Shown here in pieces: positions 1-64,000 of a stretch of DNA of 64,000 nt. Both the position numbers and the translations under genes were made by a program. The notes below the pieces were generated by a model, which had not been told where the DNA came from, ran no database searches, and was given only the letters and a program-made list of their open reading frames with translations. The stretch is taken from positions 64,001-128,000 of the forward strand of contig CAXXSM010000076.1 in NCBI GenBank assembly GCA_963663405.2. Reading direction: 5' to 3'. The number at the start of each line of letters is the position of its first letter. Position 1 is the stretch's first letter. The DNA is from a bacterium. Its GTDB lineage: Bacteria; Hinthialibacterota; Hinthialibacteria; Hinthialibacterales; Hinthialibacteraceae.

Positions 1-126
1 CCGGCGTTGGTCTTACTCTTAATCGAGATGCTGCTCACGGATCGTAAGAAGATCAAACCAAAGATTACCGTCCAAGAAAAATCCGTGGAATTACAAGAAC
101 GCGCAGGCGCGCAGCCCGTGGAATAA
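1..126 (+). CDS. 3' end of an upstream gene, probably BatB-like vWA membrane protein (partial)
   Basis: Frame 1 reads PALVLLLIEMLLTDRKK...PVE-stop. The hydrophobic LLLIEMLL helix is typical of BatB C-termini, and it lies directly before batC/D/E-like genes. Confidence 0.5.
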   Translation, partial: PALVLLLIEMLLTDRKKIKPKITVQEKSVELQERAGAQPVE

Positions 127-164
127 AACGGCGTGGCCGTTTAAAAAAAGGAGGCGACGGTTCA

Positions 165-986
165 ATGAAAATACATGCAACATCCCCGCTCGGATTTTTC
201 CTGATCGCGGTTCTCGCGTCCACCCAAATCGGATGGATCAATCCCCTCCGGGAAAAAGTGGAAGCCGCCAATCAATTATTCGAACAAGGCGAATTCGAAA
301 CGGCCATCCAGCGGTATACCGACATCGCCGCCACCTATGCGCCCGAATCCGATGAAATGCACTTCAACATCGGCGCGGCGTGGTACCGGCAGGAAAATTA
401 CGAAAAGGCGATCGAAGAATACACGTCCGCGACCGCCGCGTCTGATGTGAATCTGGCGGCGCAGGCGCATTACGGCATTGGCAATTGCAAATTCAAAATG
501 GAAGACTACGCCGGCGCGATTGAATCTTACATCAACGCTCTCAATCTGGTTCCCGAAGACGAAGACGCAAAATACAATCTGGAAGTCGCCCGCCGTAAAT
601 TGAAAGACCAGATGGATAAATCCAAAGACCAACAGCAGCAACAACAACAGCAACAGCAGCAGCAGCAACAGGACCAACAACAACAAAACCAACAAAATCA
701 AGACGAACAACAAGACCAACAGCAACAACAACAGCCTCAAGAACAAGAAGGGGAAGAGGAACAAGATCAACAAGAACAACAACAGCCCCAAGAACAACAA
801 GAAGAAGACGAACAAGACCAGCAAAAACAACAGCAAGCGCAACAACAGGAACAACCCCAAAAGGAAATGACGAAAGAACAGGCGATGCAGCTCTTGAAAA
901 GTCTCGAAGATGACGAACAAGACAAACGCCGGGAATACAAACAGCAACCCTCCCAAGGTACCCGGCGAACCAGTAAAGACTGGTAA
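165..986 (+). CDS. batC: BatC-like TPR protein with Gln-rich linker
   Basis: TPR motifs (FNIGAAWY, YGIGNCKF, AKYNLE), poly-Q linker, C-terminal M(T)KEQA..LL and terminal KDW; bat operon context; GGAGG RBS. Confidence 0.75.
   Translation: MKIHATSPLGFFLIAVLASTQIGWINPLREKVEAANQLFEQGEFETAIQRYTDIAATYAPESDEMHFNIGAAWYRQENYEKAIEEYTSATAASDVNLAAQAHYGIGNCKFKMEDYAGAIESYINALNLVPEDEDAKYNLEVARRKLKDQMDKSKDQQQQQQQQQQQQQQDQQQQNQQNQDEQQDQQQQQQPQEQEGEEEQDQQEQQQPQEQQEEDEQDQQKQQQAQQQEQPQKEMTKEQAMQLLKSLEDDEQDKRREYKQQPSQGTRRTSKDW
630..860 (+). repeat. CAA/CAG-rich low-complexity coding repeat (poly-Gln/Glu)
   Basis: Runs of CAA/CAG/GAA codons inside batC. Confidence 0.9.
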
Positions 987-1001
987 GGAGAAGAGACGAT
1001 T

Positions 1002-2849
1002 ATGAAGTTCCACTGTCCATCTCCCCATCAATCGAGATACTTATTTCTATTTTCTTTCGTGAGTCTGCTGATGGGCGTCCTGCTTTTCACCGCTCCAAGC
1101 GCCAACGCGGAAGTGCAGGTGACAATATCGGTTGATCAGACGGTCCTGCGCTTGGAGGAAAGTACGCAGCTCACTATCACCATCACGTACGGCAATGACG
1201 ACAATGTCAGTGAACTCAAATTGCCTCCTGTTGAAGGCCTGCAATTCATCCAAGGGGGGACATCCCGCAACTACTCCAGCGTCAATGGTGTCATTTCCTA
1301 CTCGCTCGAAGTCCGCTATCAAGTGATTGCGCTGAAAGAAGGAAAATATAACCTGACCGGCATCGCTGTCCCCACGCCTAAGGGAGACGCGGCCGCCAAA
1401 CCCATCACCGTCACCGTCCTGGGAGCCAACGCGCCGACTCCGACCCCCAATCCCAGATCCCTCCGCGCCCCAGCCAACCGGTATGGCGTGCACTGTCTCT
1501 GCGAAGTCAACAAAGAAGAAGCCTATGTAGGGGAAGAGATTCTCCTTACCTACGGTGTCATGTATCCATACAACCTGCGTTTAAATTTAAATAGCCTGGA
1601 AGACCACCGGGGGCAGTTTGAAGGATTCTGGACAGAAAAATTTGACCTAACGAAGAAACGTCAGCAGACCCGGCGGCAAATCGGCAGCCAGGTTTACATT
1701 GAATATCCGTTGATGCGCTATATGCTTTTTCCTCTGACACCGGGGGAACACACGATTAAACCACTCCCCCTGACCTGCCAGGTTCCAGTAAGCAGCCGCA
1801 GCCGTATGAACTTTATTTTAGGGCGGATGGAAGATCTCACAGTATCATCCGAACCAATAAAGATCAAAGTCAAACCCTTGCCGGAAGAAGGCAAACCTGA
1901 TATTTTCGAAGGGGCGGTCGGGACCTTCAATCTTGACAGCCGCGTCAACACTTCTGAAGTCAAAGAAGGAGATCCTGTCACCCTGACCGTCACTCTCGAA
2001 GGATTTGGCGCCATTCATAATGCGCCCAAACCGGTCCTGCCGGATATCTCGCGCTTCGAAATGTACGATCCGATTAAGAATGAAAACATTGATGTGACCA
2101 TCGACGGCGTTCGGGGGCGGATAGAATATCAATACCCATTAATTCCACACGATATCAAAGCAAACAAAATCGGGCCGGTGCGGTTCGCGTATTTCGATCC
2201 GGAAAAAGAAGAATATGTGACCCTGGAAACCAAACCCATTACCCTGAACATACTTCCATCCCGTCTGGGACCAAGAGGAAGCGGCCCCAGCGGTGTAAAT
2301 CGTCGTTTTATCACGCGGGTGAGTGATGATTTCCGCTTCATCGCCGTCACACCCTTCGCGCTCTCTACGGTCATCTTGCCGCAGCACCAGCGCTCATTCT
2401 ACTGGCTCGTTCTTCTCGCGCCCCTGTTTCTTATATCAGCGGTGTATCTCTGGAAACAAAGGATGGATTTCTTTGCACAAAATCCGGATAAACTGAAAAG
2501 CAAAAAAGCCCCCCGATTGGCGAACCGCCTCTTGTCTACAGCCCGGTCCGCCATCAATGAAGGGAATCCCGGACAAGTCTACGCCGCATTATCTAAAGCG
2601 GTCACGGATTACATCTCTCATCGCTGGAATCTATCCTGCGCTGGATTGACTACTAATGAACTCCGTCATGCGATGCAGAAATGTGGCGTCCCGGAGGATT
2701 GCTGTGAATCCGTCGTGAACGCGCTGGAAGAGTTTGACCGCGCCCGGTTTTCTGGCGACCGCTCGGAAATACCGGAGATGCGCAAGGCCTACCAGCGGAC
2801 GGAAAGCGTTCTTTCCGCCTTAATGAAACAAAAAACGAGAAAGGGATAG
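1002..2849 (+). CDS. batD: BatD family protein (oxygen tolerance/BatD repeats)
   Basis: Signal peptide, repeated Ig-like BatD modules (VKPLP...GAVGTF, V..GDPVTLTV, YFDP...Y.TL), C-terminal TM helix and helical domain. Confidence 0.85.
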   Translation: MKFHCPSPHQSRYLFLFSFVSLLMGVLLFTAPSANAEVQVTISVDQTVLRLEESTQLTITITYGNDDNVSELKLPPVEGLQFIQGGTSRNYSSVNGVISYSLEVRYQVIALKEGKYNLTGIAVPTPKGDAAAKPITVTVLGANAPTPTPNPRSLRAPANRYGVHCLCEVNKEEAYVGEEILLTYGVMYPYNLRLNLNSLEDHRGQFEGFWTEKFDLTKKRQQTRRQIGSQVYIEYPLMRYMLFPLTPGEHTIKPLPLTCQVPVSSRSRMNFILGRMEDLTVSSEPIKIKVKPLPEEGKPDIFEGAVGTFNLDSRVNTSEVKEGDPVTLTVTLEGFGAIHNAPKPVLPDISRFEMYDPIKNENIDVTIDGVRGRIEYQYPLIPHDIKANKIGPVRFAYFDPEKEEYVTLETKPITLNILPSRLGPRGSGPSGVNRRFITRVSDDFRFIAVTPFALSTVILPQHQRSFYWLVLLAPLFLISAVYLWKQRMDFFAQNPDKLKSKKAPRLANRLLSTARSAINEGNPGQVYAALSKAVTDYISHRWNLSCAGLTTNELRHAMQKCGVPEDCCESVVNALEEFDRARFSGDRSEIPEMRKAYQRTESVLSALMKQKTRKG

Positions 2850-2851
2850 GG

Positions 2852-3692
2852 ATGCGGAATCGATAATAAAGATAGATACCATCAGGCGAATCGGACGGTT
2901 CGTTTCTATCACCGTTCTTTTCGTCATTCTGTTTGTTTTACCCACTGACGCGCAGCCCAAATATCCCGAAGGCTATTATTCAGGGCTGAACCGGGAGGAA
3001 ATCTTCCAACGGGCGAGTGAATTTTACCGGAACGCCGAACCGGAAAAAGCGCTGAATGGATTTCTCTACTTGGTCGAATTAGGCGTCACAAACGGATACC
3101 TATACTACAATCTCGGTAATACCTACTACCATTGGGAGAAGTGGGAAACGCGATTCTCTGGTACGAACGGGCGAGCCGGTACCTCACACGGTTTGATGAT
3201 CTTCACTATAACTACGAATACGCCCGGAGCAAACTGGCCGACGAAGAATTCCGCCTGCCGGAACCGGGTGGAACTGTAGGCTTCTTTCTCTCGCTGCACA
3301 ACGCGTTGAACTTAAATGAAAGCCTCTGGTTCACGGCGGCGATGTTTTGGATTTTCGCGCTGGTTCTCGCTTGCTGGATCTATGTTCGATCCGAGCAGTG
3401 GAAACGATGGCTTCGAATCCCTTGCTGGATACTAGGCGCCGCTGTTATACTATTTATTTCATCTACGAGTGTGAAACTCTATCAGTATGAATATGTGTCC
3501 ACGGCCATTGTCATGCGGCCGGCTTTGGATGTGAAAACGGGACCCGGTGAAGATTTCTCTACGAATTTCACGCTGCATGAAGGAACCCAAGTTCGCGTCG
3601 TTCAGCGTCAAAACGGCTGGTCACGTATCATCATGCCCGGTAAAGCGTCGTTCACCGGCTGGATTCCAGATTTATCCATCACTGAAGTATAA
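2852..3692 (+). CDS. batE: BatE-like TPR + SH3b protein, frameshifted near 3132 (start uncertain)
   Basis: Frame 1 gives signal peptide...LYYNLGNTYYH, continuing in frame 3 as LGEVGNAILWYERA...TLHEGTQV...GWI. CATTGGGA needs one more T. The ATG at 2852 is also out of frame with the N-terminal part. Confidence 0.75.
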
Positions 3693-3776
3693 TACGACGT
3701 ATTTTTATATAAGGAAATTAATCATTAATTAATCCTAATTCTATAAATAAAGAACAATCGGAGGAGAAAAGAACAG

Positions 3777-5428
3777 ATGGCTGTTAAGGACTTGCAATTT
3801 GAAGAGGCGGCCCGCCTTGGATTACTTAAAGGAATCGAAAAACTCGCGCGGGCGGTCAAAGTCACCTTGGGTCCCGTGGACGCAATGTCGTCATTGACAA
3901 AAACTTCGGAAGCCCCACGGTCACCAAAGACGGCGTCACCGTGGCCAAAGAGATTGATCTCGAATGCCCCATGCAGAACATGGGCGCCCGTTTGGTCCGT
4001 GAAGTGGCTTCGAAAACAAGCGATCTCGCTGGAGACGGCACCACCACCGCGACGATCCTGACCGAAGCGATCTACAAAAATGGACTAAAAATGGTCGCCG
4101 CCGGGCATCATCCTATGGCCTTGAAGCGGGGGATTGACAAAGCCGTCGACGCCGCCATCGACAAAGTCTACTCCATCGCCAAGCGCGTCAAAGATAAAAG
4201 CGAAGTCGCTCAAGTGGCGTCCATCTCTTCCAATAATGATCCCGAAATCGGCAACCTGATCGCGGAAGCGATGGAAACCGTCGGTCAGGATGGCGTCATC
4301 ACGGTCGAAGAAGGCAAAGGCCTGCAAATGGAACTGGACATGGTCGAAGGAATGCAGTTCGACCGGGGCTATCTCTCTCCCTACTTCGTCACCGATCCCG
4401 AACGGATGGAATGCGTGATGGAGAAACCGCTCATTCTGCTGCATGAAAAGAAACTTTCTTCCTTGAACGACCTGCTTCCTTTGCTCGAAAAAACCCACCA
4501 TAGTGGACGCCCGCTGCTCATCATCGCCGAAGATGTTGAAGGCGAAGCGCTCTCGGCGCTGGTCGTCAACAAAATTCGTGGCGTTCTCAACGTTGCGGCG
4601 ATCAAAGCCCCTGGATTTGGGGATCGGCGGAAAGCCATGCTGATCGACATCGGCATTCTGACCGGCGGCCAGGTGATTTCAGAAGAATTGGGTATTCAAC
4701 TCGAAGGCGTAGACATCAAAGATTTAGGAACCGCGGAAAAAGTCACGATCGACAAAGACCGCATTACGATCATTGAAGGCGGCGGTAAAAAAGCCGATAT
4801 CAAAAACCGCGCCGATCAGCTGCGCCAGATGATTATCGAAACCACGTCCGACTACGACCGGGAAAAATACCAGGAACGGTTGGCGAAACTGGCGGGTGGT
4901 GTGGCGATCATCCGCGTCGGCGCCGCGACGGAAGCCGAAATGAAAGAGAAAAAAGCGCGCGTTGAAGACGCCCTGCACGCCACCCGCGCCGCGATTGAAG
5001 AAGGCATCGTCCCCGGTGGCGGTATCGCTCTCCTGCGCTCTATCAAAGCAATTGAAAAAATGGATTTGGAAGGCGATGAAAAAGTCGGCGCCCAGATCCT
5101 CGCCGCCGCTCTCATTGAACCCGCCAAACAAATCGCTGACAACGCGGGCAAAGAAGGAATGGCGATCGTTGAACGGCTGAAAAAAGAAAAAGTCAATGTC
5201 GGCTTTAACGCCGCCAAAGATGAGATCGAAGATCTGGTCAAAGCGGGTGTCATTGATCCCGCGAAAGTGGCGCGCACAGCGCTTCAAAACGCCGCCAGTA
5301 TCTCCGGCCTGCTCTTGACAACCGACGCGGTTGTCGTTGAAATCCCCGAACCTGAACCCCCCATGCCCGCTGGCGGACCGGGTGGTGGAATGCCGGGTGG
5401 AATGCCGGGCGGTATGCCAATGATGTAA
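3777..5428 (+). CDS. groL: Chaperonin GroEL (Cpn60), 1-nt frameshift at 3873-3875
   Basis: MAVKDLQF...VKVTLGP then RGRNVV...[13 protein letters not shown] in the next frame (GGTCCCGTGGA lacks one C); [18 protein letters not shown] and GGM tail all present. Confidence 0.97.
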
Positions 5429-5434
5429 AAAATC

Positions 5435-6811
5435 ATGAACCAATCCACTTTGGATACAGCGAAATCAAACAACAGCCCGTGGACTTACACGGGCTGTTTT
5501 CTTCAACGCCACTGGCTTTTTCTAGTGACGGGATTATTTTTGTTTTTCTGGATCTATCGATCCCACTACTATTCCGGCGACGGCGATCAACTCTCGCGGA
5601 TGGTCGAAGCCGGGCTGTGGATGGTGCAGACCGAACTGACCTCCCAAGCGATCTTTCAACTCTTCTACCAGATTCTCTCCCCCTACGGATGGACCGGTTT
5701 GAATGTGATCAACTTGGTCTCCTGCCTGGCGGGAGCGATGGCGATCGGCGTTTTGATCCGCTTCAACCGGGATTTTATACGAGTGGATATACTCTGGCCG
5801 CTGGGACTGTTCTTCTCCTCCGGTTTCTTTCTTTTCTGCAATGGACACACGGAATATTACACGCTCTTTTTAGCGACCCTATTCTATTATGGATACGCGG
5901 GTGTGAGTTACCTGCGTGGAACTGGCTCCCTGTTTCACGCCGCTTTTGCCTATTCCACCGCCGTCTGGATGCATTTAGGAATTCTCTTTGCGTTTCCATC
6001 CCTGCTGCTTCTTCTCGTTCTTAAATGGAACCAAAAGGAACTTCCCGGATTTTTTTACGGCCTGCTGTTCCTCGTAGCGGCGTTTTTTATGAAAGAGTAT
6101 TACTATCTGCTAGGGGTTGAAGTGCAGGGCCTGTCTCCCTCGAATAATTACATTCCACTCTTCCACGATCCCAGTGGGGAACGCTTTTATACAATGTTCG
6201 AATGGGGACACTTGGCGGATATCATCTACGCCTGGCTCGCTCGATCGTGGATTTTCTGGCCCGCCATCCTATGGGGAATCTCGCTGGAGGGGATACGGAG
6301 CGTTTGCAAGCCGGAACGTCTCTTCCTGTTTGCGTACACGCTCTGTTTCACTGGATTTACACTGGTCTGGCATCCAAATCTAGGCATCCATCAGGATTGG
6401 GATCTTTTCGCGATCGAAGCGGCGCCATGCCTTCTGCTTCTGTTAACCTATCTTCCTACAATACTGCGAAATTCCTTCCGCCGCCGCGCGCTCGCCGCGC
6501 CGGTGATCGCTTCCATTCTTATCATGTTCGCCAGCGTCAAGAACGAAGCCCACTTTGAACGGCGCAACTATGGTTCCTTGCAGATCGATCTTTCCCAGCC
6601 GGTCGAAACGAGCGTAACGCTGAACGGTCATATGAAAAGCGAATCGATCTCTTCATTGCGTGAGGGAGTCTATAGTGTCAAAGCGATTGACACCGATCAT
6701 TTCCGCGTGCATGACTTCTACGTCTGGATCGTGCCGGATCGTGAAACCGTAGTTCCACTCCAGACCGGCCCTGAGGAAGGGAGAGGACGGCCCGCCTCCC
6801 GATTTCACTAA
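5435..6811 (+). CDS. Polytopic membrane protein, possibly GT-C/DUF2723-like glycosyltransferase
   Basis: About 10 hydrophobic segments, acidic loop YYSGDGDQL after TM1, TEYY and QDWDLF motifs, soluble C-terminal beta domain. Confidence 0.4.
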   Translation: MNQSTLDTAKSNNSPWTYTGCFLQRHWLFLVTGLFLFFWIYRSHYYSGDGDQLSRMVEAGLWMVQTELTSQAIFQLFYQILSPYGWTGLNVINLVSCLAGAMAIGVLIRFNRDFIRVDILWPLGLFFSSGFFLFCNGHTEYYTLFLATLFYYGYAGVSYLRGTGSLFHAAFAYSTAVWMHLGILFAFPSLLLLLVLKWNQKELPGFFYGLLFLVAAFFMKEYYYLLGVEVQGLSPSNNYIPLFHDPSGERFYTMFEWGHLADIIYAWLARSWIFWPAILWGISLEGIRSVCKPERLFLFAYTLCFTGFTLVWHPNLGIHQDWDLFAIEAAPCLLLLLTYLPTILRNSFRRRALAAPVIASILIMFASVKNEAHFERRNYGSLQIDLSQPVETSVTLNGHMKSESISSLREGVYSVKAIDTDHFRVHDFYVWIVPDRETVVPLQTGPEEGRGRPASRFH

Positions 6812-6982
6812 TCCTATCGAAATCCACCGCGTTAGGCAAAAGTTAGCCAGTTTGTCCGTTCGAAGCGCTTTGTTTCCGCCCATTCCTGCCTTACAATGGT
6901 ATCGGTTGTTTTTGGATTCATTGAATACAACATCTTACATTAAGAAGAAGATTCCCCAATATTGGGATGTATAGGAGTGAGA

Positions 6983-8002
6983 ATGATGAAAATATTCACA
7001 GTAAAAAATTCACTGGTGATGCTGATCTCTTTATTCATGCTGACTGTCTTTTGGAGCTGCGGCGGTTCCTCCGATGATACGGGCGGCAAAGAGACAAAAG
7101 CGGAAGCGAAATATACGATCGGCGTAATTCCCAAAGGCACGGCGCATGTCTTCTGGCTCTCCATTCACGCCGGAGCGCGTACCGCGGGGAAAGAATTCGG
7201 GGCGGAAATCATTTGGAACGGCCCCCAAACCGAAACCATGAAAAACCAGCAGATCGAGATCGTCCAGGATTTCATCGTCAAGAAAGTCGACGGCATCGTT
7301 CTCGCTCCCCAAGATGAAAACGCTCTCGCGCAGGTCGTCGAATCCGTCGCGCAGGCCCGGATTCCCTGCGTGATTATCGATTCCGGCATCAATACAGATC
7401 AATACGTTAGTTTCGTCGCCACGGATAATTATCTGGGTGGAGTCACCGCCGCCAAAGAGATGGCGCGTCTCCTCAATAACAAAGGCACGGTCATCGTCAC
7501 CAAAGTCGATCCCGGCAGCGCGTCCACCAACGCAAGAGAAAAAGGCTTCGAAGACACATTGCGAAAAGATTTCCCCGATGTCAAAATCATCGATTCACAA
7601 TACGGCTACAGCGACCGCGACAAATCACGCTCCGCCACTGAAGATATGCTTACTGTTCATCCTGATGTGAACGCCATCTTCGGCCCGAATGAAAGCAGCA
7701 CCCACGGCGCCCTGATGGCCCTTCGCGGCCTCAACTTGGCGGGTAAGAAAATCTTCGTCGGATTCGACTCATCCAAAGACCTCGTAGAAGCGCTCGAAAA
7801 GAAAGAAATCAACGCCCTGGTTCTCCAAAATCCATTCAACATGGGCTACGAAGGCGTCAAAACAATCGTGGACCATCTGGAAGGTAAAGAAGTCAGCAAA
7901 CGAATCGACACGGGTGTCTATCTCGTCACGCCGGATAATATGAACCAACCGGAAATGCAAAAACTGCTTTCCCCGGATCTATCAATTCTCCAGGAGGGAT
8001 GA
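6983..8002 (+). CDS. Sugar ABC transporter substrate-binding lipoprotein (RbsB-like)
   Basis: Lipobox FWSC, GVIPKGT..FW, VATDNY.GG, VGFD, QNPFNMGY motifs; AGGAG RBS before the ATG at 6983. Confidence 0.92.
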   Translation: MMKIFTVKNSLVMLISLFMLTVFWSCGGSSDDTGGKETKAEAKYTIGVIPKGTAHVFWLSIHAGARTAGKEFGAEIIWNGPQTETMKNQQIEIVQDFIVKKVDGIVLAPQDENALAQVVESVAQARIPCVIIDSGINTDQYVSFVATDNYLGGVTAAKEMARLLNNKGTVIVTKVDPGSASTNAREKGFEDTLRKDFPDVKIIDSQYGYSDRDKSRSATEDMLTVHPDVNAIFGPNESSTHGALMALRGLNLAGKKIFVGFDSSKDLVEALEKKEINALVLQNPFNMGYEGVKTIVDHLEGKEVSKRIDTGVYLVTPDNMNQPEMQKLLSPDLSILQEG

Positions 8003-8128
8003 AACGGAACTAAGCATAGATCTATTACTTTATAAAAAACTCCACGGTTAAGATATGCATCATATTCAATGCACTCGTAAGTTTCATCTTACACGCGCTT
8101 TATTACTGATTAATGGGGAGGGATACGC

Positions 8129-9643
8129 TTGACTGATTCCCTTCTTTGTATGCGGAACATCCATAAAACCTTCGGCGCGACACGCGCTCTTATTGGCGTC
8201 GATCTGGAGGTAAAACCCGGCCAGGTGCATGTTCTCGTAGGAGAAAATGGGGCCGGAAAAAGCACATTGATGAAGGTCCTGACAGGCGTGCACCAGCCTG
8301 ATGAAGGGGAGATCCTGTTTTTAGGAAAACCGTTCAAGGCTTTCCATCCCAAGCAGGCCCTCATGGCCGGGATCGCCATGATCTACCAGGAATTCAACCT
8401 GGCGCTCCACCTCCCCGTTCATTCCAATATCTTTCTCGGCCATGAAGAATCCTCTCGTGGAATCGTGAAAGCGCGGGAACAGCGCGAACGCGCCAAGGAG
8501 ATTTTCCAACGCCTCGATTCCGATATCGATCCCGATATCCCCGTCAATCATTTAGGCGTCGCCCAGCGGCAACTCGTCGAAATCGCCCGCGCGCTCAGCG
8601 TCGACGCGAAGCTGATCGTCATGGATGAACCAACCGCCGCCCTCTCTGAAAAAGAGACCAAGAAACTCTTCGAAGCGATTCGCTCATTGCAAAAGACCGG
8701 TGTCGGGATCATTTACATCTCCCATTATCTGGAAGAATTCGGCGAGATCGGCGATGTCTTCACCGTTCTGCGCGACGGCGAACGGGTGGGATACGGCGAA
8801 ATGGCGTCCATAACGCCTGACGACCTGATTCAAATGATGGTGGGCCGCACCATCGACGATCTCTACCCGCGCACACCCCACACATTTGGCGAAACGATCT
8901 TCTCCGTCCGGAACCTCAACAGCGCCAACGGCACGCGGAATGTGGATCTGGAAGTGCGGGCGGGCGAGATCGTGGGAGTCGCCGGATTGGTCGGCGCAGG
9001 GCGGACAGAAATGATGCGGGCGCTCTTCGGCCTCGATCCAGGGCATATGGATGATCTAAACGTCGCAGGTGTCACCGTGCTTCCACCGACGCCAAGAAAA
9101 CTTCTCCAGAACCAAGCTGGACTCTTAAGCGAAGACCGCGCCGGCGAGGGCTTAGCCCAGGATATGACCATCGCCGTCAATATCACGCTCTCCATCCCGG
9201 AAAAAGTCAGCCGCTATGGAGTGCTTTCACTTGATAAAATCCGCGCTATCTCCTCCGATCTCATTCAGCGTGTGGGGATCAAGGCGGAATCGGGCGATCA
9301 GAAAGTCAATCAACTGTCGGGTGGCAATCAGCAGAAAGTCGCGCTCGCCCGTCTGCTTGGAGCCGGGATCAAAGCCATGCTGCTAGACGAGCCGACACGG
9401 GGCGTGGATGTTGGCTCAAAAGTCGAGATCTACCGTTTGATCGACGCTCTCGCCAACGAACAGAACGGCCTCGTCATGGTATCCAGTTACCTGCCCGAAT
9501 TGTTTGGGATGTGTGATTCACTTTATGTGATGTCCCGTGGACGCCTAAGCCGCAAATACGCCATCGACGAAATCAACGAAGACGGCGTAATGGTCCTGGC
9601 GACGGGATTGTCAGTTGATTTGGAAATAAAGACCGGTTCGTGA
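8129..9643 (+). CDS. Sugar ABC transporter ATP-binding protein (RbsA-like, two NBDs)
   Basis: GENGAGKST, MDEPT, LSGGNQQKV, LDEPTRGVDVG. Confidence 0.95.
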   Translation: MTDSLLCMRNIHKTFGATRALIGVDLEVKPGQVHVLVGENGAGKSTLMKVLTGVHQPDEGEILFLGKPFKAFHPKQALMAGIAMIYQEFNLALHLPVHSNIFLGHEESSRGIVKAREQRERAKEIFQRLDSDIDPDIPVNHLGVAQRQLVEIARALSVDAKLIVMDEPTAALSEKETKKLFEAIRSLQKTGVGIIYISHYLEEFGEIGDVFTVLRDGERVGYGEMASITPDDLIQMMVGRTIDDLYPRTPHTFGETIFSVRNLNSANGTRNVDLEVRAGEIVGVAGLVGAGRTEMMRALFGLDPGHMDDLNVAGVTVLPPTPRKLLQNQAGLLSEDRAGEGLAQDMTIAVNITLSIPEKVSRYGVLSLDKIRAISSDLIQRVGIKAESGDQKVNQLSGGNQQKVALARLLGAGIKAMLLDEPTRGVDVGSKVEIYRLIDALANEQNGLVMVSSYLPELFGMCDSLYVMSRGRLSRKYAIDEINEDGVMVLATGLSVDLEIKTGS

Positions 9644-9723
9644 TGTAATACGATCGATCCATTCGTGGATTTCTTTGCCTCTTCCGGTCTGTATGTTTTG
9701 TCAATCGATCACTGAGGAACAAT

Positions 9724-11136
9724 ATGTGGAAAGACGCTTCTAAGAAAATGCTGTTGCTGTCCGGGAAAATCGGCCCGGTCTTCGCTCTGATTCTTGTCAT
9801 CGCGATTTTTGGTTCCATTGAACCGGGGAAATTTTTCAGCTTTCAAAATTTCAGCAATGTGGCTGGACAGACCGCCGTCATCGCGATCGCGGCGATCGGA
9901 ATGACATTCGTCATCGTCAGCGCCGGGATCGATCTCTCCGTTGGCTCGCTCGTAGCTCTCGCAGGCGTTTACGCGACGATGATCATGTCGTCCGATCATC
10001 TTATGTCTCTTGATTATCTTGGGAAATATCTCAACAGTAGCAGCGCGCTGTCATTAGGAATTTTCGTGGGATTGTTAACCGGCGCGGTATGCGGCTTAAT
10101 TAGTGGTGTGGTAATCACGCGCGGCAAACTGGCGCCCTTTATCGTCACGCTGGGGATGATGGAAATCCTCCGCGGCGTCGCGCTCCAATCCGCCGGGGGG
10201 CTTCCCGTAACGAATCTACCCAACAATTTCAGTAAAATCGGCAACGCGGTCTGGTCGATCACGATCAGCCGCAGCCTTGAATTCTCCGAGGATGAACTCA
10301 ATTTTACCGCCCTCTCCAACCGGTTCCGGGATGGAACCGATCCCGCCGCCCAATGCGTCCGGGCGAATTTATCCGATGAAACCAAGACAATGCTGGAGGA
10401 ATATAAAGACGCGCGAGAAATCCCCGATGAGTTGAAAGAGAGTCTAGTTAAAGACCTGAACGCATTCATCCGTTCCGGCCCCATCTATACACCGGAACGC
10501 TTCGAGAACTCCCCCCTGTCCGATCGATTGATGTACAGGATAAACAAAAATCCACAGGGCAATAATCTGATTCATCTTAATCGCCTGATTCTCGAAGACG
10601 CCTACCCGAACTTCATCGAGAAGGGGGACATGATCCTTTTGATCCCTTACCCGCTGTTCATTCTGATCCCACTGGCCTTCCTCGCGGGATTTGTGTTGAA
10701 ATACACAGTCTTCGGAGTGCAGGTCTACGCGGTTGGTTCGAACGAACAAACCGCGCAGCTCTGCGGGGTGAACGTCAACCGGGTGAAAGTGTTGGTCTAC
10801 ATCATTGGAGGGGTAACGGCGGGATTGGCGGGGATCATTCACGCGTCCCGCTTGAACACGGGCCAACCGTCTGAAGCGTTGGGGATGGAATTGGAGGTCA
10901 TCGCAGCGGTCGTCATCGGCGGCGGTAGTTTGATGGGCGGGGAAGGAACGATCCTCGGATCCATCATGGGCGCGTTCATCATTAAATTCCTCCGCAACGG
11001 ATGCAATATCGTAGGCGTCTCCTCCTTCGTCCAACGAATCGTAATCGGCCTCATCATCATCGTCGCCGTCTACATCGATCAACTGAGAAGAAAATCCTTA
11101 GCGCAACAGACAACCGCGAAAGAGACGGAAGACTGA
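9724..11136 (+). CDS. Sugar ABC transporter permease (RbsC-like) with ~120-aa inserted soluble domain
   Basis: GIDLSVGS, PFIVTLG, YAVGSNE..A.LCGV, ELEVIAAVVIGGGSL; extra hydrophilic block at ~10264-10629. Confidence 0.92.
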   Translation: MWKDASKKMLLLSGKIGPVFALILVIAIFGSIEPGKFFSFQNFSNVAGQTAVIAIAAIGMTFVIVSAGIDLSVGSLVALAGVYATMIMSSDHLMSLDYLGKYLNSSSALSLGIFVGLLTGAVCGLISGVVITRGKLAPFIVTLGMMEILRGVALQSAGGLPVTNLPNNFSKIGNAVWSITISRSLEFSEDELNFTALSNRFRDGTDPAAQCVRANLSDETKTMLEEYKDAREIPDELKESLVKDLNAFIRSGPIYTPERFENSPLSDRLMYRINKNPQGNNLIHLNRLILEDAYPNFIEKGDMILLIPYPLFILIPLAFLAGFVLKYTVFGVQVYAVGSNEQTAQLCGVNVNRVKVLVYIIGGVTAGLAGIIHASRLNTGQPSEALGMELEVIAAVVIGGGSLMGGEGTILGSIMGAFIIKFLRNGCNIVGVSSFVQRIVIGLIIIVAVYIDQLRRKSLAQQTTAKETED

Positions 11137-11137
11137 T
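11011..11137 (+). repeat. 127-bp direct repeat, copy 1 (3' end of permease gene)
   Basis: Matches 12075-12201 except one base (GGCCTCATC vs GGCCTAATC). Confidence 0.95.
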
Positions 11138-11253
11138 TTCCACCTCGTATATATGGGTGGCGGGTAAGAACCGGCGTTTACCCCGGAGTATTTACTTTTT
11201 TTGCCCTTGTTGAGAGATACCATCTGTTCGTCTGAACGAAGATAAAAATGTAC

Positions 11254-11282
11254 TTGATAACATATGTATTATTGGCCATAAT
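11254..11282 (+). promoter_or_regulatory. sigma70-like promoter of the TA operon (probably leaderless)
   Basis: TTGATA-17 bp-CATAAT; ATG follows 5 nt after the -10 box and no SD is visible. Confidence 0.5.
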
Positions 11283-11287
11283 TAGAT

Positions 11288-11647
11288 ATGGTATGGGACG
11301 TTATCTTCTTCTCAGAGTTTGTGGATGAGTTCGACAAATTCTCGGACTCCGTCCAAAATGAAATTCTAGCGCACGCGCATTTGCTTGAAGAATTCGGACC
11401 TATGTTGGGCAGACCACGAGTGGATACGCTGAAAGGATCACGTCACTCCAATATGAAGGAATTGCGATTCAATGCAAACAAAGGAGTATGGCGCGCCGCG
11501 TTTGCCTTTGATCCGAAGAGGCGGGCAATCATTTTGTTGGCTGGAGATAAGTCTGGTGTCAGCGAAAAGAGATTTTACAAACAGTTGATTCAAAAAGCTG
11601 ATAGTCGCTTTGATTGTCATTTGGAACAACTGAATCAAGAAGGGTAA
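11288..11647 (+). CDS. Type II TA toxin, RelE/ParE superfamily (Gp49/HigB-like)
   Basis: GP.LGRP.VDTLKGS...NMKELR, WR..FAFDP.R.AI.L..GDKSG. Confidence 0.9.
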   Translation: MVWDVIFFSEFVDEFDKFSDSVQNEILAHAHLLEEFGPMLGRPRVDTLKGSRHSNMKELRFNANKGVWRAAFAFDPKRRAIILLAGDKSGVSEKRFYKQLIQKADSRFDCHLEQLNQEG

Positions 11648-11651
11648 ACAA

Positions 11652-11996
11652 ATGCCTGTAACATTGGAAGATAAAATGAACCAACTCAGTCCTGAGCGCC
11701 GGAAGAAAGTGGAAGAACGGGCGGCTGAACTCATTGCGGAAGAGATGACCCTGCGCGATCTGCGGCGCGCTCATCAATTGACTCAAGAGCGCATAGCGGA
11801 ATCTTTGGGGATCGGTCAGGATGGTGTCTCGCGTCTGGAAAAACGGAGCGATTTGCTAATCTCCACACTGCGCGGCTATATTGAAGCAATGGGAGGCCGC
11901 TTACGTCTGATGGCGGAATTCCCAAACCGGCCAGCCGTCACAATCGGGGGAATTTCAGAAATGGAGAATGAGATAGAAAATCAGGAAACGAGTTAA
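11652..11996 (+). CDS. XRE-family HTH antitoxin (HigA-like)
   Basis: LRDLR...LTQ..IA..LGI.Q..VSRLEKRSDLLISTLR.YIEAMGG; directly downstream of the toxin. Confidence 0.9.
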   Translation: MPVTLEDKMNQLSPERRKKVEERAAELIAEEMTLRDLRRAHQLTQERIAESLGIGQDGVSRLEKRSDLLISTLRGYIEAMGGRLRLMAEFPNRPAVTIGGISEMENEIENQETS

Positions 11997-12074
11997 TGAA
12001 CAAAGACTGTTATCTCTTTGCCTTTGAATCCCTATCAATAAAGCCACATGTCATCCACGCACGCGCCCAGAGAA

Positions 12075-12201
12075 GTAGGCGTCTCCTCCTTCGTCCAACG
12101 AATCGTAATCGGCCTAATCATCATCGTCGCCGTCTACATCGATCAACTGAGAAGAAAATCCTTAGCGCAACAGACAACCGCGAAAGAGACGGAAGACTGA
12201 T
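12075..12201 (+). repeat. 127-bp direct repeat, copy 2 (duplicated permease 3' end)
   Basis: Near-identical to 11011-11137. Confidence 0.95.
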
Positions 12202-12221
12202 GCCACCTGCCATATCAAACA

Positions 12222-12306
12222 GTAGGGTGGGTCACGCTTTATCGACCCACCGCGTATGATTAATCGATTCGGTATTCGGCGCCTCATAAAGACGCGACCA
12301 CCTTAC
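12222..12306. repeat. GTAG-type REP doublet (REPIN-like), family A
   Basis: GTAGGGTGGGTC-ACGCTTTATC-GACCCACC hairpin plus inverted partner ...GACGCGACCACCTTAC. Confidence 0.8.
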
Positions 12307-12390
12307 AGGGCTGAGCCATTCCTTCATCCGCTCCAGCATTTCCCAAATTCATCCCCCAAACCGGCGCTATTTCATCCCCAAAGGCATTCC

Positions 12391-12419
12391 TTGACATTCA
12401 AGGAAATGTATCATAAATT
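12391..12419 (+). promoter_or_regulatory. Putative sigma70 promoter of the FRG gene
   Basis: TTGACA-17 bp-TAAATT upstream of 12487. Confidence 0.4.
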
Positions 12420-12486
12420 CCATAAACCATTTAATAATTTGTTAGGCTACCCGATCACATGAAGTAATAAATACTATTTTATTGCA

Positions 12487-13341
12487 ATGAAACATATCGT
12501 AGGACAAGTATTTACCCATATCAGAGAAAATATTGTAGCATCTTCATTTCACTCAAGCCCTGGGAGTGTGATTGAAAGAAATCTGAAAGGTGTTAGGTCT
12601 ATAACTGCGATAAGAAAAAATGAGGGATACATTGTTCGATCATTCAAAGAACTGGGTTATTTAGTGGCGGAATTGGGATACAATAATCATATGTTTAACT
12701 TACTCTTTAGAGGTCAGATAAATGATCATAAGGATAATAAAGGTCAATCCACTATATATCCATCGATTTACAGACCCTCTTCAACTCGTTTATCTCGAAA
12801 AGCCCTTAGTAAGAGATTTGATATTCTAGAGCGAGACATAAATCTTCTATACAAAGAAAGGGGGAATTTAGGCATACATTCGATATTAATGAATTATAAA
12901 GAATACTATATAGCATTACTTCAACACTATGAACTTTGCAAAACCCCAATGCTTGACCTTACCAATTCATTGCGTGTTGCAGCAAGCTTTGCGCTGCACA
13001 AATCAAGAACAGGATATCTTTTTGTTTTTGGTATGCCCCACCCTCATGGTAGCATATCTCATTATGTGGATGATAGCTTGATGTTAGTGAAACTCCAAAA
13101 TGTATGTCCGCATGGTGCTTTACGGCCTCACTTTCAAGAGGGATATTTAGTTTCTAGACTGCCCTACACTAAATCAAAAGAAGCCGGTGATAATGTTGCG
13201 AGGAGGCTATTAGCAAAATATTATATCGATAATAGAAAAAATACGTTTTGGACTGATGGATTCAATAAAATACCAAGAAAAGCTTTGTTACCTCCAAATG
13301 ATGAATATGAACATAAATTAAAAAAAATATTAGTCATGTAG
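12487..13341 (+). CDS. FRG domain protein
   Basis: LLFRGQ, IYPSIYR, ALLQHYE..TPMLDLT.SL.VA..FA motifs; visibly AT-rich. Confidence 0.85.
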   Translation: MKHIVGQVFTHIRENIVASSFHSSPGSVIERNLKGVRSITAIRKNEGYIVRSFKELGYLVAELGYNNHMFNLLFRGQINDHKDNKGQSTIYPSIYRPSSTRLSRKALSKRFDILERDINLLYKERGNLGIHSILMNYKEYYIALLQHYELCKTPMLDLTNSLRVAASFALHKSRTGYLFVFGMPHPHGSISHYVDDSLMLVKLQNVCPHGALRPHFQEGYLVSRLPYTKSKEAGDNVARRLLAKYYIDNRKNTFWTDGFNKIPRKALLPPNDEYEHKLKKILVM

Positions 13342-13422
13342 GATAGATCACGCTTTATCAATCCACCGCGTATTAATCGTTGCGGTATTCTTCGCCTCAT
13401 AAAAACGCGACCTATGGGGCTG
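13338..13422. repeat. Degenerate direct copy of the 12222-12306 REP doublet, overlapping the FRG stop codon
   Basis: GTAGGATAGATCACGCTTTATCAATCCACCGCGTATTAATCG...CGCCTCATAAAAACGCGACC aligns with 12222-12300. Confidence 0.8.
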
Positions 13423-13508
13423 TATATTGGAATGCTCATTCAATCAAAGTAGTTATGAGGATATCCACAAGCGTATGCGCAATATCAAGAAGAAAGAGGA
13501 TCATGTCC

Positions 13509-14594
13509 ATGAAGAAAATCATTACGAGAAGGCAGATGCTCATGACCACGATAGCCGGCGGATTCGGCGTTATTACCAGCAAGAGCCTCCAGGGAATGGA
13601 GCAAAGTGCAGACTCTGCGGATCCAAGAATCCAAGGACCGTTTCCGATTCTCTCGACGCCTTTCACTTCATCGGGAGCCGTCGATTTTGACGCTCTCGCC
13701 AGATCGGCTCGCTACGTCGACTGGTGTGGGTGTCCGGGCATGATCTGGCCCCAGTCGGGCGATAGCGTCGATCTGCTGACCATCGACGAAAAACTCCAAG
13801 GCATGGAGGTTCTAGCCAAGACGGCGCGCAATCTGCGTACCACGGCGCTCTGCCTTGGTGTCCAGGGTAAAGATACTGACGAAATGCTCGTCTACGCCAG
13901 GCATGCCGAAAAACTGGCCCCGGCGGCGTTCATCTCGAGACCGCCGGATTCGGGAAAGACGGAAGACGACATGCGTCAATACTGGCATGCTCTCGCCTCG
14001 GTCACGAAACGGCCCGTTTTTATCCAGACCACGGGCGGTGTGGCCTACAAGGGACCGACTCCCTCGGTGGAACTCCTGATCGAGTTAGCCAAGGAATTCC
14101 CGAACTTTGGTTACGTCAAAGAGGAAGCGGGAAACGTCATCGCTCGTACCCGTTCCCTGATTGCTGCGAAGCCGCCCATCCGGCGCGTATTCGGCGCCCG
14201 TGGAGGCTTCGGCTGGCTCTACGAATTGCGGCTCGGGGTGGAAGGCCTGATCACCGAACGAGCCATTTACGCCGACGTCCTCACCCGCATCTGGCGCCTT
14301 CATCGGAGCGGCTTGAATCCCGGCGCATTGCGAGACGCGTACAGCAAGTTTCTCCTAATGATCAACCTCGGCAGGACCCATCCCGGCGATTTGCGCGGCT
14401 ACCAGTTGTATCTCTGGAAGAAACGCGGCGTGTTCCAGACGATGGTCTCACGCCAATACGGGCCAGGGCAATCCATCCCGAAGTCGCCCATCTTCTCGGA
14501 ACTGGAATTGACTCAGGACGAGATCGCCGAGATCGAGTTTCGATTCGAGGCGCTCCAGCCGTACCAGAAGCCGGGATCGCCTCAATTCCTATAA
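13509..14594 (+). CDS. Dihydrodipicolinate synthase-family aldolase/lyase with Tat signal
   Basis: TRRQML twin-arginine leader, TPFT..G.VD, YVKEE Schiff-base Lys region; AAGAGGA RBS before 13509. Confidence 0.8.
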   Translation: MKKIITRRQMLMTTIAGGFGVITSKSLQGMEQSADSADPRIQGPFPILSTPFTSSGAVDFDALARSARYVDWCGCPGMIWPQSGDSVDLLTIDEKLQGMEVLAKTARNLRTTALCLGVQGKDTDEMLVYARHAEKLAPAAFISRPPDSGKTEDDMRQYWHALASVTKRPVFIQTTGGVAYKGPTPSVELLIELAKEFPNFGYVKEEAGNVIARTRSLIAAKPPIRRVFGARGGFGWLYELRLGVEGLITERAIYADVLTRIWRLHRSGLNPGALRDAYSKFLLMINLGRTHPGDLRGYQLYLWKKRGVFQTMVSRQYGPGQSIPKSPIFSELELTQDEIAEIEFRFEALQPYQKPGSPQFL

Positions 14595-14660
14595 CTGCTT
14601 CTCTCCGGAAAGAAACAAGGATTAAATTCATCAAAGGTACGTAACGGCCCGTATAGAGAA

Positions 14661-14698
14661 GTCGGGTAGACTAAGAGCGCAGCGTAGGGCGTCATTAC
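14661..14698 (+). repeat. Degenerate REP, family A
   Basis: GTCGGGTAGACTAAGAGCGCAGCGTAGGGCGTCA resembles the copies at 21503 and 23975. Confidence 0.65.
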
Positions 14699-14798
14699 AA
14701 AGTTCTCACATGTCAATTTTAAATACATGCTTGAATCCCACATCACTCCTCACTATCCTATTAAGACAAAGCATCCAAAATAAAATGGAGTATGAAAA

Positions 14799-15071
14799 GT
14801 GAGTGATATCATTATCCATATCCCGGATAAACCGATCGATCCAGGTTTTCTAGCGCAGTTGGAAAAATTCCTGACTCGTTATGAAGCGACTCTTGACAAA
14901 GACGCATGGAATATTCTTAAACAATCACAGAGCAAACAAGAAAACGAAAAGCGGCTCAGCCTTGAGGAGTTTATCAAAGAAACAGAAGCTTTCAGCAAAC
15001 GTGTGGGGCCTCAAAAAACAGATAGCACTGATCTAATTCGTGAAGATCGGGATAGAAATTGGGTTGGCTAA
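14799..15071 (+). CDS. Orphan antitoxin-like protein (VapB/FitA-type C-terminus)
   Basis: C-terminal DSTDLIREDRDR typical of antitoxins of PIN toxins; GGAG RBS; TTGAAT-17-TATCCT at 14731-14759. Confidence 0.55.
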   Translation: MSDIIIHIPDKPIDPGFLAQLEKFLTRYEATLDKDAWNILKQSQSKQENEKRLSLEEFIKETEAFSKRVGPQKTDSTDLIREDRDRNWVG

Positions 15072-15090
15072 ATGCGCAGCGTAGCCCACC
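15061..15090 (+). repeat. REP, family A (contains the stop codon of the preceding ORF)
   Basis: GGGTTGGCTAAATGCGCAGCGTAGCCCACC. Confidence 0.75.
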
Positions 15091-15146
15091 GTTGCGCCTG
15101 CTGCAGCTGCAGAAAAATTTTTTGATAATATGATGGTATTGTAATT

Positions 15147-15341
15147 ATGGATGAATGGATAGAAATCGTTTCATCTACAGATAGGATTGAAGCAGCAGAG
15201 CTGTTTAAAAAGTGGAAGGAAAATAATACATTGTGGAGCAATAGTCTTTCTGATGATGATATCAGGATTGATTCAATTCGTACACTTGATAAACGAACGC
15301 TTACAAGATATCGTGTCAGGAAAATTTCAAATAATGACTAA
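15147..15341 (+). CDS. Small hypothetical protein
   Basis: 64-aa AT-rich ORF filling the space between two REPs. Confidence 0.5.
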   Translation: MDEWIEIVSSTDRIEAAELFKKWKENNTLWSNSLSDDDIRIDSIRTLDKRTLTRYRVRKISNND

Positions 15342-15351
15342 TGCAACGGTA

Positions 15352-15506
15352 TAGAAGATGGGCAGAAAGCGTAGCGCAGGGCGCCAAAAATACTGATTTT
15401 TGAACCACGGATTTCATGGAAAAAGCGCGGAGTCCACGGATTATTTTCCGTGTAATCTATCTCTATCCGAATTATCCGTGATTCAAACAAAAGAAGATCC
15501 ATTGAC
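15352..15506 (+). repeat. Composite repeat (family A REP + CACGGAT/ATCCGTG family B), copy 1
   Basis: Aligns with 16336-16491 including GAACCACGGATTTCATGGAAAAAGCGCGGAGTCCACGGATT and ATCCGTGATTCAAACAAAAGAAGATC. Confidence 0.9.
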
Positions 15507-15526
15507 AATGTAGCCCGCCATTACGA

Positions 15527-16324
15527 CTACAAATCCAAAAATTCCTGCAACCCTGGTTTTCCATAAACCGCCCCACCGGTTTTAACAATGAGATTATTCT
15601 GCATTTCTACAATTCCTTCCCCATGCGTATGCCCACATAAAACTAACATTTCTTTTTGGGGATATTTCAACATAAATTCCTGAAGCGCTATTCCAACCGC
15701 TTTACAACTGAAATGGGGCAGAAAATTCTCATCGCTGATTCGCCCTTCATACCAACAGGCTTCCTGGAACGGGGGAACATGCGTCAACACAATCACTTTG
15801 CGATATCGATCGATTGTTAAAGGTAAGTTACTTCGAAAAAATTCCGCCGCTTCATCCCCCAGTGTGTTTAATAAAGAGAGACGATCGGCTGAATTAAGAC
15901 CAACAAATTCCTGAATATGAATGTAGTCATTCAAGAGGACCTTACTTTTTTCATAATTCCCAAAACGCCCATCCGCCCATGAGCCATGACCGATTAAACA
16001 AGTATCTTCACACAAAGGAACAACGCCCTGTTGAGGCAGCCATCGCAGGTTGGAGAAGTATGCTGTGCGCTCCAGCAGTTCCCGCCGAACATGAGCGATC
16101 GATCCAAAATAATAATCATGATTTCCCAAAACGAAAAATGTGGGTACAGGAAAATAGGAATCCAACAGTTGTAAGTCAGAGAGCAATCTCGGCGCTGTCG
16201 ATAGATCCCCACCAATTAAAATGCAGTCCGGCGAATGAGACAAAATCATCTCACAAAACGATTCAATCCCGGCGTCGTCAATATGATCAAGATGGATATC
16301 CGTCAGCCAAGCCACTTTTTTCAT
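15527..16324 (-). CDS. Calcineurin-like metallophosphoesterase (Icc/CpdA-like)
   Basis: TDIH, GGD, GNHD, THVPP, GHTH metal-binding motifs. Confidence 0.9.
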   Translation of the reverse strand: MKKVAWLTDIHLDHIDDAGIESFCEMILSHSPDCILIGGDLSTAPRLLSDLQLLDSYFPVPTFFVLGNHDYYFGSIAHVRRELLERTAYFSNLRWLPQQGVVPLCEDTCLIGHGSWADGRFGNYEKSKVLLNDYIHIQEFVGLNSADRLSLLNTLGDEAAEFFRSNLPLTIDRYRKVIVLTHVPPFQEACWYEGRISDENFLPHFSCKAVGIALQEFMLKYPQKEMLVLCGHTHGEGIVEMQNNLIVKTGGAVYGKPGLQEFLDL

Positions 16325-16335
16325 GCTATTAGTCC

Positions 16336-16491
16336 GTAGGATGAGCTAAAAGCGTAGCGCAGCCCATCAAAATTACTGCATTTTGAACCACGGATTTCAT
16401 GGAAAAAGCGCGGAGTCCACGGATTTTTTTTTCCGTGAATTCCGCGGTAATCCGAGTCATCCGTGATTCAAACAAAAGAAGATCTATTGAC
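16336..16491 (+). repeat. Composite repeat (family A + B), copy 2
   Basis: GTAGGATGAGCTAAAAGCGTAGCGCAGCCCATC followed by the same family B block as 15352-15506. Confidence 0.9.
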
Positions 16492-16531
16492 TAAGGTTCA
16501 ATCAATCCGTACGCAATTCCTTCTTTAGAAG

Positions 16532-16562
16532 GTAAGGGTGGATCGCGCATTGATGACCCATC
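16532..16562 (+). repeat. Degenerate REP, family A
   Basis: GTAAGGGTGGATCGCGCATTGATGACCCATC resembles the copies at 12222 and 63222. Confidence 0.6.
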
Positions 16563-16641
16563 GTTTCAATGGATTATCAGCGATTTTATGGTAAAGAGAG
16601 AACTCTCTGTCAAGAAGATATAACTATCACTCAAAAGGAAT

Positions 16642-16983
16642 TTATAAATTACCTTTCCTCCATTCGGATAATGTCATCTCTGCGCTTAGTGAAATTATAC
16701 CCTTTTGTTTTTGTATTTCTTCGAGAGTTTTTACTGCCTTTTCCTCATTATATTTAAGCGAGTGACATGCAGACCAACATCGCACACTATCATTTTCATC
16801 GTCGGTTAAAGATAGCAAAGCTTCGTTACCTTCATCACCATATTCTTTGATTCTATTTAATGCTATCATCAGCTTATCGTAACATTTGTTCCCTACTTTG
16901 TAATTGCCCTCTTTTATTGTGTCACCATGCTTTGCCGCATTGAGTTTATATTCATCAATCAATTCCTCGATTTCTTTATTCAT
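16642..16983 (-). CDS. DUF2019-like helical protein (immunity-like)
   Basis: AAKHG....G.YK..NK.Y...LL.L..DEN..VR.W.A...L...A..TL.EWRKG pattern, recognised from memory as DUF2019. Confidence 0.6.
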   Translation of the reverse strand: MNKEIEELIDEYKLNAAKHGDTIKEGNYKVGNKCYDKLMIALNRIKEYGDEGNEALLSLTDDENDSVRCWSACHSLKYNEEKAVKTLEEIQKQKGIISLSAEMTLSEWRKGNL

Positions 16984-17025
16984 TTTCCACCCCCAAATTC
17001 TTATATATTTAACTTCAACACATGA

Positions 17026-17229
17026 CTATTCGGCATACTCGATCTCTTCACCAGATACAACAATCTGGGCAACTGTCTCTCCTGTTTCCGGATTAGAAAA
17101 ATCGATTTCATACTCAAACGGTCCATCACCATAAATTTCAATAATAATTCCAATTGCGCCTTCACTGGCGCCTTCGCTGGAATAGTTATCAGAAAGAAGT
17201 TTCACACGGGAATACTGTTTAAAATTCAT
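17026..17229 (-). CDS. DUF4926 domain protein
   Basis: V.LL......G...GAIG.IIEIY....YEIDFS...GETVA pattern. Confidence 0.7.
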   Translation of the reverse strand: MNFKQYSRVKLLSDNYSSEGASEGAIGIIIEIYGDGPFEYEIDFSNPETGETVAQIVVSGEEIEYAE

Positions 17230-17262
17230 AATTGTAAATTCACAAATCGGAGTTTTATCTAT

Positions 17263-18657
17263 TCAATCCTCCGCCCGTTCCCCCTCCGGCGCCATTTTCA
17301 CAATTCGCGGGTGGAACACCGCCAGCGGTTCAACGAGATCGGACTGCGCCGACATAATCTCATCGATATTTTTGTACGCCATCGGCGCTTCATCCAAACC
17401 CGCGCTCAGCACCGTCACATCCCGTTCCGCCAGAATTTTCTTGACCTGTGACCAGGTAAAACTCTCTTTCGCCTTCCGGCGGCTCATCAGGCGGCCCGCT
17501 CCATGTGAGGCTGAATGAAGCGACGCCGGATTCCCTTTCCCCCGGACGACGTAGGCCGGCGACGCCATTGAACCGGGAATGATCCCCAACACCCCTCGTC
17601 CCGCCGGGGTCGCGCCTTTCCGGTGTACGATCACAGTTTCTCCACCACGATCCTCTTTCCACGCGAAATTATGGTGATTCTCAATACTCAATAGCGCTTT
17701 CGTTCCAAGCGCTTTGGCGATGTGATAGTGGATCAATTCATGATTGGCTGCGGCGTATTTGCCCATCAACCGCATCGCTTCCCAATACTCCATGCCTTCT
17801 CCGCTGTCCAGATCGAGCCAGGAAAGATGCGCCAATTCCTTCGGCAGTTCGGGCCGCCGGTTCATTGCAAGTCCGCTGTAATACCCCGCCACCTTCGAAC
17901 CCGGCCCCCGGCTTCCACTATGACTCAAGAGCGCGAGATACGTTCCAGGAGGCGCCTCTAAATCCTCGGATTGCACTTCTAGAACGCCATACTCAACAAA
18001 ATGGTTCCCGCTCCCGCTCGTTCCCAGCTGCGCCCACGCTTTATCTTTGATTTGCTTCGTCACGGACGTCACGCCCCAGTCTTCATCCATCACCGAATGC
18101 GCTCGCCGATTCTTGAATTCCGCCCCGATTCCAAACCGGGTCTCCTGTTCTAATACTTTCTTCAACCGGTCAACGGCGCCGGTGAGTGATTGGGGCGGCA
18201 TGTCAAACGCGGTCAACCGCATCCGGCAGGCGATATCCACCCCAACCGCGTACGGAATCACCGCGTTGCGAACCGCCAGCACCCCCCCGATCGGAAGCCC
18301 GTATCCAAGATGCGCGTCCGGCATCAACGCGCCCGCGACGGAGACCGGCAGCTGACAGGCGCGCTCCATCTGCTGGATCGACGCTTCGTCCAAGTTATCA
18401 CCCCACTGTTGATATGGCGCCGAGATTTCCCGGTATTGATATTCCTGCCTCTTTCCTTTGCTAAGAAGCGAATTGGCGAACGTTCCAAAATACGGCTCTT
18501 CGGCGTAGGTCTGTGGATTCGCCAACACCGCGCGCATGGTTTTCCGGATTTCTTCTTTGTTCATCCCCGCTTTGGAGGCCTTGCTGATTGCCCCCAGCGC
18601 CATCTCCAAAGGTTTTCCCTTTGGAATCCCCAACTTGATCAATTCTCGTTTTTTCAT
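17263..18657 (-). CDS. rtcB: RtcB family RNA ligase
   Basis: MPDAHLGYGLPIGG, VGVDIAC, GTSGSGNHF, HSGSRG, NHHNFA, HRKGATP, PGSM, SHGAGR, DEAP.AYK. Confidence 0.95.
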   Translation of the reverse strand: MKKRELIKLGIPKGKPLEMALGAISKASKAGMNKEEIRKTMRAVLANPQTYAEEPYFGTFANSLLSKGKRQEYQYREISAPYQQWGDNLDEASIQQMERACQLPVSVAGALMPDAHLGYGLPIGGVLAVRNAVIPYAVGVDIACRMRLTAFDMPPQSLTGAVDRLKKVLEQETRFGIGAEFKNRRAHSVMDEDWGVTSVTKQIKDKAWAQLGTSGSGNHFVEYGVLEVQSEDLEAPPGTYLALLSHSGSRGPGSKVAGYYSGLAMNRRPELPKELAHLSWLDLDSGEGMEYWEAMRLMGKYAAANHELIHYHIAKALGTKALLSIENHHNFAWKEDRGGETVIVHRKGATPAGRGVLGIIPGSMASPAYVVRGKGNPASLHSASHGAGRLMSRRKAKESFTWSQVKKILAERDVTVLSAGLDEAPMAYKNIDEIMSAQSDLVEPLAVFHPRIVKMAPEGERAED

Positions 18658-18922
18658 CTTCTATACCGTCAATACTACTTTTCTCACAATGTTTCCAGCT
18701 GTAATATCAGCATAGCGCAAAATGGCGAAAATTCATTGGTCCTATAGATAACGAATAAAAATAGCGATCGGATTGCAGTGTTTGATCTCTAATAGTTGAT
18801 GGATCGAACATTTCTAACAATTCCATATGTTTTGCACTATAATTTTTAAGTTAGAATAGCATTCGTTTCTCCATGAAGGCTCATCGAGTCTTGGATCATA
18901 TGGATTAAAGAGGGAAACAGGT

Positions 18923-19984
18923 ATGAGGTTGCGTTGTTTGATTGCCGATCCCAACGAAATGGACCGGATGCGGTTTTATGCGTTCCTGCGCCAAATCCAA
19001 GGTATCGAGATCTATACAGCCTCCACGTTTGTTGAAACGGCGGCTCTCATCGAGTCGCATCAGCCCAATTTTATTTACCTGCGTTGCGACGCGAAGAATG
19101 ATTTTTATCTGCGCGTTTTCAAGATGATTAAACGCTTGAAACTGCAAACAATTGTGGTTCCCATTATCTCCAATGTCACAGAAGAATTGTTGAAAAATCT
19201 GGTGGTTCACCACGGTGTCGCCGATGTGGTCCGAGTAGACGCGGACGACAGCCGCGTCATGAAACCGGTTCAAAAAGCTTTGAATTCCCTTGGCGGCAAA
19301 CAGGATCGACAGAAATATTATCGCGGTTTTATCAGTTTCGTCGGAATCACACCAACGCTGAGGGAACGAAAAATTCTCAACCAAGCGCGATTAGGGATCC
19401 TTCATAACAATTCGATTCGGTTGGCGATTGAATACTGGCGGAAAAATCCAAACTCACAAATGATCGTCCTTTCCATCAAAAAATTCGATTCCCTCTCCGG
19501 AGGAGCCGGGGAAGCGATCGAATTCTGGGAAGAATACAATCTCTCACCCTGGGAAATCGTCCTCTTCGAGGCGCAGAATCACTATGTTGATTACTGGCGC
19601 GATCCTATCGCATCCGGTGAGATGCCAGTCATGCTCCCGACGCTTATCCAGAGCGGATCGAAATACACGCCGCTATCCGTGATCGAACAAAAGGAGACTC
19701 TCCAAAAAGTTACGAAGATGAAAAAGAGCGGCGATCTGGATGATTTCTTCGAATCCATGGGCATTCGTTTTCGCACAAAAAGCCCGATTCAACAATTCCG
19801 CAATTTCGAATCGTTCTTATCGAAGGTGGAGACACAAATGGCTGACGTGGAAAAGAAATATCCCGATCTCGTTCGTCCACCCGAAGAATCGGGATACGAA
19901 GACTACGTCCCCGATGTCGCCCAGAAACGGGGATTTCAACTCGACCGGATGGCGTATATGGAAAAACGGGAAACCGAATCATAA
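18923..19984 (+). CDS. Hypothetical protein with N-terminal atypical receiver-like domain
   Basis: CLIADPN start and PNFIYL beta3 without the phospho-Asp; GAGGG RBS. Confidence 0.45.
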   Translation: MRLRCLIADPNEMDRMRFYAFLRQIQGIEIYTASTFVETAALIESHQPNFIYLRCDAKNDFYLRVFKMIKRLKLQTIVVPIISNVTEELLKNLVVHHGVADVVRVDADDSRVMKPVQKALNSLGGKQDRQKYYRGFISFVGITPTLRERKILNQARLGILHNNSIRLAIEYWRKNPNSQMIVLSIKKFDSLSGGAGEAIEFWEEYNLSPWEIVLFEAQNHYVDYWRDPIASGEMPVMLPTLIQSGSKYTPLSVIEQKETLQKVTKMKKSGDLDDFFESMGIRFRTKSPIQQFRNFESFLSKVETQMADVEKKYPDLVRPPEESGYEDYVPDVAQKRGFQLDRMAYMEKRETES

Positions 19985-20047
19985 ACTGGAATCCAATTAA
20001 TTAAGTCTCATCTGGAAAGTAAGCACGTTTATTAAATAAAAACGAGT

Positions 20048-20084
20048 GGGTAGCAAAGGCAAGGTTTATCATCTGCCTTTGCCT
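20048..20084 (+). repeat. Palindromic repeat family C
   Basis: GGGTAGCAAAGGCAAGG...TCTGCCTTTGCC, homologous to 31648, 38345, 41866 and 45400. Confidence 0.65.
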
Positions 20085-20198
20085 TATTCCGAACCACATT
20101 TGAATAGTGGAATAACTGGTAATCCTCTGTAGAGATCGTTAATAATAATTCATAAAAATAAATTCAATCCTTAACAGCCGCATAGAAAGGATATTCTG

Positions 20199-21485
20199 AT
20201 GAAACCAATGAAACGCCGCACGTTTTTAGGAGCCGCCGCTGGATCGGCGGCGATGATGAATACAATCTATGGAACCGCCGCGGAACGAAAACTCAAAATG
20301 GGGGTGATTGGCTGCGGTTGGTATGGTATGGTCGACACCGAAGCGGCCTTCCGCGTGGGGGGCGTTGAAGTAATCGCTATTTGTGACGTAGACACCGAAC
20401 ATCTCAATAAAAGCGCAGATGATATTGAGAAAGAGCAGGGAACACGACCGAAAACATTCAAACACTATCAAGAACTTCTCGATACGCCCGGTTTGGAAGC
20501 GGTCATTATCGCCACACCCCCCCAATGGCACGCGCTCCCTTTCATCGCGGCATGCGAAAAAGGGCTGGATATCTACTGCGAAAAACCGGTCGCCTACGAT
20601 ATCCGCGAAGGCCGCGCAATGGTGGACGCGGCGAAAAAATCAGGACGTGTCATCCAAATCGGTTTTCAGCGCCGCCAAAGCAGCGCCGTAAAAGCGGCGA
20701 AACAATTCATCCAAGAAGAATCCTTGGGTAAAGTCGTCCAAGTCGACGCCCAGATTCACTATACAGCGAAAATAGAGGATACTACTCCTCAAAAACCACC
20801 CGCCTCCTTAGACTGGGATCTATGGTGCGGGCCTGGACCCAAAATTCCGTATTGCCCCCAGGTCGGGCATTACGCCTGGCGCCTGGAAGCGGCGTATGGA
20901 AACGGTCATCTCGTCGACTGGGGAATCCACTTAATCGACGCCACCCGCGTCATTCTTGGAGAAAGCGTCCCTCATCACATCCAATCCGCCGGTGGAATCT
21001 ACTATCTAAAAGATAAAATCACAACGCCCGATACACTTACCGCCCATTTCGATTTCAATCGCTGCCCGGTCACTTGGCGTCATCGTCTGTGGGGAGCGGT
21101 CGAATACAATCCCGAAGTGAACAATGGAATCTTCTTCTTCTGCGAAAAAGGAACCGTCTTCGTCACCGACCGCCAATGGATCATCATTCCGGGTGGAAAG
21201 GAAGCGGAAAAGAAAGTGATGCCAACTGAAGGAAAAGAAGATATGGCCGCGCTCCACATGGCTGATTTTCTCAAAGCCGTCCAAACCCGGCAAACCCCCT
21301 CCTGCCCAATCGAGGACGCGTTCCAATCCACATCAACAGTACAACTCGGTATGATCGCCTATCACGCCGGCGAAAAAATAGCCTACGACGCCCAAAAAGA
21401 ACAAATCCTAGGCAATCCCCTCGCCGCCAAACTCCTCAAACGAGAATACCGCGCCCCTTACACACATCCTTATCAAGAAGGATAA
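20199..21485 (+). CDS. Gfo/Idh/MocA oxidoreductase with Tat signal
   Basis: KRRTFL leader, GVIGCGWYG, IATPPQWH, CEKP, DWGIHLID. Confidence 0.92.
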   Translation: MKPMKRRTFLGAAAGSAAMMNTIYGTAAERKLKMGVIGCGWYGMVDTEAAFRVGGVEVIAICDVDTEHLNKSADDIEKEQGTRPKTFKHYQELLDTPGLEAVIIATPPQWHALPFIAACEKGLDIYCEKPVAYDIREGRAMVDAAKKSGRVIQIGFQRRQSSAVKAAKQFIQEESLGKVVQVDAQIHYTAKIEDTTPQKPPASLDWDLWCGPGPKIPYCPQVGHYAWRLEAAYGNGHLVDWGIHLIDATRVILGESVPHHIQSAGGIYYLKDKITTPDTLTAHFDFNRCPVTWRHRLWGAVEYNPEVNNGIFFFCEKGTVFVTDRQWIIIPGGKEAEKKVMPTEGKEDMAALHMADFLKAVQTRQTPSCPIEDAFQSTSTVQLGMIAYHAGEKIAYDAQKEQILGNPLAAKLLKREYRAPYTHPYQEG

Positions 21486-21502
21486 CCACGGATTGAAACT
21501 GG

Positions 21503-21738
21503 GTAGGGTGGGCTAAAAGCGAAGCGTAGCCCACCATAATCGATTATCAATCTATTCAGTTTCGTAGAAGAATCTTAAAGCGGATTGTGTCTGTTTATAA
21601 CATTATAAATGTATAATGCTATAAAAATCCATGCAATCAAACACTATACTGCGTAAAATAACTTACATTTACAACGGTTGATGAAGGCGTTGCGGTTATT
21701 GTAAAGGTGGGCTACGCTGCGCTTTTAGCCCACCCTAC
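21503..21738. repeat. 236-bp REPIN-like element (inverted GTAG REPs + AT-rich spacer), copy 1
   Basis: Left GTAGGGTGGGCTAAAAGCGAAGCGTAGCCCACC; right GGTGGGCTACGCTGCGCTTTTAGCCCACCCTAC. Confidence 0.92.
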
Positions 21739-22141
21739 TCGACTATTCGACTAAATCCGTTTTGATGACTGTGTTTCGTACTCTCAAACGGTGAGGCTAT
21801 AATCCAATCCAGACACTCGTCTCGGCTCTCAGCGATTTTATTCTAACCGAAAAATTGCCCCCTTTCCCACCCGTTATCACTTCACATGACTGACCTGATA
21901 CGTATAATGAACTTTCTGACATGCTCGCTCTCCTTTTTCTAACTTTAACCGGTTAGGAGAGTTAAGCCTGTCCTCACTTTTTTTGAAGTTTTTAACCCAA
22001 TTTCCGGATGAACCAGAAAATGCTTGATTCATCATTGGATCTTTGTTAGATTGGGACGAGGTCAATTAGAAAGGAGGATTCTTTTCGTTACGGTTTGATT
22101 TTTAATCAGTTTAGTGAAAATTTCTTAGGGAGAAAAGTATT

Positions 22142-23104
22142 ATGAATAAGTTTTTTGTAATGATTCTATTGAGTTGTTTTTGTTTACCCGTCATGGCTCA
22201 GATTGAAGACTTTGATGAACAAACCGAAGGGCCTTGGTCGGATATCGATAACACCACGATTACCATTTTTAACGTGCCATCGATTACCTTAGATGGTGAG
22301 ATTTCCGCTGATGAATATGGTGGATTTGAAGGAATAGAAGTGATTCCCGTTGAGACAGGATGGGTTTTGAACTATGCCACCGAAAAGAATTGGGAAGGTC
22401 CGGATGATTCAAGTTTTACATTCTATGTGGCGTATGATGATACCTTTTTATATGTCGCTCTCGATGTGAAAGATGATGTGGTTCGTTCCAATGATGAAAA
22501 TGCGGCATTCTGGAAAGATGATGCGGTTGAAATTGTTTTTGGACCGGAAAATAACCGCTATGATATCAATACCGACGGATCGACAAACCTAGTAGGTGGT
22601 CACGTTTATTTCAACTGGGAAGGACGTTTTTCAGAATGGGATGAAGCATCCAGTCTTCCTCGCGATGCGGTTCGATTTGCCGCCGGTTTAGATTGGGCCT
22701 ATGGGGAAGACGCTGAAGTGTATGGCGTTGGTATTGAAACCGAAACCGGTTGGGCATTGGAAACCAGAATTCACAAAATGTGTTTCGAAGATGAAGACTT
22801 GGGAACATCTATGGTCGAAGGTGAAGTGTGGGATTTCAATGTGGGTCTCGATGATGATGATGGTGGCGATTTAGCGGTTCAGTATTGGTGGGCAAGCCGT
22901 GTTTTCGCAGATGGATTCAGCCCTGATAATGAATTTTTTGATTTGTTGTTGGATGAAGAAATTGAAACACAGGCTTATCTGGATCCGGAAAATGAAGCCG
23001 CTTTTTGGCCGTTGATCCTGGCTCAACCGTTGGGGTATGCATCTTGCGGAGAACTAATTTTTGGACCGCAATCAGCACCCGTGATCGAGTGGGCCGTGTA
23101 TTGA
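22142..23104 (+). CDS. Secreted CBM9/DOMON-like sugar-binding protein with C-terminal WxxY motif
   Basis: Signal peptide; ITLDG, YVAYDDTFLYVALDVKDD, W.DDAVEI, GW..E.RI, FNVGLDDDD; ends APVIEWAVY. Confidence 0.7.
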   Translation: MNKFFVMILLSCFCLPVMAQIEDFDEQTEGPWSDIDNTTITIFNVPSITLDGEISADEYGGFEGIEVIPVETGWVLNYATEKNWEGPDDSSFTFYVAYDDTFLYVALDVKDDVVRSNDENAAFWKDDAVEIVFGPENNRYDINTDGSTNLVGGHVYFNWEGRFSEWDEASSLPRDAVRFAAGLDWAYGEDAEVYGVGIETETGWALETRIHKMCFEDEDLGTSMVEGEVWDFNVGLDDDDGGDLAVQYWWASRVFADGFSPDNEFFDLLLDEEIETQAYLDPENEAAFWPLILAQPLGYASCGELIFGPQSAPVIEWAVY

Positions 23105-23134
23105 CATAATTTCGAGAGAGATATTTTTATTAAA

Positions 23135-23167
23135 AAAACGGCGGGTTGTCGAATGGCCCGCCGTTTT
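23135..23167 (+). terminator. Intrinsic terminator
   Basis: AAAACGGCGGG-loop-CCCGCCGTTTT downstream of the stop at 23104. Confidence 0.75.
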
Positions 23168-23181
23168 GCATGACTAGTTAC

Positions 23182-23417
23182 GTAGGGTGGGCTAAAAGCA
23201 CAGCACAGCCCACCCTAATCGATTATCAATTTATTCAATTTCGTAGAATAATCTAAAAGCGGTTTGTGTCTGTTTACAACATGATAAATTTATAATGCTA
23301 TAAAAGCCCATGCAATCAAACAATATACTGCGTAAAATAACTTACATTTACAACGGTCGATGAAGGCATTGCGGTTATTGTAAAGGTGGGCTACGCTTCG
23401 CTTTTAGCCCACCCTAC
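23182..23417. repeat. 236-bp REPIN-like element, copy 2
   Basis: Same length and colinear spacer as 21503-21738. Confidence 0.92.
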
Positions 23418-23421
23418 TTGG

Positions 23422-23523
23422 CTGCGTAAAATAACTTACATTTACAACGGTTGATGAAGGCGTTGCGGATATAGTGTTTAACAATGTAATGGCGCCCAAC
23501 GCTTCACTCTTAGCCTACCCTAC
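23422..23523. repeat. Partial third REPIN (right half)
   Basis: Repeats CTGCGTAAAATAACTTACATTTACAACGG...GATGAAGGC and ends in CTTAGCCTACCCTAC. Confidence 0.85.
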
Positions 23524-23527
23524 TCGA

Positions 23528-23923
23528 TTACTCGACTTTCAAGTTAATATCAAAACCATAAGCGTTTTTAAAATATTCAACATATTCTTCACCTGCTGCT
23601 GATAGTACTCCTCTATTCCACCATTCTTTATTATTTGATAAATGATAATGATTGTGAAGCAAGCGTTTAAACCTTCTATCAATGTCTTGAACCGTACTAA
23701 TAAATGAACTATGTTCCTGAAAGGTCATAAGTTCGGGATTTGTGAGAATTTCTTCCAATTCATTTCGCACATGAATTTCATTATTGTACTCGCTAACATC
23801 CCAACTATAGCCTTCTTCACAATCTTCAACAAATCCTAACCAGCAAGTTATAAGCTCGGGAAGGTCTCTTGATATATTCAAATTTTTGATGAACTTCCTT
23901 CTCGTATCAAAATAATTTGCCAT
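23528..23923 (-). CDS. Hypothetical protein, immunity-like
   Basis: AT-rich 131 aa with W..FV..CE.GY....EY.N...R and WW..G.L pattern; flanked by REPINs. Confidence 0.6.
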   Translation of the reverse strand: MANYFDTRRKFIKNLNISRDLPELITCWLGFVEDCEEGYSWDVSEYNNEIHVRNELEEILTNPELMTFQEHSSFISTVQDIDRRFKRLLHNHYHLSNNKEWWNRGVLSAAGEEYVEYFKNAYGFDINLKVE

Positions 23924-23974
23924 TTTTATCCCTTGCTAAAACTAATTATTAAAATATTCCAATACTATAGTTGC

Positions 23975-24168
23975 GTAAGGTGAAGAGCGCAGCGTAGGGC
24001 GCCATAATCAATTATCTATCGAATCAGTTTCGCAGGATGATCTAAAAACGAATTGCCGCCTGCTTGCAACATAACAAACAATATACATTACAGAACTTAC
24101 ATTTACAACGGTCGATGAAGGCGATGCGGATAGAGTAAAGGTGGGCTACGCTTTGCTCTTAGCCCTAC
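23975..24168. repeat. Diverged REPIN-like element, copy 4
   Basis: GTAAGGTGAAGAGCGCAGCGTAGGGCGCC...ACTTACATTTACAACGGTCGATGAAGGC...GGTGGGCTACGCTTTGCTCTTAGCCCTAC. Confidence 0.85.
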
Positions 24169-24175
24169 TCGTCTA

Positions 24176-25204
24176 TCAAAAAGGTATCTTTTTACATCGG
24201 ATAACATCTTTTTCAATCAGGGAACTCATCGTTTCATTTTGCATGCTGTTAATGTTTATTCTATTGGCGCCAATGTAATAAATCCCATGAAGTACCCCCT
24301 CGATCGATTTTAATCCAGCGACTTCATCACTTTTAAAGGTAATGGGTAATGATTGCTTAGTAAGAATTCCTTTCGCATGTTCAAAATAAGAATCATCAGG
24401 TTCTCTTATACCCGTCCAGAAACCTAATGCGCGATCTCCAGTTTGATCGAAATACATAATTGGATGTAAATATCCCACGTCGTTTGTGTTAATCCAATGA
24501 ATATTCCCTTTATATTGATTGCCCAATTGATCTGTAAAAATCGTTCGAACAAGTAACTCACCTAGTTCTTCGTCCGGTTGATCTATATAAGGCCGAACCG
24601 TTAAATCATCGTCGTCCTCACACGGAAAAAACCATACTGGATATTTCTCAAATTCTTCAGGGCCCAATTCATCTAATTGTTTATCATGGACCGATCGCTC
24701 AATCTTATCGAATGCTTCCGTTAATTCGGATCGAATAATTCTCTCGTAAGTAGTCCCGCCATCCTTCACACGTTTATATAGCGATCTGCACTCCAGCAAA
24801 TACGTTTTCATATTTTCAATATTGTAGGCGGTGTTGATCAGGAAAAAATAAGGAACGAGGGAATCACCCCGCTTAGCCAAAGCCTCACAATCTTCAAAAT
24901 CCTTGTCATAATAACGAAAACGTATATATCGCCTCCAAAAATCAATTTCCGTATCGTTTCCAAATCTCCATTCCGCTTCGTCCAGCAATTCAAACACTCG
25001 TTTTTCCGCTTTTGAAAGAAGTTTCTTATCAAGACGCATTCGAGCGGCGGTAACGTAATCTTGGGTGTAAAAATAGAGAGCGAACAGATTCAGGTAATCC
25101 TGACGGCCGGGATCACTCTCCAAAAAGAATTCTTCGTACGCTCGAATCGCATCCAGATAGCGTTCATCCCGGTCACATTGCAAAGCGATATCTTTTTTAT
25201 TCAT
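24176..25204 (-). CDS. Hypothetical two-domain protein
   Basis: Long ORF; GGAGGGG RBS before MNKKD (25204); helical N-half, then a KQLDEL.....YPVWFF domain. Confidence 0.6.
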   Translation of the reverse strand: MNKKDIALQCDRDERYLDAIRAYEEFFLESDPGRQDYLNLFALYFYTQDYVTAARMRLDKKLLSKAEKRVFELLDEAEWRFGNDTEIDFWRRYIRFRYYDKDFEDCEALAKRGDSLVPYFFLINTAYNIENMKTYLLECRSLYKRVKDGGTTYERIIRSELTEAFDKIERSVHDKQLDELGPEEFEKYPVWFFPCEDDDDLTVRPYIDQPDEELGELLVRTIFTDQLGNQYKGNIHWINTNDVGYLHPIMYFDQTGDRALGFWTGIREPDDSYFEHAKGILTKQSLPITFKSDEVAGLKSIEGVLHGIYYIGANRININSMQNETMSSLIEKDVIRCKKIPF

Positions 25205-25514
25205 TTTGGATACAACCCCTCCGTTGAATACCCGTTTTATTCCATCATACACTATGTTGGAAAGAATAACGTATAACCAGCGCTTTTTGTATGTGCTTTA
25301 AATAGTATATAAATGTTTTGTATGTGAGGAGGAGTGAACTGTCAATCCCAGTATCTAGTCCAGTAAATAAAAAAATCTTATCACGTCATAGCCAATATCA
25401 ACAAAAATAAGAGGAAAATTCTTCTGAATGCATAATCGAAAAAGCGGGGAAAGGGAACGAGTAACAAAATACATTGCTTTTCCCTTCCGCCTTCAGTCTT
25501 CAACCTTTTCCCCT

Positions 25515-25553
25515 AAAAACAAAAACGCCCCTGGAAAATTCCAAGGGCGTTTT
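25515..25553 (-). terminator. rRNA operon terminator
   Basis: Hairpin ACGCCC.TGGAA/TTCCA.GGGCGT followed by a U-tract on the minus strand just after 5S. Confidence 0.75.
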
Positions 25554-25562
25554 AAAGTTTAT

Positions 25563-25679
25563 TCCGGCGATGACCTACTCTCCCACAGCGTGTCCGCTGC
25601 AGTACCATCGGCGTGGAGAGGCTTAACTGCCGTGTTCGGGATGGGAACGGGTGTGACCCTCTCGCTATTGTCACCGGAA
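25563..25679 (-). rRNA. rrf: 5S rRNA
   Basis: Reverse complement contains CACACCCGTTCCCATCCCGAACACGGCAGTTAAG and GGGAGAGTAGGTCATCGCC. Confidence 0.97.
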
Positions 25680-25779
25680 ACTTGATTTCGGTATTAAGTT
25701 GTCCAATTTGATTCGTGTATAGTCAACCGTTTGCTTTGCGCGGATTGAAGGGTAATGCCGCGGTTCGCTAGTGAAGAGT

Positions 25780-28738
<2,959 letters not shown>

Positions 28739-28960
28739 GTTCACCTACGAACAGATGCAGCATTACCCATCAATCTACGCAAAGATTGATCTCTTTCTTA
28801 CTACTACTACGTGTTGCCACGTAGTGGGCGACTAATACGAATCAAATTGTCAAAGAGCATCGGTCTCTTCAAGACCGGTTGGACAGCCTGAGATCACTCT
28901 CAGGGGATCCTTCCACTCACGACTCATTTTCGTGAATGGAACGATCTCTATTTTAAGTTA

Positions 28961-29033
28961 TGGAGCTGACCGGGATCGAACCGGTGACCTTCGGCTTGCA
29001 AAGCCGACGTTCTCCCAGCTGAACTACAGCCCC
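28961..29033 (-). tRNA. tRNA-Ala(UGC), CCA not encoded
   Basis: GGGGCTGTAGTTCAGCTGGGAGAACGTCGGCTTTGCAAGCCGAAGGTCACCGGTTCGATCCCGGTCAGCTCCA. Confidence 0.96.
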
Positions 29034-29051
29034 GCCCATCGATTTAAAATC

Positions 29052-29127
29052 TGGGCCTGACAGGAGTTGAACCTGTGACCTTTCGCTTATCAGGCGAACG
29101 CTCTAACCGCAGCTGAGCTACAGGCCC
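29052..29127 (-). tRNA. tRNA-Ile(GAU), CCA not encoded
   Basis: GGGCCTGTAGCTCAGCTGCGGTTAGAGCGTTCGCCTGATAAGCGAAAGGTCACAGGTTCAACTCCTGTCAGGCCCA. Confidence 0.96.
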
Positions 29128-29353
29128 TCCATATCTTGTTTTAGTCAGAAAAAATGGACGCACAATCTCCACGGCGTCCAGGACGTTCTTTCTTAACCTA
29201 TGACAATCGAGTAGAACGAAACAAGCGTGTCTCTACCTAGGAGTAACCCATTCAGAAATCATGTCGCCAAACGCAGAGGCTTCGGACGTTCTCACACTGG
29301 AACGCCTCTTTTCCATCCTCCGCTGTCCAGCGATTTCTGAAGGGCATACAACT

Positions 29354-30922
<1,569 letters not shown>

Positions 30923-31171
30923 AAATTTAACATCCACTAACAATATGCTAGTGAATGGCTTATCCTGTCTTAACAAGCCACTTTTATTGTGGCGTTGTTC
31001 GAATCGGGGCCCCTTCAATCCTCTCGGATTAAAGAAGCTGATGTTACACGCTTTTGTGTTTGTCTACTCGATTGTCAAAGAACAAGAAAGGATTCGTCCT
31101 CTCTTTTTGCTTCAGAAACCAAACCCGCAACTTTGAGTGTTTATCGGCCTCTCCGTTGCGGGCAGATAATT

Positions 31172-31199
31172 ACTATACTCTTTATTTCTTTTTCGTCAA
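31172..31199 (-). promoter_or_regulatory. rrn promoter
   Basis: TTGACG-16 bp-TATAGT with upstream A-tracts (UP element-like) ahead of the 16S leader. Confidence 0.7.
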
Positions 31200-31647
31200 C
31201 CCGCTCTGCCCATTTTTTTTATTTTTTCTTGTCTTCATCGAACTTGGCAGAACTCCTTTTAGGATACGAAAGAGAACCTATCTTACTCAGTTTCTTTCGT
31301 TTGTTGACTCTCTCTGTCTCTGAGCACGAAGGAAAAGTATAGCCAGTAATTCAGGACCGCAAACCCCGCGGACACACTTTTTTAACTTTTTTTAAATCTT
31401 TGTAATTTCTTCTGAATTTAACCCTTATTTCGACCTTGTTTTAAGGAAAAAAAACACCACCGTATACTGTTTGATGATCGTATAACTATCTGATAAACAA
31501 TATGTTAAGATTCATTCTCCACTCTTTGTCACTGTGCTGGAGCCTTCGATACTTTTTTTCTTTAAAAAGACAAAAAAAAATATAAATTTCTATTTGGATT
31601 CCTTAATACCTGCAGATTAACAATATTATATATATATTAAATGAAGA

Positions 31648-31684
31648 GCGGGTAGCCAGAGCTAAGTTCTTCATCTGCCCTGGC
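31648..31684 (+). repeat. Palindromic repeat family C
   Basis: GCGGGTAGCCAGAGCTAAG...TCTGCCCTGGC. Confidence 0.65.
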
Positions 31685-31730
31685 GTTATATTAAGGAGAT
31701 TATACAAAGGGAGAAAAGGTCATGAACAGA

Positions 31731-31772
31731 AATCCTGAGTATTCTGTTAATCTTGGAAGTCCAGATTCAGAC
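31731..31772. repeat. Family E half-repeat (...AATC...GATTCAGAC)
   Basis: Homologous to 52489-52529 and to the right arm of 32592-32677. Confidence 0.65.
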
Positions 31773-31787
31773 AAATATCCATTCAAA

Positions 31788-32411
31788 CTAGGGCCCAAAA
31801 CGGTGAAGATCCCCCCGGCTCTGAATACCATTGGATGGCTCGTAAACCAAGAATATATTGGGGCCGGCGATCGTAACCATGGCGCCGGATTCCATGCTCA
31901 ATTGCCCGCTGTCTCCATCCATGATCTGATCGGGGCCGCGGGAAATCACCCACCATTCATACGCCCCCGGCATCACAACGCCTTTCCATTCCTTCATCGC
32001 GCCAGCCCGGAAGAATTTCTGCCGGGGGCCGTCTACTAAAGTCGGATCGAAATACCCATACCGCATGCCGGTCTGCCCATCTTGATCGATATACACCTGG
32101 AAGGGATCGTCCACCGATTCCGGATTGGTCAAATAAGAGGTCGGTGTGCTCAGCGCGTTAAAATATCGTGGACTCGTGTGCCCTCCCCATAAGTTATAAG
32201 GAGGATAACCGTTTTGATCCAAATGATACGATTCAAGCGCCGTCGCCAGCGTCCGGAAATCACTCTCCACCCGCGCCACTTTCGCCCGGACCTGCGCGTT
32301 AAGAAAGTTCGGAACCGCGATCGCCGCTAAGATTCCGATAATGGCGACAACGATGAGAAGCTCGATCAATGTAAATCCCTCCCACCGGGATTCCTGTATC
32401 ATACCGTCCAT
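31788..32411 (-). CDS. Prepilin-type N-methylation (pilin/GspG-like) protein 1
   Basis: G|FTLIELLIVVAIIGILAAIAVPNF class III signal; SRGPD; YEPSNGIQSRGD. Confidence 0.92.
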   Translation of the reverse strand: MDGMIQESRWEGFTLIELLIVVAIIGILAAIAVPNFLNAQVRAKVARVESDFRTLATALESYHLDQNGYPPYNLWGGHTSPRYFNALSTPTSYLTNPESVDDPFQVYIDQDGQTGMRYGYFDPTLVDGPRQKFFRAGAMKEWKGVVMPGAYEWWVISRGPDQIMDGDSGQLSMESGAMVTIAGPNIFLVYEPSNGIQSRGDLHRFGP

Positions 32412-32591
32412 CAGATCCCCATCCTTTACTATCCGATGTCTATCAACGGCTTCATAGTACAGGAATGACGAGGGACACGCAATAATATTTTGTAAAAAAA
32501 CAGAATATCGTTGGCTGTATAAATAAGGTTCATATAGGGAGCATTAAAATCATTTTGGGAAATTGCGCTTTATGTTTAGGATGGCTTAATC

Positions 32592-32677
32592 GTCTGAACC
32601 ATGATTCTAAGGATTATAGGATTACCATGATTAAAAATCATAAAAATCATGATAATCAAGTAAATCAAGGTTCAGAC
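32592..32677. repeat. Family E full palindrome
   Basis: GTCTGAACC-(GATT units, ~9-nt period)...(AATC units)-GGTTCAGAC. Confidence 0.75.
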
Positions 32678-32910
32678 AATGAAGAATCCCGCTTTGTTGC
32701 GCAGGGCTTCAATATTTCACACAAAAAGTGAATGGATTGATAAAACACGTACTAACTTGCCGGAAAACCCAGAAAAAAACTGGATAAAAGATAATTGTTC
32801 AGTAAACTGAAATTATCCTATACAATAACAACAGGCTCACGGGCGAATAGATTATCAATGAAACACTTATAATAAATGGAAATCATTGAATAACTTGTTA
32901 ATATCAGAAA

Positions 32911-33306
32911 ATGAGATCGGTGTTTGTATATTTAAAAAATGTGGACAAGGCTAAAGTCGTCGTTGCGCTTGACAAGATATGTGATCAGCGTGGCGCACTG
33001 CTCGATGGATGGATCTGTCTGACGAAGGGAACTCCTGTTCTGTATGTTGATTTCTACACTGATCTCGAAATTGAATTTGAGCCCGATGATTGGACCCGGT
33101 TGATCGACTCCCTCGGATGCAAACCCAGTGTCTCCGTTACTGCCAATGTCTCCGGTCGACATAATGGCAGGCCGGAGGTTATCGCCTTCCTGAAGGCTCT
33201 TCTTGATAAATTCGAAGGAGTCGTTCAAGATGATTCTGAATCCATCTGGACAATGCAAGAAGTCCTAAGTGGGGACATAAAAGAGGGGAGAGGATTCTTT
33301 CGATGA
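32911..33306 (+). CDS. Hypothetical protein
   Basis: 131-aa ORF with VSGRH.G and V.QDD...WT..E pattern; no function recognised. Confidence 0.6.
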   Translation: MRSVFVYLKNVDKAKVVVALDKICDQRGALLDGWICLTKGTPVLYVDFYTDLEIEFEPDDWTRLIDSLGCKPSVSVTANVSGRHNGRPEVIAFLKALLDKFEGVVQDDSESIWTMQEVLSGDIKEGRGFFR

Positions 33307-33391
33307 AAGAAAACTACCAAACAAAGACTGCTTTTTATCGTCGCCTTCATTTCGAAACAAGAGCCCAGTCGTTAACCTATGAGAAAAATAA

Positions 33392-34267
33392 ATGAGTTAC
33401 GATCTTTTCTTCACAGAACCGAAAATCACGCTTAAACAATTCTTAGACTACTTTAGCGATAGGAACCACTATAGAGTCGAGAATTCTCAAGCATGTTATG
33501 AAAATGAGGATACAGGGGTGTACTTCTCTTTTGAATACTCGGATGAACAAGAGGGGGATCCAGAAGCGCCGAATGGTAATGTATCCTTCAATCTGAATTT
33601 TTTCCGGCCTCACTACTTCGCGTTAGAAGCGGAGCCGGAAGTGCAAAGCGTTGTGAATCACTTTGGCTTCAAGATTTTTGATCCCCAGTTCAATGGCATG
33701 GATGAGGGGCCGTACTCAAGGGATGGATTCCTCACTGGATGGAACCACGGGAACGAATTTGGATATAGTGCGATGTTAAACTCTGAGAAGCCTCTAGAGA
33801 TTATTCATTCTCGGTCCGGAGATGAGTTAGAGTCCATCTGGAAGTGGAATTACGCAAGAGAGAAAAATCAGAATACTTTCGGTGAATCCGTGTTTGTCCC
33901 TAAAATCATGTTCTTACAGATCGACGGGAACATTATGTCTGTCGCCGTCTGGCCAGACGCAATACCGGCGCTTATTCCAAAAGTTGATGCGCTTTTAATT
34001 CCACGACAGGAACTCGCTCCCCGCAGTCTCTTCAAAAAGCGGGATGATATATGCGTTGCGCCATTTGAGAGAGCGCTTCCCTTGCTGGAGCCTTTCAGGG
34101 CAAACGGTTACTCGCTGCCTGTGTTTGCCTTCTCCTATACTACCATACCCGCGAATGTAACTTCCTTCGTGAAAGGCCTGAAGCCGCATACAGGAGATAT
34201 AAAAGGCGTAGCGATGGATCAGGTTCTCAATCAGGAACTGATTGAAAAAGCAAGGGAAAAATTATAG
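33392..34267 (+). CDS. Hypothetical protein
   Basis: 291-aa ORF starting MSYDLFF with YENEDTGVYF and FDPQ motifs; function unknown. Confidence 0.65.
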   Translation: MSYDLFFTEPKITLKQFLDYFSDRNHYRVENSQACYENEDTGVYFSFEYSDEQEGDPEAPNGNVSFNLNFFRPHYFALEAEPEVQSVVNHFGFKIFDPQFNGMDEGPYSRDGFLTGWNHGNEFGYSAMLNSEKPLEIIHSRSGDELESIWKWNYAREKNQNTFGESVFVPKIMFLQIDGNIMSVAVWPDAIPALIPKVDALLIPRQELAPRSLFKKRDDICVAPFERALPLLEPFRANGYSLPVFAFSYTTIPANVTSFVKGLKPHTGDIKGVAMDQVLNQELIEKAREKL

Positions 34268-34442
34268 TTTCACATAGTTTCTTATAACGAATAAAATCCC
34301 CCACCAAATGAAAAAACCCCCACCAGACATCAATCCGTTCGCCGGATTGATGACCATGAAGGAGGTTCATTAATACCCTACGTGAACATACGCTGAGAAG
34401 CGCGTTGACAACAAGCGGATCCGAACAGCAGGAAACGATTCG

Positions 34443-34823
34443 TTATGACGTTCCCAATATCGCATCCTTGCACGCTTTGGCGACCCGAAATTTGACGACC
34501 GTTTTCGCCGGGATCTTGATCTGTTCGCCGGTCGCGGGGTTGCGGCCTGTCCGGGCTTTGCGTTTAACGAGAACCAATTTGCCGAATCCAGGAAGAGTAA
34601 ATCCTTTTTTCGCCTCTTTGTACCCTACAGCCGCCAACTCATCCAGCATCGACTTCACTTGCACTTTCGTCAGCTCGCACTTCTCCGCCAATTGAGTGAT
34701 CAATTGGGTCTTGGTCATGGGTTTTTTTGTGGTGGCGGCGGCGGTAGTGGTGGTTTTTTTCGCCGCCGTTTTCTTGGCTGTGGTTTTCTTCGTTGCGGTT
34801 TTCTTTGCCGCGGCTTTCTTCAT
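34443..34823 (-). CDS. hup: HU family DNA-binding protein with Lys/Ala/Thr-rich N-terminal tail
   Basis: MTKTQLI..LAE, FTLPGFGKL, RKARTGRNPATGE.IKIPAK.VVKF. Confidence 0.93.
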   Translation of the reverse strand: MKKAAAKKTATKKTTAKKTAAKKTTTTAAATTKKPMTKTQLITQLAEKCELTKVQVKSMLDELAAVGYKEAKKGFTLPGFGKLVLVKRKARTGRNPATGEQIKIPAKTVVKFRVAKACKDAILGTS

Positions 34824-34969
34824 GACGCCTCTCCTTCTAGGGGGTTAATATTAAATTATTTCGAATGTAATTTAACGATTTTTTGAATTCCGTCAAGCAA
34901 AAAAATTGTAAAAATGCTATTTTTCTTCGGTTTTTAAGGGATTTTTGGGGATCGGCGGCTAAAAAGGCC

Positions 34970-36337
34970 CTATTTTAGGGGATTTTCGCGTAAAGTTCGG
35001 TTCAGATTCGCTATTTCGCGCTTAAAATCTTGGTACTCTTCATACGTAAATCGGCGCGAACGCCAAGGGGTCAACGAATTATTCTGCAGGAGCGGATCCG
35101 CCGTTGGATCGAACTGAAAACCGGAATCCGCTTCGGTGTATAATGGCGTGCCCGGCACGGGAGAATACATCGCTAATTTGATCTCACTGCCCGCTTTCGC
35201 TACGGTGTGGGACGCTTCCCGCACCGATGTGAGACTCTGCCATTCAAGACCGAGTAAAAGATACGTTCCCACTTCCCGCGCGGTGAATCCAGCCTGACGC
35301 AGATGACTCATCGCCTGTATATATTCTTCTGTACGCACTTTCCCCCCCGTGGAATGCTGCCACTCTTCCCGCGTCAATTCCAGACCAAGCCGGATCGTTG
35401 TGAATCCCGCCCGCTTCATAAGCTGGGCGGTGGGCAAGTCGATCTGCCGCACATGAAGCGCGTTCGGAGTGTGAAAACGCAGTTTTACATCCCGGCGCAG
35501 CAATTCTTCAAGCAAGGGAAGAATCCGGCGTTCTTTATCGATTAGAAGCGCGTCATCAAAAAAAGCCACATCGCTCCCGCCGTACTGTTTATCAATCCGT
35601 TCAATCGAATCCGCTGCCCTGCGCCAATCGTACTGGATGAATCGCGGCCATAACGAATGAGTCGCGCAGTACGTGCATCGGCAGGGACAGCCCACGGAGG
35701 TCAACACAGGATAGCAGGTTTCCCCCATTAGCCAATCATAGGCCGGTTCAATCCAATCCGTCCGATCCCCCAGTGAATCATTCTCACGCCATCCTCCCAG
35801 CGTAAGAATCTCGCGTGTAATCCCCGGCCAATCCTCCCCCACCACAACAGCGTCCGCCCCGGAATGCGCCTCCGCGTGCTCTCGGCATAACGCCGCGTAA
35901 ACGCCCCCCAAAACAACGATCGTCTTCGGAAACAACCGTCGCAGCATCCGGATCGCTTCAAACGCGCCGATATACCAATACGTCATCATACAGGGAACAA
36001 CTGCGATATCCGGTGAAGGAAATTCCTGCAAACGGTTCTCAACACGATCGAATGGAATCCCATACCGTTTGTATTTCCGTGGAATCTGTTTTAGCACATC
36101 TGGCAGGGGAATCTCTTCCCGGTAGTAATGACCGCAGCCATACGGATTGAGCCGGTGACGTGGAATGCGGGTAACGCCTTCCAAATCAGGCGACCGCCGG
36201 TCAAGACAATCATAAAAGTCCGTTTCCACTCCACATTGACGTAACAACGAAGCGAGTCGCAGCAAATTCAAAGGCCGCGTCCAATGATCGAACGCGGCGA
36301 AATCCGTAATCCATGGATTAAACAGAAGAACCCGCAT
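34970..36337 (-). CDS. B12-binding radical SAM protein
   Basis: NPWITDFAAFD.W..PL, MTYWY, GGVYA, CPCRCTYC cluster motif, FFDD, TPNALH. Confidence 0.88.
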   Translation of the reverse strand: MRVLLFNPWITDFAAFDHWTRPLNLLRLASLLRQCGVETDFYDCLDRRSPDLEGVTRIPRHRLNPYGCGHYYREEIPLPDVLKQIPRKYKRYGIPFDRVENRLQEFPSPDIAVVPCMMTYWYIGAFEAIRMLRRLFPKTIVVLGGVYAALCREHAEAHSGADAVVVGEDWPGITREILTLGGWRENDSLGDRTDWIEPAYDWLMGETCYPVLTSVGCPCRCTYCATHSLWPRFIQYDWRRAADSIERIDKQYGGSDVAFFDDALLIDKERRILPLLEELLRRDVKLRFHTPNALHVRQIDLPTAQLMKRAGFTTIRLGLELTREEWQHSTGGKVRTEEYIQAMSHLRQAGFTAREVGTYLLLGLEWQSLTSVREASHTVAKAGSEIKLAMYSPVPGTPLYTEADSGFQFDPTADPLLQNNSLTPWRSRRFTYEEYQDFKREIANLNRTLRENPLK

Positions 36338-36474
36338 GATAAAAAAACAAAAACCTTAATCAAACCAATATAAGATATAGTATACTGCCATACAACTTTG
36401 ATCATAACGAGAAGACCAAATGCGTAGACGCTAAAGATAATGTTATTGCGCCAGTGGTTTGACGAGCATACCAT

Positions 36475-38313
36475 ATGTCCATATACGAAGACAATATAAG
36501 ACGCCTTCGCCGAATCAATCCCAATCTCGCCGCCCGTGTGGAGGGACAAACAGCCGACGCGTCTGTTCTCATTCAACCGACAAAAACCAAGGCTCCAACG
36601 CTACTGGTTCAACAAAACGGAAAAACTTGCGCGTTGCATCACCCCACCGATCCATTAACGCATTGTCATGAATTTTATACTTCGCTGGATGGTGTCAATG
36701 AAGCGCGGAACATACTCATTCTCGGATGCGGCCTAGGCTATTTCCCTTTGCTGCTGATTCAAAAACACCCGGCTCTGAGACGTCTCTTCATTCTTGAACC
36801 GTCATTGTCTGTCTTTCGCGCCGCATTGAGAGCAGTCGATTTAACGCCGTTGATGAACCACCCCGCCGTAACATTTATAGTGGGATATGAACCGGGGCGC
36901 GTGGCCGAATCGCTCCGCCCGTTTGTCACGGATTTCATGGCGAATCAACTCTTGTTGATTGATACGCCTTCCATCACATCCACCTTTCCCGAATGGACAA
37001 AGGCCGTCCGGCGTGAAATCCAGGAAACGCTCCAATTTGGACAGAGCGGACTCCTGGTCAAATTCAAAGACGGTCCGCTTACCCTTGCGAACCTCATACA
37101 AAACTTGGATGCGCTGGCGTCGAGTCCAGGATTGAGCGCCATTGGCCCCGTGTTTAAAAACATCCCGGCCATCATTGTCGCCGCCGGTCCTTCCCTTCGA
37201 AAAAACATCCGCCAACTGAAGGACGCCCAAAAGCATTTTCTCATCATCGCAAGTGACACCGCCTATATCCCCCTTCGAAACCACGGTATCACACCCCATC
37301 TCGTCGCCACCGTCGATCCAACAGAACTGAATGTCAAACATTTCCCTAATCCCCAATACGGCCCGGAAAGCATCTTACTGATCGATCCCGAAGCGCGTCC
37401 AGAGATCGTTGCGAAATTTCCAAACCGGATCGCGTATACCACGGATAAGCATCCGTTCTTCCATTGGCTTGATCGAAAACTGGGAGGGAAGGGAATCATC
37501 CCGAAAGGAAATATGGTTTCACAGGCGGGATTCTATGTAGCCCGCGCTCTCGGTTGTCAACCGATTATTCTCGTGGGGCAGGATCTGGCGTTGGATACAG
37601 AAAATGGAGCCACGCATTTTCATGACGCGGCGCTCAACCGGTCCGTTCAATATTTGGAAAAAGACCAAAATCATGTGCATATCAATATCCCTGGAGAAAC
37701 GTCTCGAACCACGAAAGAGCCGGTCTACTGGGTTGAAGGCATAGACGGCGCCCCTGTGCCCACCGTTCAAAATTTTCTGATTTACCTGCGTATGCTCGAA
37801 GAAGATATCCGCAAAACAGAGATTCCCGTCATCGACGCCACTGAAGGCGGCGCAAAAATCGAAGGAACTCACATCCAGACTCTCCAAGAAACCATCCAGA
37901 AGGAACGAAGAGAGAACGTGGATGTTCCCTCCATCCTGAGATCTCTACAAATCCGCTTGGCGCCGCTGAATCCATCCGCAGGCGCCGAATTGAAACAAAT
38001 ACTCAAAACCACGTTCCAAACCCGTGTCGAAATCGCGGAGCAAGGCCTGCAAATGCTGGGAAAAATGAGAAATGCGGAAAGCCCCACTCCCCTGAAAAAA
38101 ATCGAAGCCCAAATCGAACACTACCGCACCCGGATTTTCAACGATCCCATTGCGGAATATCTCATCGAATACAGCGCCCCAAAAGAACTCTTCGAATTCC
38201 TTAAACTAGGCCCCGCAAACGCCTCACAAGCAGAACAAAGACAAATCCTCTACACCCGCCTCAAAGCCCTCCTCCAAGCAACCTTAATGGCCTCCAAACG
38301 GCTGACTCTTTAA
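36475..38313 (+). CDS. DUF115 / motility-associated factor (MAF) glycosyltransferase-like protein
   Basis: GCGLGY, PAIIVAAGPSL.KNI, PIILVGQDLA, IDATEGGAKI.G. Confidence 0.85.
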   Translation: MSIYEDNIRRLRRINPNLAARVEGQTADASVLIQPTKTKAPTLLVQQNGKTCALHHPTDPLTHCHEFYTSLDGVNEARNILILGCGLGYFPLLLIQKHPALRRLFILEPSLSVFRAALRAVDLTPLMNHPAVTFIVGYEPGRVAESLRPFVTDFMANQLLLIDTPSITSTFPEWTKAVRREIQETLQFGQSGLLVKFKDGPLTLANLIQNLDALASSPGLSAIGPVFKNIPAIIVAAGPSLRKNIRQLKDAQKHFLIIASDTAYIPLRNHGITPHLVATVDPTELNVKHFPNPQYGPESILLIDPEARPEIVAKFPNRIAYTTDKHPFFHWLDRKLGGKGIIPKGNMVSQAGFYVARALGCQPIILVGQDLALDTENGATHFHDAALNRSVQYLEKDQNHVHINIPGETSRTTKEPVYWVEGIDGAPVPTVQNFLIYLRMLEEDIRKTEIPVIDATEGGAKIEGTHIQTLQETIQKERRENVDVPSILRSLQIRLAPLNPSAGAELKQILKTTFQTRVEIAEQGLQMLGKMRNAESPTPLKKIEAQIEHYRTRIFNDPIAEYLIEYSAPKELFEFLKLGPANASQAEQRQILYTRLKALLQATLMASKRLTL

Positions 38314-38385
38314 TGGAGCGAGGAATCCTAGAACAATAATCGATGGGCGCCCAGGGCAAGGCGTTTTTCTATCTTGGCCTAAATC
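38314..38385 (+). repeat. Family D stub (TGGAGCG) at the stop codon plus a family C repeat
   Basis: TAA-TGGAGCG, then GGGCGCCCAGGGCAAGGCGTTTTTCTATCTTGGCCTAAATC (38345-38385). Confidence 0.7.
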
Positions 38386-38416
38386 AACAAAGTCTATTGA
38401 TAATCCTAATATAATA

Positions 38417-38698
38417 TTATTTCCGAACGGCAATCCTCAAAGTCAATCCTATAGCATTTAGTATTTCTTGCGCGTTATATAAATAGGGATTGTTAGTACT
38501 TGTGAAGATATTGCGGCTTTTAGAATCGGCTTGCGAAAACGTGGATATTTCACCTCGCGCTTGGACGACATTGCGCAATGCGGAAAGGAATACTTCCAAA
38601 TCCCCATCTTCTAAAGCCGCGTTCAGATACCCCACCGCCTCTTCGGGATCTTTCAGGGATTCTATCAGATACTTATCATAATCGATCGTTTTAGTCAT
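38417..38698 (-). CDS. Addiction-module antidote protein (HTH, degenerate)
   Basis: L.DPEEA..YLNAALEDGD...FL.ALR.V..ARG; ATG at 38698 overlaps the toxin stop. Confidence 0.8.
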   Translation of the reverse strand: MTKTIDYDKYLIESLKDPEEAVGYLNAALEDGDLEVFLSALRNVVQARGEISTFSQADSKSRNIFTSTNNPYLYNAQEILNAIGLTLRIAVRK

Positions 38699-38882
38699 TT
38701 CTATATTGCTCCCAATATTCCTTGGCATTCTTTATATCACGTTTTTGTGTTTTTTTCTCTCCCCCACATAATAAAAGAATAATCTCCTTTTCTTTCATTG
38801 CAAAATAGATACGGTACCCAGGTCCGTAGTGAATACGAAACTCAAATACGCCGTCTCCAATCTCTTCTCTAAGCAACCGCAA
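38691..38882 (-). pseudogene. Truncated addiction-module killer (RelE/HigB-like)
   Basis: IGDGVFEFRIHYGPGYRIYF...LLLCGG.K.TQ..DI..A..YW is present but the N-terminal third is missing. Confidence 0.75.
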
Positions 38883-39027
38883 CGTATTCCTCGATGAAGT
38901 TGTTTTACCAAAAACCGTGATTTAATTTGATTTTAAGGTAACATTCAATAAATGTAGATTGAATCCTGCATGAATTGCGCTAGATTTGAAAACGGATTAC
39001 TATATTTTTCAAAACTTAAAGGAGAGC

Positions 39028-40038
39028 ATGATGAAAACAATCTTTCGATTAGGTGTTCTTGTCTTACTTATTCCCATCGTAACAAGCGCGTGGAGTAATC
39101 CAAGTGATATTGTCTGGACGGACGATGTGGAGAATAATCCCGTCATTGGCAGTCCAGGTTTTGGTGACAACCGGGCTTATTATGGTCAGGTTATCTTCGA
39201 TCCGATTGCGAACATCTGGCGCGCATGGTATGACTCCAGCAGTGGTTACGATGTTGGCTACGCTGAATCAACGGATTCAGAGGGAATCAACTGGACGAAC
39301 TACGCGCCGGTTACTGGTTTTACTACTTCGCGTCAAAGCAAAGCGGTTGTTCTGCAAATTGAAGATTCTCTCTTTAGAATGTGGTACATGGCTGACGAGC
39401 GCGACCAGGGATACAGCGTCTACACCGCCGTGTCAAGTGATGGAATCAATTGGGGAGACGATCAAATCATTGAAGGGATCGTGTACGACAACCTTGGTTC
39501 TTCGCAATGGGGACCCGTTGAACGTATCGCGGTGACACAGTTGGAAGATGGAACATTCACAGCGTATTGCCGCTGCGAAGAACCCTTTCTCGACGCCGCT
39601 CTGGAGTGGTTTGATCAAGGTAAAAAATTGTTTCGCTATACCTCAGAAGATGGAATCAACTGGACCTGGGGCGGGTATACCGGCGTCAATGAAATCGAAG
39701 GATTCGAAAGTTTGGAATTTTCCTCCGTCGTGAAACATCCAGACATTGAGGATGTTTGGTACGCCTGGGGAAGCATGGCGAACAGCGAGCGTCCGATTTA
39801 TTCATTTGTTTCAACGGACGATGGCTTGACCTTTGAATTGGATGAAGATCCCGTCGCCAATGTCGGCGATTATCAAACACAGCCCTACAACCAAAACCGC
39901 AATTTCCACGCAAGCGTCACCTACTTAGGAAACGGCGAATGGGTCATGTTCCGGTCGACCGCGGATCCCAAAACCACATCTCGCGCGACGGGTATTGAAG
40001 AAATCTCCAGTCCAATAGATCATTGGTATCTCTATTGA
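39028..40038 (+). CDS. Secreted five-bladed beta-propeller (GH32/43/130-like) with C-terminal WxxY motif
   Basis: Signal peptide; repeated S.DGINW boxes, FRMWY, NPVI; ends SSPIDHWYLY; AAGGAG RBS. Confidence 0.7.
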   Translation: MMKTIFRLGVLVLLIPIVTSAWSNPSDIVWTDDVENNPVIGSPGFGDNRAYYGQVIFDPIANIWRAWYDSSSGYDVGYAESTDSEGINWTNYAPVTGFTTSRQSKAVVLQIEDSLFRMWYMADERDQGYSVYTAVSSDGINWGDDQIIEGIVYDNLGSSQWGPVERIAVTQLEDGTFTAYCRCEEPFLDAALEWFDQGKKLFRYTSEDGINWTWGGYTGVNEIEGFESLEFSSVVKHPDIEDVWYAWGSMANSERPIYSFVSTDDGLTFELDEDPVANVGDYQTQPYNQNRNFHASVTYLGNGEWVMFRSTADPKTTSRATGIEEISSPIDHWYLY

Positions 40039-40058
40039 TAGGCTTCATCGACGACGCG

Positions 40059-40099
40059 AACGGGATTGATTCGAGACGAATCAATCCCGTTTTTCTTTT
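40059..40099 (+). terminator. Intrinsic terminator
   Basis: AACGGGATTGATTCG-AGA-CGAATCAATCCCGTTTTT. Confidence 0.85.
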
Positions 40100-40229
40100 C
40101 TGATCGTACGCCAAGTAACCTCGAAGATATCTTTATCGAAATCAAGCAAAGCCGAATTTCCGAAAGGGAATATCATCACAGGATTGTATGAGAAAGAAGG
40201 AGTGAGAAGAAGACTTGGATTCGGCGAAA

Positions 40230-40976
40230 TTATTTGGATTTACCTAAATTGGCTTGTTTGATTTTTTCTCGGGCCTTCTGGTAGCACTCAGGACAGTAGC
40301 CGTGAGTGAAATTCGCATCGCTATGATTTCTCACATAGGCCTCGACTTGATGCCAGTGATCCTCATCATCCCGGATCTTTTTACATACCACACAGATGGG
40401 CAGCAGTCCTCGCAGTGTCTTCACTTCTGATAACGCTTGTTTGAGTGACGTGGTTTTCTCGTTCAGAAGGTCAATATACCGGCTGTTGACCAACGCGACG
40501 GACGCCAATTCACCAAATACAGACGCGATATCGGCGTCTTCATCCGTAAAATCGGATGGCTTGTTGGCCAATCCAATAATTCCCACTGTCTTTCCCTCGA
40601 GATTCAAGGGGGCGAACAACACGTTTTGCATGACCACATGCCCCTCCGGCATGTATTGCGCCCATTGGCTGTTCATAAAATCATTTTCGTACACAGCCTT
40701 GTGTGTTTCATAGGAGACGGCGCGCAGTCCCCGAATGGGCATGGGGAGTTCCGGATCCACTGAACAGGGCATTCCACCAGCTTCTAGAAAAAGCACTTCA
40801 TTTTCGTGACCGTCTTTACTTAATAACGCTACATACCCAGAGACGGCGCCGGTTAATTTCCGGCAGAGATCAAATATCGCGCGCGCCGATTCAGCAAACT
40901 CCTTCTTCTCCAAAATCGCCCGGGCGCCGTGGATGACGGCGGCTAGCTTCATTTCCATAGATGAGGTTTCAACCAT
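40230..40976 (-). CDS. GAF domain protein with C-terminal Cys/His zinc-binding motif
   Basis: GAF (APL...G.IGLANKP.DFT..D), coiled coil, LRGLLPICVVCKKIRDD...HGYCPEC. Confidence 0.8.
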   Translation of the reverse strand: MVETSSMEMKLAAVIHGARAILEKKEFAESARAIFDLCRKLTGAVSGYVALLSKDGHENEVLFLEAGGMPCSVDPELPMPIRGLRAVSYETHKAVYENDFMNSQWAQYMPEGHVVMQNVLFAPLNLEGKTVGIIGLANKPSDFTDEDADIASVFGELASVALVNSRYIDLLNEKTTSLKQALSEVKTLRGLLPICVVCKKIRDDEDHWHQVEAYVRNHSDANFTHGYCPECYQKAREKIKQANLGKSK

Positions 40977-41212
40977 GATTTGATATCCCCTGTACGAAAT
41001 TTGTCATAATACATTCAATAGTAATAATTCGTCTTCTGAAAGATATCAAAAAAATACTCAGAACGAGATAACCGATAACATTAAATACAATCCAAAATCG
41101 AAGATGAAGATGAATATGAACATAAGATCATATTACATTCTCTTTTATTCATTATACAAGCAACGAGAACAGTGTGTTATAGGGATTGATTGCGTCCGGT
41201 TGGTTCAAACCA

Positions 41213-41240
41213 GCGGATACCCAGGGTAAGGCTTTTTTTA
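41213..41240 (+). repeat. Family C repeat (left part)
   Basis: GCGGATACCCAGGGTAAGGCTTTTTT. Confidence 0.65.
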
Positions 41241-41304
41241 TGAATAGGTACAGAAATCCGGTATGCTTTTCACCAGGTGAGAGTCTCAGCACAGTGACGA
41301 TTCT

Positions 41305-41802
41305 TTATTCTTCATCGAAACTATGCTTGGCATCTATCAAGTATCTATAAAGCTGATTGCTCTTTTCTCGATATTCACCGAATTTAGAAGAAACGAATTT
41401 AAGAAATTCTTCACTCATAAATTGATCTCCTTGATAAAACTGTGAAAGCATCTCTACTTCTAAATCACCAATTCCATAAATACTTCCATAACCATCAAGC
41501 ACATCGATAATTTTAGAAAAAAACTTATCAAGCGATAATTTTTTATTCTCAAAGCTAAGGCAAAGAAAACCAAGTAATGTCTCACCATATCCTTCACTCA
41601 ATTTTTTACCTGAGTCCCTTTGATATTTTCTAAGAATGTTTAGCGCCGAATCAGAATCTGAACACAACGTTAAATCAATAAGCCAATATTGAGGTTTATC
41701 AGAAATATCTATTAATTCCTCTGTCCACTTTTTCAAAAAAGAAATATCGATAAAGCCTGACTGAATTCCCGCAAATAGGATATGAAATATTGATTCCTTC
41801 AT
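41305..41802 (-). CDS. Hypothetical protein, immunity-like
   Basis: AT-rich 165 aa; G........W...LI....P..WLIDL N-terminus; GAGGTGG RBS. Confidence 0.6.
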   Translation of the reverse strand: MKESIFHILFAGIQSGFIDISFLKKWTEELIDISDKPQYWLIDLTLCSDSDSALNILRKYQRDSGKKLSEGYGETLLGFLCLSFENKKLSLDKFFSKIIDVLDGYGSIYGIGDLEVEMLSQFYQGDQFMSEEFLKFVSSKFGEYREKSNQLYRYLIDAKHSFDEE

Positions 41803-41865
41803 ATTTCCACCTCTAATTCTCGAAAAGCCTATACGTTGCGAGGAATTTTTTTAAGATGTTATGTC

Positions 41866-41906
41866 GCAGGTACCCAGGGCAAGGCGTTCTTACCCTGGCT
41901 AAATCC
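41866..41906 (+). repeat. Family C repeat
   Basis: GCAGGTACCCAGGGCAAGGCGTTCTTACCCTGGCTAAATCC. Confidence 0.75.
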
Positions 41907-41958
41907 ACCAACCCTTAGAAAATCCCCCCCAACAATCAATCCGAAAGAAAAATCATCA

Positions 41959-44505
41959 TCACTCCCCACAACCCACCGACACCTGCACCCCACCGCCATT
42001 CGCCGTATAAAACAACCGTCCATTCGACGCATACGCCCCAACGCATTCCAACACATCCACCTGCGGGCCTGTGGATATCAATTTTGCGTTATCCGACAAA
42101 TCGTAGAGGTCCATGTTCGAGCCAATCAGGTATGGTTCTGAAATGTTGAAGCGGGTGCAGTTGTATCCCTTTGTTAATGTCTTTACAATCTTGCCGGTTT
42201 CTTTATCCAGTAAATAGCCGTTTTGATATTGCGCATGGGTGAAGAGATGTTCTTTCCCGATCGTGATCGCATGAATGGCGCCGAGGACCGGATCGGATTT
42301 CCAAACCAGAGAACCATCGCTGGCGTCAAGACACCATACCCGGTTGGTTTTTCCTTCGACTGGGTTGTAGCCGCCGAGATAGAGCCGTTTGTCCTTGCCT
42401 GTGATCGTGCAGCCCGCATGGACAGTGTATTCAACCGTCGACCAGAGAACTTCTCCATCCTCCGGCTTCATCGCCAAAGTGACGCCTTTCGCGTTGGGGA
42501 AGCCCCGGCGCGTTTTGGCTGAATCGCCGAAATAGCAGGAATAATAGAGAACGCCATCCATCAGACAGATCCCCACGTCATCCCCCCCGGCGCCGTATTC
42601 CGAGAAATCCTTGGTCCATAACACATCCCCCGTGTCCACATTCCACGCGCGCAGGAGTGGTTTATGATCCTTCGGGAATCCAAAAGTGCTCTGATGCTCG
42701 AACAGCCACGATTTCCCAGTAAATTTCCCCGTGCTGAATGGATAGAACGCCATGTTTTTATAAATAATAGGCGGCATTTGGCGGTTCCAACTTGGTGAGC
42801 CGGAAAACGGCGCTTCCCAAATTAAATTCCCCGTCTCCGCGTCCAGGCAGCGCAGCATGGATTTCTCAATCCCCGCCTGCGGTACTAAAATTCGCCCTTC
42901 GTAATACACCGGCGATGTGAACGAGACGTGCACACCCGGCCAATATCGCCTCCATAGCAAACGCCCCGTCTCCTGTTCGACCGCGAAAATCTGCCCTTCG
43001 GCTGTGTGGGTGTAGATCCGCCCTTCCCCACAGACGGAGAAGTGTTTGACCGTTCCTTTGTATTTCCGGATCCATTTCATCTTAAATGGCGGTTTGATTC
43101 CCTGTTCGTTGGCGTTTGAATTCGCCCAATCGCTGAAACTGGTAAAACGGTTGTATTTCGCATCCGTTTTCGATCCTGTGAGCGGACTTCGAATCCGCCA
43201 AAGTTCAAGATCTTTCTGTGGAAGCGGTTCCTCCCCATCCGGCCCTAATCCATACAAATATCCATCCTCACACCCAAAATACACCCGCCCGTCACAAACC
43301 GCGGCGGGCGCGGTAATCGCCTTCCCAAACGCGGTTTTAAATGACCAGACCTCCCCTTCTCCAGAAAGCGGAACGATATAAAGGCTCCCATCCAATCCTC
43401 CATAGATCGCCTGATCGCACAACAAAACCGGCGCCGCGATGGAGGGATATCCCCCTAAATATTGTGTTTCTTTCTCCGCCGAATGTTTACACAGCCCAAA
43501 ATTCTCTTCCGGACGGCAGCGGTACACCACGCCCTCACGCGCGCTTACCGAACTGAAACTGAGCGACCACGGAAGATCATTCCACGTCTTCGTTCCTGGA
43601 ACCTCGCTCTTTTCCACTTCTCCATTTCGAAATCGGAGCGCGTCCACCGCTCCCCGGTTGTCCCGCCGGTGCCACTGCCGGTAGATCGTTCCATCCTTAC
43701 TAATACTCAAACCCAACGTCGCGGGGCTTTCGCGGTTTGGATCGTTAAGAGCGTAGACTTTACGAACAACCGGCGCGTCGCCCGAATCTTCCAGCCACGC
43801 GAGCGATCCCCCCGCCGGGAGAACGAGCGTTTTCTGGTAGACCGCCAGATTCCGGACACAACAGAATTGATCTTCCCACGTCACCCGTCCATTCTTATGC
43901 TTGAGCCAATCCGCCCCACTCCAGCGGTTCCCCTTGAATCCCATCGTTTCTTTGACGAAATCCCACGTCCAACAGACTGTGCCATCCGGTTCGAGAGCGT
44001 ACACCTTCGAACCCAGCGTGGCGAAATATACACGGCCGTTCGAAACGGCGGGCGCGCTGAAAATCGGCTCTCCACAGACGATCTGTTTAATTACGCTTCC
44101 ATTCACCTTGTCCAGAACATAGTAATATCCAGTCATCGCGCCGAAATGAAGATATCGCCCTGCAATGGCCGGTGATGAAACATTGCTGCAGTTAGCAGCG
44201 CCACCAGGGCTTTGAAATTTCCAAATCAATTCCATCGTTTCCGCATTAACGCAGAACGCCGCTCCCGATCCATCCACGATGTACACTCGCCCATCCGAAA
44301 CGGCCGGCGCCGTAAACGCTGCGTCCGTCAATGGAACCGCGCCAAGTAAGCCCAATGGTGTACGAACGCTCCGATCGGCGGCGCCGCCCGAATGACCGGA
44401 ATCGAATTTGAATTGTGTCCAATCTTCTCCATAAACGGTAGAGAAACATAGTAAAGATAAAACAATTGAGAAACTGATTGTTGTATAAACAAATCGCGCC
44501 ATCAT
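41959..44505 (-). CDS. Secreted PQQ-like/BamB-type beta-propeller repeat protein (two propellers)
   Basis: Signal peptide, DWTQFKFD..HSG, many PAV.DGRVY / LDA.TG..IW repeats. Confidence 0.85.
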   Translation of the reverse strand: MMARFVYTTISFSIVLSLLCFSTVYGEDWTQFKFDSGHSGGAADRSVRTPLGLLGAVPLTDAAFTAPAVSDGRVYIVDGSGAAFCVNAETMELIWKFQSPGGAANCSNVSSPAIAGRYLHFGAMTGYYYVLDKVNGSVIKQIVCGEPIFSAPAVSNGRVYFATLGSKVYALEPDGTVCWTWDFVKETMGFKGNRWSGADWLKHKNGRVTWEDQFCCVRNLAVYQKTLVLPAGGSLAWLEDSGDAPVVRKVYALNDPNRESPATLGLSISKDGTIYRQWHRRDNRGAVDALRFRNGEVEKSEVPGTKTWNDLPWSLSFSSVSAREGVVYRCRPEENFGLCKHSAEKETQYLGGYPSIAAPVLLCDQAIYGGLDGSLYIVPLSGEGEVWSFKTAFGKAITAPAAVCDGRVYFGCEDGYLYGLGPDGEEPLPQKDLELWRIRSPLTGSKTDAKYNRFTSFSDWANSNANEQGIKPPFKMKWIRKYKGTVKHFSVCGEGRIYTHTAEGQIFAVEQETGRLLWRRYWPGVHVSFTSPVYYEGRILVPQAGIEKSMLRCLDAETGNLIWEAPFSGSPSWNRQMPPIIYKNMAFYPFSTGKFTGKSWLFEHQSTFGFPKDHKPLLRAWNVDTGDVLWTKDFSEYGAGGDDVGICLMDGVLYYSCYFGDSAKTRRGFPNAKGVTLAMKPEDGEVLWSTVEYTVHAGCTITGKDKRLYLGGYNPVEGKTNRVWCLDASDGSLVWKSDPVLGAIHAITIGKEHLFTHAQYQNGYLLDKETGKIVKTLTKGYNCTRFNISEPYLIGSNMDLYDLSDNAKLISTGPQVDVLECVGAYASNGRLFYTANGGGVQVSVGCGE

Positions 44506-44769
44506 CGATCCTCCCCATGCTAACAGTTTTATAGTGAAATAAAGGATTTTTCATCATATCATAAAAGATTGTCTCGAATATAGCGCTCTCGCCACGAGAA
44601 GAATTCACTCGTATTGGCATTGCCGTATTTTTCACAAGGAAATACCCTATAAGGTGTCCAAATCAATCCACCCTTGTTGATTCTCTTTTTGGATTTCTAG
44701 TGATGGGAGTGATGATTCCCGATTGGGGAGATTTAACGATGGATGGAATAAACAATATGAGGTGCAGTC

Positions 44770-45336
44770 ATGCGGTATTTCCAAAAAGGTTTCACACTGA
44801 TTGAATTGCTCATTGTCGTCGCCATCATTGGAATTCTCGCGGCGATCGCCGTGCCGAATTTTCTGAACGCCCAGATGCGGGCCAAAATCACCCGCGTAAA
44901 AGCCGATTTCCGGGCGATCGACACATCGTTCCAGAGTTATATGCTCGATAATAACCACTATCCGCCCGATGTCGGTGGGCCTTGCGAGGATGTGCTCGCG
45001 TATTATCGGCTTACGACACCGATCGCGTATATTTCAAATCTCAGCGTTTTCAAGGATTATTTTACAAACGAAAATCCGGAAGGCGCGATCGGCGCGGCTT
45101 GCGAGTTTAACTATTATGATTATGGAATGGTTCCCTACATCACCGAATCTGGCGTGGGTTACGTTGTCATCAGTTTTGGCCCGGACCGGGATCTGGATAT
45201 GGGCTGGAACACAAATTCAATGGACGCGTTGAAACGAAATGACGCCCCCAATTTATCGTTCTTATACGATTCATCGAACGGCCTTATTTCATCCGGCGAC
45301 CTGATCTTAACCGGTCTCGGCATCCACAATAAATAA
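44770..45336 (+). CDS. Prepilin-type N-methylation protein 2
   Basis: KG|FTLIELL...PNFLNAQ; LTTPIAY; SFGPD; YDSSNGLISSGD. Confidence 0.92.
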   Translation: MRYFQKGFTLIELLIVVAIIGILAAIAVPNFLNAQMRAKITRVKADFRAIDTSFQSYMLDNNHYPPDVGGPCEDVLAYYRLTTPIAYISNLSVFKDYFTNENPEGAIGAACEFNYYDYGMVPYITESGVGYVVISFGPDRDLDMGWNTNSMDALKRNDAPNLSFLYDSSNGLISSGDLILTGLGIHNK

Positions 45337-45337
45337 A

Positions 45338-45550
45338 TGGAGCGCGAGCGTCTCGCCCGTGACTTAGCGGGCGCCCCACCTGTAACTTAGTGTAACTTAG
45401 CGGGTACCCAGGGCAAGGCGTTTTTTCTACCCTAACCTAAATCCCGCAAACCTCCCACTAATCCCCTCCATCATGTTTTCACGGATACCCACGGCAAGTA
45501 CCGACGCTCGCGCCGGAGCCTTTGCGTTTCCTCTGCCCTGGCCTAAATCC
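45338..45550. repeat. Cluster of family D and family C repeats between convergent genes
   Basis: D 45338-45362 TGGAGCGCGAGCGTCTCGCCCGTGA; C 45400-45444; C 45482-45550 with an inverted D-like piece in its loop. Confidence 0.75.
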
Positions 45551-45551
45551 C

Positions 45552-46433
45552 TCATTCTGTACACTCCATCACCACACGGAAACCAAGGCTATAATGAAAA
45601 TCGATCTGCTGTTCAAATCCACGGGACGCCGACCGGTTTTTGTCTGGGGGATTCATTGTACTGCCGCCTCGGAAAACACGAGACGTTAATGGCAAACTCA
45701 ACATGGACAAAGGCCCTTTCGGATCAATCTGCGCGCCACGTTCGCAAGGCTCCTGCCACTGGTCCGAGCACCATTCCGCCACGTTACCAAGCATGTCATA
45801 CAATCCCCAGGCATTCGGCTCTTTCTGACCCACTTCCATCGCCAAGTCCGAATCCGTGTTTCGCCGGCTCCACATATAGTCATCCGCATTGTCCGCGGAA
45901 TCGCCGAAGAAGAAGGACGTGTCCGTTCCCGCCCGGCAGGCGTATTCCCATTCCGCTTCCGTCGGAAGCCGGAACGTCCCAAGGTCTTTTTTATTCAGCT
46001 TCTTGATGAACGAACTGCATTGGGACCACGAGAGTTTCGTTGCGGGAAAATCCGGCCCAATGGCGATATGTTTTCTTTTTTGAAAGGGATTTTGTTCTGT
46101 CACCGCTTCCCATTGCCCTTGGGTGAACTCGTATTTCCCCATATAGAACGGCTTGGAGATTGTCACGGTATGCGGCGGCCATTCCCGATTCGAACGTCCA
46201 CACTCGTCTTCCGGCGAACCCATCGTAAACGTCCCGGCGGGGATCAATACCATCTCCAACGCCTTCGCGTCATCCGGAAGATTCGGCAAATCAATGGTAA
46301 TCGTCTTCTCCAGAGCGTCCGCTTCAGCCTCCGATCCGCAGGATAGGGCAAGCAGGAGAAAGATCAGTATACCGATGATTCCATAGAAAGAAAAAAACTT
46401 GATCGCGAAATGCTTTAGGGCGGCACAGTTCAT
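45552..46433 (-). CDS. FGE-sulfatase (formylglycine-generating enzyme family) domain lipoprotein
   Basis: LALSC lipobox, FTMGS, RLPTEAEWEYACRAG, N.WGLYDM.GNV.EW, RGGS, GFR. Confidence 0.92.
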   Translation of the reverse strand: MNCAALKHFAIKFFSFYGIIGILIFLLLALSCGSEAEADALEKTITIDLPNLPDDAKALEMVLIPAGTFTMGSPEDECGRSNREWPPHTVTISKPFYMGKYEFTQGQWEAVTEQNPFQKRKHIAIGPDFPATKLSWSQCSSFIKKLNKKDLGTFRLPTEAEWEYACRAGTDTSFFFGDSADNADDYMWSRRNTDSDLAMEVGQKEPNAWGLYDMLGNVAEWCSDQWQEPCERGAQIDPKGPLSMLSLPLTSRVFRGGSTMNPPDKNRSASRGFEQQIDFHYSLGFRVVMECTE

Positions 46434-46620
46434 TGCGCTCCTCCATCAACACATGGATTTTGGATCGTCCCTGCTGAATCATATTTGTAGTTCATTTGGC
46501 TCATCCAGTAGAGAGGGATCGTATAGAAAGAACTTTATAATATAAAGAACTTTCTCAATACTACTCTAAAACGAGATCCAATGCAAGTGCGTTTTATATT
46601 TTTTGGGGATTAATTTTTTG

Positions 46621-46670
46621 CATCACGGATGAGGTAGGATAAACACGGATTTTTTTCCGTGCAATACGTG
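46621..46670. repeat. Family B (CACGGAT/TCCGTG) repeat
   Basis: CACGGATGAGGTAGGATAAACACGGATTTTTTTCCGTG. Confidence 0.55.
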
Positions 46671-46758
46671 AATATCGGAACTCTCCTTGATGTACAAAGA
46701 GAAAGGCTTTGTCAAGAAATCCCGTTGGATGCGCCAAGAGAACAATCCAAACAGGCTC

Positions 46759-49476
46759 TCACTCCATTGGAATTCCCGCCGCGTTAGCATGGCCAAGGGC
46801 TGCGGCTTGCGCGTAGTTCAACGTTTTATTGCGCAATTGTACGCTGTTGATATACCCACCGATCGTCTGGTTGTCATTATCCGCCATCAGCAGGACTTCC
46901 GGACCGAGTGACCACCGGCCATCCAATTCGATCCCGCTGGTATTGATCTGCACAAGGCCGCCATCGATATAGCTATGCATAACGCCAGCGGCGGCGTCCA
47001 CTGCCAAAACCACTCGATGCCACTGCCCCGCCGTCATCTGCCCGCCGAAATTACCCGCCGCGCCGATCGCTCCATCCGCTCGAATAAACCAATCGGCGTC
47101 GTCCGCGTTCGTTGGATCCGTTTGCCACAAGCCGGCCATTCCCAACGCGTCGATGGATATATCCATGATAAGGGTATATTGATTTATACGGGTTCCACCC
47201 CCGTTGGGTTGCAGACCGTGGATCATACGGAAATATGTGCCTTGTTCGTAACGAACCATACCAGCGCTGGTTACATTGATCATCTGCTCTGAAAAACTGA
47301 AATCAGGAACCGCCGGGGGATTGATGGCGCCGATTTCAAGTGGAGCGGCTCCCGTCGATGAAGAAAGATCCCCATCAAAATCCCATTGCGCGATTTGCAG
47401 CGCCGGAATGGGTGTCGGCGTCCCGGTCTCCTCCGGCGCCGGGGTGACTGTCGGCGTCGGTGTCGGAGTGGATGTGGATTCTAATTGTGGTTCTGTCGGT
47501 ACCGGTGTCGGCGTAGATTGAGATTCACCCTCCGATGTTTCCTCTTCGCTGGAGGCTCCGCTGGGATCGTATTCGATGTTGTTTGTAATCAGGATTTTAT
47601 CGAGTTTCGTTCCATCTTCCCTCTGTTTGACGACAAACGAGTGCACTCCCGCGTCTAACGTGAATATCACGGGATTTGAATTGTCGGCGCCTTCGGGAAC
47701 TTGATTGACCTGATCCCATACCCACGTTTCATACCCCCCCAGTTTCGTATTCCAGACAATCTCCTGTCCTCCATCCATAGAGACATAGAACGAGTTGCTG
47801 TTCCCCCAATTGGAGATCTCCCGCCCCCAGATGGTATAAGTCCCGGCCTGTTTGACAGAGAATGCGTATTCTACATAACCATTCTCCAAGCCCCCTTCAC
47901 CTTGGGGAACCCAGATAAACGCGCCGGCGATGGCGTCCGGCTCCTCTCGCATCGGCGCGTGAAGCACACCCGCTTCCGCTTCCAGCCACAACACTTCACT
48001 CGGTTTCCCATCCAACTCAACCGAAACCATTGCCGGCACAGGTAGAATCTCAATCGTCACCGTATCGCTGATTGGTGAATGAACCTCGTCATTGACTGTG
48101 AAATAGAGTTCATACGTTCCTTCGGCGTTTGGTGTAAAGATCGGATTCGCGATGAACTTGTTCGAAAATTGATTGAGATTTTTATCCGGTCCGGATAAGA
48201 TGAACCAGGAATAAGTATATGTGCCGTCCCCGCCTGTCGCGTGTCCATTTAATGGTACCGGGACTTTCCCCGCGATCTGAAGATCTTCCCCCGCATCCGC
48301 GACGAGAGGTGTGATGTTGATCGGAGGCATCAGTTCGCTATCATCTGAATCCGGACTGGCGGATGGGTCGAGGGCTTCATCATCCGGTGTATAAATTAAA
48401 TCATTTGTAATCAAGAGCCGGTCAAGCTTCGTCCCCGCCTCCCGCTGTTTCACTCGCAGCGTATGTTCTCCCTCCGTCAACAAAAATCGGACAGGTTCAA
48501 TATTCCCACCCAATTCATCCCCCTCGCTGACCGGATCCCACACCCACGTGTTATATCCGCCCATTGTAGTGTTCCACACCACTTCTTCTCCCCCATCAAC
48601 GGAAACATAGAACGAGTTGCTGAGACCGTCATTGGATATTTCCCGCCCCCAAACCTGATAATAACCGGTCAATGGCACAGTAAAATCATACTCTGCGTAT
48701 CCCTCTTCTCCGCCGCCCTGATCATCCGCTACCCAAACATATTTTCCATCCTGCGCGGTTTCATCCAATTTAATGGTCATCGGTGGGAATAGAATTCCCG
48801 ACTCTGCTTCCATGAGTGTCATCGTTGGACGAACGGTAATGGTAATCGTATCATTCGCAGGCGGATTCACTCCGTCTTTTACAATGAAATACAGAACGTA
48901 CGTTCCCGGCGACTTCGGCGTGAAAAGAGGATCGGGAGCTGAATTGGTCGAAAATTGGTCTAAAGAAACATTCGGACCGGATAGAACTGACCAGGAATAC
49001 GTATAATTTGCGGTTCCACCCGTCGCAAATCCATTTAATACGATGGGCGAAAAAATCTCCTGATCCTCTCCGGCGTCAGCGGTGATTGGACTCTCCTCTT
49101 CGGGATTGTAACCTGGAGTACTTTCGTCCCCCTCTCCTATCGTAAACGAGATTTCTTCGGAAAACTCGCTCTCATTGAAATACTTGTTATACGATTTCAG
49201 GGCAAAAAAATAAGTTCGGCCTTCCTCCAAATGGGTAATTGTATATGTGTTCACATTCCCTACATCAATCACCGAATCGTATAATCCACTCTGCGTTCCA
49301 TAATAAACATTGAAACCGGTCTGCGTGGAATTAGGATGAGGATCCCAGGTAAGAGTCACCTCTCCAGCGCCGCTGGATTGGGATTGCGATAGAACGGCTG
49401 TAACTATAATGAAAAAAATAAGAAGGCTTGGATACCTATTTAAAAACCAATTCAGTGGATAATGAGAGGAAACCAT
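46759..49476 (-). CDS. Large secreted modular protein: Fn3 + 2x(PKD-like + CBM-like) + PT linker + LamG-like domain
   Basis: VTLTWD...GFNVYYG (Fn3); duplicated ADAGED...YSW / EAE.G...NSFYVS.DG...QRE.GTKLD; TPTP linker; WHRVV...YIDG. Confidence 0.75.
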   Translation of the reverse strand: MVSSHYPLNWFLNRYPSLLIFFIIVTAVLSQSQSSGAGEVTLTWDPHPNSTQTGFNVYYGTQSGLYDSVIDVGNVNTYTITHLEEGRTYFFALKSYNKYFNESEFSEEISFTIGEGDESTPGYNPEEESPITADAGEDQEIFSPIVLNGFATGGTANYTYSWSVLSGPNVSLDQFSTNSAPDPLFTPKSPGTYVLYFIVKDGVNPPANDTITITVRPTMTLMEAESGILFPPMTIKLDETAQDGKYVWVADDQGGGEEGYAEYDFTVPLTGYYQVWGREISNDGLSNSFYVSVDGGEEVVWNTTMGGYNTWVWDPVSEGDELGGNIEPVRFLLTEGEHTLRVKQREAGTKLDRLLITNDLIYTPDDEALDPSASPDSDDSELMPPINITPLVADAGEDLQIAGKVPVPLNGHATGGDGTYTYSWFILSGPDKNLNQFSNKFIANPIFTPNAEGTYELYFTVNDEVHSPISDTVTIEILPVPAMVSVELDGKPSEVLWLEAEAGVLHAPMREEPDAIAGAFIWVPQGEGGLENGYVEYAFSVKQAGTYTIWGREISNWGNSNSFYVSMDGGQEIVWNTKLGGYETWVWDQVNQVPEGADNSNPVIFTLDAGVHSFVVKQREDGTKLDKILITNNIEYDPSGASSEEETSEGESQSTPTPVPTEPQLESTSTPTPTPTVTPAPEETGTPTPIPALQIAQWDFDGDLSSSTGAAPLEIGAINPPAVPDFSFSEQMINVTSAGMVRYEQGTYFRMIHGLQPNGGGTRINQYTLIMDISIDALGMAGLWQTDPTNADDADWFIRADGAIGAAGNFGGQMTAGQWHRVVLAVDAAAGVMHSYIDGGLVQINTSGIELDGRWSLGPEVLLMADNDNQTIGGYINSVQLRNKTLNYAQAAALGHANAAGIPME

Positions 49477-49614
49477 AATAAGAACCTTCCCTCCTCCCGG
49501 TCAAACAACACAGGAGAAAGCAAATTCGACCGAATGACTGCCTGTAATCAAAGGTTCATCCTAGTGATTATGTTTATTTATTAAACCATCATGATCGAAA
49601 ACACAACGATGAAA

Positions 49615-49642
49615 GGCCAAGGCATGTTTTTTTCTGCCCTGA
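49615..49642 (+). repeat. Degenerate family C repeat
   Basis: GGCCAAGGCATGTTTTTTTCTGCCCTGA. Confidence 0.45.
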
Positions 49643-50044
49643 CATAATTCTGTATTACTTCAATTTAAGATCGGCCGCGTTTTCGACCTGCAAATCTGAA
49701 AATTTATTATACCTTTTAATTTACATTATGTCAAATTACATTTCCTTTTAATTCATTATATTCAATTTTATCCTTCAATCATATTCTGATAGCGAATAAT
49801 TTCGGAAAAACGAAATGATTAATAGAAAAAGGATTACAAAATCGCTTGAATTAGTCGATCTATAATAACTCAATATGCGGAACAAATATATTTCGTTACG
49901 AGCATAACTATATTCTACAGCAATTTGAATAAAATAGATGATTTTTTCTAGTAATTTGATAACTACAGGATGAGATTTTCAATGAATTTGTAGCAATTAT
50001 TCATGTATTCTATTTGTAGCAAGTGGATGATCGGTATTGAATCA

Positions 50045-51022
50045 TTACCGGCCCTTTGAATCTTTGGAAAAGGTCATTCGTGAGGATGGTTGGGCGCGCT
50101 GACTAGGCGCGCTGGGTGTCGATTTCGTTTCACTCGCTCGGGCGATGGATGGGCTGGAGGATGAAGTTTGATTGATCTTTGCGTTGATCCCATCTTCGAT
50201 CGTATCGATATGACTAATGATTTCTTGTTTCTGTGATATCACACGGTCGATTCGGATAATCTCATTCAACTGTTGCCGCAGCGTTTCCTTCAGTACTTTT
50301 ACATTAGAGAGTTGCAACGTCGATTGTGATATTTTGCTGGCTTGAAAACTGCTCGATTGGCTCTGAAGAGATTTCAATCGCTCATGCACTGCGTTAAACA
50401 GATCCTCATCCCCCGCCTGCGCCGCGTCTATCCGGAGTTTTTCCAGCAATACGCTTCGCAGATTCTCATAAAAATCGATCTCCAATACGATTACGTTTTT
50501 CCAGCATTGAATTAAATTTAGGCGCCCGGCCAAAGCTTCGTGGATTTTCGTACCTAAATCGGACAGTTCCTTGGAATAGGAGGCTTTCAGGCTTTGGATT
50601 TCCCGCCGGTATTGAGTCCGGGCGCTCGTCTGGCAATCCGGCTTCTGGATTTCCTTCTGCAGATTGTTGTACCGTTTGATTCCCGGTTTGCTCTCGATTT
50701 GTTGGATGGATGTTTCCGTCACCGAGAGTGGACCGGCGATCTTATCCGCGCTATCCCTCTGTTTGTTTAATTTCTTGATGATATCGACCACCCATGCGGG
50801 TAATTGTATGTTCGATCCTTCCGGCGTTTTGATGACGGCGTCCAGTTCCTCAAATGTCGCGAATGGGCCAAACTCTTTTTCTTGTCCTTCAACAGGAACT
50901 TTCATCGCAAGAGATTGCACTTCTTCAATCTCGCAATCGATCTGACCAACGACTTTGGATGGTTCTCCATTTGCTAATAATATAATTAAATTTCGCAGGT
51001 CTGCTTTTGCCGCCATGTTCAC
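50045..51022 (-). CDS. Hypothetical coiled-coil protein
   Basis: 325-aa helical ORF with a Ser-rich tail; no family recognised. Confidence 0.6.
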   Translation of the reverse strand: MNMAAKADLRNLIILLANGEPSKVVGQIDCEIEEVQSLAMKVPVEGQEKEFGPFATFEELDAVIKTPEGSNIQLPAWVVDIIKKLNKQRDSADKIAGPLSVTETSIQQIESKPGIKRYNNLQKEIQKPDCQTSARTQYRREIQSLKASYSKELSDLGTKIHEALAGRLNLIQCWKNVIVLEIDFYENLRSVLLEKLRIDAAQAGDEDLFNAVHERLKSLQSQSSSFQASKISQSTLQLSNVKVLKETLRQQLNEIIRIDRVISQKQEIISHIDTIEDGINAKINQTSSSSPSIARASETKSTPSAPSQRAQPSSRMTFSKDSKGR

Positions 51023-51752
51023 CTGTTCAAATACTTGATACTATTGGTTTTCCTTGTCGCGAATCAATTCTTCTCATTGACAACCGGGCCGGCTTCGTTT
51101 ATTGGATATAATATCTTATATAATATAATCAAAATTGAAATCAATTTCAAATCGTATGAATCCACAGATAATTATTTTTTTTCTATTTTTTAAAATTGCT
51201 GTTCCTGTCTCATGATCAATTACCGAATGGTTGGGCTTTCCAGATTTAGGCCAAAAAAATACCGTCTATTGCTTTTCACAATACGAGTTATATGAGTAAA
51301 TTGTTTGTTTTTGCGGTATTATATTATTATTAGAAATACATTATCTTTATTTCTATCTTCATAAATGCGCTTTAAATTCCAATGCCTTGTTTCTCACGAG
51401 GCTCAATCCCCAACTCTCTTCGATAATTTTCTTTCTAATTCATTATAATGGGGAAAAAAGAAAACGCTACATTGTATCTGCAGGTTATTTGCTCCCCCTA
51501 TTATATCCACTGGAATTGAAGAGTATCGTGAATCCTGATTTTCGATAAAATATATTTTATAATATGAATCTAATTAATTTGAAATCCTGGACACCGTCTT
51601 TTCTTTCAAACCGCAATACGAATTTGAAGAAAGGAAACCTAAGGATACAAATCGATGTATTATGTGGAACGCTGGAGGTTGGTTTTTCATTTAACACTTA
51701 CAAGAAAAAACAGAATCGCCTGAATAACAAGGCGTCACGAGGGAGAAGAACA

Positions 51753-52409
51753 ATGGGGAAAAAAAGGAATGTATTGCATGGATTCACGTTGATTGAACTG
51801 CTCATCGTCGTCGCCATTATTGGAGTGCTCGCGGCGATCGCCGTTCCGAATTTTCTGAATGCGCAGATCCGCGCGAAAGTGTCGCGCTGCTACGCCGATA
51901 CAAAAGCGCTCGGAACGACCATTGAAATCCTGCGGATGGATAAAGGCGTGATGCTGGTCGATTGGTGGGACGACGACCGGGAATGGGGTCATGAGCGTCT
52001 CCGCACGATCTTCAACATGGTCGGCGCTGGAGACTTCGAAGCGCGGGGCCGTAACGCCGTGCTTGCGCCGTTGACGAGTCCTGTCAACTACATGTCATCT
52101 ATTCCAAAAGATCCGTTTCAAAGCCCGGCGATCGATGGCGGCTGCTACTATTATTACCTCGACAACGATCCCGAAGATCCAACCGACGATCACGATTTCC
52201 CCGCCTACAAAGAAGGCACAGCCGAAGTGTATGGCAACAAACCGTTGAAATCGGGAGAATGGGCCATCGGCGGTATCGGCCCTGATGGGGAATGGTACGG
52301 GGCGACATGGACCGACGCCACCTCCAACGCCCGTGGCAGCAAATACGATCCCAGCAACGGCCTCTCCAGCCGCGGCGATATCATGCTCACCTCCCGTGGG
52401 ATCGATTAA
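51753..52409 (+). CDS. Prepilin-type N-methylation protein 3
   Basis: Start reassigned to ATG 51753 (GGGAGA RBS); HG|FTLIELL; LTSPVNY; GIGPDG; YDPSNGLSSRGD. Confidence 0.92.
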   Translation: MGKKRNVLHGFTLIELLIVVAIIGVLAAIAVPNFLNAQIRAKVSRCYADTKALGTTIEILRMDKGVMLVDWWDDDREWGHERLRTIFNMVGAGDFEARGRNAVLAPLTSPVNYMSSIPKDPFQSPAIDGGCYYYYLDNDPEDPTDDHDFPAYKEGTAEVYGNKPLKSGEWAIGGIGPDGEWYGATWTDATSNARGSKYDPSNGLSSRGDIMLTSRGID

Positions 52410-52529
52410 TGGAGCGCGAGCGTCCCGCCCGTGAATTTGGATACATAGAGTGAGTGTTTCAATTGTGTATCCTACAATAATGAATCATATCCTGAACATC
52501 CTGCTAATCTTGCCCATCCAGATTCAGAC
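52410..52529. repeat. Family D repeat at the stop codon (52410-52434) and family E half-repeat (52489-52529)
   Basis: TAA-TGGAGCGCGAGCGTCCCGCCCGTGA; ATCCTGAACATCCTGCTAATCTTGCCCATCCAGATTCAGAC. Confidence 0.75.
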
Positions 52530-52543
52530 AAAAAAAAATCCAT

Positions 52544-53221
52544 TCACCCCATCTCCCCAACCGGCCGTATAACCTGTTCGTGAGAGATCTCCTTAATTCG
52601 CCCCTCATCAAAGAGAAATATCTGATTGGCGAGACGAACCGCCTCTTCCCGGTTATGCGTGATATGCAGAGTCGTGACACCTGTATTTTTCGTGATGGAT
52701 TGTAAGAGACGGCACATCTCCGCGCGTGTGTCGTCATCTAACGCGCTCAGCGGTTCATCCAAACATAAGATCGGAGGTTCAAACGATAACGCGCGAGCCA
52801 GCGCGACACGTTGGCGCTCCCCCCCACTCAGACCCTCCGGTTTTCGATCGAGCAGATGGGTAATGCCGATCGACTCCGCGAGAAAGCCAATCCGTTCTTG
52901 GATTGCCTTTTTCGGCCAGCGGCGTATGGACAAGGCGAATCCAATATTACGGCGCACGGACATAGTCGTAAACAACGCTCCTTCCTGCGGGACAAAACCA
53001 ACGCGCCGTTCCGCCGGTTTTAGTTTTGTCACATCCCGGCCGGCGAGATGAATTTGTCCGCTTTTGATGGAACGCAATCCGCAGATCGCTTCCAACACCG
53101 TTGTCTTGCCACAGCCGGTTTTGCCCATTAGAACGCCATAGTTACCCGCCGCGACGGTCAGATTGATATCCCGCAGCGAAAACGTCCCTAAATCGATGGA
53201 TAGATTCTGAATCGTGATCAT
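52544..53221 (-). CDS. Molybdate/tungstate-type ABC ATP-binding protein
   Basis: GKTGCGKT, LSGGERQRVALARAL, LDEP; overlaps the permease stop. Confidence 0.85.
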   Translation of the reverse strand: MITIQNLSIDLGTFSLRDINLTVAAGNYGVLMGKTGCGKTTVLEAICGLRSIKSGQIHLAGRDVTKLKPAERRVGFVPQEGALFTTMSVRRNIGFALSIRRWPKKAIQERIGFLAESIGITHLLDRKPEGLSGGERQRVALARALSFEPPILCLDEPLSALDDDTRAEMCRLLQSITKNTGVTTLHITHNREEAVRLANQIFLFDEGRIKEISHEQVIRPVGEMG

Positions 53222-54114
53222 GGCGCCCTGCGGTAGTTTTCAAACGTTTTCCCACCGAGAAAACGCACCAACACTAATACAACGATCGCCGCCGCCACCA
53301 TAATCAACGAAATAGCCAGCGCCCCTTTGACGTTCCCGATCCCCAGTTCCAAAAAAACGGATACCGGCAGGACTTCGGTCCGCATACGAACCGATCCCGC
53401 GAAGACCAATATCGGCCCGAACTCGCCCAGCGCCCGCGCCCAGGCCAACGTTCCCGCCGTTAGAATCCCCCGGAACGATTGGGGCAGAACCACCCGCCAA
53501 AACGCCTGGCTGTGATTGCAGCCCAGGGTAAGCGCCACATCTTCCTGCCGGGGTGAAATCTGATCAAACGTAGCCCGCATTGTCCGTACGGCGAACGCGC
53601 ACGCCACCATGAATTGCGCGAGAACCACAGCGGGGATCTGAAACACAATCCCCGCGTCCCGGCCGAAGAGTTTTTTCGATACGATCCGGAAAAGATCATC
53701 CACTGTAAAAGGGTCGCTGTCGGTTCCCGCCACCGTCAATCCAAACAAAATCAACAGACTCAATCCGATGACTAATGGCGGCAGCACAATCGGAATATCC
53801 AAGATCGAGTCAATCAGAATCTTTCCCGGAACCTTGAACCGTGACAAGAGATACCCAATCGGCAGCGAGACGATCACCGACAACACGGCGGTGATCGTAC
53901 ACGTGATCATACTCAGGCGGATGGAATATTGTATATTCGGATTGCGCAGCGCGATGGAAAAATCGTTCCACTCGACTTTGAGCAATCCCGCCACAATAAT
54001 CATCAAAATAAAGAGGATATAAAAGGAACTTAACGAAGCGAACAGCGTAAAGAATGGAATATCCGTTTTAACGCGGTATTCATGGTTTGGAGTGGATAAC
54101 TGCGTAGATTTCAC
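53218..54114 (-). CDS. Molybdate/tungstate-type ABC permease (ModB/WtpB-like)
   Basis: DIPIVLPPLVIG, A.TLG, WARALGEFG. Confidence 0.85.
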   Translation of the reverse strand: MKSTQLSTPNHEYRVKTDIPFFTLFASLSSFYILFILMIIVAGLLKVEWNDFSIALRNPNIQYSIRLSMITCTITAVLSVIVSLPIGYLLSRFKVPGKILIDSILDIPIVLPPLVIGLSLLILFGLTVAGTDSDPFTVDDLFRIVSKKLFGRDAGIVFQIPAVVLAQFMVACAFAVRTMRATFDQISPRQEDVALTLGCNHSQAFWRVVLPQSFRGILTAGTLAWARALGEFGPILVFAGSVRMRTEVLPVSVFLELGIGNVKGALAISLIMVAAAIVVLVLVRFLGGKTFENYRRAP

Positions 54115-54137
54115 GAATCGTTTTATATTGATGGGAA

Positions 54138-55058
54138 TCAGGCTTTTGCGAGAGCCTTTTGGAGTTTTTCGATATAACGGGGAACCGCTTCCATTGGTTC
54201 TTCATTCGATTCGTATTCGAGAGCGACATAGCCCCGGTAACCAGCCTCCCCGATGATATCGACGATCCGGTCGAAATCGGCTTCGTATTTTTGATTGGAA
54301 TCGGACCACATTTCGACTTTTATCTGTACGTTGACAGCATAAGGAGCCGCTTTTTCGATCTCTTTGTAGGGATCGCTGGTGTGGAAATTGCCTGTGTCGA
54401 GATTGACGCCGAACCATTCGGAATCGACTTCATCGACGATCGCGAGCAGACCTTCGGCGTCCGATACGATCCCACCGTGGTTTTCAAGCGCGAGGATAAT
54501 CCCTTTCGTTCCGGCGTATTCACAGGCTTCTTGGATGGTGTCGATGGAATATTGCCGGGCCTGCCGTTCATTGGCGCCGTCACGCACTCTTCCCGCGAAA
54601 ATCCGGATGCAGGGGGCGCCGAAAATGGCCGCGTAATCGACCCACTCGCGGCAGTATTCAAGTTGCTTATCCCGCTGCGGACCGGGAGGGTAGGTGAATT
54701 CATTGCCGATCGCAGTGGCGGAAATATCCAGACCGAGCATGAACGCTCTCCGTTTGTACCGGATGAAGTACTCTTCCAAAGGATATTTGGGGAAGTAATA
54801 CGATGTCGGTTCCGCCGCATCCAATCCCATTTGGGCGCATTCATATAGAAATCCATCCATATTCATGGTGTAGGGATCGGGATCGTTGAGGTACTTGCGG
54901 AAGGAATATGCGGAGAGACTCGCTTTCATTTTGGGATCGACTCCACGGATGATGGGAGGGATCGCCTGCGTAACCGTTGGGTGAGCCGCTAAGGCCGCCA
55001 CACCGGAGAGCGCGAGTAAGCTTTGTTTAATAAATTGCCGCCGGTTTGGATCTATCAT
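54138..55058 (-). CDS. Tat-exported sugar phosphate isomerase/epimerase (xylose isomerase-like TIM barrel)
   Basis: NRRQFI leader; YSFR, ALENHGG, NLDTGNF, LEYE. Confidence 0.88.
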   Translation of the reverse strand: MIDPNRRQFIKQSLLALSGVAALAAHPTVTQAIPPIIRGVDPKMKASLSAYSFRKYLNDPDPYTMNMDGFLYECAQMGLDAAEPTSYYFPKYPLEEYFIRYKRRAFMLGLDISATAIGNEFTYPPGPQRDKQLEYCREWVDYAAIFGAPCIRIFAGRVRDGANERQARQYSIDTIQEACEYAGTKGIILALENHGGIVSDAEGLLAIVDEVDSEWFGVNLDTGNFHTSDPYKEIEKAAPYAVNVQIKVEMWSDSNQKYEADFDRIVDIIGEAGYRGYVALEYESNEEPMEAVPRYIEKLQKALAKA

Positions 55059-55551
55059 CGTTTTTTTCCTTTCCTGCTTAAATTCAACGCTCCAAAATTA
55101 TAATGAATAAATGAATCCGTTGAAGATGGTTTGTTCCACCATATGTCATTCCAACCAAGAAGTCACCCGGTAAGATTCAGAAATAGTCTTGTTTTTCCGA
55201 ATTTGTTCCACTCAAGAAAATACCATAGAATCCTTGCGATATCCAAGCCCAAATAGCAAAAAAGGATGGGAAAAATAAAACACCGTTTCATTTCGGTTGA
55301 TGGCTGCTATGAACAGATATATCTTGTGAATTATAGATACGATACGGAGACAAAAAGGCCCTGCAAAGCGTGACTTAAGCATAACTCATCTATGGAAAGT
55401 ACGTCATCATCTATCTCAATGAGTTTCTATCTAAAATTTTAACTTTTTGCCGTTTCTTAATAGAACAATAAATCCTTTTCGTTTATTGACGATAATAATA
55501 CGATAGGCCTCGTTCTATCTATGAACGATCGATTTCGAATGAGAACCAATT

Positions 55552-56838
55552 ATGCCACAGTCCGAACATTTAGAACGCTTAAAAAGAGATATCGACTCCT
55601 GGAATCAATGGAGAGAGGAGAACCTGGGTGTTCTCCCCGATCTCAGTTGGGCGGATCTGAGTAAGATGGACTTGAGTGAAGCGAACTTGATTGTGGCGGA
55701 CCTGAGTCATGCGGATTTACGGGAAGTGAATCTGAGTCATGGAGATCTCCGGCAGGCGAATTTAACGGGAACGGACCTGAGCGGGGCGGATCTCTTCCGG
55801 GCGAACATCAGCGATACGGAAATGATTGAAGCGGACCTGAGCCGGGCGGACCTGCGGGAGGCCAATTTGAGCGGGGCGGATCTGCGTTGGGCCAATCTGC
55901 GGGGAGCGGAGCTGAGCGGCGCCAATTTTGATCGTGTGAAATTCCGAAAAGTCGATCTGAGTGGAGCGTATCTTTTTCAGGCGAATTTTGTCGGCGCCGA
56001 TCTCCGGGACGCGGATCTGAATGACGTTAATTTATTGAAGGCGAATCTTAGCGGGGCGGATCTAAGTGGCGCGAACCTGTGCGGGGCGAATCTGAGTGAG
56101 GCGAATCTGAGCGGCGCGCAGCTGGATGGGGCGGATCTGATGTTTACCAATTTTACGAGAACGACGCTGACAAAGGCGAATTTTAAGCGGGCGAAATTGT
56201 TCCGTACCATTTTCGCCGACGTGAATCTCAGCGAAGCCATTCACCTGGAAAGCGTCGAACATTGTTTTCCTTCCACCGTCGGTGTCGATACATTTTTCCA
56301 GTCTAAGGGGAAAATCCCTGACGCGTTTCTCCGGGGAGCGGGTGTGCCGGAAAATCTGATTGTTTATAAAAACCCATTAACTCATGACGCGAATCATTAT
56401 TATTCCTGTTATATCAGCCATAGTGATAAGGATAAGGATTTCAGCGAAATGCTGTTACTGGCGCTGCGGAAAGAAGGGATTCGCGCCTGGCGGTTCCCGG
56501 AAGAGATCAAGATGACGGAATCGATCCGGTGCGAAATCGGCCGCAGCATCGACCGCCGGGATATTTTGCTTTTTATTTGTTCCGAAGAATCTCTAACAAG
56601 CGCCTGGGCGATGGAAGAAATCGAACACGCGTTGATGAGAGAAGAGACGGAAAACATACAAATCCTCTTCCCGGTCACTATCGATCCATTTCTCGAATAT
56701 TGGCAAGCGCCTTTACAGAAAGACCTTCTTAACCGAATCATCGTAAATTTCAGTGGTTGGTCTCAAAACTCACAGATTTTATATCAGCGGATTCCTCGAT
56801 TGATCTCTGCATTGAAAAAGAAGAAGAATTCTTTCTAA
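55552..56838 (+). CDS. Pentapeptide-repeat protein with C-terminal TIR domain
   Basis: WNQWR cap, A[DN]LSG repeats, then YISHSDKD...S.ESLTSAWAMEEI...LFPV.ID. Confidence 0.88.
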   Translation: MPQSEHLERLKRDIDSWNQWREENLGVLPDLSWADLSKMDLSEANLIVADLSHADLREVNLSHGDLRQANLTGTDLSGADLFRANISDTEMIEADLSRADLREANLSGADLRWANLRGAELSGANFDRVKFRKVDLSGAYLFQANFVGADLRDADLNDVNLLKANLSGADLSGANLCGANLSEANLSGAQLDGADLMFTNFTRTTLTKANFKRAKLFRTIFADVNLSEAIHLESVEHCFPSTVGVDTFFQSKGKIPDAFLRGAGVPENLIVYKNPLTHDANHYYSCYISHSDKDKDFSEMLLLALRKEGIRAWRFPEEIKMTESIRCEIGRSIDRRDILLFICSEESLTSAWAMEEIEHALMREETENIQILFPVTIDPFLEYWQAPLQKDLLNRIIVNFSGWSQNSQILYQRIPRLISALKKKKNSF

Positions 56839-56871
56839 AAGAGTGGAGAGGATTTCAAGCCCGTGATTGCT

Positions 56872-58752
56872 CTACTTCACTCGTGGAGCGAAGATCTCAG
56901 CGAAACGATCCGGTTTGTCTTCATTGCGGACGATATCCACGTATCGCGGTCCTCCATCGTATTGGATGGTAACAGTTTCGAACACTTCATCTTTTAAAAG
57001 GAGCAGTTCAACCGATCGTGTTGTTGGGCTGTCCGCGATCGCGTCTTTCAGGCGGTTTTCGCTGAATTTTTTTCCATTTACACCGATGATTTTGACGCTG
57101 TCGTAAAGTCCCGCTTGATCCGCTGGGCCGCCTGGGCTGATTTCCGTGATCTCACCAGTAGTTGAGACGCGCATACCTAATGATGTGAGAGAATGATCTT
57201 TATCATAATCTGTTGGTTTAGGTGAATATTCAATCCGGTAGCCTAGACGATCGAGAACAGTCAGGGGGAGTTCATCATGCCATCCGCGCACGCGGTCTTC
57301 GATCAGCGCTTCCCAATCGTATGGAAGCAGCTCATTTAGTATTTCAACGATGTCTTTTTCTTCATAACCCATGAGCATTTGGTTTTTATCGTACCGGCCA
57401 AGAAACCGCTGGATAAAATCGTCCAGGCAGAGTTTCGAATCGCTTTCTTCCTGGAGAATGGTGTCGATTTCATACCAGAGGAGCGCGCCTTCAAAATAGT
57501 AGTCTTGTGGCCGGTATAATCTCCGCCAATGCTCACTTCCCCGGCGGCGCAGATAGGAAGATGACGCGGTGTCTTCTAGATTGATGGAACGGCGGCCTTT
57601 CTGCAGCATCAAAGAGACAATAGTCTTGCCCACGCCTACCCATTCATCCCGCAGGCCGCCTTCGAAGGATGTTCGATCCTTGGTTTCAAACAGGCCGGAG
57701 CGGGTGGTTAGAACAACGCCGATGTATTGATCCAATCCTTCATATACCCATAGCAATCGAAGGTCTTTCGGTACTTGATAATCAGGAGTGGCCATCCCTT
57801 GGGGACGGTGGTATTTACCGCACCAGCGATGCCCGTATTCGTGCGTAATGAGGTGGCCGGTGACGCGCAGCTGGTCTTCTTCCAGGCCGTTGGCGCCAAC
57901 AACGTTCAGACTTGATCGCATATGCTCTAATCCGATAAACGGCAGGTTGTCACTTAACATCAGCAGGAAATGGTAGTCATAATCGTGTCGCTTACCGAAC
58001 ATCACCATCGCTTCCGCAACCATCTTGCGGATTTTATCCAACGTTTTTTCATCGGGGTGAAGCCTTGGTTTCGATTCCGCTAAGAGATGGAGAAAGTGGG
58101 GCGTTCCACCGTCTGGCGTTACATCGATAAAGCGATACCACTTACCGCAGACCAACGGGCTGTCGACGAGTTCACGGATAGACACTGGATTAAACTGAAT
58201 GGTACCTTCGTCCTCTTTTTGAGCGGTTAATGAGGAGCCCCATTTCCATTCTTTGGGTAATTGAAGAGTGAGATTGACATTGATATCGCTGATATCGTAT
58301 CCCTTTGGATAGAGGAGGCAGGTGTTCCATGCGATGATTCCAAGCTGGGATGTGCCATGCGTGTCGACACCCAGCGAATATGCTGGCGCCGCTTGGTTGC
58401 AGATGTAGGTTGTATCGGCCTGAATCCGGATTACGCCGTTTGGAATATCGATCAGGAAATGAAATACGTCATGGGGATCGCGGGTCCAGGATAGGCGTTT
58501 TCCATCTTCTGTGGAGAAGAAAATTTCGGCCAGATTTTGAATCGGGCTTTTGGGACCGTGCACACCTTCAACCCATTTGGGGTAATAGAGATCGAAGACA
58601 GGGCCGCTGACATGATAGGTGGAAGACGCTTTGAGCAAACCACGGGGTAGATCCCTCGCGTCCACATCCAGCGTCATTGTCGCCGCCGCGCTGGAGGAGA
58701 CGGCCGCTGTGATTAGAAAGATGGCTAATAAGAGACATTTCTGATTCCGCAT
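56872..58752 (-). CDS. M61 family glycyl aminopeptidase with PDZ domain
   Basis: GLEH, HEYGHRW, LWVYEG, YY.G, C-terminal GPA..AGL PDZ; signal peptide from MRNQK (RBS GGAAAGGA). Confidence 0.9.
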   Translation of the reverse strand: MRNQKCLLLAIFLITAAVSSSAAATMTLDVDARDLPRGLLKASSTYHVSGPVFDLYYPKWVEGVHGPKSPIQNLAEIFFSTEDGKRLSWTRDPHDVFHFLIDIPNGVIRIQADTTYICNQAAPAYSLGVDTHGTSQLGIIAWNTCLLYPKGYDISDINVNLTLQLPKEWKWGSSLTAQKEDEGTIQFNPVSIRELVDSPLVCGKWYRFIDVTPDGGTPHFLHLLAESKPRLHPDEKTLDKIRKMVAEAMVMFGKRHDYDYHFLLMLSDNLPFIGLEHMRSSLNVVGANGLEEDQLRVTGHLITHEYGHRWCGKYHRPQGMATPDYQVPKDLRLLWVYEGLDQYIGVVLTTRSGLFETKDRTSFEGGLRDEWVGVGKTIVSLMLQKGRRSINLEDTASSSYLRRRGSEHWRRLYRPQDYYFEGALLWYEIDTILQEESDSKLCLDDFIQRFLGRYDKNQMLMGYEEKDIVEILNELLPYDWEALIEDRVRGWHDELPLTVLDRLGYRIEYSPKPTDYDKDHSLTSLGMRVSTTGEITEISPGGPADQAGLYDSVKIIGVNGKKFSENRLKDAIADSPTTRSVELLLLKDEVFETVTIQYDGGPRYVDIVRNEDKPDRFAEIFAPRVK

Positions 58753-58790
58753 TGTGTAGATCCTTTCCATGACAGAATTGTAAATGGATT

Positions 58791-59543
58791 CTAATGGATT
58801 GGCCACGAATTACCATACCATTGGCGCACGATGGCTTCGCTGGTGTCAAATAGCTGACAGATTAAAGTGGGATTGAGAACGTCCTGTGGATTGCCCTGCG
58901 CGAGGATACGGCCTTGATAAAGGGCGGCCACCTGTGTGGCGATGCGCCGCGCGGAATGGAGATCGTGGGAGACGTATAGTATGAGTTTTCCGGTTTTGTA
59001 TAACTTGACAAGGATGTCTTCGAAAATGATCTGATGCTTCAGATCGAGGAAAACTGTTGGTTCGTCCAGGAATATTACGGGGGTGTTCTGGACAATGACT
59101 TGCGCCAAATAGACCCGCTGCCGTTCGCCTCCGCTCAAAGTTGAGAGTTTCCGGTTTCTAAATTCCTCTATATGACATAATTCAAGCGCGTACTCAAGGC
59201 GCTGTTTTGAAGTTTGCGGTGACTCGATGTGGTTCCAGGGATGGGTCGCGAGTGAGACGAATTCAGCCACGCGGTATCCTTGGACAGAAGGCATGGATTG
59301 GGGTAAATAGGCGATGATCCGGGCGCGTTCCATGCGGGGGAGACTTAATAAATCATACTCCTTGTGATAAAGCCGATCCGCATGGGTGGGGATTAATCCA
59401 GCGGCGGCGCGGAGGAACGTGCTTTTTCCCGCGCCGTTGGGTCCAACGATCGCGAAGACACCGGCGTCCGGGATGTCGAGAGAGACAGAATCGAGGATCG
59501 TTTTGTTGGCGATGGAAACGGAAAGGTTTTGGATCGATAGCAT
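58791..59543 (-). CDS. Iron-chelate/cobalamin-type ABC ATP-binding protein
   Basis: GPNGAGKST, AYLPQ, LSGGERQRV, LDEPT.FLD..HQ, SHDL. Confidence 0.88.
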   Translation of the reverse strand: MLSIQNLSVSIANKTILDSVSLDIPDAGVFAIVGPNGAGKSTFLRAAAGLIPTHADRLYHKEYDLLSLPRMERARIIAYLPQSMPSVQGYRVAEFVSLATHPWNHIESPQTSKQRLEYALELCHIEEFRNRKLSTLSGGERQRVYLAQVIVQNTPVIFLDEPTVFLDLKHQIIFEDILVKLYKTGKLILYVSHDLHSARRIATQVAALYQGRILAQGNPQDVLNPTLICQLFDTSEAIVRQWYGNSWPIH

Positions 59544-59835
59544 TCAATATATCCTTTTTTGAACGGGGGCGCGCCGTATGAATAACAAGCAATAAGAGAA
59601 CAATCACATAAGAGATTGCGTCAATGGGTGACACGCAGAATTTCCCATTGACTGAAATTATAATTTAAGAGGACTGAATTCCAAAAGACTCACAATGAAT
59701 GAAGGATGGGGAATCGATTGATTTCATGTTGTGAGTGAAATGTGGTTTTTCATTGGTTCCATGCAGTGTGATCCATGATACAATGTTCTGTGGAATAATC
59801 GATTTAATTTGTTTGTGCAAGGGAGATGTGAAATA

Positions 59836-60486
59836 ATGAATATGCGAGTTAGGAATCACTGGTTGGGTTTTACGTTGATTGAATTGCTGATTGTTGTCGC
59901 GATTATCGGGATTTTGGCGGCGATCGCCGTACCCAATTTTCTCAATGCGCAGATCCGCGCGAAGATTTCCCGTACGAAAAGCGATGTGCGGATGTTGGAT
60001 GACCAAGCCGTTATCCGAAATATGGATTGTGGATTATGGTTGATTGATGGCAACGATACTGGACAAGCTGATCATTGCGAGTTTGAAGCCGGTTATAATT
60101 TCTGGGGCAAGACACCGGCGGAAGCGCAGGTCGATACCCAAGGGGCGCTTGGGGATAATTTCTTTAACGGACAGATTTACCAACAATTAACAACCCCCGT
60201 CAATTACATCAATTCGATCCCGGTGGATGTGTTCACCAAGGGATTGTTTTACGGTTATGAGGATCGCGGGTGTTCTAATGCGCCCATTGGCACGCATTAT
60301 CTCTTCTTTGCCTGCGGGCCGGATGGGGATACATTTGATTGGTACATTGGCCGTCATGCGACTCCATACGTTTCATCGAACGGGCTGACGTCCAATGGAG
60401 ATGTCTGGCGGTCCCGTAAACTGCGTATCCGGCCGGACGAAGGCGACCTGTATCAACAAGAGATATTCCAAGATTACTGGGAGTGA
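59836..60486 (+). CDS. Prepilin-type N-methylation protein 4
   Basis: LG|FTLIELL; LTTPVNY; ACGPDG; YVSSNGLTSNGD; GGGAG RBS before 59836. Confidence 0.92.
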   Translation: MNMRVRNHWLGFTLIELLIVVAIIGILAAIAVPNFLNAQIRAKISRTKSDVRMLDDQAVIRNMDCGLWLIDGNDTGQADHCEFEAGYNFWGKTPAEAQVDTQGALGDNFFNGQIYQQLTTPVNYINSIPVDVFTKGLFYGYEDRGCSNAPIGTHYLFFACGPDGDTFDWYIGRHATPYVSSNGLTSNGDVWRSRKLRIRPDEGDLYQQEIFQDYWE

Positions 60487-60646
60487 TTTTCTTAAACGGG
60501 CAATTATTTATGCGTATTCATTCCGTTTTATGTAACGGATTCTTTTCCCGCGTTATATTTCACGGCTGACAAAGATTTCATACGTCGAGAAGGCGCGTTA
60601 CTCTATTCCTCTGGATAGATATCTTGCTGACGCAGGAGACTGATGA

Positions 60647-60852
60647 ATGAGAAATTGCGTGATACTGAATCCTGCGCGTATTCTTCTGTTCTAAAACCTA
60701 CACGTATTCTTCAAGGTTTTTTCTTCTACTTATTGTTATATCTCACTACGTGGACGCCTTTTGCGCCGAATACCCAGTGAAACAAGATGGAACGGGTGAT
60801 TTCACAACGGTTCAAGCCGCGCTGGACGCTGTGTTATCTAACGACATTGTGT
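60647..60852 (+). pseudogene. Decayed 5' fragment of the 61746-63215 gene
   Basis: MRNCVILNP..stop, small internal duplication, frameshifted EYPVKQDGTGDFTTVQAALDA. Confidence 0.85.
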
Positions 60853-60931
60853 TCATGCGGCACAAATCACGATACTATATTTGTTATAGCAAAATCGATT
60901 TGATTTGTCGGCGTTAGGGAGAGATGGAATC

Positions 60932-61585
60932 GTGAATCAGCGTTTTCGGTATTACCGATGCGGTTTTACGTTGATTGAATTGCTGATCGTTGTAGCGATT
61001 ATTGGGATTCTGGCGGGGATCGCCGTGCCCAATTTTCTCAATGCGCAAATCCGCGCGAAAGTGACTCGTACGAAATGCGATATGCGCATGTTGGACGATC
61101 AAGCCGTTATCCGCCATATAGATACCGGCTTATGGTTGATTGATGGGAATGACGCAGGACAAGCCGAACATTGCGAGTTTGAAGAGGGATTTCATGACTG
61201 GGGCTTGGTACCCGATGAATTATATATTGATACACAGGGGGCGGCGCTCGGGAATGAATTCTTCAATGGGCAGATTTATCAGCGATTAACTACCCCCGTC
61301 AACTACATTAATTCAATCCCGGCGGATGTGTTCACCAGGGGAATGTTTTATGGGTATTTTGACCATGGGTGTTCGAATGCGCCTAAAGGCGCGTATTATC
61401 TTTTCTTCGCTTGTGGGCCGGATGGGGATCTATTTGATTGGTTCATTAACCGTCCTGCGATTCCGTATGTTTCCTCGAATGGGCTGACGTCCAATGGAGA
61501 TGTCTGGCGGTCCCGTAAACTGCGTATTTATTCAGACGAAGGCGCCTTGCACAACGAAGCGCTATTCCAGGATTACTGGGAGTGA
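60932..61585 (+). CDS. Prepilin-type N-methylation protein 5 (tandem paralog of protein 4)
   Basis: GTG start with GGGAGAG RBS; CG|FTLIELL; colinear with 59836-60486, both ending FQDYWE. Confidence 0.92.
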   Translation: MNQRFRYYRCGFTLIELLIVVAIIGILAGIAVPNFLNAQIRAKVTRTKCDMRMLDDQAVIRHIDTGLWLIDGNDAGQAEHCEFEEGFHDWGLVPDELYIDTQGAALGNEFFNGQIYQRLTTPVNYINSIPADVFTRGMFYGYFDHGCSNAPKGAYYLFFACGPDGDLFDWFINRPAIPYVSSNGLTSNGDVWRSRKLRIYSDEGALHNEALFQDYWE

Positions 61586-61745
61586 TTTTCTTAAACGGGC
61601 AATTGTTTATACGCATTCATTCCATTTCCTGCATCAGATTCTTTTACCGCTATATATCTCATGGTTTAAGAAGGTTTCATTCTTTGAGAAGGCGTATTAC
61701 TCTATTTCTCTGGATTGATATCTTACTGACGCAGGAGATTGATGA

Positions 61746-63215
61746 ATGAGAAATTGCGCGATACTGAATCCTACACGTATTCTTCAAGGTTCTTTTATCC
61801 TATTCATTGTTCTATTTCATTTTGTGGATGCTTCTTGTATTGAATACACAGTGAAGCAAGATGGGACGGGTGATTTCACAACGGTTCAAGAGGCGCTGGA
61901 CGCCGCGTCTTCTGGCGATGTTGTGACCGTGTCCGGCGGTTCATATGTTGAAGATGTGAGTATTGGACATTTCAACGTTCCTTCATTGAAAAAAGATAAT
62001 ATTACTTTCCGCGCCGCCGAGGGAGAAACCGTCGAAATTATTGCGGCCAACACCAAAAACCGGGCGGGTGGATTGACACAAGCTGGATTCGATCCAGGCC
62101 CCGCCGACCGCGCCGGCTTTGTTTTGAATGGAGATAACGCTCTCATTGAAGGAATCAGATTCATCCAACCTTCCGCTGAGTTGAATAATATCGATCAAGC
62201 CTTGGCGGTTATCGTTGGCAGTTCCAATGTCACATTCCGGAATTGTGAAATTGTGGGACCTTCCCCTGATGACGGCCCCGCCTCGAATACGGAAGGGGAT
62301 TTGGTTGGATTGGCCATTTCCCCGATCGACGTATTCGCGCTGAGTCAAGGAACGGGTGTACCTCCAACGAATCTGACTATGGAAAACTGCCGGTTCCATC
62401 ATGTTGAATTCGGATTCGGTACCGAAGATATGTTGAAAACGGGTTTGCCGCCTGAGACAACCTTGCGGAATTGTGAATTTTATTACAACCGCAATGGAGT
62501 TGAAGTGAATGATGGAACTGTCCATCTGTTTGATTGTAATATCCATGACAATAGCGTCGGCGTTCAGGCCGCTGATGACCAGGCGTTTCTCACCAATTGT
62601 GTCATTTGGAATAATGGAAGACATGGCGTGCAGCTGGATGAAGGGGAGATTGATGCGGTTGAATCCGCTCAGAATCCAACCGTAGTTATCGATCAGTGTG
62701 AAATCAGAGACAATGGCCTGGATAATGAAGGCGCCGGAATCCAGATGGAACTCGGTACGCTGACAGTGAAAAACACGGTTCTCTCGAATAACGTGAACGG
62801 CCAAGTGTTTATCTCTTCCTCCAATAAAGGAGACTCGACGGTAACGATCGATCATTGTGATCTCTATGAATCGATTATGGGATTCGCTATCGCGACTACG
62901 GAAGATCTGATTAGTTTAGCTGATATCACGATTACTAATTCCATTCTTGTTGATGAAATCGGCGTCATGAATAATATGGGAGTGTTAGCGGAATTTACCG
63001 TAGAGTATTGTGATTTCTTCGTGACTGACGAGCCATTTGTTGGCGCATCCATCGTTTCGAATACTATTCTAAACATAGCGCCTGGATACGTTGATGCGGA
63101 GAGTGGAGATTTTTACCTTACGCCGGATTCCCCACTGACTACGGCCGCGCAGGATGGGGAGTACATTGGATCGAAAGGCGTTAAAACGCCAGTGGTGAAT
63201 TGGATGGTTCACTAA
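61746..63215 (+). CDS. Secreted right-handed beta-helix (pectin lyase-like) protein with C-terminal WxxH motif
   Basis: VKQDGTGDFTTVQEALDAA cap, T..NC.I..N repeats, GDFYL...SP; ends TPVVNWMVH. Confidence 0.82.
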   Translation: MRNCAILNPTRILQGSFILFIVLFHFVDASCIEYTVKQDGTGDFTTVQEALDAASSGDVVTVSGGSYVEDVSIGHFNVPSLKKDNITFRAAEGETVEIIAANTKNRAGGLTQAGFDPGPADRAGFVLNGDNALIEGIRFIQPSAELNNIDQALAVIVGSSNVTFRNCEIVGPSPDDGPASNTEGDLVGLAISPIDVFALSQGTGVPPTNLTMENCRFHHVEFGFGTEDMLKTGLPPETTLRNCEFYYNRNGVEVNDGTVHLFDCNIHDNSVGVQAADDQAFLTNCVIWNNGRHGVQLDEGEIDAVESAQNPTVVIDQCEIRDNGLDNEGAGIQMELGTLTVKNTVLSNNVNGQVFISSSNKGDSTVTIDHCDLYESIMGFAIATTEDLISLADITITNSILVDEIGVMNNMGVLAEFTVEYCDFFVTDEPFVGASIVSNTILNIAPGYVDAESGDFYLTPDSPLTTAAQDGEYIGSKGVKTPVVNWMVH

Positions 63216-63221
63216 GAGGAC

Positions 63222-63296
63222 AGTGGATCGCGTTTTAATGATCCACTTTATATATTGATCGCTCCCGGTGGGTCAATAAAGCGCGGTCTGCCCTAC
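63222..63296. repeat. REP doublet, family A
   Basis: GTGGATCGCGTTTTAATGATCCAC and inverted GGTGGGTCAATAAAGCGCGGTCTGCCCTAC. Confidence 0.7.
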
Positions 63297-63330
63297 CGCG
63301 GCTTATTTGCGCGTTTGAATCTCAATCATT

Positions 63331-63801
63331 TCATGTGTGAAACAAGGATTGGAGGCGCGTAGGGATGAAATGGGCGAGCATGGAGCGGCGTTTTTCGCGG
63401 CGTTCTGTCGATCCATCCAAGATTGATTCCACTGCTTGCGCCATTGTTTCTATACTGATTGGCCGATGGAGCGCCGTGGGGACATTGTATCGTTTTAATC
63501 GATTCATCTCCTCTTGTGTGATCGAGGAGTAGATCGACAGAATCCTCGAATATTGAAAGATTCCTTTCAGCAGCCAAAGTATATAACTGGGAGAAGAGAC
63601 AGTATCGCTCTGTCCCAAAATGCAGAGATCATAGTTTTTGTACCGCGCGTGGTTCCATAAATCCAGATCATCACTTGCCGTTATAATTGTACCGTTCTGA
63701 TTGGATACAATCCGTTTCAACAATGTAAGTTCTTCTGGCAGTAATCCAATAGATAGAATGCGCAACGCCTGCTCATCCTCATGAGGCATCTTCATATTCA
63801 C
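63331..63801 (-). CDS. Atypical single-domain receiver-like protein
   Basis: RILSI, YDLCIL (no phospho-Asp), L.RPIS...AVE fold pattern; GGAGG RBS. Confidence 0.5.
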   Translation of the reverse strand: MNMKMPHEDEQALRILSIGLLPEELTLLKRIVSNQNGTIITASDDLDLWNHARYKNYDLCILGQSDTVSSPSYILWLLKGIFQYSRILSIYSSITQEEMNRLKRYNVPTALHRPISIETMAQAVESILDGSTERREKRRSMLAHFIPTRLQSLFHT

Positions 63802-64000
63802 CTCCGTGAGTATACGATTCTCTCAATCACGTATTCAAATGGAGCGCGGCGCCAGCGTCCATTCTTTACTGAATTAGTAGCACAATTTTATTGGATTGTC
63901 ATTTCAGGAAAGGAAAATGTTGGAAACGGATGTGGTATTATAGAAACCTCAATCCTTCTTCCTTGCCCACAGAGCGGATATGTTGGGCTGCTTGGTTATA

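Follow-up and report, generated by a model that had tools for sequence, protein, structure and literature searches.

The locus lies in a 64,000-nucleotide stretch of bacterial DNA, referred to here as the window (GCA_963663405.2 CAXXSM010000076.1:64001-128000; contig C76). Genes at 11011-17262 were assigned by ORF search and Pfam, and the content between the sugar-ABC operon and rtcB was as the earlier note had listed it, the DUF2019 match falling below its cut-off. The genes, their flanks and a direct repeat are as follows:

9724..11136, + strand: ABC-transporter permease gene (ORF), the conserved left flank of the islet
11011..11137, no strand: first copy of the direct repeat, covering the final 126 nt of the permease gene and a single nt past its stop
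11288..11647, + strand: HigB-like toxin (Gp49/PF05973; Pfam 78.7 bits), promoter-like site at 11254-11282
11652..11996, + strand: HTH (XRE-type) antitoxin (Pfam HTH_3, HTH_31, HTH_37)
12075..12201, no strand: second copy of the direct repeat, duplicating the permease 3' end at a displaced position
12487..13341, + strand: FRG-domain protein, candidate defence gene (Pfam FRG 37 bits; GC 35%)
13500..14594, + strand: DHDPS-family aldolase-like protein (Pfam PF00701 26.5 bits; GC about 60%)
14799..15071, + strand: orf90, orphan VapB-like antitoxin (tblastn to homologues in genomes G001 and G012)
15147..15341, + strand: orf64, a 64-aa ORF (ORF search)
15527..16324, - strand: calcineurin-like metallophosphoesterase (Pfam PF00149 49.9 bits)
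16642..16983, - strand: DUF2019-like protein, weak match (Pfam 18.4 bits, cut-off 23.3; GC 35%)
17026..17229, - strand: DUF4926 protein (Pfam 36.2 bits)
17263..18657, - strand: RtcB RNA ligase, the right flank (Pfam 277 bits)

This islet lies at a synteny break between the ABC-transporter operon and rtcB, and its genes were probably acquired separately. In relatives, rtcB sits on contigs different from the ABC operon; the permease of six family-level relatives is 61-70% identical over its first segment and 73-79% over its C-terminal segments. GC is 33-45% over most of 11150-13400 and 14600-17300, the genome standing at about 47%. With this low GC, and with an FRG homologue in none of the 19 other genomes of the family, the islet genes look acquired. 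The FRG gene matches PADLOC PDC-S15 (E 9e-10), and the DHDPS-family protein carries an N-terminal RR motif, TRRQML, read by eye as a putative Tat signal. No match was found for orf64 in Pfam, NCBIfam or PADLOC, nor for 10500-18000 in an Rfam scan. The absence of an integrase, already remarked upon in the earlier note, holds for contig C76: all 49 PF00589 matches in the genome are on other contigs. The claim that several genes have their own sigma70-like promoters fared less well, since nine promoter-like sites were found versus 12.5 +/- 3.8 in shuffled sequence, although two are well placed, 5' of HigB and 5' of FRG.

The direct repeat around HigBA measures 127 nt (99% identity), brackets 937 nt, and is found in the whole genome as these two copies only. 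The earlier text does not mention it. HigB and HigA are the sole genes between the copies, with no mobility gene, and what brackets them is a duplicated permease gene end, not REPs. This layout fits "insertion with long target duplication", as described by Furuta et al. 2010 (PMC2853133). The repeats being 99% alike, HigBA is the youngest insertion in the islet. A ParE cassette on contig C67 is likewise bracketed, the duplicated gene end there being 383 nt long, and low-GC genes on contigs C145 and C111 show the same duplicate-bracketed layout. The HigBA insert with both 127-nt repeats is also present in run X2, one related strain from another study for which contigs only were used; the relatives compared belong to other genera.

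The palindromes between the genes were scored by a local sensitive nhmmer search with family HMMs. The seven hairpins announced in the earlier note are real but uneven, four being strong, two weak and one, at 15357, degenerate (E 0.16). Two GTAG-headed REP families, T1 and T2, account for them, and a MITE-like repeat accompanies these:

12222..12310, + strand: A1, T1 REP doublet (REPIN-like; nhmmer 72 bits as doublet, 41.7 bits as unit)
13338..13425, + strand: A2, T1 REP doublet (nhmmer 29.5 bits)
14664..14687, + strand: B1, degenerate T2 REP (nhmmer 11.1 bits, local E 6e-4)
15057..15090, + strand: B2, T2 REP (nhmmer 27.6 bits)
15357..15379, + strand: head of composite repeat C1, a degenerate T2 REP (nhmmer 3.5 bits, E 0.16)
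15399..15488, no strand: copy of the 90-nt palindromic MITE-like repeat ("Ctail") within C1 (nhmmer 71 bits, both strands)
16336..16369, + strand: T2 REP heading composite repeat C2 (nhmmer 33.3 bits)
16382..16473, no strand: MITE-like repeat, copy in C2 (nhmmer 74.7 bits)
16535..16560, + strand: D, weak T1-like hairpin (nhmmer 12.3 bits, local E 1e-3)

A1 consists of a GTAG-headed hairpin (12222-12254, -16.5 kcal) followed by a degenerate inverted unit. The GTAG of A2 contains the TAG stop of FRG, and the last codons and TAA stop of orf90 lie within an arm of B2, whose head in the window is mutated from GTAG to ATTG; the REP head at 16533 is mutated as well. Hairpins were said to touch or contain the stop codon often, and two of the seven contain one. 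They were also placed at nearly every junction; a REP is present at 6 of the 10 from permease to rtcB. All seven REPs have the same orientation. B1 resembles a copy at window position 23975. The T2 head of C1 is not significant alone, and its layout is the same as that at 16336-16473. Among 40 full-length T1 copies the nearest relative of A2 is A1, and the MITE copies of C1 and C2 are reciprocal nearest relatives among 25; this kinship suggests that these copies may have arisen by local copying rather than by independent arrivals. Long target duplication finds no support as a source of the REP pairs, since the C1/C2 likeness stops short of unique DNA. This likeness lies wholly inside a composite repeat subfamily with further members on contigs C71 and C125.

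Genome-wide, nhmmer matches numbered 78 for T1, 74 for T2, 82 for the MITE (both strands counted) and 230 for a further family, RY; 41 T1 and 28 T2 copies have at most 3 mismatches. Of 421 merged repeat loci, 315 are intergenic by crude ORF calls. The islet holds 6 merged loci in 6.3 kb, where one per 19.5 kb, the genome average, would give about 0.3, and about ten places in the genome are equally dense. Both consensus sequences start with GTAG followed by a stem-loop, and among 20 genomes of the family the T2 core was found in 16 and T1 in 5 (reversed-pattern control, 0). An intact RAYT gene is encoded on contig C36 (G000:C36:98501-98953; NF047646, 187.5 bits; 240-aa ORF) with the motifs HLH (PDHLHVL) and YxxxNPV (YIHYNPV), the HUH motif and the catalytic Tyr motif, so that the enzyme in trans supposed in the earlier note exists. 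The expectation that it would be flanked by the same repeats was borne out for T2, inverted copies of which lie on either side (locus L069, 1338-1371 on the - strand and 2044-2078 on the + strand), as they do around the RAYTs of G009 and G003, from two other genera. It was not borne out for T1: no T1-flanked RAYT was found in this 82%-complete genome, and among the genomes T1 adjoins a RAYT in G008 only. The islet palindromes are thus ordinary members of a known REP/RAYT system, because an intact RAYT sits within inverted T2 copies and T2 is present in 16 of 20 genomes. The identification of the hairpins as RAYT-type GTAG REPs agrees with T1/T2 membership; the claim of a new system is not supported, the repeats being of the known REP/RAYT type.

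These results bear directly on the idea of a decayed integron array (CALIN), in which the palindromes would be remnant attC sites of an array that has lost its integrase. Mostly single genes between imperfect palindromes, toxin-antitoxin genes among them, on a contig without an integrase, are what such an array would look like. However, attC sites have a GTTRRRY-type core and an R''-L''...L'-R' layout, and no GTTRRRY-type core was seen when the sequences were read by eye. Moreover, the palindromes are genome-wide families that flank RAYT genes, 3 of the 9 islet genes are on the opposite strand, and the same repeats bracket ordinary genes elsewhere. We consider this origin hardly credible.

If REPs gathered foreign genes, low-GC genes should be enriched between direct copies, as the earlier note proposed. 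Genes with GC<0.40 made up 11 of 39 REP-bracketed genes versus 656 of 6866 (OR 3.7, p 8e-4), and the excess persisted when gaps of at least 60 nt (9/30 vs 208/2341) or at least 100 nt (7/26 vs 135/1548) were required on both sides. It was, however, equal in inverted (5/16) and direct (8/33) pairs. Short inter-REP segments were also enriched for low GC (18/80 vs 7.6%). The effect is confined to a low-GC tail, in that neither median GC nor length sets REP-bracketed genes apart from the others (p 0.11 and 0.85) and 28 of the 39 have GC of at least 0.40. Runs of 4-5 consecutive REP-bearing junctions occur on contigs C132, C35 and C39 and in the window at about 20 kb; those on C132 and C35 contain cupin, DUF4185, HAD, aminotransferase, pterin-binding (folP-like), DUF2298 and PhzF genes. 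The annotated runs thus hold housekeeping-type genes, and the layout is not specific to cargo. In Pseudomonas, acquired DNA is reported to be a "REP desert" (PMC3390384); this genome is the opposite, with low-GC genes enriched between REPs.

The enrichment can be set against a purely passive view, in which REPs land and persist in intergenic DNA that is non-essential and weakly expressed, with no role in the gain or loss of genes. With REPs at 6 of 10 junctions any whole-gene indel would border one, and borders would fall near REPs because every islet spacer holds one. No low-GC excess is seen in genes that adjoin a REP on just one side (44/451 vs 656/6866), A1 is nearer a copy on contig C132 (91%) than A2 (79.5%), and the confinement of the C1/C2 likeness to its subfamily, with no unique flanking DNA duplicated, points the same way. 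Pure chance placement, though, would not give the low-GC enrichment of REP-bracketed genes and inter-REP segments, and that of two-sided genes survives the gap control. We regard passivity as a real but minority possibility, and two breaks located at B2 weigh further against it.

The first of these concerns orf90. In G001 and G012, homologues of orf90 are followed by an overlapping PIN-toxin-like start that is missing here, which confirms its description as an orphan antitoxin. The truncated antitoxin gene has lost its toxin and runs into B2, so that the orf90-REP fusion marks a break located precisely at a REP, a rearrangement junction. No REPs were found beside the orf90 homologues in relatives. 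The second comes from run X2, in which one contig departs from the window at precisely the G of the A1 GTAG, and another, whose GTAG head is canonical and whose left flank differs, joins it at the B2 5' arm; B2 is common to both strains while its left neighbour differs. The window-specific block therefore spans REP head to REP head. A third contig has 922 extra letters between two MITE copies. Borders of strain differences lie at REPs, as the earlier note had expected, in the one strain compared. Depth is 3.6-3.8 in the left part and 2.8-2.9 in the right, which makes X2 linkage uncertain. The X2 contigs do not cover 12208-13427 and 14648-14891; because a hole in contig cover proves nothing, FRG and orf90 were not counted as absent. 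An X2 copy of the aldolase-like gene, 90% identical, at depth 7.9 and with other flanks, was taken to come from another organism or place. A 14-letter piece of an X2 loose end matched the inside of an ORF on contig C29 exactly and was judged a chance match. Strain-level relatives were sought through the phosphoesterase in metagenome contigs (best 51% identity) and in genome contigs, where FRG had no match and the permease one, at 51%.

Sharp X2 borders of this kind, at the first base of GTAG in A1 and at the B2 5' arm, would be compatible too with site-specific cleavage at the REP, as would follow if RAYT drove cassette exchange: a gene between like-oriented REPs would be excised as single-stranded DNA at the GTAG heads and rejoined at another REP, REPs acting like attC sites and RAYT like an integrase in trans. 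IS200/IS605 elements have left and right ends of like orientation, and all seven islet REPs are likewise co-oriented; the genome has an intact cognate RAYT, and low-GC genes are enriched among REP-bracketed genes. E. coli RAYT, moreover, cuts single-stranded REP DNA at its GTAG motif according to PMC3733652. The enrichment is nevertheless no weaker for inverted pairs than for direct ones, and HigBA, the youngest insertion, involves no REP. No second copy of any islet gene was found in the genome, orf90 having distant relatives only (33-59% identity), and other REP clusters of the genome contain no islet-gene paralogues. (The 265-aa gene between MITE copies on contig C42 is a SASA esterase and not a phosphoesterase paralogue.) None of 45 phosphoesterase-homologue loci carries T1, T2, RY or the MITE, and REPIN duplication is very slow according to bioRxiv 10.1101/2024.07.17.603846. 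The X2 contigs, which are blind to rare circles, contain no circle junction, the 922-letter case being the only joint. Taken together, these data make RAYT-driven exchange quite unlikely. A broader proposal, that REPs are preferred gain/loss junctions for foreign genes in this lineage and that REP-to-REP segments are exchanged as modules through RAYT nicking at the GTAG head or REP-REP recombination, we consider unlikely. Equal enrichment in inverted pairs, ordinary genes in other runs, HigBA bracketed without REPs, cargo homologues elsewhere without these repeats, and a C1/C2 likeness that reflects a composite subfamily all speak against REPs as capture sites.

We therefore favour, as the probable explanation, a small strain-variable islet in which the palindromes are ordinary REP and MITE copies, without dedicated capture machinery. 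T1, T2 and the MITE would have spread through the genome and its relatives and be maintained by a RAYT encoded elsewhere. Genes would enter and leave by general routes, one being insertion with long target duplication, as for HigBA; a second may be RecA-dependent or illegitimate recombination that breaks preferentially at dispersed repeats and hairpins, so that REPs would come to border gained or lost segments, at times supplying stop codons. We infer that recombination at REPs, not RAYT chemistry, makes the strain borders. Three findings count against this explanation: the low-GC enrichment between REPs, the sharp X2 borders, and the kinship of A2 with A1 and of the C1 and C2 MITE copies.

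The REP/RAYT families and MITE of this uncultured lineage join a well-described class and add little new. The roughly 3.7-fold over-representation of low-GC orphan genes among REP-bracketed genes bears on the long-open question of what benefit REPs bring to their hosts. REP-to-REP exchange, if true, would explain this over-representation and make REP/RAYT a single-strand, HUH-based counterpart of the integron. With integron arrays and CALINs the islet shares single-gene units, imperfect palindromes, toxin-antitoxin cargo and a proposed enzyme in trans; it differs in having REPs and not attC sites, genes in both orientations and no intI, and its repeats are genome-wide and bracket ordinary genes too. 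In IS200/IS605 elements an HUH/Y1 enzyme acts on like-oriented subterminal hairpins of one strand, to our knowledge the only known chemistry able to move a REP-gene-REP unit. Compared with such elements carrying passenger genes, here RAYT lies outside the unit and no unit has a second copy; no defined target tetranucleotide or guide sequence, features of IS200/IS605, was identified for the islet units.

Insertion with long target duplication was reportedly recognised by Nobusato et al. in 2000. Shared with it are a small addictive module without a mobility gene (HigBA; ParE on C67) and a long direct duplication overlapping the 3' end of the neighbouring gene (127 and 383 nt), and HigBA has the direct repeat of more than 30 bp and insert of less than 20 kb that characterise it. 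In PMC2853133 the route is described for restriction-modification systems, whereas the cargo here is toxin-antitoxin genes; the repeat would have been single-copy before HigBA inserted. For the repeats, GTAG REP/REPIN families with their RAYT (REPtrons) are said to have been described by Bertels and Rainey in 2011 (PMC3116915). Di Nocera et al. 2013 (PMC3733652) record GTAG REPs in Planctomycetes/PVC and note that REP termini often supply the TAG stop of flanking ORFs, and T1/T2-like families might already be in the supplementary REP lists of that paper. The GTAG head beside a hairpin and the TAG stop from a REP terminus are shared with that system. So are a copy number of tens to hundreds, mainly between genes and arranged singly, in inverted doublets or in tandem arrays, the single-copy RAYT gene between inverted copies, and the family-wide conservation. 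The repeats themselves show no difference from it, and the local feature is their concentration in a low-GC acquired islet.

The source genome (8.44 Mb in 170 contigs, 47% GC, 82% complete) carries an islet between an ABC-transporter permease gene and rtcB, with the following content:

9724-11136, plus strand: ABC-transporter permease gene, left flank of the islet
Islet: HigB/Gp49-like toxin and HTH antitoxin pair (HigBA)
Islet: FRG-domain gene, GC 35%
Islet: DHDPS-family gene, GC about 60%
Islet: 90-aa ORF (orf90) and 64-aa ORF
Islet, minus strand: metallophosphoesterase gene
Islet, minus strand: DUF2019, a weak match
Islet, minus strand: DUF4926 gene
17263-18657, minus strand: rtcB, right flank of the islet

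In PADLOC, the FRG protein hits PDC-S15, a candidate defence family (E 9e-10). The earlier note, which described single-gene cassettes punctuated by hairpins with no integrase, was largely right in its observations: the genes and hairpins are there, and of the 49 tyrosine-recombinase matches in the genome, none falls on the window's contig, C76. A 238-aa tyrosine-recombinase frame occurs, with identical scores, in at least 14 places in the genome (for example C6:9926-10405 and C27:7333-7812), none on C76; this multicopy gene looks like an active IS-like element. There are no tRNA genes within the islet, the closest being a minus-strand tRNA-Ala and tRNA-Ile pair at 28961-29127, probably in an rRNA-operon spacer.

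Family profiles were built from genome-wide matches and then run against the islet region alone. In this region-only search, the sites at 12222 and 13338 that flank the FRG gene (A1 and A2) belong to family T1, with 41.7 and 29.5 bits, and those at 15061 (B2) and 16336 (C2) to family T2, with 27.6 and 33.3 bits. The sites at 14664 (B1; T2, 11.1 bits) and 16535 (T1-like, 12.3 bits) are weak yet locally significant, and the one at 15357 (C1; 3.5 bits) is recognisable only through the composite layout that it has in common with 16336. All seven hairpins proposed from the sequence are real, though of unequal quality (3.5-41.7 bits), and all 7/7 heads point in the same direction. The T1 sites are REPIN-like doublets of ~78-88 nt, in which a GTAG-headed hairpin is joined to a degenerate inverted unit, and a palindromic 90-nt MITE-like repeat follows both 15357 and 16336. 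Hairpins had been placed at nearly every junction, often with the stop codon; they occupy 6/10 junctions, and the stop codon lies inside 2/7 of them, a stop supplied within the repeat being usual for GTAG REPs according to PMC3733652. Several genes had been proposed to have their own promoters; promoter-like sites in the islet were not above chance (9 versus 12.5 +/- 3.8). In a frequent variant of T1 and T2, one arm (GGTGGG or CCCACC) is changed to the self-complementary GGCGCC, so that a single hairpin cannot form; examples are C36:45227, C69:4345, window 14664 and 15357, among many T1 and T2 copies in the genome.

Across the genome, nhmmer matches numbered 78 for T1, 74 for T2, 82 for the MITE (both strands counted) and 230 for RY, a third GTAG REP family, and 315 of the 421 merged repeat loci were intergenic by crude ORF calls. 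RY also forms tandem arrays with periods of ~110 nt and ~48 nt (C24:15943-16260, C24:18081-18444 and C114:13686-13911). Two genes for the REP-associated transposase RAYT were found, one on C71 (NF047646, 110 bits) with RY copies on its flanks and one on C36 (187.5 bits) whose frame is open, contains HLH and YxxxNPV motifs and has inverted T2 copies on its flanks. A third PF01797 gene, on C38, is not a RAYT but an IS200 transposase. T2 likewise flanks orthologous RAYTs in two other genera (G009 and G003), and T1 adjoins one RAYT ortholog in G008. With up to 3 mismatches, the T2 core was present in 16/20 family genomes and the T1 core in 5/20, while a reversed-pattern control gave 0 throughout. 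T1, T2 and RY are therefore bona fide REP/RAYT families of an already described kind; as PMC3733652 indicates, GTAG families of this type are known, the PVC group included.

The islet holds 6 merged repeat loci in 6.3 kb, compared with a genome mean of one per 19.5 kb. REP density is patchy across the whole genome, with 3.6% of junctions occupied, and runs of 4-5 consecutive REP-occupied junctions were also seen on C132, C35, C39 and at ~20 kb of the window. If junctions were occupied independently, ~0.01 such runs would be expected by our own arithmetic. The genes in the C132 and C35 runs are ordinary ones (cupin, DUF4185, HAD hydrolase, aminotransferase, pterin-binding folP-like, DUF2298 and PhzF). 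A second REP cluster in the window, at 20048-24165, contains ~235-nt elements bounded at each end by inverted T2 REPs. They lie between three genes, one oxidoreductase-like, one of 320 aa and one a low-GC ORF of 131 aa that belongs to no family:

21503-21738: ~235-nt element
23182-23417: ~235-nt element
23420-23525: ~235-nt element, partial
23975-24165: ~235-nt element

Median GC did not differ between REP-bracketed genes and the rest. In the low tail, GC was below 0.40, a threshold picked after the data had been seen, for 11/39 genes bracketed by REPs on both sides versus 656/6866 without REP (OR 3.7, p 8e-4); one of these 11 is itself a RAYT gene and 3 are on C76. Most of the bracketed genes with low GC lack a Pfam family. 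The excess persisted when both gaps had to be at least 60 nt or at least 100 nt long, and faded at gaps of at least 150 nt (4/20 versus 83/914, p 0.11). Likewise, 18/80 inter-REP segments of 300-3000 nt were low-GC, versus 7.6% of random segments. The predicted enrichment between direct copies was thus present as an excess in the low tail, but inverted pairs showed it equally (5/16, against 8/33 for direct pairs). That REPs were placed purely passively is possible but rather unlikely.

On either side of HigBA lies one copy of a 127-nt direct repeat (99%; 11011-11137 and 12075-12201), which consists of the permease gene's last 126 nt plus one base, the distal copy being a displaced fragment. 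A genome-wide scan for local direct repeats found a similar arrangement on C67, where the last part of a 1003-aa gene is duplicated over 383 nt (97%), once more ending one base past the stop. The two copies bracket a ParE toxin gene, and a second Gp49/HTH pair adjoins this cassette:

C67:20548-20930: first copy of the 383-nt repeat
C67:21683-22065: second copy of the 383-nt repeat

The layout recurs on C145, where three low-GC genes are enclosed by a duplicated gene end of 172 nt, and on C111, where two low-GC ORFs are enclosed by a repeat of 161 nt.

Only two sequencing runs hold the stretch, both as contigs: X1, with 0.90 of sampled words present, which may be the source sample, and X2, a related strain from another study. 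HigBA with both 127-nt repeats is present in X2 (6 differences in 1023 letters). One X2 contig continues 21 letters past the repeat and then departs from the window precisely at the G that opens A1's GTAG. A second X2 contig enters the window at 15066, inside B2; its GTAG head is canonical and its left flank differs. A third, of 2059 letters, holds a MITE-like piece, 922 other letters and then 15366-16409, so that an additional segment lies between two MITE copies. Divergence was 0.6-0.7% for the permease gene and HigBA, 7.5% for 15066-15426, 1.5% for the phosphoesterase gene and 4.9% for 16385-17800. Depth differs between the left part (3.6-3.8) and the right part (2.8-2.9), so the two may come from different genomes. 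No circle junctions appeared in these data, which as contigs would not reveal them. The expected strain differences at repeats were seen at A1, in B2 and between MITEs, but in one comparison strain, in contigs whose linkage is uncertain. X2 also holds a 90%-identical match to the aldolase-like gene (window 13632-14588) on a 3009-letter contig with different depth and flanks, so this gene is also in another organism or place in that sample.

A break at a REP is also visible in the window. The orf90 product is a VapB-like antitoxin with 48% identity over residues 28-85 to homologues in two family genomes (G001 and G012), where a PIN-toxin-like start overlaps the end of the antitoxin gene. In the window the toxin is gone, and the frame enters B2 and ends at a TAA in its arm; orf90/B2 is a rearrangement junction that coincides exactly with a REP. 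Regarding the REP pairs, the nearest relative of A2 among 40 other full-length T1 doublets is A1 (79.5%); A1 itself is closest to a copy on C132 (91%) and has A2 in fifth place. Within a set of 25, the MITE copy of C1 is closest to that of C2 and vice versa, though with a margin of only 85% versus 83%. The likeness between C1 and C2 is confined to a composite subfamily, built of a T2 head, a spacer, the MITE and a tail, that is also found on C71 and C125, and no unique DNA is duplicated alongside them. There is thus a hint that the islet pairs may be local copies.

FRG relatives were absent from the 19 other family genomes and from a wider genome-contig collection, no T1, T2, RY or MITE was found near phosphoesterase homologues (0/45 loci, 336 kb), and the islet genes have no second copies in the genome, only orf90 having distant relatives (33-59% identity). 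Thus, these comparisons give no sign of islet genes travelling with the REPs. The suggestion that the REPs are integron-like capture sites was not borne out, given the equal enrichment in inverted and direct pairs, the ordinary genes in other runs and the homologues without REPs. Several findings argue against a mechanism that is site-specific and depends on orientation. Gene exchange driven by RAYT appears improbable. REPs are genuinely associated with low-GC orphan genes and with strain-difference borders, probably for the most part because recombination breaks at dispersed repeats and at hairpins in dispensable DNA.

PMC3390384 reports acquired DNA in Pseudomonas as a 'REP desert'; the present genome is the opposite, with low-GC genes in excess between REPs. 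PMC2853133 describes 'insertion with long target duplication' for restriction-modification systems, with 46-423-bp repeats, some of them overlapping a gene's 3' end, and no mobility genes. Within the excerpts of the literature retrieved, none reported toxin-antitoxin cassettes so inserted. The layout of HigBA and of the C67 ParE cassette matches that system, and the HigBA bracketing is evidence for a REP-independent insertion route.

Follow-up and report, generated by a model that had tools for sequence, protein, structure and literature searches.

In the PEP-CTERM/exosortase, LPXTG/sortase, GlyGly-CTERM/rhombosortase, and MYXO-CTERM systems, a single short C-terminal motif recurs on many secreted proteins of a lineage that are otherwise unrelated, and in these tripartite sorting signals the motif is followed by a membrane helix and a basic cluster. 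In PEP-CTERM, a hydrophobic helix and an Arg-rich end come after the PEP motif. The C-terminal domain of the type IX secretion system (T9SS; PF18962/TIGR04183), a folded domain of 70–100 residues, marks, in diderm bacteria, soluble sugar-degrading enzymes and adhesins that are folded and have been exported by Sec. In Gram-positive surface proteins, the WxL domain has a W-x-L motif near the C-terminus and binds the cell wall non-covalently; with its two motifs, it forms an entire domain. Strictly C-terminal ends with a mostly aromatic last residue are found in the beta-signal of outer membrane proteins (OMPs) and in the DegS-activating YxF C-termini; the beta-signal is the last strand of a beta-barrel, with F, Y, or W at its end and alternating hydrophobic residues. 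Type I secretion signals direct one-step export without an N-terminal signal peptide. According to Ellison et al. [quoted passage not shown]

In the 64,000-nucleotide stretch of DNA analyzed here (the window), three exported proteins share a short C-terminal tail with the stop codon immediately after it. The CBM9-like protein (22142..23104, plus strand; 320 aa; Pfam CBM9_1, E 1.6e-9; AlphaFold mean pLDDT 88) ends in APVIEWAVY (23075..23101, plus strand). The beta-propeller glycosidase-like protein (38986..40038, plus strand) is encoded by an ORF that opens at TTG 38986 and probably starts at ATG 39028. A Pfam search returned no family for it; its AlphaFold model (mean pLDDT 85) was matched by Foldseek to GH159, GH130, GH43, and sialidase propellers with TM values of 0.56–0.63, and its tail is SPIDHWYLY (40009..40035, plus strand). 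The right-handed beta-helix, pectinesterase-like protein (61746..63215, plus strand; Pfam Beta_helix 9.5e-18 and Pectinesterase 3.3e-7) ends in TPVVNWMVH (63186..63212, plus strand). The translations confirmed the three C-termini of the original prediction (QSAPVIEWAVY, ISSPIDHWYLY, and VKTPVVNWMVH), Sec-type signal peptides were visible in all three proteins, and their folds do differ, as judged by Pfam for the CBM9 and beta-helix proteins and by AlphaFold and Foldseek for the propeller. Within the window, only these three proteins matched the tail profile. A fourth ORF, that of an ABC ATPase (58791..59543, minus strand), ends in W-P-I-H; the rest of the motif is absent from it, and this ending was read as chance.

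The two AlphaFold models agree in predicting the tail as a free disordered overhang outside the fold. In the model of the CBM9-like protein, the last strand extends to residue 310, after which residues 311–320 have no secondary structure and a mean pLDDT of 55, which falls below 50 for residues 316–320. In the 336-aa form of the propeller, the last strand spans residues 316–324, with no secondary structure beyond it and a mean pLDDT of 59 in the last block.

At the level of the genome, the tail follows the consensus [T/S/V]-x-V-x-[D/N]-W-x-[L/V/I]-[Y/F/H]-stop, with conserved positions T/V/S(-9), V/I(-7), D/N(-5), W(-4), L/V/I(-2), and Y/F/H(-1). Conservation is strongest at W(-4) and V(-7), not at the last residue, and it ends ten residues from the C-terminus, beyond which the information content is low. 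The pattern P-[VI]-x-x-W-x-[LV]-[YH] proposed originally was correct as a terminal motif and too narrow in width, since the true motif is broader and position -8 is occupied by S, P, or A. Nevertheless, even this pattern occurred 47 times in 18,962 ORFs and was exactly C-terminal in 31 cases versus 0.25 expected, a more than 100-fold enrichment over internal positions. The 10-residue C-terminal profile matched 186 of 12,670 ORFs of at least 100 aa, with about 2.5 false positives expected. Among 5,045 ORFs of at least 200 aa, tryptophan stood at position -4 in 232, versus 43–118 at each of the other nine terminal positions. The tail is carried by about 3% of genes of at least 150 aa and about 11% of soluble proteins with a signal-peptide-like N-terminus. 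The last residue was aromatic in 126 of 140 cases and R or Q in nine, and 15 ORFs had one additional residue beyond the motif; recognition of the exact terminal carboxylate is therefore not strict. In the 46 strict matches (versus 6 control matches), there is free variation among the codons used for V, L, Y, and stop. Across the phylum, the tail is maintained by protein-level selection.

After removal of the tail, 177 tail proteins fell into 74 clusters, 46 of them singletons and the largest with 30, 16, 12, and 11 members. These clusters represent unrelated families of beta-rich proteins that bind or degrade sugars or have other binding roles. Pfam searches with 20 representatives identified LRR, LTD+CotH, WD40-like, Laminin_G_3, Kelch, NHL, FG-GAP, and beta-helix families, and no Pfam family was assigned to eight of the 20. 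The proposed tie to exported proteins was borne out: signal-peptide-like N-termini were found in 76% of carriers (133/176) versus 28% of other proteins (1,439/5,099; odds ratio 7.9, p 3.5e-37). A membrane helix was predicted in 6 of the 176 carriers versus 747 of the 5,099 others, and the tail itself, as expected, has no such helix. Carriers are also acidic, as had been noted for the three window proteins (net charge per residue -0.09 versus -0.01 for other genes). The suggestion that no Tat or lipoprotein product bears the tail was valid within the window and not genome-wide: two of 176 carriers were lipobox-like, one of them convincingly, and the twin-arginine motif of one tailed sulfatase implies that the tail can also be carried by folded Tat cargo. 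The cell is a diderm, with BamA, TonB receptors, and eight secretin matches.

A scan of 35 genomes, probably of Hinthialibacterota/OLB16, yielded 756 matches versus 107 controls, with a few lineages at background level. Outside the phylum, five named outgroup genomes had 0–1 matches, and 61 Hydrogenedentota genomes had no excess of the tail. Thus, the tail is enriched in most of the phylum and in none of the 66 outgroup genomes, which agrees with the lineage specificity anticipated for it. In G033, a genome of a distant family, 28 of 30 loci hold an ORF ending in the motif, and those with complete N-termini show signal peptides. The tail of the CBM9-like protein is kept in 29 of 29 close relatives, one of which has one extra residue after it. 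It is also mostly kept in beta-helix orthologues from 19 other genomes, where V(-7) and W(-4) are retained and position -1 varies (H, Q, R, or Y). Seven distant homologues of the CBM9-like protein end in a PEP-CTERM-like signal, and two have a dockerin on record; distant relatives of the other two window proteins have a T9SS C-terminal domain (P0053, Pfam on record) or an end that was judged T9SS-like by eye (P0187).

The position of these PEP-CTERM, dockerin, and T9SS-like ends, in the same place as the tail, is the main basis on which we infer that the tail works as a sorting or anchoring signal. The best explanation, to which we assign a probability of about 0.6, is that the tail serves proteins already outside the cytoplasm as a lineage-specific address or docking tag. 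A carrier would first be exported by Sec or Tat and then fold, after which a putative envelope receptor would bind the exposed tail as an extended strand. By means of this receptor, the carrier would, once folded, either cross the outer membrane or be retained at the cell surface, the task that is performed by PEP-CTERM, dockerin, or T9SS domains in the relatives from other phyla. A literature search found no published description of the tail. With a helix-less tag of nine residues on about 3% of a proteome, folded exported proteins would be sorted in a manner new for diderms, and sequence alone would suffice to predict the secretome of an uncultured phylum that degrades polymers.

As the reader of such a docking tag, we tentatively favor the type II secretion (T2SS)/type IV filament apparatus, with beta-strand addition to a pilin-like subunit, although we consider this identification rather doubtful. 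The tail would then act like the last ~10 residues of PilC/PilY1 with PilK/GspK. This genome has 135 GspG-like pseudopilin genes. Four of them, each with the prepilin N-terminal domain TIGR02532 and a GspG N-terminal match, lie in the window at 31788..32411 (minus strand), 44770..45336 (plus strand), 59809..60486 (plus strand), and 60905..61585 (plus strand). The last two are upstream of the beta-helix gene on the same strand, the nearer one by 161 nt; the product of 59809..60486 represents a putative partner class of the tail. GspG-like pilins were the only gene family clearly enriched next to tail genes, which are otherwise dispersed: 20 of 177 tail genes adjoin a GspG-like pilin gene. Pilin-family genes stood within two genes of a tail gene in 34 of 118 cases (p 4e-9), and an immediate pilin neighbor was found for 11.4% of tail genes versus 4.6% of other secreted-protein genes (p 0.001). 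In G033, 6 of 28 tail genes had a pilin gene within 1.5 kb, versus 1.1 expected. Three T2SS operons with GspK are present.

For the T2SS/pilin reader considered in the original prediction, this two- to threefold adjacency speaks in favor, but the adjacency is not conserved at the orthologues of two of the three window proteins, and gene densities do not co-vary. Pilin proximity was not significant in G003 (3/14) and G023 (1/11); no pilin was found within 1.5 kb at 19 loci of beta-helix orthologues in other genomes, and among 24 loci of CBM9 relatives, one had a pilin at this distance. Across genomes, the density of pilins per Mb was not correlated with that of tails (rho 0.15, p 0.40; -0.10 in the main family), and the genome G001 has GspK and 28 pilin matches, but a background tail count. 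Pilin expansions have also been described in other phyla, and the tail is not enriched in the outgroup genomes searched. In addition, the pilins beside tail genes are GspG-like with Glu5, whereas the PilY1 strand is accepted by pilins of the PilK/GspK type, which lack the Glu. The GspK of the phylum has its own terminal strand, ...IRYWKV[IL]R, whose similarity to the tail is weak (profile score -5.3, within the top 1.3% of random windows). A link between the tail and the expanded GspG-like pilins or type II secretion is thus weakly supported, and the full proposition, in which a subunit of this apparatus would receive the nine C-terminal residues of more than 150 different enzymes and lectins, appears unlikely. 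If it were true, type II secretion would have in this universal plug-in strand its first signal that is linear and transferable, or else the strand would belong to a modular system for the mounting of many different cargo proteins on pilus-like fibers. Reading of the tail by the T2SS/pilus apparatus would bear on the long-standing question of T2SS cargo recognition and would provide a short portable tag for testing it.

The strongest rival, itself improbable, is a dedicated processing enzyme that serves many substrates, like sortase, exosortase, or the T9SS protein PorU, and would cleave in or before the tail and link the protein through a covalent bond to a lipid or glycan of the envelope. 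A single reader of this type fits hundreds of cargo proteins with one motif, and the tail occupies the site of the PEP-CTERM or T9SS domains of the homologues. Moreover, the conserved T-x-V block upstream of D-W-x-L-Y might be a cleavage site, and the near absence of the tail from lipoproteins looks as if lipid anchor and tail were alternatives. However, in all sorting signals described for such enzymes, a membrane helix plus a basic end keep the substrate at the membrane, whereas here the protein stops at the motif; neither an exosortase nor PEP-CTERM-like ends were found, and the neighborhoods of tail genes are not enriched in any candidate enzyme gene.

Retention in the envelope has a small probability. 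The tail would dock on a membrane-anchored pilin-like or other periplasmic receptor, and the carriers would work in the periplasm on imported polymers. This reading is compatible with the membrane helix that is kept by the GspG-like pilins enriched beside tail genes, and with the specialization of the phylum in complex and sulfated polysaccharides, as described in a 2022 paper (PMC9324843). Nevertheless, it shares the weaknesses of every pilin link, and the homologues elsewhere bear surface or secretion signals rather than retention signals.

PDZ domains bind free hydrophobic or aromatic C-termini. A periplasmic PDZ protease or sensor (HtrA/DegS-like or a C-terminal processing protease) might therefore read the tail as a turnover, maturation, or stress tag, and about ten PDZ proteins are encoded in the genome, one of them adjoining a tail gene. 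We consider this even less probable than retention, because a degradation or stress tag is hard to rationalize on ~180 constitutive secreted proteins under phylum-wide selection, terminal R/Q and one-residue extensions are tolerated, the positions of top conservation are not terminal, and no PDZ gene occurs beside a secretin gene. Mimicry of the OMP beta-signal, read by BamA/BamD and exposing soluble proteins on the surface, could account for the aromatic last residue, and two Omp85 proteins are present in the cell; it is highly improbable, since the four barrel proteins of the genome end in SATF, TARF, GQSF, and GQAF, with neither W(-4) nor V(-7), and the carriers have the sandwich, propeller, and helix folds of soluble proteins. 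A functionless ending that arose by chance, from a common ancestral C-terminal domain, or from a DNA repeat would suit the recent paralogues among the tail genes in the largest clusters, but it is refuted by the counts: the 74 clusters persist without the tail, conservation is limited to the last ten residues, synonymous codons vary, and the enrichment over internal positions is large.

Comparison with the known systems reveals differences between the proposed docking tag and each of them. None of the NCBIfam and Pfam sorting-signal models checked matched the tail, as the original prediction of novelty implied. The tail resembles the tripartite signals in being one short motif on many unrelated secreted proteins of a lineage and differs from them in that the proteins end at the motif. 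A PEP-CTERM regex scan of the genome returned one such ORF, of 81 aa and doubtful, and no exosortase gene (EpsH family, PF09721) was matched in the genome itself (G000, 82% complete), as compared with one case among the control genomes. The type of cargo is shared with T9SS; however, the tail comprises 9–10 conserved disordered residues instead of a folded domain. No T9SS domain was matched on tail proteins by Pfam or NCBIfam, and the T9SS families PF14349 and PF18962 had no match in G000, nor in any control genome. Pfam WxL was not matched in 23 scanned tail proteins. Unlike type I substrates, the carriers mostly have signal-peptide-like N-termini, and, unlike OMPs, they are not beta-barrels, as had been proposed.

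The PilY1 propeller (PF05567) was not found in the genome, and the control genomes were silent for it too. The PilC/PilY1 system described by Ellison et al. offers a mechanistic precedent. It differs from the tail in that one adhesin per pilus system is involved, as opposed to ~180 cargo proteins per genome; tail genes are scattered outside minor-pilin operons, and the pilins beside them are not PilK-like. On the other hand, in both cases about ten extreme C-terminal residues of a signal-peptide-exported protein without a membrane helix are concerned, these residues form a free strand (for the tail, as predicted by the models), and the host of the tail has many type IV filament and T2SS genes, with a modest enrichment of pilins beside the tail genes.

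Translation reproduced the C-termini of the three secreted proteins behind the original prediction: the CBM9 protein (window 22142-23104, + strand; ...QSAPVIEWAVY), the propeller protein (38986-40038, +; ...ISSPIDHWYLY) and the beta-helix protein (61746-63215, +; ...VKTPVVNWMVH). The ends of every ORF of at least 80 aa (n = 18,962) in the assembly of the host genome (G000; 8.44 Mb, 170 contigs, 82% complete) were surveyed; the window corresponds to positions 64001-128000 of contig C76. The pattern P-[VI]-x-x-W-x-[LVIM]-[YHFW] occurred 47 times in these ORFs, and 31 of the 47 occurrences were exactly C-terminal, against 0.25 expected. Thus, the motif first proposed, P-[VI]-x-x-W-x-[LV]-[YH]-stop, was real and strictly terminal; however, it was drawn too narrowly, as 157 ORFs ended in W-x-[LVIMF]-[YHFW]. 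Counted back from the last residue (-1), these 157 ends carried T (72), V (39) or S (23) at position -9, S, P or A at -8, V (108) or I (24) at -7, D (41), N (32) or E (16) at -5, L (95), V (29) or I (20) at -2, and Y (93), F (32) or H (30) at -1, with little information at positions -16 to -10. Tryptophan stood at -4 in 232 of the 5,045 ORFs of at least 200 aa, whereas its counts at the remaining nine terminal sites were 43-118.

A 10-residue profile, iterated until it converged and with a threshold set from random internal windows, found the tail on 186 of 12,670 ORFs of at least 100 aa, with about 2.5 false positives expected; Y, F or A replaced W in 18 of the 186. The last residue of the tail is variable: among 140 ORFs ending in [VI]-x-x-W-x-[LIVM]-x it was Y in 74, F in 26, H in 26, R in 6, Q in 3 and another residue in 5, and 15 further ORFs had the full motif followed by one additional residue. 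At the DNA level, a strict back-translated pattern for V-x-x-W-x-L-Y-stop matched 46 times in the host genome, compared with 6 matches for the same pattern reversed. Among the strict matches, V, L, Y and the stop were encoded by freely varying codons, which places the constraint at the protein level.

Several other features of the window were noted. A cytoplasmic ABC ATPase (58791-59543, - strand) ended in ...NSWPIH, which fits W-x-[LIVM]-[YFH]; with the remaining tail positions unmatched, it was read as a chance look-alike. One stretch of the window was free of long ORFs because it holds a complete rRNA operon on the - strand (25562-30922), which comprises the 16S rRNA (29360-30922), two tRNAs (28961-29127), the 23S rRNA (25777-28739) and the 5S rRNA (25562-25678). 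In the Cpn60 profile, the GroEL ORF (3941-5428, +) aligned from position 36 onwards; the gene either is truncated or has its start further upstream in a different frame. Two small adjoining ORFs of 119 and 114 aa (11288-11996, +) look like a toxin-antitoxin pair, as judged on size and arrangement only.

The non-overlapping gene set of the host genome retained 177 tail genes. After removal of the last 12 residues, their products fell into 74 single-linkage BLAST clusters, of which 46 were singletons and the biggest had 30, 16, 12 and 11 members. Among 20 cluster representatives, taken from the largest of the 74 clusters first, Pfam searches identified LRR, LTD+CotH, Kelch, NHL, WD40-like propellers (2), Laminin_G_3 (2), FG-GAP (2) and beta-helix (2) and found no family for 8. 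The three carriers in the window also differ in fold, as had been proposed: a CBM9 domain (Pfam E 1.6e-9), a beta-helix that also matches pectinesterase, and a propeller. A Pfam search with the propeller protein gave no match, and its AlphaFold model (mean pLDDT 85) resembles GH159, GH130, GH43 and sialidase propellers with TM scores of 0.56-0.63.

The expected enrichment for signal peptides was borne out: 133 of 176 tail genes (at least 150 aa) had export-like products, compared with 1,439 of 5,099 others (odds ratio 7.9, p = 3.5e-37), although the call was a crude rule and many of the 43 misses show visible signal peptides or are fragments. A membrane helix was found for 6 of the 176 tail genes vs. 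747 of the 5,099 others, and the carriers were acidic (net charge per residue -0.09 vs. -0.01 in other genes). A lipobox-like pattern occurred in two of the 176, one of them convincing. The only Tat-like carrier found was a sulfatase (G000:C57:42834-44459, - strand, L178; Pfam Sulfatase E 1.8e-47; tail ...AMDVSPWLVY), whose signal peptide has a twin-arginine motif as judged by eye; a Tat model search returned nothing for it at an E-value cut-off of 0.01. The tail was absent from all 135 pilin-like proteins of the host. Thus, a strictly terminal nine-residue tail, conserved at the protein level, is present on about 180 exported, soluble and unrelated proteins of this genome.

The AlphaFold model of the CBM9 protein, built on a 38-row alignment (mean pLDDT 88), placed the final strand at residues 303-310; residues 311-320 had no secondary structure and a mean pLDDT of 55, falling below 50 at 316-320. 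The last strand of the 336-residue propeller model was formed by residues 316-324, and its last block had a mean pLDDT of 59. The 20 residues preceding the tail had no marked composition bias. The tail therefore hangs free and flexible from folded proteins of diverse folds.

The strict DNA pattern was matched in all 35 genomes of the phylum examined (one class, six families), with 756 matches in total vs. 107 for the control. Tail density was 4.6 per Mb in the family of the window, 3.1 per Mb in the distant family f6 and about 1.7 per Mb in families f2 and f3; it was near background in f4 and f5, each represented by one genome. Outgroup genomes were drawn from a GroEL search, whose hits all belonged to other phyla and did not exceed 67% identity, and Roseibacillus, Pontiella, a Hydrogenedentales bacterium, a Planctomycetota bacterium and a Lentisphaerales bacterium gave 0-1 matches each. 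In 61 Hydrogenedentota genomes the pattern was likewise not in excess of the control, and the lineage specificity proposed earlier therefore holds for the genomes sampled. In an f6 genome (G033), 28 of 30 fetched loci contained a motif-ended ORF, and signal peptides were seen where a locus enclosed the complete N-terminus.

The tail was retained among relatives of individual carriers. The CBM9 protein had 29 close relatives, and each ended in W-x-[LIVM]-x, one with an additional residue and six with Q, K or R as the last. For the beta-helix protein, 12 of 19 orthologous loci in other genomes ended exactly in W-x-[LIVM]-x and four had 1-2 additional residues; one was interrupted by N's with a tail-bearing fragment, and in two the chosen ORF was tail-less. 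Close relatives of the propeller protein retain the tail, two with an additional E. A search of genome contigs with the beta-helix protein found no related loci. The closest named homologue in the CBM9 protein search came from Candidatus Hinthialibacter antarcticus, and others were labelled Omnitrophota; according to a 2022 paper, OLB16 was once placed inside Omnitrophota (PMC9324843). The phylum is probably Hinthialibacterota (OLB16).

Remoter homologues had other ends. Twelve such homologues of the CBM9 protein were tail-less: seven had, as judged by eye, a terminal PEP-x motif with a hydrophobic helix and a cluster of Arg/Lys, three had Cys-rich tails, one had no recognisable end signal and one was a partial sequence. 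Pfam PF07589 was recorded for one homologue with a PEP-CTERM-like end; two are annotated with dockerin PF00404. A distant relative of the beta-helix protein carried the T9SS C-terminal domain PF18962, and one of the propeller protein had a T9SS-like end by eye. The tail itself matched nothing in the model libraries used: NCBIfam returned no hit for the three window carriers in full or, with E values up to 10 admitted, for the C-terminal 40 residues of seven tail proteins. Thus, the tail is specific to one phylum, lies outside the fold and has no match in these libraries. We infer, with a probability of about 60%, that it serves as an address or docking tag that is read once the protein has been exported, because it occupies the site of the PEP-CTERM, dockerin or T9SS signals of relatives, is hardly ever combined with a lipid anchor, and is carried by an apparently Tat-type enzyme, which would already be folded when crossing the inner membrane.

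Within two genes of tail genes one family stood out, the prepilin-type proteins (34 of 118 members; hypergeometric p = 4e-9). By motif, the host encodes 135 of them (median length 206 aa), with model matches confined to the N-terminal 60 residues; their consensus, LTTPVAY...DPF...GPD...SNG..S.GDI, shows the hallmark features of the T2SS major pseudopilin GspG. Four paralogues lie in the window (31788-32411, -; 44770-45336, +; 59809-60486, +; 60905-61585, +). A pilin gene directly adjoined 20 of 176 tail genes (11.4%), compared with 4.6% of other genes for soluble secreted proteins (odds ratio 2.6, p = 0.001) and 3.3% of genes lacking a signal peptide; in 13 of the 20 pairs both genes were on the same strand. 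At distances of up to 1.5 kb from the tail stop, pilins were found for 16 of 177 tail genes in the host (8.5 expected), 6 of 28 in G033 (1.1), 3 of 14 in genome G003 (1.1) and 1 of 11 in genome G023 (0.7). The phylum genomes encode 28-206 pilins each, a count that tracks genome size. However, pilin and tail densities per Mb did not co-vary (rho 0.15, p = 0.40), and at the same distance a pilin was found at 0 of 19 orthologous loci of the beta-helix gene and 1 of 24 loci of CBM9 relatives. The link between pilin and tail genes is therefore real but modest, with no fixed pairing, and the proposed reading by a T2SS or pilin-type machine keeps the excess in adjacency but not a conserved gene order.

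It is possible, albeit doubtful, that the address or docking tag would be read by the T2SS or type IV filament apparatus through strand addition. A 2026 paper (PMC13533445) describes large PilC/PilY1 adhesins whose last ~10 residues complete the beta-sheet of the minor pilin PilK/GspK in trans, and states that in the T2SS GspK itself provides the completing strand. The host has three T2SS operons, each with GspK (Pfam T2SSK for two), and GspK was matched in all 35 phylum genomes. The GspK of one operon (G000:C133:30627-31919; L145:6628-7920-) and its orthologues (L148-L175) end in ...P-E-I-R-Y-W-K-V-[IL]-R, highly conserved over three families; 23 of 28 GspK C-termini examined ended in ...I-R-Y-W-K-V-[IL]-R or close variants, and that of f6 in ...F-L-Y-Y-R-T-[LM]-R. 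The I-R-Y-W-K-V-[IL]-R end shares the spacing [IV]-x-x-W-x-[VL] with the tail and has one additional residue; however, it scored -5.3 under the tail profile (top 1.3% of random windows), and the tail as a copy of this strand was retained as a hint only. Complex prediction for an in-window GspG-like pilin (residues 46-226) and the C-terminal 50 residues of the beta-helix protein gave no answer (score 0.00) and counts neither for nor against the link. The host also has a minor-pilin operon in which the gene for a GspK-like protein of 1,114 aa (G000:C143:51011-54355; L147:7012-10356-) follows three minor-pilin-like genes and precedes a gene for a 1,072-aa protein. The N-terminus of the 1,114-aa protein is GspK-like without Glu5, and no Pfam family was found for it; the operon may encode a tip complex with a giant apical subunit.

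Somewhat less probable is that a dedicated, as yet unknown enzyme processes the tail. The host genome (82% complete) gave no exosortase match and no convincing PEP-CTERM-like ends; searches for T9SS and PilY1 families gave no matches in it, and none in the control genomes either. Other families enriched beside tail genes were small, co-duplicated cassettes and were rejected as readers. A phylogenetic profile for a reader gene had no power because one genome alone (G001) was clearly tail-poor, and a relaxed DNA pattern was too noisy for profiling tail-poor genomes. The host is diderm: its genome encodes a pair each of Omp85 proteins and TonB-dependent receptors and gave 8 secretin hits above the cut-off. 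Retention of the carriers in the periplasm is improbable. Recognition by a PDZ protease or sensor is still less credible; a GspC-type PDZ reader beside a secretin was rejected, as none of about 10 PDZ genes shares a contig with the 8 secretin hits. Mimicry of the outer-membrane beta-signal is very unlikely: the four barrel proteins of the host end in an ordinary ...x-F, unlike the tail. That this protein-level conservation reflects a tail with no function is scarcely credible.

Searches of the published literature found no description of the tail; the main text of the 2022 paper naming the phylum (PMC9324843) contains neither "C-terminal" nor "secretion". C-terminal sorting tags shared by many proteins are, as a general idea, already known. 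The present tail differs from the known tags of this kind in having no membrane helix, no basic end and no known enzyme, and in consisting of nine residues only. The closest published mechanism is the strand addition of PilC/PilY1 described in the 2026 paper (PMC13533445).
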